DNA from: Eledone cirrhosa
Taxonomy: Eukaryota
Length of the DNA: 64,000 nucleotides
Assembly: GCA_964016885.1 (NCBI GenBank)
Contig: OZ024742.1
Coordinates: 222,642,001 to 222,706,000 of the forward strand
Direction: 5' to 3'
Shown: in pieces, positions 1-64,000 of the stretch
Layout: each line of letters starts with the position of its first letter
Numbering within the stretch: position 1 is the first letter of the stretch
Made by a program: the position numbers and the translations under genes
The notes under the pieces: model-generated
Seen by the model: only the letters and a program-made list of their open reading frames with translations
What the model was told of the DNA's origin: nothing
The model's database searches: none

Positions 1-2039
1 TCATCTCAGGCACATTTACCTCAAGGAATTTTCCCCGTGTCTCTTGTACATCCAATTGTCTCCTTGCCTCTATCTCAAACAAAGGTTTTCCTGGTCCTAT
101 ATCCAGTAACTGTTTCTTTATCTCCACTGCAGGTAATTTATTCCATGTTGTTGGTGGTGGATCTGGGGTAGAATCACTTGGTAGGTTTGGTAAATGTTCT
201 ATATTTAGATCTGTCTGTAAATCTATCTGGTGTACAATCTGTTGACTTGGTACATGATCTGTTGTCTGTTCATATAACAGATATTCAGATGACTGTAGAT
301 TAGGCATGGAGGCTGTTCTATTCACATCTGGTAGATATTCTGATGTTTGTAGATTAGGCAGGGAGTCTGTTCTATTTACATCTGGAAGGTGTTTGGCAGT
401 CTGTAGATTAGACAGATGTTTTATTTTCTGTGGATTAGGGCTGGGGGCCTCTACTTTTATAACAAGTAACTGTTCTGTTCTCTGTAGATCAAGCAGATGA
501 TCTTTTATCTGTGGATCTGGAAAGTGCTCTTTTGTCTGTGGATTTGACAGGTGTTTCACTATCAGTTGATCTGGCAGATGTCTTGGTGTCTGTGGATCTG
601 GCAGATGTCTTTCTATCTGAGAATGTGAAAAATGATCTTTCATCTGTGAATCTGACAGATGTCTTACAATCTGGGGATTTGAGAAGTGATTGTTTATCTG
701 TGAATCTGGCAGTTGTTTCACAATCTGTGGATCTGACAGATGTCTTGCTGTCTGTGGATGTGAAAGGTTTTTTATTTGTGGATCTGACAGGTGCTTTGCC
801 ATCTGTGGATCTGGTACATGCTTCATTACTGGAAGATCTGGTGTTTCCCCTCTTGTCTGGGGATCTGGCAGTTGCCTCACTACAGGAAGATCTGGGTTTT
901 CTCCTCCAATCTGTAGATCTAGCAGATGATGTACTGTCTGTGGATCTGACAGATGCTTTGTTACTGAATGATCTGCAGTTTCTCCAAGTGTTTGAAAACT
1001 TAACTTTTCTTTAGACTGTACATCTGATATTTCATCTCTTGTTTGAAAACCTGGCACATTTTCTTCAGTTTGTGAACCTAACATTTGTCTTTCAACATCT
1101 AAACATTCACCTGTCTGAATTACTGGTATTTGTCCCACAATCTTAACATCAGGCAATTCTTTATCACCACACAAAACACTGTCTAATCCTTTAGATAAAT
1201 TTATATTAACTCCTTTATTTACATCAGTAGTAGTTTCATTCGGCAGAATATTTTCTTCTGTGAATAAATTAAGTTGATTATCACAGCTACTGGGAAAATT
1301 AATTTCTGATTTTTCACTTTTAAGCAATAACTTATCATTTATATCTGCTGTGGAAGAACTACAAATATTAATATTTACATGTGGAGTTGTCTCACTACAA
1401 ATGGATGTATTGCATTTACTCTTGTTATGAGAGAAAGGTTTTAAAGAACTGCTAACCCCTATATCTCTGTTTTCAATATCCTTATCTAAAATGTTTGATT
1501 TTAGAGAAGAAATTTCTAAACTTGCTGAAGAAAGGGATGAAGTAGTGTCAGATATTTTCGCACCATCTTCCACATAAGAAATCAGTCTTTCAGAATTAGA
1601 TAGTTTTTGTTCAGAATTTATCTTCTTTACACAATCACCAGTGTTATAATTCTCAGGTATATAACTTTCATCTTTGCAGTCTAGTTTATCTTTGTTGAGA
1701 ACATCATCAACTACAGTGTAATTATCAGATTTAAAATCATCATCCTTGTTTACTTCGGTGGTAGTAGTAATGTTAACGCTCTCTAGCTTGCTGTTGTCTT
1801 TCAATTCAGCAACCTCTGGTTCAGTACTGGGTTTCTCTCTCACTACTGGAATATCTTTAGTTTTTGGCTCAGATATATCACAAGTAGCACTGTAAGTTCT
1901 ATCTTCTGGTGCCATATCTACAGAATTTGTGTGTTTTACAGCAAGAATATCATTATCATTATTAGCTGCTTTATTTCTTTTGTTAACATTCTTTGGTACA
2001 TGTACATCTTGTTGCTCAGTAGTTAGACTTTCAGAGTTT
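1..2039 (-). CDS. Gene A, giant internal coding exon (~680 codons, runs off the window start); low-complexity acidic/polar protein with degenerate 9-aa repeats
   Basis: The minus frame is stop-free from 2038 to 1 (NSESLTTEQQDVHVPK...KHLSDPQ...FLEVNVPEM). A polypyrimidine tract and AG acceptor lie at 2040-2041 (ttctgttgccaattctgtctag). Phase 2 matches the upstream exon. It is absent from the ORF track because it is open at the window edge. Confidence 0.88.
290..975 (-). repeat. Degenerate 27-bp coding tandem repeat (xxxHLS/PDPQ, roughly 20+ units)
   Basis: tctgtggatctg(a/g)cagatg recurs at 27-nt spacing and translates to KHLSDPQ / RHLPDPQ / EHFPDPQ. Confidence 0.85.
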
Positions 2040-2539
2040 CTAGACAGAATTGGCAACAGAAAATAAGAAACACTTCAATTTGTTATCATATTTCAAAATA
2101 TAAGGAAAAAAATCTAATTTAACAAAATATATTCTATTTATATATGTATATCCATGCTAGCATGGAAAAATAGGAGTTAAATGGTAATGATTATGATGAT
2201 GTATATTTGTATATTAAAAAAGAGGATGATGTTTTAGTTTAACATATTTTATTCATAATCACGTTTCACAAATGGCCAGCTTAGAGTCTTAATTGGTTAC
2301 AATCAATTTGACTCTAGGATCGATTTGCTCATTAAATGCAATGGATATTAGAATCAGAGATGAACATATTCCAATAATGTCTAATAAGCAAATTGACTCT
2401 AGAGTCGAGCTGATTGGAACTGATTAAGGCTCTGAACTTTGGTAAAACACACATTACTCATGATTACAAATAAAATAAGTTGAACTAAAATTTTGATCTC
2501 TTTCTTAATATAAACACTGCATATTATGCCAATAACAAA

Positions 2540-3455
2540 CATATGGCAGAAACACCAGTTGGAATCAAGAGGACTGAGAGTGAACATAGCTAAGACAAAA
2601 GTGTTGATAAGTAGAAGAGAGGAAAATTACTCTGATTCATCAGGGAAAAGGCCATGGCATAAATTCCATAAAATGTACACAATGCAGATCTTGGGTACAC
2701 AAGAGGTTGTAGTGGGATAGCAGGCAAACTAACAAGTAGGGGAAAACTATGTATGCAGTAGATGTACAGGAAAAGTTGGTAGTAGTAATCACAGTGATTG
2801 ACACATTTTTCCAATGCAGGTGGGTTCTATAGAAGTGGTTGATAGCTTCCGGTACTTAGGTGATCAAATCAGTATGTGAGGGGGGTGTTCTGAGGCCATA
2901 GTATCTAGAATAAGGACGGGTTGGAAGAAGTTTAGGGAGCTGCTTCCTCTGTTGACAAAGAAGGGTTTCTCCCTTCATACGAAAGGACGGTTATATGATG
3001 CCTGTGTGAGATGCGCGATGCTGCATGGTAGTGAGACATGGGCAGCAACTGCAGAGGAATATGCGACGGCTGGAGAGAAATGAAGCAAGCATGCTCTGTT
3101 GGATGTGCAATGTCAATGTGCGTGAACAACCAACCATAGATCAGTTGAAAAAGAAACTGGTTATAAGAGGGATAAGTTGTGGTGTGCAGGAGAGAAGACT
3201 GAGATGGTATGGACATGTGATGCGCATGGAGGATGACCGCTGGGTAAAGAAGTACCAATAAATCCCAGTAGAAGGAAGACACAGTCAAGGAAGACCACGA
3301 AAAACATGGGCGGAGGTGGGTGAGAGCAGACCTCAGATTGCTGGAACTCACGGAGATGACGAAGGACAGTGACAAGTAGAGAGATGCTGTGCTGAATAGG
3401 ACCCGTCTCACCCTTGCAAGCAGGGAAAAGCGGACATATGATGATGATGATGACT
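2540..3455 (+). mobile_element. RTE-clade LINE, 5'-truncated and degenerate 3' fragment
   Basis: GLRVNIAKTKVL and ERRLRWYGHVMRM motifs with frameshifts; (GAT)n tail at ~3440-3453. Confidence 0.85.
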
Positions 3456-3730
3456 ACCAACATATACACTAAAAATATGTTACTATGTACATCCTTTCAT
3501 GATTACTACTATATTTACATGGCCTTATTAAACCATCAGTTACATACTTCATTGTAGTTTTTTGATGTGCATATTCTCTGTTGAGATCCCAATTAGGGTC
3601 GTAAATCGATTCAGAATATTTATCTCTTTTCAATTTACAAGGAAATATATATATTTGACATGTATATATGTCTGTAGACTGAATGTGTATATTTAATATG
3701 TTTTTACTCAGTCTAGGTTAGACTCTGTAC

Positions 3731-3770
<40 letters not shown>

Positions 3771-3774
<4 letters not shown>

Positions 3775-5747
3775 GCGAAATCTGTCCACGCTTTGAACCC
3801 TGGGAGACACCTAAAAATCAAATTCTAGGTCACCATCCTTTTCGGTGTAAACAAGTCCATGCTTGGGCAATCCCTCAAGGCGGGAAACAGAAAATGACAG
3901 GTATAAAAAGCCTGTATCATCCCACGTCTAACACACAGAGAGATCGGAGCAGTACGCTAGAGAATAGCTATATAAAACATTCACCGCTACCTACAGGCAA
4001 TTGATGTCTACAGACAACCACAGACCATCTCTCTCTCTCTCTCTCTCTCTCCTGGTCTCAGACTACAGACTACGCCAGCATCATGAAGCAACACCAAAAA
4101 CACTTTCAACTGTTGTAACTCTTTATAACCTGTTCTTTGTGAATTTATGAAGTGAAGTGAAGTAAACTTTTTTATATATAAAGTAAACCAGCTATTCTTG
4201 TTATTTCATCTAACGACCACTACTAATCCCCTTCTTTACATTGGTGACCCTGCCGCGAGAACGAACAGGTTCCTCTAAAAAAAAAATAAGAAGTGGTATT
4301 TTAAAAAAGAAAACAATATGCAACCTTTCTTCACATGGCTTCCACTGCCAGCATCAACAACTTTCTCAGCAATATATAATTACCAAGCTTCTCATCTGTA
4401 TGGTACGATATGATAAAACTTCACTTCTTCAAATTATTCACCAAACTTCAATTCTNNNNNNNNNNNNNNNNNNNNNNNNNNNNNNNNNNNNNNNNNNNNN
4501 NNNNNNNNNNNNNNNNNNNNNNNNNNNNNNNNNNNNNNNNNNNNNNNNNNNNNNNNNNNNNNNNNNNNNNNNNNNNNNNNNNNNNNNNNNNNNNNNNNNN
4601 NNNNNNNNNNNNNNNNNNNNNNNNNNNNNNNNNNNNNNNNNNNNNNNNNNNNNNNCGTTCATTTTTTTTTTACTATATTATATGCCTGCATACACATACA
4701 CGTTTTACATCAAACACACAACATTTTCTTTTGACACACAAATAGTTTGTTACCTGTAATATATGTTCTTGATTCGATGGGGATTCTGCGAGATCACTTT
4801 TCACCTGGTCGAGGTACGGCAACAGCTATAAAAACACATGAAACTCACCCACACTGGGACTACTTGCCTGGATTCACTCAGGCACGCAACTCAAAATTGT
4901 ACACACTCATGTCATAGCGTAAACCTTGACTCACTGGAAAAGCATTTTACGTATAATAATACATTGAGAGAAATAGTCCTCTGTATTGTCATATAATCCG
5001 ATACCGCAACCCCAAACATTCAGCCATCCATACACAACAGTGCGAAATACATGATCACAACTCTGTATATTTACAGTTTCTTATAAATGTTACACACACA
5101 CATGCCATGCATACACAGTTATACAATCATTTTTTTTCTCTCTCCAAATTTCTCTGCACTCGAAATACGGGTGCAGTACCCACATTTTTGGTGTTTTGGA
5201 ACACGCTTCTGGAATCAGATTTCGCTACCCCTTTTGTAATCGATCACTGCTCCTGCATCGATCTGGGTATGGAACTAATGTAGCGAAATCTGTCCACGCT
5301 TTGAACCCTGAGAGACACCTAAAAATTAAATTCTAGGTCACCATCCTTTTTGGCGTAAACAAGTCCATGCGACGGCGATCCTCGAGGCGGGAAATAGAAA
5401 CGACAGGTATAAAAAAGCCTGTATTATCCCACGTCTAACACACAGAGAGATCGGAGCAGTACGCTAGAGAATAGCTATGTAAAACATTCACTGCTACCTA
5501 CAGGCCACTGGGGTCTACAAAACAACCACAGACCATTACTCTCTCTCTCCTGGGTCTCAGACTACAGACTACGCCAGCATCATGAAGCAACACCAAAAAC
5601 ACTTTCAACTGTTGTAACTCTTTATAACCTGTTCTTTGTGAATTTATGAAGTGAAGTGAAGAAGTAAACCTTTTTATATATAAAGTAAACCAGCTATTCT
5701 TGTTATTTCATCTAACGACCACTACTTAATCTTCTCTCTTCTTTACA
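3771..5747 (+). mobile_element. LTR retroelement (Gypsy-like, apparently non-autonomous): LTRs 3771-4240 and 5279-5747, tRNA-Trp-like PBS
   Basis: Two ~470-bp direct repeats bounded by TGTAGC...TTTACA. TGGTGACCCTGCCG follows the 5' LTR (the Trp PBS is TGGTGACCCCGACG). Inserted in (TA)n. The internal region spans an assembly gap. Confidence 0.85.
4456..4655. other. Assembly gap (200 N)
   Basis: Run of N. Confidence 0.99.
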
Positions 5748-5754
5748 TTATATA

Positions 5755-7380
5755 TATGAAGAAGGTTTCCACTGCCAGGGGAACGACCGCAGAACCTGTC
5801 GGAGAGCGACCAGTATTTGAGGAGTTTGGCCCCCTCAGCCGATGTGCAGCAGAACCTGGGTCAGTCGCAGACTGCACCAGGTTGCGGTTGCAGAAAGATG
5901 TCGATGCAAGTGGCATCCCAGACGAGGGGTTTGCCACCGCGGAACGGGAAGATGGTCATGCTATCTGGCCTTTTGCCGTCCCTCGATCCAGCCCCACCGG
6001 CTCGAGCTGCGAAGGGAAGCCTGCAGCGTCCAAGCCATGCTTAATGACCTTGTTGAGGGCAGTATGGCATGGAATGCGGCCGGCACTGTGGCGACAGGAA
6101 AGCGGGTAGAGGCCGAAAGAGTCCACAGTGGAACCGCAGCGACATTGGTGTGGCTGGCAGATCCGGAGGCCGAGCCTCAGGGAAACACCGATTTGCAGGC
6201 TATGGTTGTCTAGCTGCGTGCCAGTGGAGAAGGAGGGCAGAGCATGGAGCCAGGCACCACTGTGGGGTTTGGAGGCCGCACGAAAACAAGCAAGGCGGTG
6301 CTGGTCGAGCTGGCACGTGAGCCTGTCTGAGGCCAGGCTGCACTGGATGGCATCCCAAGTGCGTTGGGGAGACTTGACGTCAATAGGGGAGAAGGAGGAG
6401 GGACGTCTACAGAGCTAAGTCCCAGCCGGTCCCACGTCTCACAGGCGGCCTCACATTCTCTGAGCACAGAGGGTTCTGTTGTTTTGAAGGACCCTGCTGA
6501 CGAGGACGCGGCACGAGGTTACCAATGAAAGATACGCTGGCAAAGCTAATGAGATCGGGGACCGGAGGCCTAGGCCGCCATACCTGACCGGTAAAGTCGC
6601 CTGTTGCCACCCTATGTCGTCAAACTTGACGTTGCATATCCCTTCGGCTGCTGCTCGGATACAAGTATTGAGGTCAGCGAGGAGAGATGTCTGGGTGTAG
6701 CATGGAGCGCTGCGGAGTGTATAGAGGAGCTTCGGCATGGCGAAGCAGTTTCTCAGCAGAAAGAGAGCTGGGTGGCCGTCAATCAAGCCCAGTCGGCTCG
6801 TGAGAGTCTGGAGCTGTTGAGGCCTGGACCTGATGATGGAGCGGATGGCCAGCGGGGGGATCGGTGACCCGAGGATGAGGACATCCTCTTTGGGGGTCAC
6901 CTGAACCTGGTGGAGAATGGACCGCACATCCAAGACGGAGGCTGCAAAGCTCACAGCATCGAGGCTGATGTTCACCACCTCCGACTTGGCCGGGTTGACC
7001 TGGAGGCCGATTCCCGCCAGGGCAGGAATCACCAATTGAAGGTCTTGGCAGACCATCCGTACGGGCCCGCCCAACGTAGCATCATCCAGATACCAAACGT
7101 TGAGAGGGGTCGTGATACTCCGGGCTATGTGGTCAATACTAAAGGCGAACAGGAGGCGTCCCAAAGGGTCGCCCTGTTGGACCCCAGTAGCTGAGGGTAT
7201 GACTGTATCAGCAGCTAGGAGCATGCTCGGGGCTCCATATGACAGGTAGGCCAGCGGGTAGGCAGAGGGGGCTCGGCTGAGGCAGGCCTCGAGCAGATGA
7301 TCCCGGCGTGAAGAGTTAAAGGCATTCCTCATGTCAAGCTTGACAATGAAGTGCCTGGAGTCCCTGGATGCCGGTACCGA
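5755..7380 (-). mobile_element. CRE-clade non-LTR retrotransposon (RT + zinc finger + restriction-like endonuclease), truncated at both ends and frameshifted
   Basis: RT motifs KLDMRNAFNS, GVQQGDPLG, WYLDD and LPVRYGGLG. Downstream frames give SGAWLHALPS, CRCG..LSC, RPD...GKPLVWDAT and VPLAVET. GC-rich. Confidence 0.85.
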
Positions 7381-7766
7381 TGGGCAGCTGAAGTGTTCAT
7401 GGTTCAAAGACTGTGCATGCTGATGCATTTTGGCACTAGCACTACTATTTTACAGATTGTACTGGATGCATTTTATTTTGACACCAACACTAGAAAGGTT
7501 GTCTTGTGTTATTGACAGAGATAAAGCACCCTCACTTGGCATGTGAGGGAAATTTTAACACCAAAAAATAAATGATAAATATAAAGTGAATTTAAAATTT
7601 TTCTATGTGTGTTTTGACTGGCTAAAATGACTCTTCCACAAAGTAATTGCTTTAGTTTCAAGAAACAACCTCAGATCAAGTCTCTTGCCAGACATGTACA
7701 ATTGCGATAAAAATGACTCTTCTACAACATAATTGCTTTAAATATTTTCAATAAAGTTTTACTCAC

Positions 7767-7838
7767 TTATTCACTATTTTAATATTGGTATCTTTAACAG
7801 TCTTGTTTCGAGAAGAAAATGCAGGAATAATCTTTTGA
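7767..7838 (-). CDS. Gene A coding exon 3 (72 nt, phase 2/2): SQKIIPAFSSRNKTVKDTNIKIVNK
   Basis: tttttatag acceptor and gtgagt donor; open frame; phases fit both neighbouring exons. Confidence 0.78.
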
Positions 7839-9027
7839 CTATAAAAAATTTTAAAAATTGATTATATAATATGATTCAGTCGAAAAATTTATAATACAAT
7901 CTTTATGAAATAGTTCAATACATTAAATACATTCTATGATCATATAGAGTTATGAGAGGTTGTAATGTACTCATTCAGACTGAAGAGACTGCCCTACTCC
8001 ATAGTGTCTCCATTTGATCATCAACCTCTTTACAGAATGCACAGAGTACATTATATCATGGCCCTAGCACTAGAGAGTTTGTCATGCCTTTGACAAGACC
8101 AAAGGGTTGTCTATACTCTATGTTGACTTGGTTCATTTGCCAGCTATTTTACAGGGATTATGGAGTGCATTCTATCGGATTGTCCTGTCTACTGCAGACT
8201 AAAAGGAGACCTCTCCCTTCCAAAAAGTCTGCGATCCACCCTCCACCCCACATTTACATTTAGCATCACAGTGCTTGAACTGGTGGATGGATATTTTCTT
8301 ACACAGCAAGTCACCCATCATCACAATCCTGCGCCATCTCTTTCATGAGGTTCAGTTTTTTTAAGCCATTTTTCACAACTTTGTGCCATGTCTTCCTGGG
8401 TATCCCTATTTTATATTAAGGGAACATCAACTTCCTTTGTGTTGGTGTAACAATAAAATGCACCCAGTACATTCTGTAAAGTGTAGGAAGATACATGAGT
8501 GAAATGTGACCCCTGGCCTATCAGTGAGGACAATGGCTCCGATTAAGTACTAGCTTGGTCTGTGATAACCCAACCCAACTATGCTAGCATGGAAAAGCAA
8601 ATGTTAAACGAGGATGATGATACACAATGGGCTTCTGTACAGATACCATTTACAAAATTCTCCAACAAAATATTGGTCAGCTTGTAGTTATAGTAAAAGA
8701 CACTTGCCTAAGGTGTCATGTGGTGAGAGAGAACACAAAACCAGGTGGTTGCAATGCATACTTCTTAACCACAAAACAATGCTTGTATCTATATACTAAT
8801 ATAAACATAAATATACCAATTTCAGAAATAATATCTAAACATTACAGAAATACATTAATAGATCCTTTTAAATTGATGATATATGTAGCATGGCCATGGC
8901 ATCATGCCAAAGTAAGACATAAACTAGACTGTGTGCCAATACCTCCTCAGGATTGGCATTGCAATTGTATGGAAACAAATAAGTTATTGATGTTTTTCAT
9001 GTAGTTGTAATCATTGAAGTGATTATA

Positions 9028-9091
<64 letters not shown>

Positions 9092-9094
9092 AAT

Positions 9095-9380
9095 GTGTAT
9101 TGCTTTGTGGTTAAGGTATTCAGATCACAACCATAAGGTTGTGAGTTCGATTCCCAGTGGTGCATTGTGACCTTAAGCAAGACACTTTATTTCACATTGC
9201 TCCAGTCCATTCTGCTGGGAAAAATGAGTTGTACCTGTAATTCACATTCGGAGTTACACTGAATCTCCCAGAGAATTACGTTAAGGGTATGCGTGTCTGT
9301 GCAATGTACGTTAGTTTCACGAGCAGGCTGTTCCATTGATCAGATCAATTGGAACACTTGTCGTCATAACCGACAGAGTG
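9095..9380 (+). mobile_element. tRNA-derived SINE (representative; related copies at ~13785-14120, 21180-21330, 43925-44260, 51930-52240)
   Basis: A-box-like gtggttaagg and B-box gagttcgattccc, followed by a body shared among many dispersed copies. Confidence 0.7.
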
Positions 9381-9394
9381 CCTTCATATATATA

Positions 9395-9660
9395 TATCAT
9401 CATCATCATTTTACGTCCGCTTTTCCCTGCTAGCAAGGGTGGCACGGGTCTTATTCAGCACAGCATCTCTCCACTTGTCACGGTCCTTCGTCATCTCCAC
9501 CGTGAGCTTCAGCGATCTGGGGCCTATTCTCACCACCTCCGTCTATGTTTTTCGTGGTCTACCTCTACCACGTCTTCCTTCAACTGGCTTTTCCTGGCAC
9601 TTCTTCACCCATCGGTCATCCTCCATGCGCATCACATGTCCATACCACCGCAGTCTCCTC
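9395..9660 (-). mobile_element. RTE LINE 3' end
   Basis: Reverse-complement homolog of 3190-3455, with a (CAT)n tail. Confidence 0.8.
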
Positions 9661-10139
9661 ATCATCATTTTACGTCCACTTTTCCCTGCTTGCAAAGGTG
9701 GGACAGGAACTGATTCTGGCTTGTTTTCTACAGCTGGATGCCCTTCCTAACACCAACCTCATTTACAGTGAGTGCTGGGTGCTCTTTTTCCGTGGCACCT
9801 ACACGACCACTTTGCAGTGGAATGATAGGGACCCCAGTCTCTATCATCTCATTTCTACAGCTGAGTAAACTGGAGCAATGTGAAATAAAGTGTCTTGCTC
9901 AAGGAAACAACACATCACCCGGTCTGAGAATTAAACCGGGTGATGTGTTGTTTCCTTGAGCAACACACTTTATTTCACATTGGGAGAGATTTATTAATTA
10001 TCCCTATATATTTTCGATTCACATCCATCAACTGGTTTTTTTTCCGGGGGAGGGGGGGGAGGGGGGGGGGGGGGGGGGGGGTCTGTCGGAAAGGTGCGAA
10101 ACGTGTCCTCTGCTGTTCGTTGTTTTGAATATTTGACAG

Positions 10140-10219
<80 letters not shown>

Positions 10220-10220
10220 A

Positions 10221-12540
10221 TTGTTATACTTTGGGAGGGTCATGTTGCCAAAAAGAAACACACGCACCAGTTGCTTTCACTTCAATTTATTATAATAAAT
10301 TTATAAATTTCCGGTTGGTTGGTTGGTTGGTTCCACAACCAGATGGTTGTTTATATATTGTCAAAGTTCTTTCGTCACACATTCTGTGACCTCTTCAGTG
10401 ACTGGGGATTCTTTTCTTTGTTTTTGTGCCTCTCCTTTGTTCTGTCCTACGCCATCTTGTTTCTGTGTGTGTGTTGTGTGCTCAGTCCGCGCATGCGCCA
10501 CATCCGGGTGTCTGTGTGTGTTTATATTCGTTTATTTATTTGTTTATTTATATGTTGCTGGTTGGTTGTTTGTTCTATGTGCGTGTGTGTTTTCATTTTG
10601 TCCTTAATTGTAAGTTGTGATGTTGTTGTTCCACTCATGTTTTCTATTTAATTTTGGTTGTAATTCTTTTATGTTTATTGCCTCTGTGATTTGTCTAAAC
10701 ATTGTGTCTTTTCTGTGTGTAGATTCTATTTTTATTTCTATGTTCTCTAATTTACCCTTATGTTCTATTTTAGCATGTTGGTAGAGTACAGATGATTCTT
10801 TACTATCTTGAAGGTCTCGCCAGTGTTCATTTATCCGTTCCCCTACACTACGAGCTGTCTCACCTATGTACACTATATTTTTATCTCTACATTGTCCTTC
10901 AGTACATCTTATGCTATATACTACATTTCTAGTTTTACAGTTAATATGGGGGCTTAATTTACAGGTTATACATTTCTTATCTATACAGGGGGGTCTTTGA
11001 AAAGGGTATGTCTTGCTAATAAGTGTTTTTATGGAGGTACCTGGTCTTTCTACTATCTTAATATTGAGTTTATGTTTATCTAGGGCCCTTCTAAATTTGT
11101 AAGCTAATTCACCTCTAGAGGTTGTATCGATGAACACTACACTCTGGTATTTATTGCTATCATACCATGGGTTTATTCTATTAGCCTTATTCCTAGTTCT
11201 TTCTATTCTATTCCAAAATTTGCTCCTATACAAGGGGCAGGTCCCATTTGTGTCATTATTTACCATTTTTTCCCATTTGGTTCTGGCTCCTCTATACACT
11301 CTGATTTTATCTCTCTGATTGTAACCAGAGAACTGCATACGGTGGATGAAGTGTTGTATGTGTCTCTCTAGTTCTTCTGGGTTGCACATGCGGGACACGT
11401 TTCTCATCACCCGTACCAAATCCGCAATCAGTATGTTGATTTTGGTATGGTCCGAAACAGCTGAGTTTCGGTGGATCAGATATTTGGAAGTCATGGGTTT
11501 GGCATAATGGGAATGGAGGATTTGTCTTTTGTTATTAATGGTATCTAACCAGAGCTCTGTGTCTAGTACAGGTAATCGATGGTTGGGGTGTTTGCTTGGG
11601 TAATCTATAGTAACTCTAATACTCTGGTGGATGGAGTTAGCTATTTGCTGGATGCTTTCCATTGTGTTTTTCTCTAATTCCTGACTGTTCTCTAGTGGGG
11701 GTGTTTTAACTACGATGTTTATATCATCAATGTAGCAGGAGTACACTATCAGGGTTAAGGGGTCTTCTAATTGTTCTTTAAGTTTAAGTTTAAGTCTACT
11801 GTCCCACCATACCATGAATAAGTTAGCTATGTTGCCTGCAATGCTAACACCAATGGCTGCTCCCTCCTCTTGGGCATATGTTTTTCCATTAAATTTGAAC
11901 ATATGTTCCTTAAGGGTTAATTTTATGCTGGCCCCCACCGCATGTGCAATCATTTTCTTCAGTTCATCGTGGTTTTCGGGGGTCCGTATGGCTCTGGTCC
12001 ACCCGTTCCATCTATCTGGGTGGGTTTCTTGGCCATTGAGGTAATGGTAGGTGGTCTGCCTCTTGCTGGTCTTGTAGGGCACAGGTTGCTAAGGTCATAT
12101 GTGTCTAGATAATTATTACTATAGGTAAGTTTAAGTAGGAGTCCCAGTTCACTGGTATCAATCCCATGGAACTCAACATTGCTCTCACTGATCATTTCTA
12201 CGCATTTCTCCACAGCAAAATCCACGTCAATAGATGGATACAGGGACACAACATCCATACTACCTATTATGCAGTTTGTTAGGTCCCTAGATCGGTTACT
12301 CTCGCCGATTCTGCTGAGGAGGTCCTCCGTGCTGTCACATACATCTGGGGACATTTCAATGATGGGGCGTATGATCAGGGAGAGGAAGTAGGACAGTCTG
12401 TAGTTACTAGCAATGTTAGCTCCACAGACTGGCCGTGTTGGTTGTCCCGTGACAAGGACACTGCCCGTTTTATGGTCTTTTCGAAGCCCATACAACGCTG
12501 GCACGTCATTGTTCCAGGCCTGGAAATCCAGAAACGAAAT
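10221..12540 (-). mobile_element. Penelope-like element (RT + Cys linker + GIY-YIG endonuclease), 5'-truncated, one frameshift near 12035, flanked by (TA)n
   Basis: ORFs 11959-12504 and 10604-12082 contain LYGLRKDHK, RPV, SMDVVSLYPSI, GAAIG, YIDD, CIDKKCITC and VVYSIRC...YIGET...R..EH...EA. The 3' UTR/pLTR carries an HHR. Confidence 0.93.
10360..10402 (-). ncRNA. Minimal type I hammerhead ribozyme in the PLE 3' pLTR (family A)
   Basis: Minus strand reads GUCA CUGAAGA G GUCACA gaaug UGUGAC GAAA GAAC UU UGAC: helix I GUCA/UGAC, conserved core, helix II hairpin and vestigial helix III. Confidence 0.75.
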
Positions 12541-12776
12541 ATATATATATATTATCTAATAATATATATATATATATATATATAATATATATATATAATA
12601 TATATAATAATATATATATTATATATTATATATATATATATATATTATATTATTGTTTACAAACACACCGAGCATTATAATAAATGTTCGGTGAATACAT
12701 ACGTACATATATATATATAAACGGAAAAAATGAAACGAAATTTCATTTCTCACTCTTAGTACGGCTGTTACTTAAA

Positions 12777-13278
12777 TATAAGTATGTATACGTACATACA
12801 TATATGTATACAGACGGACAGTAGTATGTATATATATATACATACATGCACACACATATATATATATATATATGTACGTATGGATTCACTGAACATTTAT
12901 TATAATGCTCGGCGTGTTTGTAAACAAACATCCCGAATTAAGCCGTACAGTGTCTAGCAACCATCGTTGCTCATTTGTTCAACACTGACAAAGGAATGCT
13001 GTACTAGTTTCAAGCTTATTAGCTATTGTCAGCAACGTATACATTCCTGCCTTGAAACTAGTACAGCGTTCCTTTGTCAGTGTTGAACAAATGAGCAACG
13101 ATGGTTGCTAGACACTGTACGGCTTAATTCGGGATGTTTGTTTACAAACACACCGAGCATTATAATAAATGTTCGGTGAATCGATACGTACATATATATA
13201 TGTGTGCATGTATGTATATATATATACATACTACTGTACGTCTGTATACATATATGTATGTACGTATACATACTTATA
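12777..13278. repeat. Foldback palindrome family B (~235-bp arms, spacer 13015-13050) with a decayed central HHR
   Basis: Near-perfect inverted arms. The minus strand reads gttg CTGACAA tagct aata agctt GAAA CTAG TA cagc. Confidence 0.9.
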
Positions 13279-13332
13279 TATATATATATACAATATATTA
13301 ATAAATGGAAACTATATTTATAAAACCATATT

Positions 13333-13398
13333 TATTTTATTATATATATTTCAAGGGCAACCAAGGCAAATTATGGTGCACTTTCATCAGATAAAATA
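13333..13398 (-). ncRNA. Minimal hammerhead ribozyme with intact core (family C, left arm)
   Basis: UAUUUUAU CUGAUGA [AAGUGCACCA...UGGUUGCCCUU] GAA AUAUAUAU A | AUAAAAUA. Confidence 0.78.
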
Positions 13399-13571
13399 CA
13401 GATTTGTTTTAGAAATAAATATTGACATACCCGGAAAATAGACAACCTTAACGGTTGGAGCTTCCTGGATAGTGGAGATAGTACATTTATATCTCCACTA
13501 TCCAGGAAGCTCCAACCGTTGAGGTTGGCTTTTTTCTGGGTATGTCAATATTTATTTCTAAAACAAATCTG

Positions 13572-13637
13572 TATTTTATCTGATGAAAGTGCACCATAAT
13601 TTGCCTTGGTTGCCCTTGAAATATGTATAATAAAATA
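13572..13637 (+). ncRNA. Minimal hammerhead ribozyme with intact core (family C, right arm)
   Basis: CTGATGA at 13580-13586, GAAA at 13618-13621, helix III ATATGTAT, helix I TATTTTAT/ATAAAATA. Confidence 0.78.
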
Positions 13638-14346
13638 AATATGGTTTTATAAATATAGTTTCCATTTATTAATATATTGTGTATTTACTCCACTAACTGT
13701 TGAGTGCTTTATATCAGTTATAAAAATGTTTAAGCTAGTTAAATCCCAACAAATTAAATATAACCTCTGCATATATATATATCAGGTGCAGGCAACTACA
13801 CTGCACAACTACACAGTCCTGGGTTCAGTCTTGCTGTGTTGCAGTCTTGCAAGTGTTGTCTACTATAACCTTGGGTTGACCAATGCCTGATGATTGAAAT
13901 TTGGTAGATGGAAATTACAGAAGCCTGTCATCATGTGCATGTGTGCATGTGTGTCTATGTTTATTTGTGTCTGTGCCTGTATTTATGTCCAATAACTTAT
14001 CGGATTAACAAACCAAGTGATCAATATAGATTTGAAAAAAATAATTGCAGGTGTTGATATGATCAATTAAATCAATACGGTGCCCTAGCATGACCGCAGT
14101 TTAACAACTAAAACTAATAAAGGTATATAGACAGAAATAGATAGATAGCTGTTAATATTCTTTTTACTGTTTTCAGTCACCAGGCAGTGGCTCTGATGGG
14201 GCACTGCCTTGATTTAGTCAATTATATCGATTCTCATTATTTATTCCTTTCAAGTCTGCTCTAAGTTTTATCTATCTTCTTTTATTGAACTGATAAGTTA
14301 CAGAATATAATCAGACACAAACTTAGATGCAGGGATGGACACACAT

Positions 14347-14381
<35 letters not shown>

Positions 14382-14382
<1 letters not shown>

Positions 14383-15252
14383 CATCATCATCACCGTTTT
14401 ACGTCCGTTCTTCCATGCTAGCATGGGTTAGACGGGTTGTCCTGTTGAGGGCAGTGTCTGGTCGGCTGACCATGCCTTGCTCATACAGGAACTGATTTTG
14501 GCTTGATTTCTACAGCTGGATGCCCTTCCTAACACCAACCTCATTTACAGTGAGTGCTGGGTGCTTTTTTCCATGGCGCCTACACGTCCACTTTACAGTG
14601 TGGGCTGGGTGCTTTTTTTGCCGTGGCACCTCCACGACCACTTTGCAGTGGGAGGGTGTGGGGGCATATTGTCTATATGCTTCAGCTTGTACCCATGGGA
14701 GGTCGGGTACTCTGTATTACTGCGTGACGCCAGAGGTCACAGTCGTGTGTTCATCGCCTTTGAGAGGTGTAATTGGGTAAGTTCGGCTTTTATCACCTCA
14801 TCCCAGGTTTTCTTGGGTCTCCCCACTCCGCGGTTTCCATTGACTTCTAGTGCTCTGCACCTTTTTATGCAGCTGTCATCCTTCATACGCATCACATGTC
14901 CATACCAACGCAACCGCCTCTCCTGCACACAGCATTTGATTCCTCTTATGCTCAGTCTCTCTCTCAATTGATTTATGCTTTGCCGTTCGCGTATATTACT
15001 ATTACACATCCATCGGAACATGCAGGCTTTGTTTCTTTCTAATCTACGTAAGTCTTCCACCTTCAGCGCCCAGGTCTCACTACCATGTAACATTGCTGTT
15101 CGGATACACGCATCATACAGTCTGCCTTTCATTTTGAGGGAGAAGCCTTTTGCAGCTAGCAGTGGCAGTAGTTCCCTGAACTTCTTCCATCCCGTTCTTA
15201 CCCTAGTTATTGTACTTTCTGAACACCCACCTCCGCTACTAATTCGGTCACC
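14382..15252 (-). mobile_element. RTE LINE 3' fragment with 3' UTR and (CAT)n tail
   Basis: ORF 14737-15273 contains MLHGSETWAL, ERRLRWYGHVMR and GRPKKTW. Confidence 0.88.
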
Positions 15253-15272
15253 TATATATATATATTCGGTCA

Positions 15273-15321
<49 letters not shown>

Positions 15322-15612
15322 CAGGCTTCTGCAATTTTTATCTACCAAATTTACTCACCAGGCATTGATCAACTTGAAGATATAGGAGAAGACAACTTGT
15401 CCAAGGTTCCACACCGTGGGACTAATCTCAGAACCATGTGATTGCAAAGTAAACTCCTTAACCACACAGTTATCTTTGCACCTATAGATATAAAAACTAT
15501 GCAAATATAACAAAGCAGACATAAAAATAATGATGATGATGAATGCTTGTTAATGCCACAAGTAAAAAAACAAAGAATTATATAACATTAAAATTAATAA
15601 ATTGGAAGCTAC

Positions 15613-15658
15613 CTTTTTGGCCTCATTTCATCTTCACTGCTTTCAATATGTTTTGTAC
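15613..15658 (-). CDS. Gene A coding exon 2 (46 nt, phase 1/2): GTKHIESSEDEMRPK
   Basis: ttttcacaag acceptor and AG|gtagct donor; phases chain correctly with both neighbours. Confidence 0.75.
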
Positions 15659-15884
15659 CTTGTGAAAATGCAAAAAGTGTACCAGTTAAATGAAAACCAT
15701 TTTAACCCTTTTGTTGCCACAATTATAACGAAAGGCATAGCCTATGGTTTTCAAACCATTTTGAAATAATCAAGAATTTAGAAGGATTTAGTAATATATT
15801 TAATTTTCACACTATTAAGCTGGTGCTTGGAACGTAACTTAATAAAAGTTCTTACATAGAATTATGATGAAGGTTTTTAGATGA

Positions 15885-16260
15885 AGTGCTGATGTCACGA
15901 TAAAACGCATGCAGCCCACTATAAAGTGGAAGAGCTGGTGCCTCTATAAAATGTACCCAGACCACATTGTAAAGTGGTAGTGTTGGTACCAAATAAAAAA
16001 CACCCAGCCCACAACGTAAAATGGTAAAGTTGGTGCCACGAAAAAAAGCACCCAGTCCAGCCTGTTAATTGGTAGTGCTGGTGCCACAAGAAAATGAACC
16101 TAGTTCACGACATGAAGTGGTGAGCATTAAGAAAGGCATCGTGCTGTAGAAACTATATCAGAATGGAACAAATGAGCAAGACATGGTCATCTGACTTATG
16201 TAACCTCACAATGTGACAACTCATCTAGTCCATGCAAGCATAGAAAATGAAGTGATAATG
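15885..16260 (+). repeat. ~45-bp tandem units (ggtgccac.ataaaa.gcacccagt.cac..gtaaagtggtagtg) leading into an RTE/SINE-type 3' tail; similar arrays at 32445-32630 and 47140-47330
   Basis: Five to six visible degenerate units. Confidence 0.65.
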
Positions 16261-16899
16261 ATGAGGTAAAATCATACATTAGCCAGTTTATCATTATACA
16301 AAAAATTGCTATGTTCTTATTTTATATATTGGCATATTAATATTTAACATTTTGGTACTGATCCCACCAAATGACCAAACACAGTATGAGGTCACCTTCA
16401 CCTATAAAAGGTGAAGGAAGCAGTGGCTGCTTTGTTAGGCGGCAGATTTTGAAAGCAGTAGAGCTGGCTGCTGGCCCCCAATCAGTTAACTATGACAGCC
16501 TTTCATAGCTATCTCTTACTTTCTCATATCTAATGCTCATGTTGCTAGCCTATCCCTCTTAATTTTATATTTCATCAAGTACATGACATCAAAAACTCCC
16601 ACAGTTTATCTGTTCAATCTTTCATACAAAACACCTACCCCCAAACATTCTGTAGTTCACAAATTTGCTTCATCAATTTGTCATATTTCTTCCATTGTTA
16701 ACCTTATGACTTTCACCAAGATTTTAACATAGTTTCAAATCCAATACTTGACATAATAAATAACTGTTTTAGATAAGCAGACCAAAGTTCTAATAAATAG
16801 TAAGGAAAACAAGGCCCTGATAGAAAAATGGACATTAAATGGTGATGATGATGATGATAATGAAAGACATTGCCTATGATTTGCAAATATTTTTGGAGT

Positions 16900-19800
16900 A
16901 TCATCATCATCATCATAATTGTTTAACGTCCACCTTCCACGCTTGCATGGGTTTGGATGGGAATTTTCCCACTTGAGGCAAGATTGGTTGTCTTGCTCGT
17001 ATAGGACTTTCTGGCAGGTTTTCTACGGCTGGATGCCCTTCCTAACACCAAGCACGTTTACAGTGTGGACTGGGAGGTTTTTACCGTGTTACCTACACGG
17101 CCACATTACAGCGTGGACTGTGTGTTTTTTTGTCGTGACACCTACACGACCTCATTTATTTCGGACTGGATGTTGTGGTACCAACATAACTTTACATCGA
17201 AAGGGGTAGTGTGGATGGGGTGGGGGTAGTGGGATGGGGGTGTATTTTTGGTTAGGAGGTGCCTACTGACTGTAGGTTTCGCTTTGTACTTAGGCAAGGC
17301 GGGTCTCCTCTATTACTGTGTAGCGCCAAAGATCTCGGTCCAGTGACATTGTCTTGGAGAGTTGTAAGTGTGTGAGGTCGGAATTTATCAAGTCGTCCCA
17401 GGTTTTTCTGGGTCTGCCTATCTCCGTGGCTACCGTCTATTTTTATCGCCCTGTACTTTTTTATACAGCTGTCGTCTTTCATGCGCATCACGTGACCATA
17501 CCAACGTAGTCTTCTCTCGAATAAACAACATCTGATTCCTCTTATTCCTAATTTCTCCCTTAGTTCATTTATGCTTTGCCGTTCACGTATATTACTATTA
17601 CACATCCAGCGGAGCATGCAAGCTTCGTTCCTCTCTAGTTTGCGTATATCCTCTGCACACAATGCCCAGGTCTCACTGCCATGCAACATTGCTGTTTGTA
17701 TGCAGGCATCATACAGCCTGCCTTTCATTTTTAGAGAGAACCCTTTAGCGGCCAATAGTGGTATAAGCTCTCTGAACTTTTTCCATCCCGTTCTGACTCT
17801 AGCTACTGTACTTTCAGAGCAACCTCCAACACTGCTGATTTTGTCACCCAGGTAACGGAAGGCGTCCACTATAGAACCATCTGTGCAATGGAATGAGCTA
17901 GTATTCTGTGGGCACTTGCTGCTACTTATTGCACCTGAGCACCGGCCACATATAAAATCTATATTCTTAGTTAGCTTACCTGTGATCCCACTACATCTTT
18001 TATGCACCCATACTTTGCATTTGGGACATAAAACTCCTTTCCTACACACTGAGCATGGCCATTTCCCAGATTACAAACTAGAACTTTAGTCTTAGACAGG
18101 TTAATTTTAAGGCCTTTTGATTCTAGGCCATGATTCCATGTTTGGAATTTCTTCTCGAGTTCAGCCATTGATTCAGCTGTGAGTGTTGGATCATCTGTGT
18201 ATAGGAGTTCCCATGGGCAGCCGGTCTTAAACTCCTCTGTTATAGCCTGAATGGCAATAATAAATAGTAGGGGGCTAAGGACGGAGCCCTGATGAACACC
18301 AACTTTTACACTAAACTCTTCACTATATTCGTTGTTAATTCTAACCTTGCTGACTGTTTCTTTATACATGGCTTGTATAGCTCTCACAAGCCATTCATCA
18401 ACACCTAGTTTTCTAAGAGCCCACCAGATAATGGAGCGGGGTACTCTATCAAAGGCTTTCTCCAAGTCAACAAAAACTAAGTATAGGGGTTTACTTTTAG
18501 CTAGGTACTTCTCCTGTAGTTGTCGTACAATGAAAAGAGCGTCTGTTGTACTTTTACCTGACACAAACCCGAACTGCATTTCATCTAGATCAATTAGCTC
18601 TCTGATTAGTTGCGCTATTACTTTTTCTGTGACCTTCATGACCTGGTCAATTAATTTAATGCCTCTATAGTTTCCCCTATCTAGGGCATCTCCTTTACCC
18701 TTGTAGCAGTTAATGATGATGATGCTACGCCAGTCCTTCGGAACGACCCCATTCTGTATGACTTGGTTTACTATCTGGGTGACCATAGTGTGTCCCACCG
18801 TTCCAGATGCTTTCAGCATTTCAGCAACTATTTCCAAAGGCCCAGCCGCCTTGCCTGTCTTCATATCTTTGATCACCTTACTTATTATACTACCTTCAAC
18901 TTGCACTGCTGGTCTCTCTATTGGATCGATGTGGGGGAGACTGTCTTTCTCCCAATTATTCTCCTCATTTAGTAGCCTTTCGTAGTGACACTTCCAAGCT
19001 ACCTTTTTATCAGCGTCAGTGATGGCAAGTACACCATCATCATTAAGGACACACTTCTCCCCGACAATATCACGGTTTTTCTTGACACATTACCTAGCAA
19101 TCCTGAACACCTCACGTTTTTTGTGCTCGCGTTGTAGAACATGCTTGAACTTTCTTTCCTCTGCTTCCCTTCTTGCGAAGTACACTTGTCTCCTAGCTTC
19201 CCTCCTGGCTACTTGATAGTCTTCTCTACTTACCCCATCCTGACATGCTTTCCAAGCCTGCTTTTTGGCCTTACTGTTCCACCACCAACTTACTCTCCTC
19301 CGGCCTATAGGTCTGCTCCAGCCACAGATTTCATCTGTCGCCTTCAGTAGGTTAGCTTTCAGGAATTCCCACTGTTCCTCTCTATTGTACGACTCTAATT
19401 GCTCTTCCTTACTATCAAAAGCATCAAGTAATATGCTTTTAAATTTATAACTGGCTGTGAGGTCCTTTAGCTTCGATATTTTTCTCCTGGGGATAGTCCT
19501 CTTCTGTTGTCGAGTACGTCTCGTCCTGACTATGAGGTCGCTAATTATGAGTCTATGTTGAGAGGTGCATTCTTCATGGGGGGGGGGGGGGGGGGGTTAG
19601 TGTTTACAACAGACACTCTGTCACGTCTTCTGGTAAGGATATAATCTACCTGGCTGGTGTGTTCCCCTGATCTATAGGTGATCAAGTGATTGTCTCATTT
19701 TTTGAAGTTAGTGTTACAGATAGTTAGGTTATTTGCGTCACAGAATTCCAGGATTCTGGAGCCTTCCTCATTTCTAGTACCAAACCCATAGCCTCCATGG

Positions 19801-20365
19801 ATTCCGTCATAGCCGTCACAATGTTGTCCAACGTGACCATTTAGGTCGCCAGCGATAACTATGTAGTCACTGTCGGATATTTGGGAGGTAGTGAGCATTA
19901 ACGTCTCATAGAATCTGTCTTTTATAACGCCAGGCAGTCCGGATTGTGGTGCATATGCAGATATTATTGTCACAGTAGTTCTATTGAGGACAAGTCTTAT
20001 TCTGTCGTTCACTCTATTTACGTCTATTATCTTATCTGCTACCATGATTCCTACTCCACCCAGCCCATTGTCATTTCCCACCCAGAAAAGCTTATAGCAT
20101 CGTTCTTTACCCACAATGAATCTAGCAGACCCGCCCCTCCACCTGGTCTCTTGAATACAGCAAACATCGACCTCCTTACATTCAAGCATTTCTACAACCT
20201 CGTTAGAGCGACCTTTTAAGGTGCCTACATTCATGGTACCAACTCTAAAGTTTTGGATTGCGTTTGGATTGCGTTTGGTGGGGCGCAGGGGGGGTATGTT
20301 AGCCATCCGCGGCCAAAATAAAGAGGAGGAGTCCTTGCATTCTCGTCCGGCAGCATGAGGTGAAT
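16900..20365 (-). mobile_element. Near full-length RTE LINE (APE endonuclease + RT), frameshifted
   Basis: APE motifs TMNVGTL, IQETRW, SAYAPQ and GDLNGH (19695-20306). RT motifs FVDLEKAFDRV, GVHQGSVLSP and YTDD (17971-18906). C-terminal ORF 17252-18049; (GAT)n tail. Confidence 0.93.
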
Positions 20366-21342
20366 GAGGTGAATTTTTGTTATTATTAAGTTGGTGTTTG
20401 GAATATAAATATTCTTATGATGGAAGGTTTTAGTTAAATGTAAACACTAAAACAAAGCTTTATATCATAGAACCAGGAGCACATTTTAGCATGTTGGTAT
20501 CAAAACTGTTAAACTGTATCAAAACAAATCAAACACAGGATGAAAACATCAGTAAGACTACCTTCTTTTATGTATTAATGAACATTTCAAAAAAATTAAT
20601 CCTGTTTTCAGCTTGATAAAATCAGGGTAACATAGGGTTGTTAATAATGGTTACTGTCTGTCCCAAGCCAGAAAGCTCATCAAGCCTGAACTCATCTCGA
20701 TTTCATTGACGTTAAGAGACTGAGAATACAAGACTCACTGTTTGATGGTATGCTAGTCCATCGCATGGTTAACCCCTAGCTTCTGGTGGTACTCATTTTC
20801 AGCTGAGTTAACAGGAGTGAAATGAAATAAAGTATTTTGCTCAAGAACACAACCTGCTGCCCAGTCCAAGAATCAAATCAACAACTTAACACTTAAACCA
20901 CTAGGCCATGCACCTTTACAATAAAGAGTTGTGATAGTAACTAATATCTAATTCAACATCATTAGAAAGTTATAGGGTTTAATAAAATAAAGGAAGTGAC
21001 TTTTGTATATTTTATAAATAGTTAGGCCAAAAGGTGGGGACTGTACCTATTCCTTTTGCAAGCTCTCAGAGACCAATAAAATCAATATGGTTAAGACAAA
21101 TGTAGGCAAGGTGATAATTCTTGAGGGCCAATGTTCTGGGTGAAAAGACCAAATGATGATGATGATAATAAAAAAGACAGTATGGTTATAGAGTTCACTT
21201 TAGAACCATGTGGTTTCGGGATTAGTCCCACTGAACGGTACCTTTGGCCAAGTGTCTTCTACTATAGCCTTGAATCGACCAATACCTTGTGAGTGGAATT
21301 CGGTAGGCAGAAAATGTGAGGAAGGTTATCATATACATACAT

Positions 21343-21828
21343 ATATATATATGAATGTATATATAGTGTATTTTGCAATACACTGTATGCTTAATTAAAA
21401 GCATTTTGAAGACCTTACGCTATTGTTTTAGAGTAGTGACAATCTCACTTACTTTAAATTTTCAGCAAACAGGGGGAGATAAAGCTGACAGAGTTCTATT
21501 TGGTACTTCACTATTTCAGAGCACCAATTCTAATTTTCAATTTCTGCTTGACCGGAAACCGCTCTGTATAATCAGTTCCTGATTAATACTAGAATTCTAT
21601 AAGAATCAAACATTCATGATTTTCAGCAAACAGGTGGAGTACTTAGCTTTCATAAGTACCAAATCGTACGAAACAGAGCTCTGTCAGCTTTATCTCCCCC
21701 TGTTTGCTGAAAATTAAAGTAAGTGAGACTGTCACTACTCTAAAACAATAGCGTAAGGTCTTCAAAATGCTTTTAATTAAGCATACAGTGTATTGCAAAA
21801 TACACTATATATACATTCATATATATAT
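21343..21828. repeat. Foldback palindrome family D (~160-bp arms) with an HHR relic at 21645-21689
   Basis: Inverted arms 21343-21505 and 21667-21828. The plus strand reads agct TTCATAA gtac caaatc gtac GAA ACAGAGCTCTGT C agct. Confidence 0.88.
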
Positions 21829-21909
21829 CGGTATTTCAGAGCACCAATTCTAATATATATATATATATTCAAAATATTAACAAAAATAGAACTTCTTGTG
21901 ATCAAATAT

Positions 21910-21973
21910 ATTTTATTATACATATTTCAGAGGTACTAAGCTAACTTCAACAGTACGTCCTCATCAGATAAAA
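21910..21973 (-). ncRNA. Solo minimal hammerhead ribozyme with intact core
   Basis: UUUUAU CUGAUGA GGACGUACU..loop..AGUACCUCU GAA AUAUGUAU A | AUAAAA. Confidence 0.75.
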
Positions 21974-22495
21974 CAAGATGATGCATGACATACCCTGACA
22001 TAGTAGATGGTTAAGATCCAGTCAAGGATCCATATATATATCCAGTCATGGATCTATATATATATATATATAGGGGGGGGGGGGGTCCTTGTTACCAGGC
22101 AAAACAAATGTTAACACTTTAGCATTCACATTATTCTATAAATACTATTATATTTTCATGGTAAAGACTTTACTTCACATAATATCGAATCTATGAGATT
22201 TTGAAAGTATTTATTTTGAGAAAGACAATACCTTAACATCAGTTTGAGTGACCAGTTACAGTCAGTTTCAAAGGAAAGAAGTAGAGAATTCTGGCCGGTT
22301 TTGGCTGGTTTGAAAAATAGTTAATAGGGTTGATATAATCAAATAAAAAAAAAAATTGGAGCAACCACATCATGGCCACAATCTAATGATGGAAACCATT
22401 AAAAAATAAAAGAATAATGAAGATGATAATGGTGCTACCAGCGACAACAATGATGATGGCAATAATGATGATGATATGCTATATATTTTCCTTAA

Positions 22496-22688
22496 CCCTT
22501 TAGCATTTAAACCGGCCATAATTCTCTCAACTCTTTCAGTTCAAACTAGCCATAACCGGCTGCTTATACTTACGTTAAGGTAATGTTCTCAAAATAAACA
22601 ATATCAAAATAGATTCGATATTATATGAGATAAAATGTTTACCATGAAAATAAAATAGTAAATATAGAGTAATGTAAATGCTAAAGGG
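22496..22688. mobile_element. piggyBac-type MITE (~200 bp); other copies at ~22110-22325, 30847-31347 (interrupted), 38792-39001, 47933-48135, 48653-48886, 51101-51313 and 51642-51849
   Basis: TIR CCCTTTAGCATTTA...TAAATGCTAAAGGG with TTAA duplicated on both sides. Confidence 0.85.
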
Positions 22689-22726
22689 TTAAATATGTAA
22701 TAATTTACATAAGAAACTCTATTTAC

Positions 22727-22757
22727 CTCCACTCTTTCTTTTCCTTAATCCAGCCAT
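22727..22757 (-). CDS. Gene A first coding exon, MAGLRKRKSG (exon 22727-22779 includes 22 nt of 5' UTR)
   Basis: tttccatttcag acceptor at 22780-22781; an in-frame TAG sits immediately before the ATG at 22757; GAG|gtaaat donor, phase 1. Confidence 0.75.
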
Positions 22758-23599
22758 CTACTTATTTCTAGGAAGTGCACTGAAATGGAAATATCTATTT
22801 CAAATTATTGGTGCTATGATAAAATGCACCTCATACAATCTATAAAGTGGCAATGCTGGTGCCAAGATAAAATGGACTCAGTTCACTCAGAAAGTAGTAG
22901 TACAAAAGCACTCAGTCAACTGTTTCCTAATATAACCTCAGGTTGACCAATTCTTTGTGAGTGGAATTTGGTAGGCAGAAACTGCAGAAGCATGTTGTGT
23001 GTGTATGCGAATGTGCTTGTGTTCATATCTACTTCTGTGTTTGTTTATGTCCAGTACCTTAGTGGACAACAAAAACAAAGAGAGACTGATTAAATAAGTA
23101 CCATACTTGACAAAAATAAGTAATGAGTCAATATGTTCGACTAAATTAAGACAGTGCCACAGTATGGCCACAGTCTAATGACTGAAACCAGTACAAGAAT
23201 AAATTAATAAAAGAATATTTTTATTTTTTATAAATATTACCACTGATATATTATTTCAAAATTATATGTTGCAATATACAGTTTAATCTAAGTCACCGTT
23301 GAGACCTCAGGTGTCCTCTGACCCCATAGAGCTAACCTCATCCATAAAATCAGAATGACAGTAGACCATCTGAGGAAGGTGCTAGCAAGGTGGGGGAGCA
23401 GTTGCAACATGTGTCGTTGGCCATTTTTTCGCAGAAATACCTTTGCCATTTTCTCCGCAGGGTGCAGCCGAAACACCACTGACTTAGATGTAGAGTTTGT
23501 CACCCTTTCCCTTTCCCTCTTTCTTTCTTTCATTGCCTAACAATCCTTGCTCTTTCCTTCCTTTTCCTCTCATTTATAGCATTTATAGTCTTTCCCAAT

Positions 23600-24800
23600 G
23601 CAATTTTAGCAGCAAATATATAATTGTAATATAGCGCCACGAGTACCCACCTTAGCAGAAGGATATGATAGGAATATCGCCAACGACTTTAGCTCGTTTT
23701 TACATTATTTATTAATAAAAGTGGATTAAGCTGGCATGCCAAGAGAAATGAAATAATTCAATTAAGATTACAAGAGAAAATACGGTCGACTGGCTGAGGC
23801 GTTTGGCCAGGCCCGTAGTAATGTTTTATCGTTACATTTGGTTTGTGCTTACGGAGCCATAGAATAAGTGGTCTTTACCTTACCATGGTCAAGCTGCAAG
23901 AGAGAGAGAGATTTCTGAGCTGACGCGGGGAATTTTTCCTGCAGGGCGTGTAGAGATAGATTCTCCTCCGCTGGGGGCGATTGACTGAGCTGAGGCAAAT
24001 AACGCGCGGAGAATGTATCTATGAGCCCAAGCAACGTAGGTCACTACACAACATTCTTTTTCTATATGTTTGATAAATATTAAATTCTTTACTATTTTTA
24101 TGTAATTTTATCCTCGGAATATATTTGAGTATTTTAAATAAAGTTTCCTTAAGACATATATGTGTATCTGTTTGTTTCTGTTCTTCGTTTCTTGAGAATA
24201 AAATGTCAACAGATATAAATAAATTCACTTATTTATCTATTTTCTTCAAAGTTCAATGAAATTGTTGGAGGATATTTCGCTTTAGGTATATAAAATGGCA
24301 GACGAATTTACCCGTTCATTATGATATCTCTAACGAAAGAGACTGCTTATGATTTTCAAGCAACAAACAACAGTCTCTACGTAGTCACTCGATCTCCAAG
24401 AAATAATAGCCAAATCTCCTTCAAATAACACCCTAGCATTTTTTAGTATGCATATTGTGTTTTACGTCTGTTGGTTCCGACAATGAGTGTTCCAGTTGAT
24501 TCGATTAACAAATCGGCTGGAACGTCTTTTGTAAAAGGTCTGTTGAATCGAGAGTTAATTATGGACAGTACGTTCCAAAGAAGATAAGTAATAATAAAAT
24601 AAATATTCGATAAAAGCAAATAAAATATATTTCTTGATATTAAGTGAATCAAATTGCATTGTCATTAATTCTAGTGTCACTATTTCAAACTAAGAGCAAA
24701 CCATAATCAAATTTTAAACAGTAAAAATGTTAGTTTAACTTACCCAGAGATGAACCTATCGTCTGGTTATGAATGGAAGACCGAAGCATTAACTAAAACA
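23600..24800 (-). promoter_or_regulatory. Candidate promoter and non-coding first exon(s) of gene A
   Basis: Unique, relatively CpG-rich sequence upstream of the ATG exon. Minus-strand donors occur at ~23878-23883 (ATG|gtaagg) and 24738-24743 (GG|gtaagt). A YY1-like AAAATGGC lies near 24292. Confidence 0.4.
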
Positions 24801-25139
24801 ACCAAATCAATTACTAAAATAATTACAAATAAATTGTTAATTAAAGCCCGTCTTTAATTAATTAAAAAAATAAAGTAATAACTTTAAATTAAAATTCGCC
24901 TTTTTAGCTAATTATTAAAAAGTTGGAAAAGAAATTTCGTAAAATGAACTTCGGGAATAATCGTAAAAATAAATTAGAAAAATAAATAATTTTCACTAAA
25001 TAAATTGTCAAAATAAATTATTGTGGTGGGAATAAATAAATTGTAAAAATGAATTATTTGGGTGGGAAAGAAACAAAATTAAACAAAAATAATTATATAA
25101 AATATATTTATTACAAAACCGATTTGAAAGCAATTTCGA

Positions 25140-25171
25140 AAGTGAAACTTCAATACTGCCTCTAAACATTT

Positions 25172-25263
<92 letters not shown>

Positions 25264-25295
25264 AAATGTTTAGAGGCAGTATTGAAGTTTCACTT
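25140..25295. repeat. Perfect ~37-bp inverted repeat flanking a long (TA)n
   Basis: aagtgaaacttcaatactgcctctaaacatttaaatta-(TA)n-taatttaaatgtttagaggcagtattgaagtttcactt. Confidence 0.9.
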
Positions 25296-27749
25296 ATATA
25301 TATTTGGCTTTCATACAAAACTTAAACGATTTAATGAGGATTAAACGAATATTTTTATGCAATGTTGGTGGGAAATTATTGCTTGAAGAAATAAAAATTC
25401 AATAAAATGTTTGGCACACGAACTTATTCTATTTTGTGAAGTTTATTGAACTTTATTGAGCAAGACCAGTTTTACTCGGAACTAAATGGTGTTCATAGCT
25501 TATAGGAAGTTTATCGATAAATTAATTTTTAAAAAAAACAGATACATCCCTGTTGTTGAAACAAATCCAAAATCAAAAGTTTTCTTTTCAGAAAAATAAC
25601 TGTTTCAGTGTTTGTTTTCGTCGTGTTTTGTCTTGTTTTTGTTAGTTGTTTATTTTTGTTTTTTATTGATAATTTTATTCGATAGTAAACTGTTGGTTCC
25701 ACAAAATGGCAACCAATACACTTTGTAATATGGGTGGTGTTAGGAAGGGCAACCAGCTGTAGACATTACGCTAAAAAGGATGGAGAACAGTTTTCAGTTA
25801 TATGAAGGACATGACAATTTCCCTGGTATTAGTGCCACAATAAAGAAAATGTTCCAAACACACTGTAAATTGGTTGGTATTAGAAAGTATGTAGCAGTAA
25901 TTTGAACTTTTGTGCTGATGTCAGCAAAGTAGGTCAGGTCTCCACAAATACTGACCCCTAGGTAACATAATGTTCTTTTTTTTTCTTTGTTTGACACCTG
26001 TTAGTCTGGAGAAACTGGCCATCTACAGTTTATCAAAGATAAAACTTTCTTGACACTATTCTGCTCTTGTCTCTCAAAGGATACACACGATATACAGTTG
26101 GTTTTCAACAAACACAGAGATGTAATACTTAGCAAAACACTAGGCGCTCTTGACAAGGGCCAGATTCAATAAAGATCAGTCCACACAACACAGTAAATAA
26201 CATCTTTGGAATCATTACACATACACCACAACAACATAAGCCTTGTTTCTTTTTATTGTCAACAATAGCCTCGTAGTAGGCTATTAAATTAATAAATATC
26301 GTTCGCCTACACTCTGTACAAACGTGACTAACATCACAAAACAATCCACAAGTGAATAAAAAACCACAGTACCAACTAACATCGCTAACTCATCTCCGAC
26401 TACATCCAAAATAATATCTATCGCTACAAGTGCATCCAACCGTAGAAGCTATGCCAAACAAAGAGTTGTAGGGACTCTTTAGCTGCACAAGGACATGACA
26501 ACCTATTACAAACAAAGGCTTGAGAGGACTCTGCAACTGCTGTGTCATGGATATGACAGCCACCCTACTGTTGGTGCCATGATAAAATGTATCCAATGCA
26601 TTCTGTAAAATAGTTGGTTATAGGAAGGACATCCAGTCAAAGAAACTGTGGTGTTGCTGAAAAGGGACTGCCAGAAGTGTGGGCGATGTCTTACCAGAAG
26701 CAAAGGTCAAGTGACGTGACATTCGAGTGCCTATCACAGTCTCTTTTTCGTCAGATCATGACCTAGTGCGGACGTGTTTATGAAAGTGGGCGAGAGAGGC
26801 TCTGTAATTCTAGATCGGACATAAGTCACCTGGTCGCAGTGGGCATTCAGTCTGAATTCAAGTAGAGACGCAAGGTAGGTCCGTTCGCTTCCCATCACAG
26901 AAACAAAGGATTGATAAGACTCTTCAGTTGTGTCAAGGTCATGACCACTTCCCTAGTGCTGATGCCATGATAAAATTCACCGATTGTGCTCTGTAACGTG
27001 ATTGGTGCCAGGAAAAGCATTCAGACATAGAAACCATGACAAAAGTGGAAGGTAAGTAAATGAGATGTGAGGGTACAGTAACTTCAATTATGTACTGGTT
27101 TGGTCCGTGACAACATGTCCGACCCATGCCATTATGGAAAAACAGACATTAAATGAAGAGAATGACAATGACAATGATGATGGAGGAGGAGGAAAGCCAG
27201 TACCCATAACCCTATTCAGGGTTTCTAAGACTGATGGGAGAGAGAAAGGGAGAAAGTTATCTTCAAACTGGAGACCTGGTAAGAATGCTTGGAACAGTGT
27301 GGAATCAACTAAAGGTACCCAAGGGTAAGGTGGTGATATTAAACTGAGCAGAATATTAAATCTGTCACCCAATTAGGTAACAGCTTGATTTGACCTTCAA
27401 ATGCAAAGAGCTGGACGAAATACAAGGCATTTCATCGGGTACTCTAACAATTCCACTAATTCACTACTCATTTTATTGATCCACTAAAAGATGAAAAGCT
27501 AAGTTGACTTTGATGGGATCTGAATTCAATGCTGGGAGTTGGAAAAGATATCAACTTTTTTAGCAGGGTCAGGGGCGAGAGAAGAAGACTAAATGTAAGT
27601 TAATATATTTATTTATTTATTTATATCACTGACAGACTACTTTGCCTCAATCTCATCCAGCCGCACCCTCATCAGCAAGGTCCTCCTCAAGACAGCAGAA
27701 CTAAATGAGATCTGGGAACTGATTTCAGCTCTGGCTGATTGAAACAGTG

Positions 27750-28290
27750 AATGTGTTGCTGTCACCCAGTCCAACACAACTGGGACATCATGTACAGGTC
27801 AACTTGAGTCTTTTTTGGACCAACACCATTTCACACACCTCTGTTCCACCTCACAACCAAACAGTGGTGCATGGTTCAATTTGGTGCCCTCCTCATCAAC
27901 ACTTTTTTATGAAGATGACCCAGCGCTTTGGCCTCCGCATGTATGAGCCATACAAAAGGCGTTGTGGAGGCATTGGCGACTTCAGTCTGCACTCACTATT
28001 CTGCAACCATGGCACAGTCAGTTACCATGACATACTGCTCTGAACAACATAATCAGAAGGAGCATTGTCACAGCCGGCTTGCCATCAGATCTGAGGCCAG
28101 CTGGCCTCAAGTATGGTGATGGTAAGCATACAAATGGAATGACTCTCTTCTGATTCAAGAGAGATAAATCCCAAATCTGGGACGCCACATGCTGCAACTT
28201 GTTCTCCGCCTCCAGCCTTGTCACTTTGGCCGCAAACCCAGGCACCACTACTCAAAATGCAGAAGAGATGAAGATGATCAAATTCTTAGG
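27750..28290 (+). mobile_element. Old CRE-clade relic (zinc finger/RLE region); further scraps at ~30450-30540 and ~31490-31590
   Basis: RFGLRMYEP..RCG..LHSLFC, DGK..NGMTL..WDATC and ERVSLTIFRGNA motifs, homologous to the 5755-7380 element. Confidence 0.65.
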
Positions 28291-28534
28291 AAGAATGAAT
28301 AGGACTCAGTATGTGACATGATTGCACCTTTGAATTACAGATCCAATCTATCCGAAAGGCTTCCCTGCAGTTTCCATCCACTTAATTGCCTTCACAAAGC
28401 TTTCAGTGGACTCGAGACTATAGTAAAGACACTTGCTCAAGATGCTACACAGATCTAACATGAGACCTTATGATTGCAAAGTAAGTTTTTTCATTGCTCG
28501 TGCTTGCCTGCGCCTAACTTAATGATACAAAATT

Positions 28535-28945
28535 TTGTAATGATGCCTGTCTGCGAACTGCAATGTTACATGGCAGTGAAACATGGGCCTTGACTGCAGA
28601 AGAACTGCGAAGACTAGAACGAAAGGAGTCAAGTATGCACTGATAGATGTGTAATGTTAGTGTGCACGAGCAACATAGCATAAGCAAACTGAGAGGAAAA
28701 CTTGACATAAGAGGAATTGGATGTAGAGAAGAGTGTGTTGGTATGAACATGTGATGTATATGGAAGATAACAACTGTATAAAGAAAAGCAAAGGAACCCC
28801 AGTGTCTGAGACCCATGGATGAGGCAGACCCATGAATAGGATGAGGTTGTGAAGACCGACCATTAAAAAAAATAAACCTTACAACAGAGATGACTAAAGA
28901 TCGCGATGGCTGGTGCTATGTGGTGCTGAAGAAGACCCAACCTGC
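28535..28945 (+). mobile_element. Degenerate RTE 3' fragment
   Basis: MLHGSETWAL..LRRLER with stops and frameshifts. Confidence 0.75.
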
Positions 28946-31900
28946 AACATACAATGTTGCCTAACTTACCCCTCTTCCACTACCACTCACTAACAGCTAT
29001 TGTCAACACCACTACACCACCCCCACCATACACACACACACTTACACATTCATAGCCACTGCCCCCTTGAGAAATGGTTGGTGATGGGAAGAGCATCCAG
29101 CTGTAGAAAGCTTACCAAACAAAGGGTTGGGAGGACCCTTCAGTCATGTCAAGGACATGACAGTCTCCCTAGTATTTGGTGATCTTCATAATAAACACAC
29201 CCAGTACACACTGTAAAGTTGGTGGTGATAGGAAGGACTTCCAGTTGTAGAAAGCTTGCCAAACAGGGCTGCGAACATGACAACCTCTCCTGTGTGCTCA
29301 GTAGAGCATGAGACCACACATAAGCGAGACGCAGATCCCTGTCTAGGAGATCAGTAGCCCTGCTTTAGTACTGACCTGGTCTATGTAGACCCGTCCAACC
29401 CTTGCTAGCAGGGAACGCGGACGTTAAAAGAATGGTGATGATGTTGATGATGAAAACATTTTTACTTAAATCAAATATTGGTTTATAATTCAGGCAAAGG
29501 GCCAGTAATTTAGGGGTAGAGCAGAAAGCCAATTAAATCTATCTCCGCTACTTGATTGGTATTTTATTTTATGGACTCCGAAAGGATGAAAGGAAAGTTG
29601 TCTTGATAATGATTTGAACTCATGATTTAAAGAACTGGATCAAATACCGTAAAGATTTTGTTTGGCATTCAATCGGTTTTCCTAATAATATTCAAAATAT
29701 AACTTCTCTTCATTGTGTTTAAAAATTTTGAACTAACGTTTGGGAATTTATTTTCTATTCCTAAATGAGCCTTCCAGTTGTTCAATCAATGGAACAGCCT
29801 GCTCGGGAAATCAACATGTAATTTCCAAGGAGATTCAGCACGACACGGTGTGACATGACTACTCCTTTGAATTACAGGCACAATTCATCCGATAGGCTTC
29901 CATACAGTTTCTGTCACACCAATTTCATCCACAAGGCTTAATCGATCTGTGGCTATGGTAAATGACATTTGCTCAAGATGCTATGTAGTGGGGTCTACCC
30001 CAGGATCTTATATTTGCAAAGCGAGCTTCTTAACCTTTCGGCAGTGTTGCATTCATATTATTACTACGTCCCTTTACGATCTGAGTTCAAATCCCGCCGA
30101 GGTTGACTTTGCCTTTCATCCTTACGGGGTCGATAAAATAAAGTACCAGTAATGCACTGAGTAATTGCTGGCCTTGTGCCTAAAGTAGAAACAATTATTA
30201 CTGGTATATAACACGCGTGAAAAATACAAGGAAGATAACTCTAAATTTAGTTTTCTTTAAGTAATCTCCCCTGTTAATCTGTAAAGTATTATTCCAGATA
30301 TGTGTTGTGCTAAATACCTTACGAATTTAAGAAATTGATCAATAAGTACCAGTAGTTTACTAAGGTAGATTTATTATTCAACTTTTAGAGACCATTTACT
30401 AGATTTTGAGAAATTCTGTCAATAACGAAATTCATAAGATCCCACAGGTGTGAGCCTTGCGACCTGGAATGCGTCCTGGAACGCGTCTCCCTCACCATCT
30501 TCCGGGGAAATGCCTTCTCTATTCTATTCGCGGGGTCCCCCATTTGTTTATAATAGTGAGAGATGAGGAGAGGGAGAAAGACGGAGGCAGTGACTAAACC
30601 AGCATTGTAAACAAACGATACAACTAATAAATAATAAAGAGCTTATAAAATCCATTATTTTGGTAGTGTGTGCATTTATGTATATGTATGTGTATACCTG
30701 GTATGACGTTGTTGTAGTAACTGGCCTTAATAATTATACACAGACACACATATATGTATATATATATGTGTGTGTACGGGTAGATTGTTCATTAATGGAG
30801 GAGTTTTGTCTACTACATTAAATGTGTTCTTGCTTGCTTTATTCATTAACCCTGTAGCATTTATATTACTCTATATTTTTTATCCTATTTTGGGGTAAAG
30901 ACTCTGCCTCATATAATTTCAAAGAAGCATATAGAGGTACAAGCCGAAGCTGAATCATATAGACAATATGATCCAACCCGCTCCATTGCAACTGGTCGTG
31001 GAGGTGTCACAACAAAAAAGCACCCAGTCCACACTGTGAAGTGGTCGTGTAGGCACCACGATAAAAAGCATAGTACTCACTGTAAATGAGGTTGGTGTTA
31101 GGAAGGGCATCCAGCTGTAAAAATCAAGCCAAAATCAGTTCCTGTATGAGCAAGACATGCTCTCCCGACCTGGCATTGCCCACAACAGGACAACCTGTCT
31201 AAGCCATGCTAGCATGGAAGAATGGACATAAAACGGTGATGATGATGACCTTAACATCAGTATAAGTGGCCAGTTACAGTCGGTTTAAAAAGAAAGTGGT
31301 GTGAGAATTCTGGCCAGATGCAGCTGGTTTAAATGCTAAAGGGTTAACTTGGAGTGACTCCATTACTAGAGTCAGTTTAATCAACTAAATTTCTTTGTCA
31401 AAATTGGTGCGTATCAGTCTCGATTGCAGTGATGGTAGTGATAACCTTTTTCCCATTCAACATAGGGGGGGGGGGGTAAATCACTGATCTGAGATGACAT
31501 ATACTGTAACACTTTTCTGGCGCCAACCTCTTCACCTCAACTACAATCCTGGGCACAGCCGCCCATAACACAGAGGAGCAGAAGGTATTTAAAACTTTGG
31601 CTCTCCTCCTTTTGCGGTCGATAAATAAAGTACCAGTTCAGTACTGGGTTTGATTGTCTATATCTCTTTCTCTCTCAGAAATTAACTTTATTCAGACCTA
31701 GAGAGTTGTGGGCTCTGCCATGGTTAAATTCCCAGGAGAGCGTCCTTAACCACTAAGCCTTCATGCAACAAAAATAACAAAAGGAAATGGCCATAAAAAG
31801 TTAGCTGCTGTAATATTTGTAGATATATTAATAAAACAGAGGGTTACTATTGATAGACACAGTAATATATTTCTGCAGAAATATTATAAAATAGGTCTAC

Positions 31901-34109
31901 AAGGAATGTAACCTGGTTGATAAAAGGTAGTGAATAAGCAGTGTTGTTAGGGCATTGGATTAAAAATGCCTCCGCATTTTTGATTCACTGCACTTTGAGT
32001 TCAAATCCCGCTACGGCCAACTTTGCCTTTCATCATTTCAGGGTCGATAGTCCAGTACTCTATCTTTTTCTTTCTCTGGAAGAAATCACCTGTGTTCAGA
32101 CCTGGAGAGGGTGGGCTACACCAGGTTTAAAATGCCCAAGACATGCTGTGTCAGAACAGAGTCCCTAAGAATTCATCAGAAATTAAAGACACTTTACATC
32201 TCCCTTTTTTAACCTAGCTGATAATTTGGAAAATGTATGCTTAATGTTCATATTTGAGAAATAATTGTTTCTACTTTTGGCACAAGGTCAGCAATTACCC
32301 AGTGAAATACTGGTACTTTATTTTATCGACCCTGTAAGGATGAAAGGCTAAGTTAACCGCGGCAGGATTTGAACTCATTGAGAAATAATGGCTGCTGCAA
32401 TCTATTCTGTGCCTCACTTGCCACCTTCTGGCTCATATGTTAAGTTTTATGATAAAATGCACCCAGTACACTCTGTAAAGTGGTAGTGATTGCGCCATGA
32501 TAAAATGCACCCAGCCCACTCTAAAGTGGTATGGCTAGTGCCACAATAAAATGCATCCAGTACACTCAGTATTGTGGTAGTGCTGATGTTATGATAAAAT
32601 GCACCAAGTACACTGTGTAAAGGGGATAGCATTAGGAAGGCATCAAGCCATAGAAACCATGCAAAATATGGAATGTATAAATAAGCCGTAGTTCCCCAAC
32701 CCATCTAGCCTTCGTATGTGACAACCTGTCTAACCCATGTCAGCATGGAAAGCAGATGTAAAATGATTTGATTGTCCGTCCTTACTTGTAGTGATTGAAC
32801 AAAACTGGGAGCTTATCCCATTTTTCTGTGTGTTAAGTGACTGAAAGTACAAGATTCTTCCTTGGAAAGGACACCAGATATTCACAGGTTAACTCCTAGC
32901 TGCTGAGTATACTAGAACAATGTGAAACGAAGTGCTTTACTCAAAGATACAGCACATCTTCCAATCTGGGAATTGAACCCATAACCATATGATCATGAGC
33001 CCAATATCCTAACCACTATGCCATGCACCATCACATTTCATATTATCAATAAACATCCTTTTTCCATGCTAGCAAGGATTGGGCAGGTTATCACAGACTG
33101 AGTGAGTACTCAAGCGGAGTTACTGACCTCTCAGATGGGCCAGGGGCCTGCATCTCATGTACATACAATCTCATACTCTACTGAGTGCATTTGTCATGGC
33201 ACCAGCACTATGGACGTTGTCTTTGATACACTTGAAGACACCTCTCAACCCTATTTTGCAGGTTTTCTTCTTATCACCAACAACTTGCACCCAGTACACT
33301 CTGTAGAGTGTACTGGGTGCATTTATCATGTAGATCCCCAACATTAGGGAGGTTTTCATGCCTGGAGAATCTTTGACCCTTTGTTGGCAGGTTTTCTAAA
33401 GCTTGGTGTCCTTCCTATCAACTACTTTACAGTGTACTGAGTGTATTTATTGTGTAGATTACCAACACTGGTGAGGTTGTCAAGACTGAAGAGTTATCTC
33501 AACCTTTTATTTGGCCCGTTTCCTATGGCTTGATGCCATTTCTATCACCAACCACCTAAATTTGAATTGTTTACTTGTAGATTTTTGCAGTCTCTCAGTT
33601 AAAATTCTCTTCCTATGAACCTGGAAGTGCTGAAACAAGTTGAATACTACACATGGACATATGCTACCCTTATAGAATTCATAGGAAGAGTGTATTTCAT
33701 ATTTGTCATTTGAATATATATTGTTCAAAAAGGCCTGTAAAATGTTGCCTCAAAGAGTCCTGTCCAACCCATGCCAACATAGAAAGGATGTATATACTCA
33801 TGTATAACTCTCAGCTCCCATTTTATATACAATATTCTCGGCTCTGTACTTGACTCATCTACTAGACCTATAAAACTTGTATGTAAGTCACACCTCCATT
33901 TTACAACATTCTTGGCTCAGTACTTGATACATATGTAGGTCCAATACATAAATCACACTTCCATTTTTTCATTCAGTACATATAAGGTTTTGTAGGTCCA
34001 GTAGGTAAGTCACACCTCTGTTTTACATAGAAAATTTTTGGCCCTTTACTTGAATCACATATATAGTTTTGTAGGTATTAATACCAACCCTTACCTATGG
34101 TCATGAATC

Positions 34110-34530
34110 TTGGGTAATCACTGAAAGAACATAATTGCAAATACAAGCGGCTGAAATGGGGTTCCTCCAAAGGGTCTTTGGATTAATGTTACTCAATAGA
34201 GTGCGTAGCTTGAAGATCAGAGAGTACTCCAGGTAGAGCTGTTACTTCTCCGAATTGAAAGATCACAGCTCCGATACTATGGGTATATGGTTAGAATGTC
34301 TCAGGAAAGAATCACTGGACAGATTTTATAGGCAAAAACTAACCAGCATAAGACCCAGGGGTAGACCCCAAAAAAGATAATTGGATGACATCCAAGAGCT
34401 TGGCTGGTCTCGCTTGTGGATTCAGCTAGATCAGTTGGAGATGGTTGCTTCTGACAGGACCCACTGGAATGAGTGTTTGAGGATTCTGCCTCCACAACCC
34501 TCTCAGGAATAAGTGGGCGAAGAAGAATGT
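34110..34530 (+). mobile_element. Degenerate RTE-like LINE 3' end (second family, same as 52480-54880)
   Basis: PTLTYGHESWV..IQAAEMGFL and SQLRYYG motifs. Confidence 0.65.
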
Positions 34531-37496
34531 CCAGTAGATAATTCTCAACTTGCTCTTTTCTTTTTTTGTAGAAAAGATTTAACATATAAACAAGCATATT
34601 TAATCTGATATTGAATTGTTTGATATTGTAAAAGATACAGCTTAGCATAAGTAACTATCATACAAATTTTGATTAGTATGCTAATTAACTCTTTCATTAC
34701 CATATTTCTAATGAAAGACAGCTAATTATTTTGAAAGAAATGAAGAATTTGGTGGTATTTAGTAATATAACTTTCTCCTTATTAAGCTGGTGTTTAAAAC
34801 AAAGTTTCTAATGTAAAATGATTGAAGGTTTTTTTTTATATAAATATAATAAATATAACCATTTTAAGAATCAGGGATTGTTTGAAGTAGCTGAATAAGT
34901 ACACCATACCCTTGAATGTCTTAAGAAGCAACTAAGAAGATCCCTGTTCAGTGTGGCATCCAGCTGTAAAAAGTTGCCTCAAAAAATGTTGACATAAAAA
35001 ACAATGATGATATTCTACAAATACACAAATTACACATTTGATATGATTAGATTTTAAACTGAAAAAACAACCTGTGGCATGTGATAGCTGATGTGGGAGA
35101 TTTCTCTTTGGTCAAGTATTTTTTTTTTTTAAATACTGGAGTTTACCATTCATTACCATATTTCTAAGAAAAGACACTTGCCTATTATTTGCAAATCTTT
35201 TGGAAAATACTAAAGAATTTGGAATGACTTAGTAATATAAGCTAATGTTTGGCACAACAGTTCTCACATAAAAATTATGTTGGAAGGTTTTTAGATAAAT
35301 GTAAACACTTAACACTTAACACTTTCATTATTATATTTCAAACGAAAGACTGCTTATAATTCTCAAAAATAAATCATAAATTTTGAGGGATTTAGTAACA
35401 TAACTAACTTTCTCATTATTAAGCTGGTGTTTAGAACAAAGTAACAAAGACCCTTACATACAATTATGATGGAAGGTTTTTAGATAAATATATACACTGC
35501 TCGATATCGTAGCACCAGAAGCCCTTTCAAATGCTTTGATATCAAAAGAGATTAAAAAAAAAAAAAAAAAAAAAAAAAAACAATAAAAAAAACACATACT
35601 TTTTAGCCAAATTACATTTCATGGCAAGTTTCGCTTTATTTTGAAAGAACTGCGATAACTCCAGAACATGTTGTCTAATATACATAATTTTCATTTTCAT
35701 TTTTTTTTTTTTTTTTTTTTTTTTTTCTGTTACCAAGAGCTTTAAAATACAAGTTTTGTAGAAGTCCTATATATTTGAATTGTTGGTATGTTATACCCAA
35801 TATTAGAAAAGCTAGTCACAAAATCCCAAGTGTTAAATGTACATCACAGTAGTGATTTAAGTTGGTCAGTGTATGTGGTCACAGTAATAAATTGTTAGCA
35901 TATAGACAATCATGAGTTTATGTCTAGAGGTTTTTTTCAAAAATGTGTTTATAAAATATTTTTTTAAATATTCAGATTCATTGGGACAGCTATCTATTAA
36001 GAATCAATCTTAGAAAACAAAAAGTAGATTGTCAAAAATTGACCACAATCTGTTGCTTATTTTGGATATACCAAGTCATTTAAGAAGTTGTTTACTGAGA
36101 TAATGAAGGCTGTTACTAAATACTCTAAAGGTTTTTGTTATTGCCAGCTTGTGTGTATATACATATATATAAATACACAATGATCTCAAATATAAGCACA
36201 AGGTCACAAATTTGAGTGAAGAAAAGAGTAGTTGATTATGTTGTCAATCCTAGTATTTAATTGACTTTTTTTTAACAACTCCCCACTGGAAGGATATAAG
36301 GCAAAGTTTATCTTAGGATTTCAGTTCAAAACAAAGACAAGGAACAAATGCCACAAAGCATTTTGTCTGATATTCTAATGATTCTGCCAAACCATTGTCC
36401 TAGTTTGTCTATATACTACCTTCACTTCAAGTTTGTTCAGTTCAAATTTTCTGTCATTTTCTGCTATCATCAAATATAGAGTTCTGTTCAAATATATGAG
36501 GTTAGGCTTTGATATTGATTGTTTAAATAAGTGACAAGCCATAAAATAAACTTATGATTAAACAGTGTAAACCAGTGATTATCAAACAGGAGGCACTTTG
36601 CTCCCAAGAGAAGAATTTCACTGTGTGTATATATCAAATGAAATACCAATATACCCAACTAAGTGTACATTATGTATATATCAAATGAAATAGCAATATC
36701 CCTAACTATAAGGATGATCACAAATTTACAGTTTGCAAAAAAAAAAAAAAAAAAAAAAAAAAATGCTTCATTCATAACCCAGCTTGGTACTCTAGAATTA
36801 TTGAAGTTTAAAAAGCTTGCTTATGTTAACATGATGCTTGAATAAAAAAATTACACTAGATGACAATTCAAAATGGGGGAGTTGAGGAAACCTGAGATTG
36901 CAAGGGGAGGAATGTAACATGGATTCTCTGAGAACAACTAATATAATCAAATTGTACAAAAAATAACTTTTTTTTATTAAATGTCGAGCTACAGAGTTCA
37001 GATATGTGGTTAGTCCTTTTGATTGCTTGTTGAAATAAATGTCAGACCATCAAATAATATGAAGAATAAGTTGTGAAGGACAACAAGAAGGCTTAATATT
37101 GAAATCAGAAGTTTTGTGACGTTGTGATTGTAAATGCATTTTAATGAATATGGACTTAATATTAAGAGGAAACATGGTTGGATCGATTGAAGGAATGATA
37201 GGTAGATGCAATAGTAAAATCACTGGTGTTAAGAATGTATATGTGTATATATATATTTATATATACTTATCATGCTAGAATGAGTGGTGTATGTGTAATG
37301 CGAATGAGTGTTGTGTGTTTGTGTATGTGTAGCTGAGCAGATACACTGCTGGGCAACCCAGCTGAGATGTCGGTAGTTTCTTGTCACCAGCACTGTGTTC
37401 TAGCTGCACCCAAATGGCTTCTCATATCACACGGTCCACCTAAAAGAGGAAGACGTAAAGGCTTATTTCAGGATGCTGAACCTCACAAAGGAGATG

Positions 37497-37625
37497 AAGG
37501 CGGCAAATTGGTAGAGTCAGTAGAGCGTCGGATGAAATGCCTTGCGGTATTCGTTCCGGCTCTCTGTGCTCTGAGTTCAAATCCATGCAAGCATGGAAAA
37601 AAACGGGGCGAAACATGATGATTAT
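37497..37625 (+). mobile_element. Second SINE family (representative; fragments at ~30075-30200, 47585-47750, 54020-54195 and elsewhere)
   Basis: ggcggc...tggtagagtcagtagagcgtcg...ctgagttcaaatcc head; other copies continue gaggttgactttgcctttcatcc...gtcgataaaataaagtaccag. Confidence 0.7.
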
Positions 37626-38532
37626 GATGAGATATATATTATATATATATATATATATATATTTATATGCCTGTGTATATGTATGTATATGTGTGCATGT
37701 GTGTGAGTATATCAGTCAAAGTGAAAAAAAAAAAAAAGCCAGCTTAGTTATTTGATGACTAGAGATTGATAGAATATGTAATCAGACATAACTCAATCAA
37801 TATAATCATTATTGACTAAAACTCCTGAAGGGGATGCTCCAGCATGACCACAACCCATTAAAAGAGTAAACCCTGGGTTAATTTAAAAACTGATGAAATT
37901 TGTGACTAATTAAACAATGACAATCATGTATTCATTTACAATCCAAAATAATGCAAAACATTTTAAAGAAATTAAAAAAATTGCAAAGATAAGCTGTAGA
38001 CTGCACAAAATATCCTAAATATAATATTTTCATATTGATATACTCTATCATCATCAATTCTAATAAAATAACTTGAATGTATAAATCCTTTTGATACAAA
38101 AACAGCCCTAAAACCAGCTCTGGTTCTTTGAAACAAAACAACCCATTTTAAAGGATTATCTAAATTAAAATTTTCCAACAAAATTTTAGATAAGAACTAT
38201 GTGTTAAGTTACTATCTTAGTATAATGTAATAATTTTAGTAAATCCCTCAAAACTCTTCATCAATTAAAATATATTCACAAAAAGGTTAACCCTTTTGAT
38301 ACCAACCTGCCCAAACCAACCCTAATTCAATTAAACAAAACCACCCCTTTTAAAAATGTTATATAATGACCATATGCTAAATGACTACCTTAGTAATGAA
38401 ATAATTTTAGTAAATCCCTAAAAATTCTTCATTAATTAATTAAAATAGACTGTATTTCATTAGAAATACAGTCACAAACTGGTTAATGATACAATGAGGC
38501 AATGGTAAAAACAAAGGAATTTATTTGGTAAA

Positions 38533-38688
38533 CTACAAATTTTCCTTCATCACTTTTTTGGAGTAATCATCTAAGACTTGGAGAGCTCGGCAATGGATTT
38601 TCACTCCATAGGGTGTCAGAACTGAAGACAGCATAAAGGAGAGCTTATCGACATCTCCAGGATCTTCAACAGCCAGGAATAAATGGAA
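38533..38688 (-). CDS. Gene B last exon (FHLFLAVEDPGDVDKL...VMKENL*)
   Basis: tatttcag acceptor, phase 0; TAG at 38533-38535; AATAAA at ~38520-38525. Confidence 0.88.
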   Translation of the reverse strand, partial: FHLFLAVEDPGDVDKLSFMLSSVLTPYGVKIHCRALQVLDDYSKKVMKENL

Positions 38689-39002
38689 CTGAAATATATA
38701 AAATAATAAAATAAAATATAAAATTTAAAAAAAAAACCTAAAATAAAATATAAATGTATTAATATATGTCATAACACACTAAGATATTGATTTAACCCTT
38801 TAGCATTTAAACCGGTCATATCCAGCCACAACTATCTCACCTCTTTCAGTTCAAACTGGCCGCTCATACCTACATTATGGTATTGTTCTCAAAATAAATA
38901 ACATCAAAATCTCGTACATTCGATATTAAGTGAGATAATTATGTAAGATAAAGCCTTTACTGTGAAAATACAATAGAATAATGTAAATATTAAAGGGTTA
39001 AA

Positions 39003-39410
39003 CCTTTTCACGCTCAGAGTTGCTGAAGCATGGAACAGACTGCCTGCGTCAATTGTTAGCTGCCGAGACACTGCATCCTTTAAGACACTCATGCTTCCCG
39101 AAATACGCCAAAACTACACCTGATGTACCCCTTCCATACACATGCACACGTGTGTATCATGACTCGTGCACTGTTCATTTTACTGATGTTTGTGCATTGC
39201 CCTATGTACTGTACATGCACTTTTTTGATGAGTTGTGGTGCACCTGGGCACTGTACACAATATTTCATTATTGTTATTGTTATTATATCATGACTCATAC
39301 ACTGTTCATTTTCCTAACATTTGTACATTATTCTATGTACTATACATGCACCTTTGATGAGTTGTAGTGCACCTGAGCACTGTACACAATAATTTCATTA
39401 TTATTATTAT
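39003..39410 (+). mobile_element. CR1/L2-type LINE 3' end with duplicated 3' UTR and (ATT)n tail
   Basis: FTLRVAEAWNRLPASIV...SFK motif; the UTR unit is repeated twice (39160-39285 and 39288-39410). Confidence 0.7.
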
Positions 39411-40559
39411 TATTATTATCACCTGAAACCAAACCATTATTACCATTGATTTTACATCCATTTTTCCATGCTGGCATGGGTTGTACAGTATGTTTAGAGA
39501 TAACGTTTTTCAACCAGATGCCCTTCCTGACACAAACCCATTTAGTCACCTTTTGACATGCAGGGATATGATATACCAATTCTAAAGACCAGGATACACA
39601 GTTTATTTTAAATTGTTTATAGTTATCTTAAAACCTAACATCATAATTTTCTTTGAAAATCTTTTGCAAACACCAATTTAATAACGAGTAAGTTAATTTT
39701 ATTATTAAATCTCTCCAAATTCTTGATTATTTTAAAAATTATTTGAAAATCATATATCATCATGACAGTGTGTTTCATTAGAAATATAACTACAAAAATA
39801 AATTTAACATCAATACAACAAAAACACAAATCATGTGTATCTATCACTACTATTTACTTTATTTTATCAAACCCGTAAGGATGAAACGAATAGCTAACCC
39901 CAGCAGGATTTGTAGTCAGAACGTTAAAGGCCATAATTCTATGCCATGAAGCATGTTGTCTGACACTACCGATACTGCCAATCAACTATTAATAATAGTT
40001 AGTCACAAGACCTGGAACCACTAAACCATCAACCCCTTTCATGGAATCCTTGACATCCCTCCCCTAACCCCAGTCATGTACAAACATAAATAATTCAGTA
40101 AGCAGAATATAAAATGACATCATCATGTCTTTCCTGCTAGCAAGGGTTGGATGTGTCTTCACAGACTAAGTCAGTACTCAAGTAAAACTACTGACCTCTC
40201 AGACGTAGGGGGGTGGGGGTGGGGGTGGGGTCTACATATGCCCCTGCATTGCTCAGGCATGGGGAGGGGGAATACATCTCACATTCTTTTCTGCACTCTA
40301 GTGAGTGCTTTTTATCACGGTATCAGCACTAGGTAGCTTATCATGTCTTTGACACAACTGAAGAATACTCTCAACCCTGCAAAAGCAAGTTTATATTTCA
40401 TTGTATTATTTTATGTATTTCCATTTCTTGCCAGGTTTTGGCCCAAAAGTTCAATTGACCCTAAGTAGTCCTATTGATACCTGACGGTTAATATCAACCA
40501 CTGTACTTGACTATATGACGGACGACATAACTATGAAGCCTTATCAAAGTCAACAAGGG

Positions 40560-41075
40560 AGGATCTAGCAGACCTGAACCTCATCTATATTGGGAGCAAG
40601 CTCATGACAAGATTAGCAACCATGCTGGGTGGAAATCAGTCATGAGGATTTGGCTGGCCTGAACCTGGTTTGGTCTGAGTGGGAGCAGGTAAGGCTAGCA
40701 ACCATGCTAGATGGAGATCTCTCTTAAGGTCCCGAGAGACCTGGCTTGGCCTGGGTTGGAGCAGGCTCATGACAAGTGTAGCAACTATGCTGGGTGGAAA
40801 TTTCTTGAGGAATTGGCAGTCATGAGCCTCACCTGACTTGAGTGGGAGTGGGAGAAGGCTCATGACAAAACTAACAATTATGCTGGATGGAAATTTCTCT
40901 TGAGATTCAAGTAAACCTGAGTTAGGTCTGGCCTGGGTGGTCAGCAGACTCATTGGATGACTAGCAACCAAGCTGGGTGGAGAGCTCTCTTGAGGTCCTA
41001 GCAAACATGAACTAGTCTGGCTTGAGTGGGAGCAGGGTCATGACAAGGCTGGCAACCCTAGTGATTGGAGATCTT
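40560..41075. repeat. Minisatellite, about 6 degenerate units of ~85-90 bp
   Basis: gcaggctcatgacaag..tagcaaccatgctgggtggaaat recurs near 40595, 40685, 40760, 40853, 40943 and 41031. Confidence 0.8.
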
Positions 41076-42218
41076 TCATTGCCCATGTTTCATAGGAATA
41101 GGGGGAAGTAACTAATAATTCAAAAAGCCAAATATCTGATAGTAAAATACATTCAGCTATCACATACAGCAACATCTAATGTTTAGACAATAGACGTGTA
41201 ACCATTTTCTAGGTGTTGGCTTTATGAGATACTGCTCACTATAAATCAGTCTGTACTACTAAAACAATATTTAAACATCATATATAGTACATATTTATTG
41301 GTTAATAATTCAGGGAAGCAACCAGCTCCATGAAATCTTGATTGCGAGAGTATCAACACTCCCCTCCCCCACCCCTGAAATTGCCTCTAGTTCTATAACT
41401 TTATTTTAAGGTGTTTATACTCAACCACTTACATTATGAAACAAGATAGATTCTACCTGTAATTCAAAGGTCCAATCTTGTCACATATTGTGTAACTCTG
41501 ATTCTGTATGAGAATTACGTTATGGGTATATGTGTCTCTGTAATACTCAACCATTTAGATGTTAATTTAACAGGTAAAACATCCAGATAATCGAATAACT
41601 AAATGCTCAACATTGAAACCAACAAAGGATCCATCTACAGTAGTCCATGTGAAGTTACCCATGACTGGTTTGATACTTGAACAGTACAAAACAGCAACAT
41701 GCCTCACATTAAAAACTCATTTGTCCACTAGTTAAGATACTACAAATATATGTAGTATTCAGTTTAAAATAGGTACACCATATTCCTGCATGTCATAAGA
41801 AGCAACTACTAGGGCTGATGTCAGGAAGGTTCTAAAACATTGCATGACAAAGTCCCATCTAACCCAAGCTAGCATGGTAAAGTCGATGGAAAAACAATGA
41901 TGATAATTTGAATTAACAAACCACATGAAACTGCATTGTAAGACATTCTTAAAAAGTACAAAATAGCACTATGACTGCGTCACATTAAAAATTAGAGTCT
42001 TTACTGCAAATCTTCATAACAATCTGTCCACTAGTAAAGATATAAATATTTTTTTGTTAAATCATTACAGAATGTTATGATACTACACCACTCTCGATTC
42101 TATGATACAAAACTTTATTTTAAAGTCTTTATATTATTTTTTCCTACTAAATAATTACTGTATGTTAAAAATTAATTTAATGTAATCAAACCAAATTGTA
42201 AGAAAAAATGTTATCAAC

Positions 42219-42334
42219 CTTTTGTTCAGCGACAACTTTGTAGATGTCCAGCTCAAGCTGTTGTTGAGCTCGATAGCTCAGTACAACGGAGGCCCCATCT
42301 TTCCATTTATCAAGGGTTTCATTCACTGTGTCAC
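42219..42334 (-). CDS. Gene B exon 4 (CDTVNETLDKWKDGASVVL...IYKVVAEQK)
   Basis: tttgtttcag acceptor, AAG|gttgat donor; 116 nt, phase 1/0. Confidence 0.88.
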
Positions 42335-42434
42335 CTGAAACAAACAACATTTTAAAATCAGTGATACACAATCACAATGTGGTCCACAAAGTTCACGAGA
42401 TAAAACTTCATGGAACAGGGTAAAATATGAAAAA

Positions 42435-42667
42435 AAACTTGACCAGGAACCAGTATTAAAGTAATAATGATAATGACATCATATCTGCTGTTGATGACTT
42501 TTTAGACCAACAGGATGAATGTTTCTTCACTAATGGGATCCAAGCTTTACAATACCGATGGAAGAAGTGTGTAGACTCGAAGGGGTCTATGTTGAAAAAT
42601 AAACCTTGTTTGGTCACAATCCACGAGTATCTTGGTCCCCCTGTGAATTTTTCAGTCAACCTTCATA
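42435..42667 (+). mobile_element. mariner transposase C-terminus and right end
   Basis: AVDDFLDQQDECFFTNGIQALQYRWKKCVD..YVEK*, then a TIR-like end ttcagtcaaccttcata. Confidence 0.75.
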
Positions 42668-43613
42668 GTTTAACCCTTCTGATACCACTGTTTAAACCTA
42701 TCCCTGCTTCTATGATACAAAGCTGTTGTTTTTTTTTATCTAAAGACCATAATGAAAATGTTAGTTATTAGCCTTTCATTACAATAAATGGTAATGAAAG
42801 GGCTAAGTTGTTTATATCTATCTAAAAGCTTTCCATCATAATTTATGTAAGAACCTTGGTTATGTTCCAAACACCAACTTAATAATGAGAAAGTTAGTTA
42901 TATTACTAAATACTTCCAAATTCTTGATTAATTTCAAAATTATTTGAAAATTATAGGTAGTGTCTTTCATAATAAATCATCATCATCATCATCGTTTAAC
43001 GTCCATCTTCCATGCTTTTGAAATATGGTAATGAAAGGATAAAATTAAGAAAATCATATATTGTACAACAATAAGATACATATAAATGTTTTAATTGATT
43101 TAAAACAGACATTAAATGATGATGATAATAAAAATGATTGTCTTGCAAAAAATAAAAATAAATGACTTCCTTTGGATCACCAAAACTTAGGTATGGACCA
43201 TTGGTTGTCCATCTGAATCATATTGTGCATCAATAGTTTAAATCTTTCATGAACATATTTCTAATGATATTCACTCAATAGTTAGTTAATCAAAATTTTA
43301 GAGGGATTTGCTAACATTATTGTTTCATTACTAAATGACTTAACCTTCTGGACGCTACAGGTGCATTATGTCGCTGATAGAGTAATCTCCCCTTAATACA
43401 TTATGCAGTATCAAGGAAAGCAATTCATAAAAATTTATAGCGTGCTAAAAATTAACATATGGTTCTTATATAAAATTATGTTGGAATATTTTAATTTCTA
43501 TAGAAACATTGGACAGTTTTGTTTTATAATACCAGAGCCAGTTTTCGGCAAATTTGTATCAAATGGGTTAAAACATTTTTTTTTTTTGTTAAACAAAAAT
43601 AAAATTTACTTAC

Positions 43614-43826
43614 AGCCAGGATTGCCCAGACATTCTAACCAATATAGACTTTTTTCAACTGACTGCAAAGGTACTTCAGTGGGCTTGATAAGTGATCCAT
43701 CAACACCAAGAAACTGGGCGACAGCTTCATAGTTACGCAGGGGTGTACAGACAACATTTACACCACCCATTCGCCATAACCCTGCAACAGTCCGTTCCAG
43801 TCCAAGGATGTTGTTCACTTCAAATA
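43614..43826 (-). CDS. Gene B exon 3 (VFEVNNILGLERTVAGLWRMGG...LYWLECLGNPG)
   Basis: tttcag acceptor, gtaagt donor; 213 nt, phase 1/1, open. Confidence 0.9.
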
Positions 43827-44417
43827 CTGAAATTTAATAACATTGCAAATATGACAATTTAAATCAGAAAATCTTTAAAAATAATACTTTAAATTTTAAT
43901 ACAAATTAACAAAGGCATATGAGAGTGTGTGGCTGAGTGGTTAAAGTGCTGGGCTCACAATCATAAGGTGATGAGTTTGATTCCCTGACTGTGTAGCAAA
44001 ACACTATTTCATATCACACCAGTCTACTCAACTGACAAAAAATGAGCTGTGATGACACTGGTGCCAAGCTGCATCAGCCGTTGCTTTTACCTTGGACAAC
44101 ACCAGTGACATGGAGAAGGGAGACTGGCATGCATAGTTGACTGCTAGTCTTCCATAAAATACCCTGCCCAAGCATGCACCTGATAATAGAGTGAGGAAAC
44201 TGACATGAATGGACGACTACTAGTTGCATAAACCATAACCAGTCATAACTGAAGGGGGACCCTTATCTTTCCTAATGGATCCATTTTATAATGTTTAAGT
44301 ATAATAACCATATTGTATATGCCCACTGTAAGTGTCTTCAGCTGTGATATGATCACAGCTTAAAATACAGTGAGACTAAAGGTATGCTTATTATATGCTA
44401 TTGTATATAGGTCCATA

Positions 44418-44690
44418 CTGCAACAGTCTGTTCCAGTTCAAGGATGTTGTTCACTTCAAATACTGAAATTTAATAACATTGCAAATATGACAATTTAAAT
44501 CAGAAAATCTTTAAAAATAATACTTTAAACTTTAATACAAATTAACAAAGGCATATATAGATCACTGTGAGAGTGTGTGGCTTAGTGGTTAAAGTGCTGG
44601 GCTCACAATCATAAGGTGATGAGTTTGATTCCCTGACTGTAACAGGTTATTTCCTTGAGCAAAACATATCACACCAGTCTACTCAACTCT
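44418..44690 (-). repeat. Local duplication of the gene B exon 3 acceptor region (copy of ~43781-44032)
   Basis: Near-identical direct repeat covering the first 44 nt of the exon, the acceptor and the adjacent SINE head. Confidence 0.9.
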
Positions 44691-46020
44691 AATACAAATT
44701 TTCTTTCTTTGTTTTTACATCATTTTTACATGTTTTTCTATGCCAGTATGGATTAGACAGGCAGGTCACATCTTATCCCGGTTTCATGGGTGTTAAGCAA
44801 CAGGGAGTAAAAGTCGTTTCTTGGACAAGTCACTAACTCATTGCAGGACCCAGCTGTTGCTGCTGGTACAATATTTTCAGCTGAGTTAATGAAAGCAACA
44901 TGAAAATGAAGTGGCTTGCTTAAGGACACAATGTAACACCTGGTCCAGGGATCAAACCCAAAGCCTACAATCATACAGACCAACACAAAGCAAATGATCA
45001 GCAATTTCCGGAAAAAAGGGGAAGTTGATTATATCATCCCCAGTACTTGATTGGTACTTTATTTTATTGACCCCCAGAAGGAAAAAAGTCAAAGTTGAGC
45101 TCAGTGTAATTTGAACTTAGAATGTAAAGTGTCAACTAAGTACTAGGATATACTCAAATATAAGCTGCATATACTCAAATATAAGCTGACCCATATTTTA
45201 TGTCTGAGAAATGGGCAAAAATCCAAACTTTGTGTATAAGCCAAGGCAGCTAATCAACACATTATGTTTAGATGGTGTAGTTTTGAAATTTTCATGAGTG
45301 GAGAATATATTTATGAAGTTTTAATATTTTGATATTTAAAATGAAGTGTCGTTTAGAGTATGGTTTTTGTTTCAGAACTTCATTGCATAAAGATGACTTA
45401 CAAATTCCCAAACATTCATTTGAAACATACCAAAAACAATAGGAAAAACGAATTCCACGTCAAAAGTGAAACCAGTGTAATATTCACAACCAAAGCGAAA
45501 ATATTTTAGCACCCCATTTAAGTAGAATTTGTTGTCGCATATTTCTCGACTTATGATACAGTAATTGACTTTTCCCTCCCACTAAATTGCTGGCCTTGTG
45601 TCTAAATTTGAAACCATGTCAGACAAAACGCTTAGCTGTATTTGTGTCGGCTATTTACATTCTGTGTTCAAATCTTGCCTTTCATTCTTCCTGAGGTTGA
45701 GAAAAAGTACCAGTCAAGTACTGGGGTTGATGTAATCAACTTTCCCCTCCTCCAAAATTGCTGGCTTTGTGCTAATATTAGAAACAATTATTATTATCAC
45801 TCCATCTCTCCCTCCATCACCCATCAATCTGTCTATTCTCTACCAACAACTCCCTCAGCTAACCATAGCTCTATCTCCCCTCTCTATCATGGCACCTTCT
45901 ATCACTGGACATCATCTCTCTCCCTCCCCATATGGTTCAGTCAGCCTTGCCCCTCCCCTCTTCACACTTCTCTTGTCATCTACTCAATTCCCTACCAACA
46001 ACCAACATTTAGTCCCCCCT

Positions 46021-46057
<37 letters not shown>

Positions 46058-47445
46058 TGACCTTAGCCTCCACCACATCCTTACTTGAGCCGATTTTCGA
46101 GAAAGAAGGTACCTACCCCCACCCACTTTCTCCATTTGGCTAATGTCTGCCACAGAACAAGGCAAACCCTCTCTTAAAAAAAAAACAATAGTTGCTAATG
46201 TAACAGTAGGATAGAGAGGACTCTTCAGTTATGCTAGATATGTGATACACTCTCTAGTGCTGGTGTGCCAGAATGTGCCTCTGTACACTCTGTAAAGTGG
46301 TTGGCATTGGGAAGGACATCCAGCCATAGAAACTATGTAAAAAAAAGAGTACAGAGAATTCTTAATTCATATCAATGATAAGACAATCGCTCTAGTGCTG
46401 ATGCCATAAAATGCACCCATTATACTGTCAAGTATTTAGCATAAGGAAGGGCATCCAACTGTAGAAACCATGTTAAAAAAAAAATAGAGAGGATTCTTCA
46501 TTCCTATCAAGAACATGACAAAAATGAACCCAGTACATTCTGTAAAGTGGTTGGTGATAAGTTGTCCAGCCATAGAAACCATGCCAAAAGGGAACATATC
46601 TGAGCAAGACAATAGTCCTCTGACCCATCTAGAGGAAAGAAGTTCTGAGTAAGTGCTGACTTGCTCTGTAATGATCCATCTAACCCATGCTAGCATTGAA
46701 AAACAGATGTAAAATGATGATGACTGATCCTACAACCACCAGCTTAAACCAAGTATAAAATATAACCTTTTTTATATCAACCCATCTAAAACCACTTAGT
46801 TCTATGATATAAAGCTGTTTATACAAATATATTATTTTGCTCTCGTGGATGGGTTAGAAGACATGGTTTTACCCTTACCAAGGTCTCTATGGCGGGAAGC
46901 CCTTAATGCCAACCAGTAATAAAGAGGGTTATGTTGATGACAAGACCAAAGTGTCTATTCTATTCTTTTTTTCTGAACATTCATCATCATTTTATGTTGA
47001 GTTTCCGGCAAACCATCCAACCGGCTTTGGTTGGATGGTTTGTCAAGGTCTGAGAATAAGACTAGACAGAATGAGGGGTGGGGGGATGCCTTGCTCATAT
47101 GTTGCATTTTTCACATAATTTCTATAGCTGGACACTCTTCCTGATACCTACCATTTTACAAAGTTCATTTTATTACAGCACCAGCACTACCACTTTACAG
47201 AGTGTACTGGGTGCATTTTATCGTGACACAAGCACTACCCCATTACAGAAAGTACTCTGTGTATATTATCATGGTACAAACATTATCACATTACAGAGTA
47301 CTGTGTGCATTATATAATGGTACCCCCACTAAATATATATAATGCATCAGATAGAAATTGAACTCAGACTGCTTACATGACAGGTGAGCATTCTTTCATT
47401 GACCCATGCTGAAAATATTTTAAATGAAAGGAAAAAGATACATAC

Positions 47446-47473
47446 CAGCAAGCACTCGCCCTTCTCCAGAGAC
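47446..47473 (-). CDS. Gene B micro-exon 2 (28 nt, VSGEGRVLA)
   Basis: ttcttgtag acceptor, CTG|gtatgt donor. Phase 0/1 bridges exons 1 and 3, and the sequence parallels KVVAEQKFHL in the second domain. Confidence 0.85.
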
Positions 47474-49520
47474 CTACAAGAATTTAAAACAATATAATTG
47501 AAATAAAATGTTTTGTAATTTTTAAAACATGCACAGGCAGTCATCTTAAGAACAATGTATTACAACTAATCATTATTTTTATCAGTAGAGCGTCAGACAC
47601 CATGTTTTGCAGCATAGTTATGGACCTTCACATTCTGAGTTCAAATCCTGCTGAGGTTAGCTTTGCCTTTCATCCTTACGGGGTCGATAAAATAAAGCAC
47701 CAGTAATGCACAGGGGTAATTGTTGGCCTTGTGCCAAAAGTAGAAACAATTATTTTTACATCCCCAATACCATGCTGGTATGAGTTGAACAGGATGGTTT
47801 GATACAGCTGAATGCTCTTAGCACCGACCCTTTTAGTCACCTCTTATACACTGAGTATAACTGATCCAGGTAATGTTCTTTTTGTTAGTCTGGTCTTATT
47901 TTAACTTTTATAGTTCAATAGCTTAACATTTTTAACCTTTTTGCATTTACATTACTCTATATTTACTATTATATTTTCATGGTACCCCACATAATATCAA
48001 ATCTATGAGATTTTGATACTATTTATTTGAGAACAATACCTTAACATCTGTATAAGTGGCCGGTTACAGCTGGTTTAAACAGAAAGAGGTGAGAGAATTC
48101 TGGCCAGATACAGCTGGTTTAAATGCTAAAGGGTTGATGTAATTGTTTGGTTCATGATTCCAATACGTAGTGAATATTATATAATTATGGTGTGGACTAT
48201 AATTTAATGTTTTCTCTTTCTCTCTTTTCAGACACAGGTGTGCTTATTCTAAAAAAAAAAAAGGAGGGGGGGATACACACAGCATAACAGTAATAAAAAA
48301 TAAAAAGTGGGTGAGGACTTCTGGTTTTGACAATGAGTGTTCTAGTTGTTCATCCAACAGAACAGCCTATTTGTTAAATTAACATGTAAGTGGCAGAGTA
48401 TTATACAGATGAAATAAAAAGGAAAAAAAAAAAAAAATTTACAGCTCACACTTATGCAGGTTTAGCTTGGGTGTTTTAATAATAGGGAGCTTAGTCTTAT
48501 CATAAACAGCAGCATGAAATGAAGTGTCTTGCTCAAGAACACAATACACAACCAATTCAGAAATTTAATCCATGACCTTATGATTATTACTCCAACACTA
48601 ACCTCTGGCCATAGAACCTCATGCCCAGTATTTGACTGATATTTTATTTCATTAAACCTTTAGCATTTAAACTGGCCGTATCTGGCCAGAATTCTTTCAC
48701 CTCTTTCTTTTCAAATTGGCAGTAACCAGGTGCTCATACTGATGTTAAAGTATTGTTCTCTAAATAAATAATATCAAAATCTCATAGATCCAATATTACG
48801 TGAGATAATTATGTGAAGTAAAGCCTTTACCGTGAAAATGAAATAGTATATATAGAGTAATGTAAATGCTAATGCTAAAGGGGTTAACTCCAGAAGGACA
48901 AAAGGCAAAGTTGACTTCAGTGAGATTTAAACTTAGGTGAAGAGCCATAACTAAATACCACAAAACATTTTGTCTGACACCCTATTGATTCTGCTAATCC
49001 ACAACCCTCGTGTCACAATAACTAATTAAAAAAGTAAATAGATTTCTGGTTTCAACAAGTGTTCCAATTGTTCTTTCAATGAAACAGCATATTTGTTAAA
49101 TTAATGTGTAAGTGGCTGAGTATCCCATAGATACATAATTCTTAGTTTCTAGCTACCCAGCTTCACTTACAAGACATGAGCTGACCCAAGGCTATGGTAA
49201 AAAAACACACTTGAAGTGCCACACAGTAGGACTGAACCGAAAACCTTACGATTGTAAAGCAAACTTAACTATTCAGCCATGCAATCATAAGATAATATTA
49301 CCATAAATAATGGTTTCTAATTTAGGCACAAAGCCAGCAATTTGGTGGAAGGGAAAGTCAAATCGACAACCATCCACAAAGTTGAAAGGCAAAGTTGACC
49401 TCAGCAGGATTTGAATTCAAATGCTACAAAGCATTTTATATAATTAATAAGAGTTATAATTATATAATGAGAAATAAATGCCCGAATAGTTCCAAATATT
49501 GTAAATTTTTTTTAACAAAA

Positions 49521-49552
<32 letters not shown>

Positions 49553-49564
49553 AATGTATGTATA

Positions 49565-50820
49565 AAATCAAAAGGCCTTAAAATTAACCTGGCTAAGACT
49601 AAAGTTCTAGTTTGTAGGAAAGAAAATAAGGCGGCGGTCCCTTCCGGGAAATGGCCATGCTCAGTGTGTAGGAAAGGCGTAGGTAGAAACTCCATTTTAT
49701 GTCCCAAATGCAAAGTATGGGTGCATAAAAGATGTAGTGGGATCACAGGTAAGTTAACTAAGAACATAGATTTTACATGTGGCCGGTGCTCTGGTGCAAT
49801 AAGTAGCAGCAAGTGCCCACAGAATACTAGCTCTTTCAATTGCGCAGATGGTTCTATAGAAATAGTGGACAGCTTCCGTTACCTGGGTGACAAAATCAGC
49901 AGTGGGGGAGGGTGCTCTGAAAGTACTGTAGCTAGAGTCAGAACTGGTAGGAAAAAGTTCAGAGAGCTTATACCACTATTAGCCACTAAAGGGTTCTCCC
50001 TAAAAATGAAAGGCAGGTTGCATGATGCCTGCATACGAACAACAATGTTGCATGGCAGTGAGACCTGGGCATTGTGTGCAGAGGATATACGCAGACTAGA
50101 GAGGAACGAAGCTTGCATGCTCTGCTGGATGTGTAATAGTAATATACGTGAACGGCAAAGCATAAACGAACTAAGGAAAAAATTAGAAATAAGAGGGATC
50201 AGATGTTGTTTACTCGAGAGAAGGCTACATTGGTATGGTCACGTGATGCGCATGAAAGACGACAGCTGTATAACAAAGTGCAGGGCAATAAAGATAGACG
50301 GTAGCCACGGAGTAGACAGACCCAGAAAAACCTGGGACGAGCTGATAAATTCCGACCTCACACACTTACACCTCTCCAAGACAATGTCACTGGACCGAGA
50401 CCTTTGGCGGTACTCAGTAATAGAGAAGACCCGCCTTACCTAAATACATAGTAAAACCTACTAGTCAGTAGGCATCTCTAACAAAATACACCCCCGTCCC
50501 ACCCACACCGCCCCTTTCAATGTAAAGTTATGTTGGTGCCACAACATCCAGGCCGAAACAAATGAGATCGTGTAGGTGTCACGACAAAAAAAACACACAG
50601 TCCACGCTGTAATGTGGCCGTGTAGGTAACACAGTAAAAACCTCCCAGCCCCACACTGTAAATGTGGTTGGTGTTAGGAAGGGCATCCAGCTGTAGAAAA
50701 CCCGCCAGACAGTCCTATGCGAGCAATGACAACCACTCTTGCCTCAAGTGGGAAAACTCCCGTCCAAACCCATGCAAGCGTGGAACATGGACGTAAAATG
50801 ATGATGATGATGATGATGAT
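49565..50820 (+). mobile_element. RTE LINE 3' part, same subfamily as 16900-20365
   Basis: ORF 49664-50443 is nearly identical to 17252-18049; shared 3' UTR; (GAT)n tail. Confidence 0.9.
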
Positions 50821-52479
50821 GTATAGTATATTTGGCAATATACCGTGTTTATATATATATCTTAACCCTTGTATTTCTATATGAAAAAAACTGCCTAGAA
50901 TTTTCAAATAAAATAATGAAGAATTTAAAAGCATTTAGTAAAATAACTGGGTTTCTTACATAAAATTATGATGGAAGGTTTTTTAGATAAATATGAACAT
51001 TTTAAGACAGGCAGGTTCAGGCGGTTTGATATCAAAATGGTTAAAATCTATTTTGACTCTTGATATCAAATCATTCTTGATGCTATAATACAAAACTGTT
51101 TTAACCATTTAGCATTTACATTACTCTATATTTACTATTATATTTTCATGGTAAAGGCTTTACTGCACATAATATCAAATCTGAGATTTTGATATTATTT
51201 ATTTTGAGAACCATACCTTAACATCAGTATGAGCGACCAGTTACAGCTGGTTTAAACAGAAAGAGATGAGAGAATTCTGGCCAGATACAGCCAGTTTAAA
51301 TGCTAAAGGGTTAAAGTGTTTATCATCTTTAGCTCCTTTTGTTCCCTGTGTAGGACTAGACAATGAGAGATGTTCACCCTGCATGGTTGCAAACCTTGTT
51401 ACAGAGGTGTTCACAGGCCAGACCAAGGTCTGCCAGGTCTTCTTTCAATCTTCAAACAGGTCTTGTTTATATAAAAGCCGTTATAATTTTAAGTAAGAAT
51501 ACTTGCTATATTCCAAACACCAGCTGAATAATGTGAAAGTAGGTTATTCTTTTCAAAATTATTTGAAAGTCTTAGGCAATGTCATTAAAAATATTGTAAC
51601 AAAAGGGGTTAATAGAATTAGTGAAATTTTTTTTGTTCCTCTTAACCCTTTAGCATTTAAATCAGCCATATCCACCCAGAATTCTCTCACTTCTCTGTTC
51701 AAACCGCCACTCATACTGACATTAAGGTATTGTTCTCAAAATAAATAACATCATCAAAATCTTGTAGATTCGATATTATGTGAGATAATTATGTGAAATA
51801 AAGCCTTTACCATTAAAATATAATAGTAATGTAAATGCTAAAGGGTTAATCTGTTGCCTAACTTTGTAAAAGTGTCAATACTAGAAACAAAGCTGTTAAA
51901 TATAGAAGTAATTGATATCAATATCCTGGACACAGTATGGCTGAATGGTTAAGTTCACTTTGCAATCATTAGGTCCCAGATTTTATCCCACTGCATGGCA
52001 TCTTGAGTATAACCTTGGATTAATTTAACCCATGATTGTGAAATTTGCTAGACGGAAACTGTGTGGAAGCCTGCCATGTGTGTGTCTGTTTTATATCTCA
52101 TAACATAGCAGTTTCACAGAAACAGATTGATAAAATAAGTATCAGACTTGAAAAATAGAAGTACTGGGGTCAATATGATAAACTAAATCAAGCAAGTACC
52201 TAAGCATGGCTTCAGTCTAATAACTGAAACCAATAAAAGAATAGAGTAATTCAAACAATGTATTAAAAAAGTTGTTTACCACAGTATCCCTTAGACCAGA
52301 AGTTCCCAACATTTTCACTATCAAGGATGCTGTTTATTTAAATGAATTTTCCCATGGACAACAGACTTTTGAAAAGTCTGTCTACTCAAGAAACTCAAAC
52401 TGTTAAGACGAACTATGCATTACTGAACCTTAAAAGATCAGAGTTTTATACAAATGAGTATAATTAAATTCTTCTTTAA

Positions 52480-54880
52480 TCACTTATTCCTGGGAAGAGT
52501 GTGAGGGCTCAGTGCTCAATCAAGCCTTTCAATGGGTCCCATCATAAGCAGCTGTCTCCAATTGATCTGGATGGATCCCCAGGCAAGACCAGCCAAGCTC
52601 ATAGATGTTATCCTGGGTCTCCTGCTGGTTGGTTTTGCCTGTAAAATCTGTCCAGTGACTCTTTCCTTAGATATTTTAACCATATGTCCGTAGTACCGGA
52701 GCTGTGATCTTTCAGTTTGGAGAAGTAGCATTACTCCAAAGATCCTTTGGGGGAACTCCATTTCATCCACTTGTATTCACGATTGTATTCTTTTGGTCAT
52801 CATTCAAGATTCACGACTATAGGTTGGCACAAATACTGAATTGAAGATAGACAGTTTGGCTTTTACATCTACCTCCCTTCTGATTACTGAATGCTGAAGC
52901 TGGCACATTACTGCACAAGCTCCTGCAATGTTTGCACTTAATTCAGCCTCCTGCCTTCCATCATTCATGATCACAGTAGCAAGATACTTGAACTTTTCCA
53001 CCTGCTTCAGTGGCACTCCATTCACATTTAGTGTGCACTGCACAGGCTTCCTTGAGAGGACAATTGTCTCAGTCTTCGCAGCACTGATTTTCATTCCAGC
53101 CATGCAGCACTACATCTCTTTGCCAGACGCTTAGCATAAACTTTACTGGATAGGCTTAAGAAAGAAATCCTTCGATAATTGGAGCAATCTCATCAACCAT
53201 TTTGAAAATTAGGATTATTACTCCTGATTGCCATTATTTTCTAGACACCTAGCACACGAGTCAGCCATAGAATACCTTCTCTATTTAAGGCTTTTAACAT
53301 CTTGGGCCAAATTTTATCCTCCCCAGTGGCCATGCCACATTTGAGCTTTTAAATTACACACGCGAGTCAGCCATAGAATACTTTCTCTGTTTAACGCTTT
53401 TAACATCTCAGGCCAAATTTCATCTTCCCCAGTGGCCTTACCACATTTGAGCTCTTTAATTGCACTTGTGACCTCAGCCTCCAAGAGATTAGTCATCGTT
53501 CCCAGCTGCTCCTCATGTACATCAGCTGCTGTTGATACTGGGTTTAGAAGATCAGCAAAATATTCTCTCCACTCCACCTCGCGAGGATACACCTCTCTGA
53601 GGAGAGAACTCCAGATGTGTTCCTGAGAGCAGGTGTGGAGGACTTATTATGTTAGCAGATGGTCTGCCAGAACACTTTATTTGCTGATCTGAAGTCAGAT
53701 ACCAGCTTAATCTCAAAGTCCTCCCATGGATACCTTTAGTGTCTCTGCTGTGGCTTTTCATGCTTGCTTGTACTGCAAGTGAAAGAAAGATTTAGTTCCA
53801 AGTCAAGCTTTGTAGGCCTTCTTCTTTGCTCGAATGGCATCTTTGACCTCTTGATTGAAACAAGGGGTCCTCTACCACCTGGTGCCACACCAAACCGCTT
53901 TCGCCCACAGCATTTAACAGCTAAAGTAGAAATTGCTGATTTAAACAGTCTCCACTCTGTTTCAATGACCTCAGTTTGCTCAGGGAGTTCTCTAAGTTTG
54001 GATGCAATAATCGTTTCTACTATTGGCACAAGGCCAGCAATTATCCCAGTGCATTACTGGTACTTTATTTTATCGACCCCCGTAAGGATGAAAGGCAAAG
54101 TTAACCTCGGCGGGATTTGAACTCAAAATGGCAAGGGCCGTAACTATGTGTCAAAGCATGGCATCCAACCCTCTACCGATACTGCCAATTCACTGCAATA
54201 ACATCTGCATACCTGGTCCTGTCTTCCTTACCTGCCAAAGCTTCCCACTTTATCCTGTAGGTTGTCCTGGATCTGTCAATTTTGTGGGTTTCCTTGGCTT
54301 TAAGTAGTCTCAAATTCAAGATAAGGCCTTTTCATTCGTATTTAGATCAGGATCGCTGTTCCTTCCAATCACTCCTTTCCAAATCAGATGGTCAGTGCCA
54401 ACATATGCATTGAAGTCTCCCATTAGGATATATGACTCAGTCTTAACTACATCTAACGCTGTAGTGACTTAAAGGAAGGACTTGTATTCAGACTGTTTGG
54501 TGCATAAATTTGCACAACCCACAGAAACTTATCTTTCAGCCGGAGAGCTTGTGAGTATCCCCGCACCCGCCTGTGCAGTTATTTCTGCATTTCTGGCACC
54601 ACACCTGAATAGTGCAGGTTCCATTCTCCATCCAAATCGATAGTACCAGAGCCACAGTAGCATCTAGCCTCCTCCACTAGTTCCTGCTCCTTACCTCTAA
54701 GGGTTGTCAAGATTTGCTCCCTTTCAAACCCTCTTTAGGGTCTTGGGATACATAATCTTTATGCGTCCATTCCACACCTTGCAGGACAAGTTGCAGGTCC
54801 ATTGCCAGTTTGTATCGCATGAGATGGAGACTGCAATGTATTTTTCGAACAGGCCCCCCTCTACCTAAGGGCTGAATGTG
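52480..54880 (-). mobile_element. Heavily degenerate RTE-like LINE (APE + RT remnants) with a nested SINE at ~54005-54195
   Basis: EWREYFADLLNP, GKATGEDEIWPEML, QVEKFKYL and SQLRYYGH fragments. Confidence 0.75.
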
Positions 54881-55481
54881 TCCCTTGTTAACTCACATAA
54901 AGGACAGTGCAGTATGACTGCTTAGTGATTTTAGGTGGTTTTTATTCTGACCAGTCACCAATCTTGTGCTTTTCACAGACCTGCCTGTGATTAATAAATA
55001 TATCACTAAATATCTTTGCCATGTAACAGTGTTCTGGAAACATCCAAAGAAGTGGAGAGGGTTGTATGGTGTTATGACATGATTTAGCATGGATTTAAGA
55101 TGATTTAGCATGGATGAGTGTGAACTGTATAAAAGAAAATGCAGGTTTAGTCATTGTTTTTAGTGTCATCGGAGCAAGAAGTGTCAAAAACTAGATTCAT
55201 CAGCATACCAAACTTAAGTTGAAATTATTTGAATTGGGGGAATGGAGTGTATAACTGGGAGAAGGGGTTACATATTGTAGAGCTAGCCTAGGTTACAGCT
55301 AATAAAAAGTCACTGTTAGTACCAGTAATGTACTGGGTAATTGCTGGCCTTGTGCCTAAAGTAGAAACAGTTATTTATACTGCCTCTGTTATTGAAAATT
55401 TAGTTTTGTTTGATGATCCTGCAAGTATGCAAGTGAAACTCCAGAGTAACAAGGCTCACCACTTAGCCATTTATATATATA

Positions 55482-56739
55482 CAAAATGCAAATGTAGAAT
55501 TGGCACCTCTATTTAAACAAATAATAATATACTATTCTGAAAACTATGATGTAAACAAATATTGCTTTCCTTTCATATTGTAACTGGCATCCAAAAATGG
55601 CAAACACAGACAGATTAAAAGAATACAAGTGGTCTGAGGAGTGAAAGGTGGTGGCATACAGTTTGCACCAGCATGAATAACAAGGCCATTGTTGACAACA
55701 TAAATCTCTCATTGCCCACAGTCCAGGGGGTGAAGGAGTTAGAGGACAGTAACATTAATGTTGACATTGCAGCTGCTAGGAAAACTCATAATTGCACAAA
55801 ACGAAGGGTAAGAAATGCTGATTTCATCTAGAAAGTTAAACAGTTTATTGAGGAAGACCCCTCCATTGGGATATGCGAGATTGCCAGGCAACTGGACTGT
55901 GATAAGAAAATTGTTAGAACTTGTGAGAAAGAAGACCTTCGTTACAAGTACTACAAGATACGGACAGGACAATTTTCTCCCTCAGATATCCAAGAACTGT
56001 GTGAAGAGGGCTACGAAGCTGTTGAACAATCTCCTGGAATTAAACGTGGTTTTTCTCAGGTAAAAAATAAAACTTTGGCCAAAACAAGCAGAATAACAGA
56101 TGGTTAGCAGATAGCCCACATGATGTTCCCAGGGTCATGAAAACCAAGTTTCCTGTCCATATCATGGCTTTTGGTGTGATCAGCAGTGAGAGACATGTCA
56201 TGCCTCCTCACATTTTTAATGTAGGCCCAAAGTTGACTCAGGATGTATATCAGGGGGTTCTGGAGACTAGTGAAGCCCTGGATTGAAGACGTGGCAGTAG
56301 AAAGACCTTATGTGATCCTGAAAGATTTTGCACCCACACACACAGCCAAAAAGACTCAAAAGTAGCTCTCAGACAACTTTTACAGTCATGTCAGCCCAAA
56401 CATGTAGCCCCCTAATTCTCCAGACTGCAATCTTCTGAACTATTTTTTCTGGGCGTGGTCAAGAGAGTCACCAACAAGACTGCCTACAACACCAAGGACG
56501 AGCTGAAGCAGCACATCTGCCAGGCATTCCAAGATTTACCAGCTGCAACTGTGAAACCAGCTTGTTCCTGATACCAAGGTTGCCTTGAGGAGGTTAGAGA
56601 TTATATTGAATAATTATGTAGTATACGGTTCCAGTAATTTCGTGTATCTTGAATTTTCAATAAATCTTAAAAAATAAAGATTTCATGGGTTTTTTTCCCT
56701 GAATTCTGTCAGCCATACCAATTCTACATTTGCACCCTG
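55482..56739 (+). mobile_element. Tc1/mariner-superfamily transposon relic (probably DD37D/maT type)
   Basis: TIRs ca(aaa/ggg)tgcaaatgtagaattgg with TA at the left end. The pseudo-transposase reads QNNRWLA..KFPVHIMAFGVISS..FAPTHTAKKTQ..PPNSPDCN. Confidence 0.8.
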
Positions 56740-56770
56740 TGTGTGTATATATATAGTAATAAATTAGAAG

Positions 56771-57099
56771 GCAGTAATCTATAATTTCACCACATTCTAT
56801 AATCTAATCACTTATACGTATTTCGATGGTATCTGTTATGTAGTCCTCGGACATGATCTCTTCAAACAGTTCTCACTTGCACACACATTAGCGATGCAAG
56901 TTCTTATGTGATATACCAGCTGGAAAGCTTAGTGTTTTCTTCATTGCCAGCTGGTATATCTCATAAGAACTTACATCATTAATGTTTATGCAAGTGAGAA
57001 CTGTCTGAAGAGATCCTATCTGAGGATTACATCACCGATACCACCGAAATACGTATAAATGATTAAATTATAGAATGTGGCGAAATTCTAAAATACTGC
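56771..57099. repeat. Foldback palindrome family E with an HHR-like motif (57000-57060, + strand)
   Basis: Diverged inverted arms; actgt CTGAAGA G...C GAA ATACGTAT A. A third fragment at 57310-57370 supplies the matching ACAGT. Confidence 0.8.
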
Positions 57100-58135
57100 G
57101 TGGTGTGAGTAGGTTATGTCTGAAAGGATGGTTGGCTGGTAGAGAAGCAGAGACCAGCGGCCAAAACGATGGCTTGATAATGTTAACTTATGGACTGGAC
57201 TTGATCTTTGCTCTTTAAACTCTGCTGCTAGTGATCGAACTTTGTGGAGAAAAATATCTCATGTTGATACGCAGTCTGCAACTGGCGGAGTTTAGCGTCA
57301 AAGTAAGTAGTACCACCGAAATACATATAACAGTGATTACATGATAGAATGCAGTGAAATTCTAATGTACTATCTTCTAATTGATTACGATTGCAACATT
57401 CTGTCGTACACACATCTACGTGATAATATAACGAGGAAACTATACAACGTCGAGTGCTCAATGTGCTTACACAAGTATTTATTGATTCATACTTGCAACT
57501 GGGAAACTAATAACGGATTAACATAAAATTACTATTTTATATATATATATATATATATATACGTGGAGGGCCCTTGTTGTAGGGGTACCCTCGTGGGCAT
57601 TTAAAACTAACAGAACCCATCTGTATGTATATATGCCATGTCTGCGTTCAACAAATAGATATCAATAAAATATATACCAATCTTGAAAAATAGAAACGAA
57701 AAATACAGGGGGTTGATATGATCGACTAAATCCTCTAAGGGTGGTGCCACAGCATGGCCGCAGTCTAATGACTGAAACCGGTAAAAGAATTTAATGCAAA
57801 ATGAGAAGCAATCCACACGTTCATTGCAGTAAAGTATGTAATTAGGTAAGCTAGACTTATGTGTGATGGTGTTGTTTTTATCAATGACAGAAAAATATTT
57901 GTAAACGGTCGTCTATAAATGATTTTCACTGGTATAAAAATGGATAAATGCTTTATATAATTTTTTATAATATCTAAAATAAAAAAAAAATTTTTAAATG
58001 ATTTTTAAAACATGAATGATGATCTTGGTAAATTCTGTATTACGATATACAATAAGATGTGAAGAATTTATTATAAATATATTTCAAAACATTTTAGCCA
58101 CGGTCAAGCTTAAAACCGTTTTGATGGTGAAATGT

Positions 58136-58172
<37 letters not shown>

Positions 58173-58299
58173 CCCACTTTGAAAAGAGCATTAAGCACGA
58201 AACTCCTAGCCCTCGAAACACGGGTATAACTTCGCAACACCAATATACATCTCCACCCATATATATATATAAAATAAATATATACACACATATATAATA

Positions 58300-58635
58300 T
58301 ACATACACATAAATAAATATAATATATTATAAATAAATATATATAAATAAATATTATATATATATATATATATAAATAAATAAATATTATATATATATAA
58401 ATAAATAAATATTATATATATATATATAAATATTATATATATATATATATAAATATTATATATATATATATATAAATATTATATATATATATATATAAAT
58501 ATTATATATATATATATATAAATATTATATATATATATATATAAATATTATATATATATATATATAAATATTATATATATATATATATAAATATTATATA
58601 TATATATATATAAATATTATATATATATATATATA

Positions 58636-58690
<55 letters not shown>

Positions 58691-58750
58691 TTATATATGT
58701 ATATATAAATAAATATTATATATGTATATATAAATAAATATTATATATAT
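58300..58750. repeat. Compound AT minisatellite, ~23-bp unit (AAATATT(AT)n)
   Basis: Visible tandem periodicity. Confidence 0.9.
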
Positions 58751-59681
58751 GTGTGTGTCGCCCATTATAAGGGTGAATGCGGAGGGTACATTTGTAAAAT
58801 AGACAATGAGATGAGATTGCTTAACGGGAGTTGGATATTTTCACTAGGTCAGACACATTAAGTCCAACACCGAAACCCCCTTTTTATATATTTTTAAGAG
58901 CACTTCTTCAGTTAATGCAGCCATGGGAAGGGAGTAAAAATACAAGGCAGGAGAAGGGGGAGGTGGAGCAAGAGGAGGAGAAGCACAATAGAGATTTCTC
59001 TCAACAAAGCGCGCACATAAAATTTGTTTGACAAAACATGCATAAATGCCGGTATACTCGCTACTGTACTGCTTTGCAAATATAAATGAAGCGGAAATAT
59101 TTAATAGTGTGAATGAACGTGACATATGCATTAATAGATATCTATATATGTCTGTCTGAAATATAAATATACCGGTTTAAAGAGACATCGAATATGACAG
59201 GGGCTAACGGTGGCAGTAGCAGCTGTCTGTCCGGTATGATGAATGAGCCATCCATATAGATAGAAAGTAGCGAGCCATGACACACGCAAGTACCCGTCAT
59301 TCATTCATTTAGACAGACAAGAGATTATAGTCAAGCACTAACAAATTATAACTAATATATAGATATTCGACGTAAATAAGGAATTAAATAAAGGGGGTAA
59401 AAGCTAGATTTAAAAAGGTAAATGAGATATTAAGTGAGAATGGATTTTTAAAAAGAAACGAACCGTTGAATAAAAGATACGTGTTATGTTTAAGTGAGTA
59501 CAGACAGTTCATATTACTAATACAGAAGATAATTTTATGTATAAATAAGCGAAAATAAAACAAGGGATTTTGAAAATAACGAAGGTAAAATGCAGAAGAC
59601 GATTTGACAGCCATTACATTGTACAACACAACATGACATGACAACGAAGACCATTTTTCTACATGTGGCTTGTCAACTTAC

Positions 59682-59819
59682 TTTGAATCTGTAAATTGGT
59701 CGTGTAGCATTGGAATAACCGGCTAGCATTATCGCTATTTTTTCCATAGATCCATGAAGATTTGTACCTTCTCTGTACATCTGTACAGAGACATCTAGAA
59801 GATAAAGGCGAGAGTTCAT
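59682..59819 (-). CDS. Gene B exon 1 (MNSRLYLLDVSVQMY...PIYRFK); the full product is a 216-aa tandem muconolactone-isomerase-like protein
   Basis: ATG at 59819; AAA|gtaagt donor, phase 0. The five exons sum to 651 nt, i.e. 216 aa plus stop. Confidence 0.82.
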
Positions 59820-60675
59820 TGTAGCGGACGGAGGCCGATATATATAAGATATATGCCACAGCTACCCGCGCTCTATGACGGTGACAAACAACAAATGTTT
59901 CCCTAGAATAATATTCCGTTGAATCTGTATTTTCAATTTTATTAGACATAATTTACGATCTTTAAAAATTACTTTACCTACTTATATTATTATCAAACAT
60001 AATATGTTTCTTTTTTAATTATTATATTTAAAATGCTATATATAATTTATGTTCGAAAAGTGTCTAAGCAGAACTATTAAAACGCAATCGTAAAGAAAGG
60101 AAATGTAGTATTACTCATAATAGAATTTATTTTTTTATTTGTTTTCATCTCTGTTTACCATTTAATAGATTCAATCCATAAGTGTTTTGGGGTATCAAAC
60201 CTTGTATTGAACGAAATCTAACATGTTCAGATGCTCTCATAATTTCTTTAAATAAACTTTTTTTTTTAATTAACAATTGTATGCAATATTTATATTACAA
60301 GAGACTTATAACACTGGTACAGAAATATTCCGTATCTTAAAGAAAATAAAATTTTCTCGTTCGATTCACCGATTTCATTTTGCATGCTCCGTTCATATAA
60401 TAATAATAATCCGCCACGTGTGTTTGTAAATTTATATCTCTATCCGTTTGTAACTGTTAAACATTTACGTAGACATACACAATGAATTTCTTAAATCAGA
60501 AGTTAGAAGATACAGTTAGAAGTTCGCTTTGCAAGCATTCTCAAAATTCTGGGTTTAACTCTACGTTTGCCCCATAAATTGTTATTTCTCCAAATTTACT
60601 CATACATTTAATGTTGTATGTCATTTATACATACATGGTGAACATTTATGTAATTATATCCGAAAAATAAATCAT

Positions 60676-60918
60676 TAAAATATCGTTTTTATCTTTAATA
60701 ATTTCCAGTAAATAGTATAAACTATAAGATTTCTCTTATGAAAACCATTAATACATATTTATGTTTATGTGTATGAAGTGCATGCATGTAATACTCAATG
60801 CATACATTTCATACACACAAACATAAATATGTATTAATGGTTTTCATAAGAGAAACCCTATAGTTTATGTTGATTACTGGCACGTGGAAATTACTAAAGA
60901 TAAAAAATGATATTTTAG
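60676..60918. repeat. Foldback palindrome F (~110-bp arms)
   Basis: tttctcttatgaaaaccattaatacatatttatgttt and its reverse complement flank a centre near 60792. Confidence 0.85.
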
Positions 60919-61116
60919 TATATAGTAGTTATAAATATATATTTTATTATTCACAGTTGAATCAATAATATTACAAATTGTTAATAATTCTTACAGACTG
61001 AAAATATAAACACATAATAAATACAATTATTGCTTGGAACCTCACAGAAGTATATAGTGAAAGTGAGAGAAAAAAAACAAGCAAAAGCAACCATCAGAAT
61101 ATATGTATGTGTGTGT

Positions 61117-61557
61117 GATTTCTTATCTGAAAACGTGTTGAAACAGATATTGTTATACTTTTGAAGGGTCATGCTGTCAATAAAAAAACATGCCCCTGTT
61201 GGTTTTCACTTTAATTTATTACAAATTTCTGGTTGGTTGGTTCAATAACTGGATGGTTGTTTACATATTGCCAAAGCTCTTTCGTCACACATTCTGTGAC
61301 CTCCTCAGTGACTAATTTGTTATGTAGGACAGAACAAAGGAGAGACAAAATAACAAATCAGTCACTGAGGAGGTCACAATGTATACCGAAAGAGCTTTGA
61401 CAATATACAAAACAACCATCTAGTTATTGGTCCAACCAACTGGAAATTTGTAATAAATTGAAGTAAAAACCAACAAGGGCCTGTGTTTTTATTGGCAACA
61501 TGACCCTCCCAATGTATAACAATATCTGTTTCAACACATGTTTTCAGATAAGAAATC
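61117..61557. repeat. Foldback of two family-A pLTRs, each with an HHR (61270-61312 on minus, 61361-61401 on plus)
   Basis: Arms are homologous to 10221-10405. The plus arm reads GTCA CTGAGGA GGT..ACC GAAA GAGC TT TGAC. Confidence 0.88.
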
Positions 61558-62245
61558 TTGCAAAACAAATTAAAAAACGAACAGATGACCATATATGAGC
61601 AAGACATGGTTACAACAGGACAACCCATCTAACCCATGCTACCGTAGAAGAATGGACGTAAAATGGTGATGATAATGATATATATATATATTACAAATTA
61701 TCCCCCGTCAATGTCTGATATATATATTTTATATATATATATGTCAATCAACCTTTAATTTAATTTATATATATATAATACCTAAATTAAATTAAAGATG
61801 TCGTGTCTGAGAATATTAAAAACATGCACCATACCACCTGTAGAATAAGCTCAAAGATTCTAAGGAATAAATCTGAGCATTTATTAGCATTGAATTAAAA
61901 AGCGATTGATATATATATATATATAAAATAAACACATCAAACAATTACAAGGAATAATTTGTAAAGGGTGTAAACACACATAGTTACAGAGGTAACATAA
62001 ATTTACACACACACATTTGTGTCATCATCGTCATTACTGTTTAACATGTATTTTCCATGCTTGCATTGGTTTGATGGGTTGTCATGTTATGAGGAAAGCC
62101 AGGTCAGGTGACTACGTCTTACTCATACATATCTGTTTTCAACTTCGCTTTCTATGACTAAATGCCCTTCCTAATGCCAACCACATTACAGCATGCACTG
62201 GAAGCTTTTTTGTGGCAGCACCACTGGTAGGCTGGAAGCTTTTTC

Positions 62246-62288
<43 letters not shown>

Positions 62289-62374
62289 ATACTTTGGGAG
62301 GGTCATGTTGCCAACAAATTCAGAAACGAAATATATGTATATATATATATGTATATATTTATATATATATATAT

Positions 62375-62630
62375 GCAGAGGTTATATTTAATTTGTTGGG
62401 TATTCAACAAGCTTAAACATTTTTATAACTGATATAAAGCACTCAACAGTTAGTGGAGTAAATACGAAATATATTAATAAATGGAAACTATATTTATAAA
62501 ACCATATTTATTTTATTATATATATTTCAAGGGCAACCAAGGCAAATAATTTGCCTTGGTTGCCCTTGAAATATATATAATAAAATAAATATGGTTTTAT
62601 AAATATAGTTTCCATTTATTAATATATTGT
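62375..62630. repeat. Shorter family-C foldback, centred inside HHR helix II (~62547), with the same one-sided tail
   Basis: Matches 13290-13372 and 13596-13770. Confidence 0.88.
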
Positions 62631-62714
62631 ATATATATATATATATATAAGAATAACATTAAGAAAGAAAGATGATGTGTTTACATATAGCATTTATTCA
62701 TTATAATTATTTCT

Positions 62715-62900
62715 ATGGGATTTCCTGGCATTTCTTCACTCATCGGTCATTGTCCATACCAATGCAGTCTTTTCTCCTGCACACTACCTCAGATTTCTCT
62801 TAAAGCAAGCTTCTCCCTCAGCTCATCAAATCTCTGCCTTTCTCTTACACTTAGATTGCACATCCAACGAAGCATGATTGCTTCATTTCTCTCCAGTCTC
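62715..62900 (-). mobile_element. RTE 3' fragment
   Basis: Reverse strand reads LERNEAIMLRWMCN..ERRLHWYG. Confidence 0.7.
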
Positions 62901-62907
62901 TCTCTCT

Positions 62908-62947
<40 letters not shown>

Positions 62948-63094
62948 AACGATCGACTTTCGTCAAAATCGGACCGAGGGAACAATGTTTCCGTTGGTCT
63001 TTCCAATTGCTAATACTATCTATCGGTCGCAACTCCTATATATATATATATATATATATAGTTAAAAGAATAGAGGTGTAACACACAAGTTATT

Positions 63095-63347
63095 ATATAT
63101 TGGTAAACGGAATAGAAAATGCTGACAAATTGTTCACAGTTGAAAAATGGTTTAATCAGAGCAAACAGCACGGACACTCTATCTCAAAATTATTTTTGAA
63201 AAGCATTTAGAAATGCGCAACCGGTAAAAACTTAAAAACTTAAAACCACAACTGAATACTAACCCATACAATCACTAATACTCTTTTATTCCTAATTAAA
63301 CCATTTTTCAACTGTGAACAATTTGTCAGCATTTTCTATTCCGTTTA

Positions 63348-63356
<9 letters not shown>
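63095..63356. repeat. Element with perfect ~65-bp terminal inverted repeats, abutting (TA)n
   Basis: ttggtaaacggaatagaaaatgctgacaaattgttcacagttgaaaaatggtttaat and its exact reverse complement. Confidence 0.85.
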
Positions 63357-63395
<39 letters not shown>

Positions 63396-63859
63396 AAATG
63401 TATCCCGTTGTATAAAGCATGCCAAAACGAGTTAAGAGAATTCTTCAGTTGTATTAAGGGCATGAGAACATTCATAAACTTGGTGATCTCAATGATAAAC
63501 GCACCCAGTACACTTTCTAAAGTGGTTGGTAATAGGAAGGGCATCTAACCATAGAAAACTTGCCAAACAAAGGGTTGGGAAGAATCTACAGTTGTCTCAA
63601 AAACATGATAATCTCCCTAGTGCTGGTTCCATGATAAAATGTATCTGGTAGAGCATGGGAATGTATGTAAGTGAAATGTCAGCCTCCGAACCTGTTTGAG
63701 CACTTGGTAGATGTGAGATGCAAACCCCTAGCCCATCGGGGGTGGTCAGTAGCTCTGCTTAAGTACTGATTCAATCTGATGACCCATCCAACCCTTGCAA
63801 GCAGGAAAAATAGACATTAAATGAGAAGGAGGATATAGGTATGTGCATAGAAATATGAA

Positions 63860-64000
63860 GGCTTGGGTTGTCTTAAATGGAGAATTGTCCAATGAAATCC
63901 CAGTTGATAATGGCATGAAGCAGGGAGATATCCAGACTCCCTCACTGTTTTCAATATTTTTTGCTGTGATGCTGACTCATGCATTCAAGGACATTGCAAA
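63860..64000 (+). mobile_element. RT fragment of an RTE/BovB-like LINE
   Basis: VDNGMKQGD..TPSLFSIFFAVML. Confidence 0.65.

Follow-up and report, generated by a model that had tools for sequence, protein, structure and literature searches.

Insertions in which two pLTRs of Penelope-like elements (PLEs) stand head-to-head and carry a tail at one side only have been published (Arkhipova 2013, PMC3846280; Craig 2021, PMC8557442), and the tail has been explained by two start sites of the reverse transcriptase (RT), with both target strands being cut and extended (Frangieh 2024, PMC11167929). For the minimal hammerheads of PLEs, motif pairs on opposite strands, 100-700 bp apart, were already reported in Schistosoma (Cervera and de la Pena 2014, PMC4209133). 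Animal non-LTR retrozymes, as described in the accessible parts of two reports (Cervera and de la Pena 2020, PMC7229834; Li, Clavereau and Pollet 2026, bioRxiv 2026.07.22.740005), are ORF-less tandem units of ~300-400 bp with GC under 45% and a single type I hammerhead each, ranging from monomers to long arrays and sharing their genomes with PLEs. In the same parts, mobilisation of retrozymes by PLEs is argued from co-occurrence and pLTR phylogeny, and eight of nine retrozyme dimers are without cleavage in vitro (bioRxiv 2026.07.22.740005). We found no description in these parts of retrozymes with tails, with a pair of 3' ends or with arms in inverted order, nor did we find a PLE footprint on retrozymes in print.

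Here we compare with these systems a stretch of 64,000 nucleotides of Eledone cirrhosa DNA (the window), which holds the following features of families A to F.

10218-12540, minus strand: 5'-truncated autonomous PLE with RT, CX4CxxC linker and C-terminal GIY-YIG; frameshift near 11959-12088
10364-10398, minus strand: minimal hammerhead motif of this PLE, with an extra base between positions 9 and 10.1
12653-12705, plus strand: extra short B fragment adjoining the B tail
12717-13279: family B insertion; direct arm (minus) ends at site 2 (12717), tail 12717-12775
13002-13032, minus strand: B hammerhead, G8-to-A allele, predicted inactive; sole complete motif of this copy
13290-13772: family C insertion, formed by 3' ends from a second PLE clade that are inverted and 5'-truncated; ~85-nt tail on the right only
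13341-13390 (minus) and 13580-13629 (plus): family C motifs found by the hammerhead descriptor
21343-21854: family D insertion; direct arm (plus) ends at site 2, tail 21829-21854
21620-21713, plus strand: hammerhead of D, whose core is U3-A8, whose helix I is long and whose helix III has 4 bp; cut predicted to follow 21685
21870-22024, minus strand: family F, related to C; one end without a palindrome, its hammerhead motif at 21917-21967
56752-57099: family E insertion; cores near 57005 (plus) and 56865 (minus), helix I broken in both arms
57311-57560, plus strand: a further E fragment, tailed and more diverged
61117-61581: family A insertion of inverted PLE 3' ends; full tail right, partial tail left
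61274-61308 (minus) and 61365-61397 (plus): family A motifs found by the hammerhead descriptor
62281-62332: 52-bp minimal A-type insertion, ~35 nt of 3' end plus inverted tail end
62373-62630: second insertion of family C, centred within helix II, with a left-hand tail

A first-pass annotation of this DNA had described 250-500 bp palindromes with hammerhead motifs, outward-pointing ribozyme-sense 3' ends and a self-complementary helix III, and in all of this it was right. Local palindromes map to six places in the window (12773-13282, 13283-13687, 21337-21834, 56771-57099, 61117-61557 and 62468-62628), and a type I hammerhead descriptor found six motifs there as opposed to one in 30 block-wise dinucleotide shuffles. 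A and C contribute two each, one per arm; the other two are the motif of the PLE end (10364-10398) and the minus-strand F motif at 21917-21967, which had been missed before. The descriptor gave none in palindromes 25140-25295, 60676-60917 and 63034-63396. Rfam returned no hammerhead family for the window, only sub-threshold matches to microRNA-like hairpins, and no hammerhead match on 11 loci; with RNAfold, the full hammerhead fold was not obtained for B, C, D or E fragments.

Intact cores had been ascribed to A, C and E, and a hammerhead to either strand of A and C. Both statements hold for A and the first C copy (13290-13772), the only window copies with two complete motifs; in the second C copy neither arm has CUGAnGA and, as its centre lies inside helix II, there is no complete ribozyme. 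In E, the descriptor accepts neither arm, a deletion common to both breaking helix I. Family E is old, the window copy sharing 71-87% identity with others, and has two 3' ends; its core is the upstream one of two CUGAnGA words, and the search for its parent recovered ~365 nt of shared upstream sequence with no ORF and no tandem units within. The cores of B and D, which had been called mutated, are so in the window alleles only: in family B, 24 of 30 copies have the intact core CUGACGA (window allele in three of 30), and the family D core, UUGAUAA in 25 of 28, is the known U3-A8 variant, to which the window copy adds a G5-to-C change (seen in two of 28) and is predicted inactive. Pair 10.1-11.1 of B is U-U, not the usual G-C. 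Helix II of D reads GUAC/GUAC, GCAC/GUGC or GCAU/AUGC in three subfamilies, which are compensatory changes, and a relative has a C3-G8 core. The published minimal PLE hammerheads (PMC4209133) are alike in their palindromic helix III, in the extra base at 9/10.1 that also occurs in A and in the U3-A8 core variant that recurs in D; with its long helix I and 4-bp helix III, however, D is nearer to canonical type I.

A and C are the 3' ends of autonomous PLEs with GIY-YIG coding sequence upstream. The Penelope element previously noticed at about 10221-12540 is indeed a 5'-truncated RT plus GIY-YIG PLE, with a tail-less 3' end in (TA)n and a 12-nt inverted tail end at 12529-12540. A is not its pLTR, as had been thought: identity to the end of that element is only 74-78%, so A belongs to a related subfamily. 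A GIY-YIG C-terminus lies upstream in the six longest A copies translated. In C, ~1.5 kb of non-coding sequence comes before GIY-YIG, and locus L151 also has an RT-like region; the C-linked ORF is without a Pfam match and was identified through motifs and Atlas neighbours, a minority of whose members have GIY-YIG/RVT_1. The cysteine linker is present in both A- and C-linked ORFs, the two being barely alignable, and the C tail ran on into an ORF start in none of 30 tail-bearing copies. Hence A and C have what defines EN+ PLEs: an RT and C-terminal GIY-YIG ORF upstream of the repeat, a hammerhead motif within the terminal repeat and 5' truncation with an inverted copy and an optional tail. They also resemble published PLE insertions in their head-to-head inverted 5'-truncated copy with a tail at one end, their (TA)n targeting and the hammerhead near the 3' end, while tails of ~55 nt in A and B, ~85 nt in C and ~175 nt in E compare with the 30-40 bp usually given for PLEs.

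B and D differ from published PLE insertions in that they combine a PLE footprint with no ORF. B is an ORF-less 427-bp tandem unit (array of ~25 copies, hammerhead spacing 426-433 bp, longest stop-free frame 72 codons, GC 35%) with internal TA-rich hairpins; D is an ORF-less 321-bp tandem unit (array of ~41 copies, hammerhead spacing 321 bp, longest stop-free frame 60 codons, GC 35%). Such head-to-tail repeats of a few hundred bp, with low GC, one type I hammerhead per unit (in B with the non-standard pair) and no protein-coding capacity, are what is called a non-LTR retrozyme, and by this organisation B and D are non-LTR retrozymes whose ribozymes are predicted. The earlier notion of a retrozyme-like class thus stands for B and D, the unit being the head-to-tail monomer and the hairpin being made afresh at each insertion. 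The head-to-tail joint of D was also found in assembled contigs of public runs, which gave no interpretable empty-site allele at 21100-22200; among the D-matching runs none is listed as RNA, and four possible RNA runs yielded one 31-base contig. We identified no autonomous partner of B or D, which share no sequence with the A or C ends. The long B and D arrays may have grown through unequal crossing-over. Newt satellite 2 uses an snRNA-type promoter, and one was considered for B, which has an octamer-like word upstream of its ribozyme; it found no support, as three U2 upstream regions of the same genome gave AT-rich matches only (best shuffle p 0.025 among 18 comparisons).

The footprint was studied on the best 30 hits per family, samples biased to copies that cover the whole query. 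Removed before counting were L087 (duplicate of L086) and L088, L013 and L022 (each a further hit on an insertion already represented), and L038 and L055 were no longer counted as inverted, both being false calls caused by the internal palindrome of B. In these samples, an inverted arm lies within 1.5 kb in 17 of 28 D, 16 of 30 B (without the two false calls), nine of 30 A and six of 28 C insertions, and many copies of the families are non-palindromic. Each family has two fixed 3' ends, one tail-length apart and adjoining (TA)n, and variable 5' ends. (TA)n follows the 3' end in 27/27 D, 23/26 B, 26/28 C and 19/29 A copies; about ten B and D copies are without it at the 5' junction, and no target-site duplication is readable within (TA)n. 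The inverted arm ends at the opposite site in 15 of 16 classified D (binomial p 2.6e-4), all 11 classified B (p 4.9e-4) and seven of nine classified A insertions; C fits less well (four of six after inspection, five of six by script). In the window, the inverted arms of B and D accordingly end at site 1 (13279 and 21343), with junctions near 13050 and 21507, and each copy has one complete motif, the other arm being cut within the ribozyme. B, C and D are asymmetric, their one-end tails (~55, 85 and 26 nt) lying wholly or partly outside the intervals of the first-pass annotation.

Inversion junctions were all different (B 17/17, D 16/16 mapped), and genome searches found no second identical copy of the window junction among 40 scored candidates each for C, D and B. 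The shared ends and centre of a MITE or propagating foldback were not found; every palindrome has a centre of its own and is a mirror-image insertion made once. Unique centres are the very outcome that the first-pass annotation had named as speaking against its proposal of a propagating ambisense hairpin unit, so this proposal falls by its own test. What could be said for a mobile double-ribozyme palindrome is that A and C in the window have a motif on each strand and that some nine other C palindromes are centred within ~15 nt of the window's. The nearby C centres, however, span 70-81 bases against 66 in the window copy, only one pair shares its length, likely as a segmental duplicate, and of the six copies named in the first-pass annotation, all but A and the first C lack two complete motifs. 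We regard a mobile palindrome as largely refuted and scarcely credible.

Instead, it is very probable that each palindrome is a single event which placed two 5'-truncated copies head-to-head, likely by PLE enzymes, which B and D likely borrow; the previous suggestions of a PLE origin and of a possible mislabelling as MITEs survive in the form of hammerhead-bearing PLE-type insertions. A multimeric or circular RNA would be bound by the PLE RT/GIY-YIG protein, and a (TA)n target nicked on both strands. One cDNA would start from site 1 and the other from site 2, through annealing to the AU-rich RNA ends, and the two would be joined at whatever point each stops, giving a foldback when both are long. 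From the cleavage site, the two starts would lie at about +219/+274 in B and +144/+170 in D. The two arms of an insertion diverge by roughly the amount seen between loci (3.1% against 3.9% in B, 3.7% against 3.8% in D), a comparison that favours neither a circular nor a linear template. The predicted hammerhead would cleave tandem transcripts to monomer length, acting possibly as a monomer in D and as a dimer, via the palindromic helix III, in A, B, C and E; for hairpin formation we infer no role of the ribozyme.

B and D might alternatively be pLTRs of unsampled autonomous PLEs, their tandems being local and their dispersed copies truncated PLE ends, an idea to which the reported pLTR origin of retrozymes (bioRxiv 2026.07.22.740005, in its accessible parts) would lend itself, as would the fact that our counts cover only the best 30 hits per family. 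In dispersed copies, however, what lies 5' of the ribozyme is again the unit itself, read on around its circle, past the tail the sequence returns to the ribozyme and enters no ORF, and several (TA)n insertions exceed one unit in length. Moreover, in tblastn on 58 B and D loci no complete unit had a PLE ORF leading into it in the manner of a pLTR, the sole sense-oriented neighbour of a direct arm (L047) being a broken ORF. This makes the pLTR origin unlikely. Even less likely is transport by LINE twin priming or by Helentron-type rolling-circle transposition of a satellite-bearing non-autonomous element, although LINE RTs occur in the window, B has its TA-rich internal hairpins, and LINE insertions do show inversions at 5' junctions. 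There is no poly(A), and the inverted arm of B and D repeats the 3' end and begins at a second fixed site, which twin priming is not known to produce. Rolling-circle elements have two fixed termini, ill-matched by the variable 5' ends of B and D, and bona fide PLE ends of this genome leave the same footprint.

So to our minds, a single PLE-type event with two start sites accounts best for the palindromes, and the insertion ends of B and D may somewhat more probably than otherwise record mobilisation in trans by Penelope-like enzymes, with two RT start sites and two-strand priming at (TA)n, as judged from their sequence. Across the 58 loci, B or D joins other PLEs without intervening TA in three antisense (L038, L068, L083) and two sense cases (L047, L081). 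Chimeric co-insertion was not accepted from these five joins, which nested insertion with deletion would equally produce, and is kept as a lead; that the three head-to-head joins are single two-RNA events naming the helper element seems doubtful.

Both retrozymes and head-to-head pLTRs tailed on one side are in the literature already, and the head-to-head design, as a known by-product of PLE insertion, thus defines no new class; annotators should take foldbacks of this kind neither for MITEs nor for microRNA hairpins. What this locus adds is that two non-coding retrozyme families share a two-start-site footprint with true PLE ends of the same genome, and the anatomy of the insertions in this way supports the proposed mobilisation of animal retrozymes by PLEs. 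If true, the link so far drawn from co-occurrence and phylogeny would become directly testable in vitro, with defined short RNAs and exact priming sites.

Self-comparison confirms six palindromes in the window, and a descriptor search for type I hammerheads, in which a U3-A8 core was also allowed, finds six motifs there versus one in 30 dinucleotide shuffles made in 500-base blocks. A and C contribute two motifs each, one per arm; the other two lie at the end of the Penelope-like element (PLE) and in F, a single hammerhead copy absent from the first-pass annotation; Rfam models left hammerhead motifs of these families undetected. The claim that palindromic families carry hammerheads, with cores intact in A, C and E and mutated in B and D, holds for both arms of A and of the first C copy, and the window's B and D copies each keep one complete motif with a core change. 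It fails for E, whose helix I is broken in both arms, and for the second C copy, whose centre falls inside helix II, and the descriptor is passed by none of the B, D, E and second C copies. Judged by sequence, the motifs in the window are real and their catalysis is predicted. Other features of the window are:

6451-7449: second reverse transcriptase (RT) fragment
10218-12540, minus strand: 5'-truncated PLE
17252-20414 and 49505-50443: LINE-type fragments (endonuclease, RT, PHD finger)
21870-22024, minus strand: F, a single non-palindromic end
25140-25295: perfect 38-bp inverted arms flanking a (TA)n tract, absent from fetched loci
60676-60917: imperfect AT-rich palindrome of 242 bp, without hammerhead motif and absent from other fetched loci
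63034-63396: another multi-copy foldback family, set in (TA)n, whose centres vary in other loci and in which the descriptor finds no hammerhead

Elsewhere in the assembly (G000:C3:307.35-307.45 Mb), U2 snRNA genes form a tandem array with a period of ~2.2 kb.

For each family the 30 best matches in the 3.0-Gb assembly were fetched; first-look candidates (C 1733, B 1422, D 1890, E 51, A 3397) are not copy numbers. Among these best matches the core reads CUGAUGA in 27 of 28 C copies, CUGACGA in 24 of 30 B copies and UUGAUAA in 25 of 28 D copies, and U3-A8 has been published as a covariant of C3-G8 (PMC4209133). Helix II of D is GUAC/GUAC in dispersed copies, GCAC/GUGC at locus L190 and, in one long array, GCAU/AUGC, changes that are compensatory. 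A relative, L189, combines a C3-G8 core with a compensatory helix I pair. Run over all fetched loci, the descriptor returns several further multi-copy families with other helices II and a palindromic helix III; since this set was chosen for pairing, it is not independent covariation. Fetched flanks hold at least eight more hammerhead families (L008, L033, L039, L004, L059, L110, L126, L152), the L008 type being B-like around the core with several octamer-like words. For F (window 21914-21992), a joint leading from 21992 to 21914 is present in public contigs and suggests copies whose ribozyme is itself repeated every ~78 bases; L033 also has partial repeats of its ribozyme.

Copies of every family end at either of two fixed sites (site 1 and site 2, the stretch between them being the tail) followed by (TA)n, which is seen after the 3' end in 27/27 D, 23/26 B, 26/28 C and 19/29 A copies. 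Once duplicate rows, second matches on one insertion and false inverted calls are removed, an inverted arm lies within 1.5 kb in 17/28 insertions of D, 16/30 of B, 9/30 of A and 6/28 of C. The outer ends of inverted insertions lie at opposite sites in 15/16 classified D, 11/11 B, 7/9 A and 4/6 C cases (the last corrected by eye from 5/6; classification was only partial for five B and one D); in the window, the copies of B, C and D obey this rule, as does the PLE. For PLEs, the literature describes inverted terminal repeats (pLTRs) that stand head-to-head and have one tailed end (PMC3846280; PMC8557442; PMC8969392). In vitro, RT starts at two sites, with the tail as the segment between them, and the target is cut and extended on both strands (PMC11167929). 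Schistosoma was already known to have hammerhead pairs on opposite strands at distances of 100-700 bp (PMC4209133). The window palindromes are known by-products of PLE insertion. Unrelated hammerhead-bearing elements pile up in common (TA)n tracts at 10218-13772 (PLE, B, C), 21343-22024 (D, F) and 62281-62630 (A fragment, C).

The palindromes had also been proposed as a possible mobile class, for which common centres across copies would be the check. This was not borne out: the 17 B and 16 D junctions mapped all differ, and a genome search found no identical second copy of the window's own C, D and B junctions among 40 scored candidates each. C palindromes with near centres occur, but their lengths differ from the window's. 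On the junctions mapped and searched, the palindrome is not the propagating unit.

Family A is directly preceded by a GIY-YIG C-terminus in its six longest copies and shares 74-78% identity with the end of the PLE in the window. The C arm extends through ~1.5 kb of non-coding sequence to a GIY-YIG domain, with an RT-like region too in L151; its ORF has zero Pfam matches, is distant from the window's PLE and resembles Atlas clusters, a minority of whose members carry GIY-YIG or RVT_1. E is an old family with two 3' ends, and neither a parent element nor tandem units were recovered among its fetched copies. For B and D, the upstream sequence is the remainder of their own unit, giving ORF-less monomers of 427 bp (B) and 321 bp (D) with 35% GC, arrayed in ~25 units of B (C3:72261556-72272376) and ~41 of D (C2:208895095-208908285). 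At L187 and L205 the B array begins exactly at site 2, adjoining (TA)n, and has higher-order repeats in which each unit nearly matches the next but one.

We envisage that tandem or circular RNA, the element's own for A and C and a parasite's for B and D, would be bound by PLE protein, which would nick both strands of (TA)n; one cDNA would be primed per start site and the two joined at variable points. Processing of tandem transcripts would fall to the hammerhead, which would be incidental to the hairpin. At L038 (G000 C2:155.38 Mb), L068 (C3:328.05 Mb) and L083 (C9:6.08 Mb) a retrozyme arm abuts, head-to-head and without intervening (TA)n, an inverted 3' segment of another PLE. These joins may be two-RNA insertions, or possibly nested insertions with deletion, and are no more than a lead, since two sense-oriented joins to PLEs also occur.

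The insertion architecture and both element classes, PLE and retrozyme, are already known, and retrozyme mobilisation by PLEs was proposed from co-occurrence (PMC7229834) and from pLTR phylogeny (bioRxiv 2026.07.22.740005). The former lacks the word 'inverted'; in the latter, 'tail' does not occur and 'inverted' appears solely within a reference. Judged mostly from listing entries, with subscription journals and supplements outside the scope, we found no description of the footprint on retrozymes. By sequence, B and D fit the definition of non-LTR retrozymes (PMC7229834) and would add two new families to that class, and their insertions clearly bear the signature of a PLE.

Follow-up and report, generated by a model that had tools for sequence, protein, structure and literature searches.

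The window analysed here comprises 64,000 nt of the Eledone cirrhosa contig OZ024742.1; its long open reading frames are, within this window, retroelement pieces or low-complexity sequence. A palindromic insertion occupies positions 13290-13771, inside the TA end of another repeat at 12653-13282 (Table 1). Its arms (13290-13480 and 13490-13680) are mutually reverse-complementary with five mismatches (left/right positions 13345/13625, 13433/13537, 13439/13531, 13442/13528 and 13449/13521), and each strand carries one hammerhead motif. An earlier, sequence-only reading of the locus had described just such a palindrome with few differences between its arms, and the predicted cuts fall where it placed them. 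The insertion is asymmetric, with a 91-nt extension of the right arm to 13771 and a central loop that belongs to the left arm; the loop nucleotides are element sequence, matching what lies upstream in two long copies of the family (L031 and L034). Since the arms are not identical in sequence and do not match at either end, the palindrome is no assembly fold-back. The earlier description of the insertion as young holds among repeats generally, but not within the family: over 27 pairs the arms diverge by 0-11%, three pairs not at all, and the 2.6% of the present pair is the median value.

Table 1. Features of the palindromic insertion and its flanks, in window coordinates.
Feature	Position	Strand	Remarks
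(TA)n target, left side	13275..13289		From sequence; TA terminus of the adjacent repeat
Left arm, 5'-truncated pLTR copy with short 3' end	13290..13490	-	Contains loop-forming element nt 13481-13490
Type I hammerhead motif, minus strand	13333..13398	-	Core 13390-13384; predicted cut 13341/13340; helix III insert AUAUAUAU
Right arm, 5'-truncated pLTR copy	13490..13680	+	Overlaps left arm by 1 nt at 13490
5'-end hot spot of sister copies; inferred RNA start or strong RT stop	13496..13506	+	14/28 arms
Predicted splice donor GTATGT	13540..13545	+	43 nt past inferred start; GGTAYGT in 55/78 arms
Type I hammerhead motif, plus strand	13572..13637	+	Helix III insert AUAUGUAU; predicted cut 13629/13630
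Parts of the plus-strand hammerhead	helix I 13572-13579/13630-13637; core 13580-13586; helix II 13587-13617; GAAA 13618-13621	+	
One-sided tail, from short to long 3' end	13681..13771	+	From sister-copy comparison
Predicted splice acceptor TATATCAG inside tail	13710..13717	+	ATATCAG in 29/39 long arms
(TA)n target, right side	13771..13782		From sequence

A search of the animal's own 3.0-Gb genome with the right arm returned 2,319 candidates, 40 of which were scored, at 96-100% identity. The common sequence stops at AACCTCTGCA followed by (TA)n, the equivalent of 13771 here. Upstream of it, long sister copies carry an AT-rich spacer of ∼1.3 kb and then a frame with RT and GIY-YIG domains, pieces of which precede the same pLTR in L032-L035 and other copies but are missing from this truncated one; in tandem copies (L040 and L042) the same 3' end is followed ∼50 nt on by the start codon of the frame. 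A single ORF with RT followed by GIY-YIG is thus tied to this end sequence, and the pLTRs occur in direct and inverted order with a tail on one side, as in EN+ PLEs. The frame pieces contain the motifs RLRWR, SDKT, YRDD, CNCRNKSNC, CSLCVEE and INLRNNLFSSCKH, and the GIY-YIG core holds a single C.

An RWK-like motif (RW[KR]), DKT, a CxCX5C linker, and CxxC and CxH around E and N are listed as features of the Hydra clade (Craig et al. 2021, PMC8557442; e.g. Hydra-1_Obim); all were found in the family, and a CCHH motif was not. A C-terminal GIY-YIG, a (TA)n target and a pLTR hammerhead are likewise shared with that clade, with TA runs flanking both ends of the insertion here and bordering the 3' end in most sister copies. 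By eye, the family protein resembles Hydra-1_Obim and Hydra-2_Amil in the supplement of that paper. Unlike typical members, the family has a unit of ∼3.8 kb (assembled from pieces of L041) with a 1.3-kb 3' spacer, although the length of <3 kb is given there as a tendency rather than a rule; it has tens of thousands of copies including sister subfamilies, and in hammerhead and pLTR sequence it departs from the motif given for Hydra-1_Obim in the available part of the supplement. On motifs and by-eye likeness, we place the family among the Hydra-clade Penelope-like elements. No stop-free full-length frame was present in 12 long loci, the longest family piece being 370 aa; a homologue search with the family protein returned two unnamed proteins, and a search of the open-access literature returned no paper on this Hydra family.

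Both arms have CUGAUGA, GAAA, an 8-bp helix I and AUA at the cut, with UH, three helices in type I order and covariation in the family, and we classify both motifs as predicted type I hammerhead ribozymes. A strict type I scan of the window gave three motifs of this kind, against none in 30 approximate dinucleotide-shuffled versions of unchecked length. Helix I consists exclusively of A-U pairs, helix II comprises three 3-bp pieces, 9 bp in all (-5.9 kcal/mol), with a closing A-U instead of G-C pair, and helix III has 3 bp and a 2-nt loop and is self-complementary. The G10.1-C11.1 pair and stable helix III associated with monomer activity are lacking, and the self-dimer reaches just -2.2/-3.2 kcal/mol. 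The ribozyme is a dimer-type hammerhead without a same-strand partner at the locus, so that the description "two fully intact hammerheads" was right for the cores, GAAA, helix I and AUA and overstated as to "fully". An Rfam scan gave no hammerhead family among 53 matches at E≤1; the matches were hairpin-like miRNA models alone, scoring below their own thresholds.

The closest known counterparts are the minimal, palindromic-helix-III hammerheads of metazoan PLEs (Cervera and de la Pena 2014, PMC4209133), which are likewise of type I, with a long helix II and a tiny self-complementary helix III. In that study of the class a single motif proved inactive and dimers weakly active, and opposite-strand pairs 100-700 bp apart were noted in PLEs. 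The motifs here differ from those described in the available text of that paper in that the basal pair of helix II is A-U, not G10.1-C11.1, A9 is followed by no additional nucleotide, helix I has 8 bp of A-U, and a conserved 1x1 mismatch lies past the third pair of helix II.

Among 78 intact cores, position 7 is free (T49, G12, A12, C5), and the helix III insert is TATATA or TATGTA and nothing else. Across 20 variants, 95% of cells were paired and five of the nine helix II pairs were compensated; the covariation control disregards relatedness, and two of its five measures did not rise above shuffles (60/500 and 389/500). These patterns indicate that the ribozyme is selected in the element's lineage. 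Selection at this locus itself does not follow from two intact cores, which divergence alone would leave in about half of cases (0.54) and which 20 of 25 evaluable pairs have, in a sample picked via the ribozyme pattern or similarity. The predicted cut site is spanned by 94 of 100 arms, in line with uncut RNA as the template, and none of the other six starts cleanly there, leaving no clear copy that begins at the cut. The hammerhead would be kept for the element's own life cycle, where cutting would require either another copy on the same strand or the assistance of a protein; in the present palindrome it most probably rides along as a passenger.

A 22-nt pattern of the ribozyme core has 8,871 exact copies in the genome (control, 0), and a 27-mer 3' of the cut, common to sister subfamilies, has 39,878. 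Among the first 100 core matches listed, pairs within 400 nt were head-to-head in 12 cases, tail-to-tail in one and direct in none, from which ∼1,000 head-to-head palindromes are expected among all cores. The family samples, taken for the most part from the initial 66 Mb of a single contig, point to a strict rule at the ends: one arm stops at the short 3' end (∼13680-13687) and the other at the long end (∼13771). This holds for 39 of 50 inverted pairs and, in another sample that has one locus in common with the first, for 15 of 16 (p=1.3e-4). Spacing between cores ranges from 63 to 293 nt, and junction positions vary by locus. The window holds another palindrome of the family (62374-62637), with the long end left and the short end right, in which both arms are truncated inside helix II (at the equivalent of ∼13596) and lack CUGAUGA. 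The head-to-head layout is likely the family's routine insertion product, with no built-in switch. Inverted pLTRs, one-sided tails, opposite-strand paired hammerheads and siRNAs from Penelope inverted repeats are each already described in the published texts consulted.

We consider it highly probable that the palindrome arose when two 5'-truncated pLTR ends of this high-copy Hydra-clade PLE were inserted head to head into a TA microsatellite, likely in one event in which both cut DNA ends primed RT on the RNA of one source element. A common source for the two arms follows from the rare letters they share: non-majority letters common to both arms of a pair occupy 102 of 3,921 sites (2.6%), against 0.35% between loci, and a variant letter present in both arms here occurs at just 21 places genome-wide. 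The element's endonuclease would cut (TA)n; one cut end would prime at the short site (∼13680) and the other at the long site (∼13771), at both of which TA-like RNA stretches could pair with the (TA)n primer; and both cDNAs would extend to about the RNA 5' end (∼13497) and be joined there with an overlap of 1 nt. At this locus the two 5' ends, at 13490 and 10 nt beyond it, are found a little upstream of the sister-copy hot spot.

A comparable reaction has been described in vitro for the Poseidon PLE (PAc; Frangieh et al. 2024, PMC11167929), in which two internal RT starts bound the tail, both strands are cut and extended, and no ends fall at the ribozyme cut site, the hammerhead being protein-assisted and dispensable. 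The starts lie inside the ORF there and upstream of the start codon here; and according to the available text the Poseidon priming site is not homologous to the cut DNA, whereas both sites here are TA-like and presumably homologous to the target. Inverted 5'-truncated pLTRs of Pen2a_Av and D. virilis Penelope are also head-to-head, with a short junction overlap and a single-ended tail (PMC3846280, PMC8557442, PMC2377424). They differ, in the parts of those sources available, in having a frame between the arms, a tail of 30-40 nt rather than 91, and a readable target-site duplication, which (TA)n obscures here.

The second arm could instead have arisen by fold-back, that is by self-priming of one antisense strand of the same element, with the endonuclease trimming the tail off one end. 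Fold-back has been proposed from palindromes at inverted junctions (PMC3846280), a tail via EN resolution has been proposed as well (PMC8557442), and copying of one arm from the other would account for the shared rare variants. In a mixed sample of 36 short/long pairs, the geometry expected of this route appears in those with 5' ends equal within 3 nt (eight pairs) or with the long arm reaching further (four). At the present locus, though, the arm that owns the loop has no tail and the tail sits on the other arm, which would call for an additional trimming step, as would the eight pairs in which the short arm reaches further 5'. In 12 others the long arm is tail-only and the pair is without any overlap, an inversion without duplication that is impossible by fold-back and favours two-ended priming (four pairs were undetermined). 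Priming from both cut ends at two start sites is therefore the probable route in our judgement, and fold-back with trimming an unlikely one that deserves to be taken seriously.

It is very improbable that the short palindrome moves by itself as a non-autonomous unit, in the manner of a retrozyme or MITE, and is copied whole. Short solo pLTR pieces do prevail in the family, just two of 28 sampled arms extending >90 nt upstream, and animal retrozymes are traced back to pLTRs in a preprint (10.64898/2026.07.22.740005). The non-LTR retrozymes (same preprint; PMC7229834) are, like the palindrome, non-coding, pLTR-derived and equipped with a type I hammerhead; according to the available text, however, they are head-to-tail tandems in which two same-strand hammerheads release a circle, which a head-to-head palindrome cannot do, and the absence of direct pairs among the 100 matches listed gives no such tandem. 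Junctions and core spacings are specific to each locus, and the present junction recurs in no other of the top matches listed.

Where the element's RNA begins is suggested by the arms themselves, which look like run-off copies of an RNA leader. Half of 28 family arms at ≥90% identity start at the hot spot, which lies at the foot of a predicted hairpin (∼13497-13545) and could alternatively be an RT stop at that hairpin. A lesser cluster of 5' ends falls at the equivalent of 13570-13572, the first base of helix I (5/28; L048, L054, L056, L081 and L083), some of them perhaps subfamily boundaries. The donor-like motif, 43 nt past 13497, recurs across subfamilies and could alternatively owe its conservation to the hairpin or to a role in the promoter; together with the acceptor-like motif in the tail it would enclose the ribozyme in a predicted intron of 178 nt. 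In D. virilis Penelope, too, the promoter is internal, and an intron lies 46 bp past the start (PMC2377424).

We can thus suggest, tentatively and as a rather unlikely model, that the hammerhead and the short priming site lie within a 5'-UTR intron (13540-13717) of an RNA starting at ∼13497, with splicing choosing between message and transposition template. The stumps would then be twin-primed leader run-offs, about a thousand outward-firing double promoters rather than self-silenced hairpins. Among the aligned loci no family match ended at the donor, as a spliced genomic copy would. In sequencing runs X1, X4, X5 and X15 (X4 of unknown kind) the signal is that of the repeat family, no read crosses the locus, and none of the joints listed fits the predicted intron, an outcome that speaks neither for nor against the model. 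A search of the open-access literature returned no report of a hammerhead inside a PLE intron.

The sequence-only reading had further proposed that in a read-through transcript the arms sequester the ribozyme in a duplex, giving a self-silenced ribozyme and a substrate for editing or dicing. Sequestration as such is borne out by folding: read-through RNA of either strand folds as one duplex (-304.6 and -290.8 kcal/mol), with a helix I probability of 0.0. Self-silencing as a special device is not. The layout is routine, intact paired cores are common, and a dimer-type ribozyme with no same-strand partner leaves little to silence; moreover, if the RNA starts near the centre of the palindrome, as seems likely, transcripts from the element's own start would hold a single arm and no antisense arm. 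Host read-through, if any, would yield a 191-bp duplex that could be edited or diced as any inverted repeat.

A real function, in which such a host read-through duplex shuts off the ribozyme and its editing or dicing has a regulatory effect, is in our view highly unlikely. Folding does predict a highly stable duplex in which the hammerhead fold is lost, and Penelope siRNAs corresponding to inverted regions have been published (PMC3681739), a precedent for the Dicer outcome. However, about 1,000 equivalent palindromes are expected and nothing is distinctive here, the arm divergence being at the median; helix I forms with a probability of just 0.01-0.14 in the predicted fold of a single arm, and monomers of this hammerhead class proved inactive in vitro (PMC4209133). 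Rare substitutions in 103 arms show no excess of A>G over T>C (17 vs 23, p=0.75), and thus no sign of edited RNA as a template.

The locus itself is ordinary retroelement debris. Its value lies in the family, the thousands of copies of which place the two 3' ends and the likely RNA start with single-base precision. The tail-only inversions bear on the choice between priming and fold-back, which the PLE literature cited here leaves open in its available text, and about a thousand near-perfect inverted repeats of 100-300 bp are a plausible bulk source of dsRNA in this animal. The 91-nt tail, the strict rule of one short and one long end, and the predicted intron around the ribozyme are modest leads; if the intron and twin-priming reading were true, the origin of inverted PLE ends and the role of the ribozyme would become testable in one abundant family.

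Two short hypervariable spots (∼13694-13698 and 13725-13728), possibly hairpin loops, interrupt tails that are otherwise 96-97% identical. The neighbouring repeat at 12653-13282 is a nested inverted repeat of an unrelated family (1,489 candidates) with a minimal hammerhead on the minus strand near 13040-12990; its CUGACAA, where four of five sister loci have CUGACGA, suggests that the core is dead. At 10604-12555 (minus strand) lies a broken PLE frame of another clade, with RT, a CX4CxxC linker, a two-cysteine GIY-YIG core and a weak RVT_1 match, which by motif appears Neptune/Nematis-like. An inverted repeat of a related family (21322-22000) has one complete hammerhead (minus 21967, cut 21917) with the helix III/I sequence and the helix II layout of 3 bp plus a C-C mismatch in common with the present motifs, the stem letters being different. 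Fragments of other non-LTR retrotransposon frames lie at 6451-7449, 14737-15273, 17252-20414 and 49505-50443, and further near-perfect hairpins with sub-threshold miRNA-model matches at 9877-9981 and 60742-60843.
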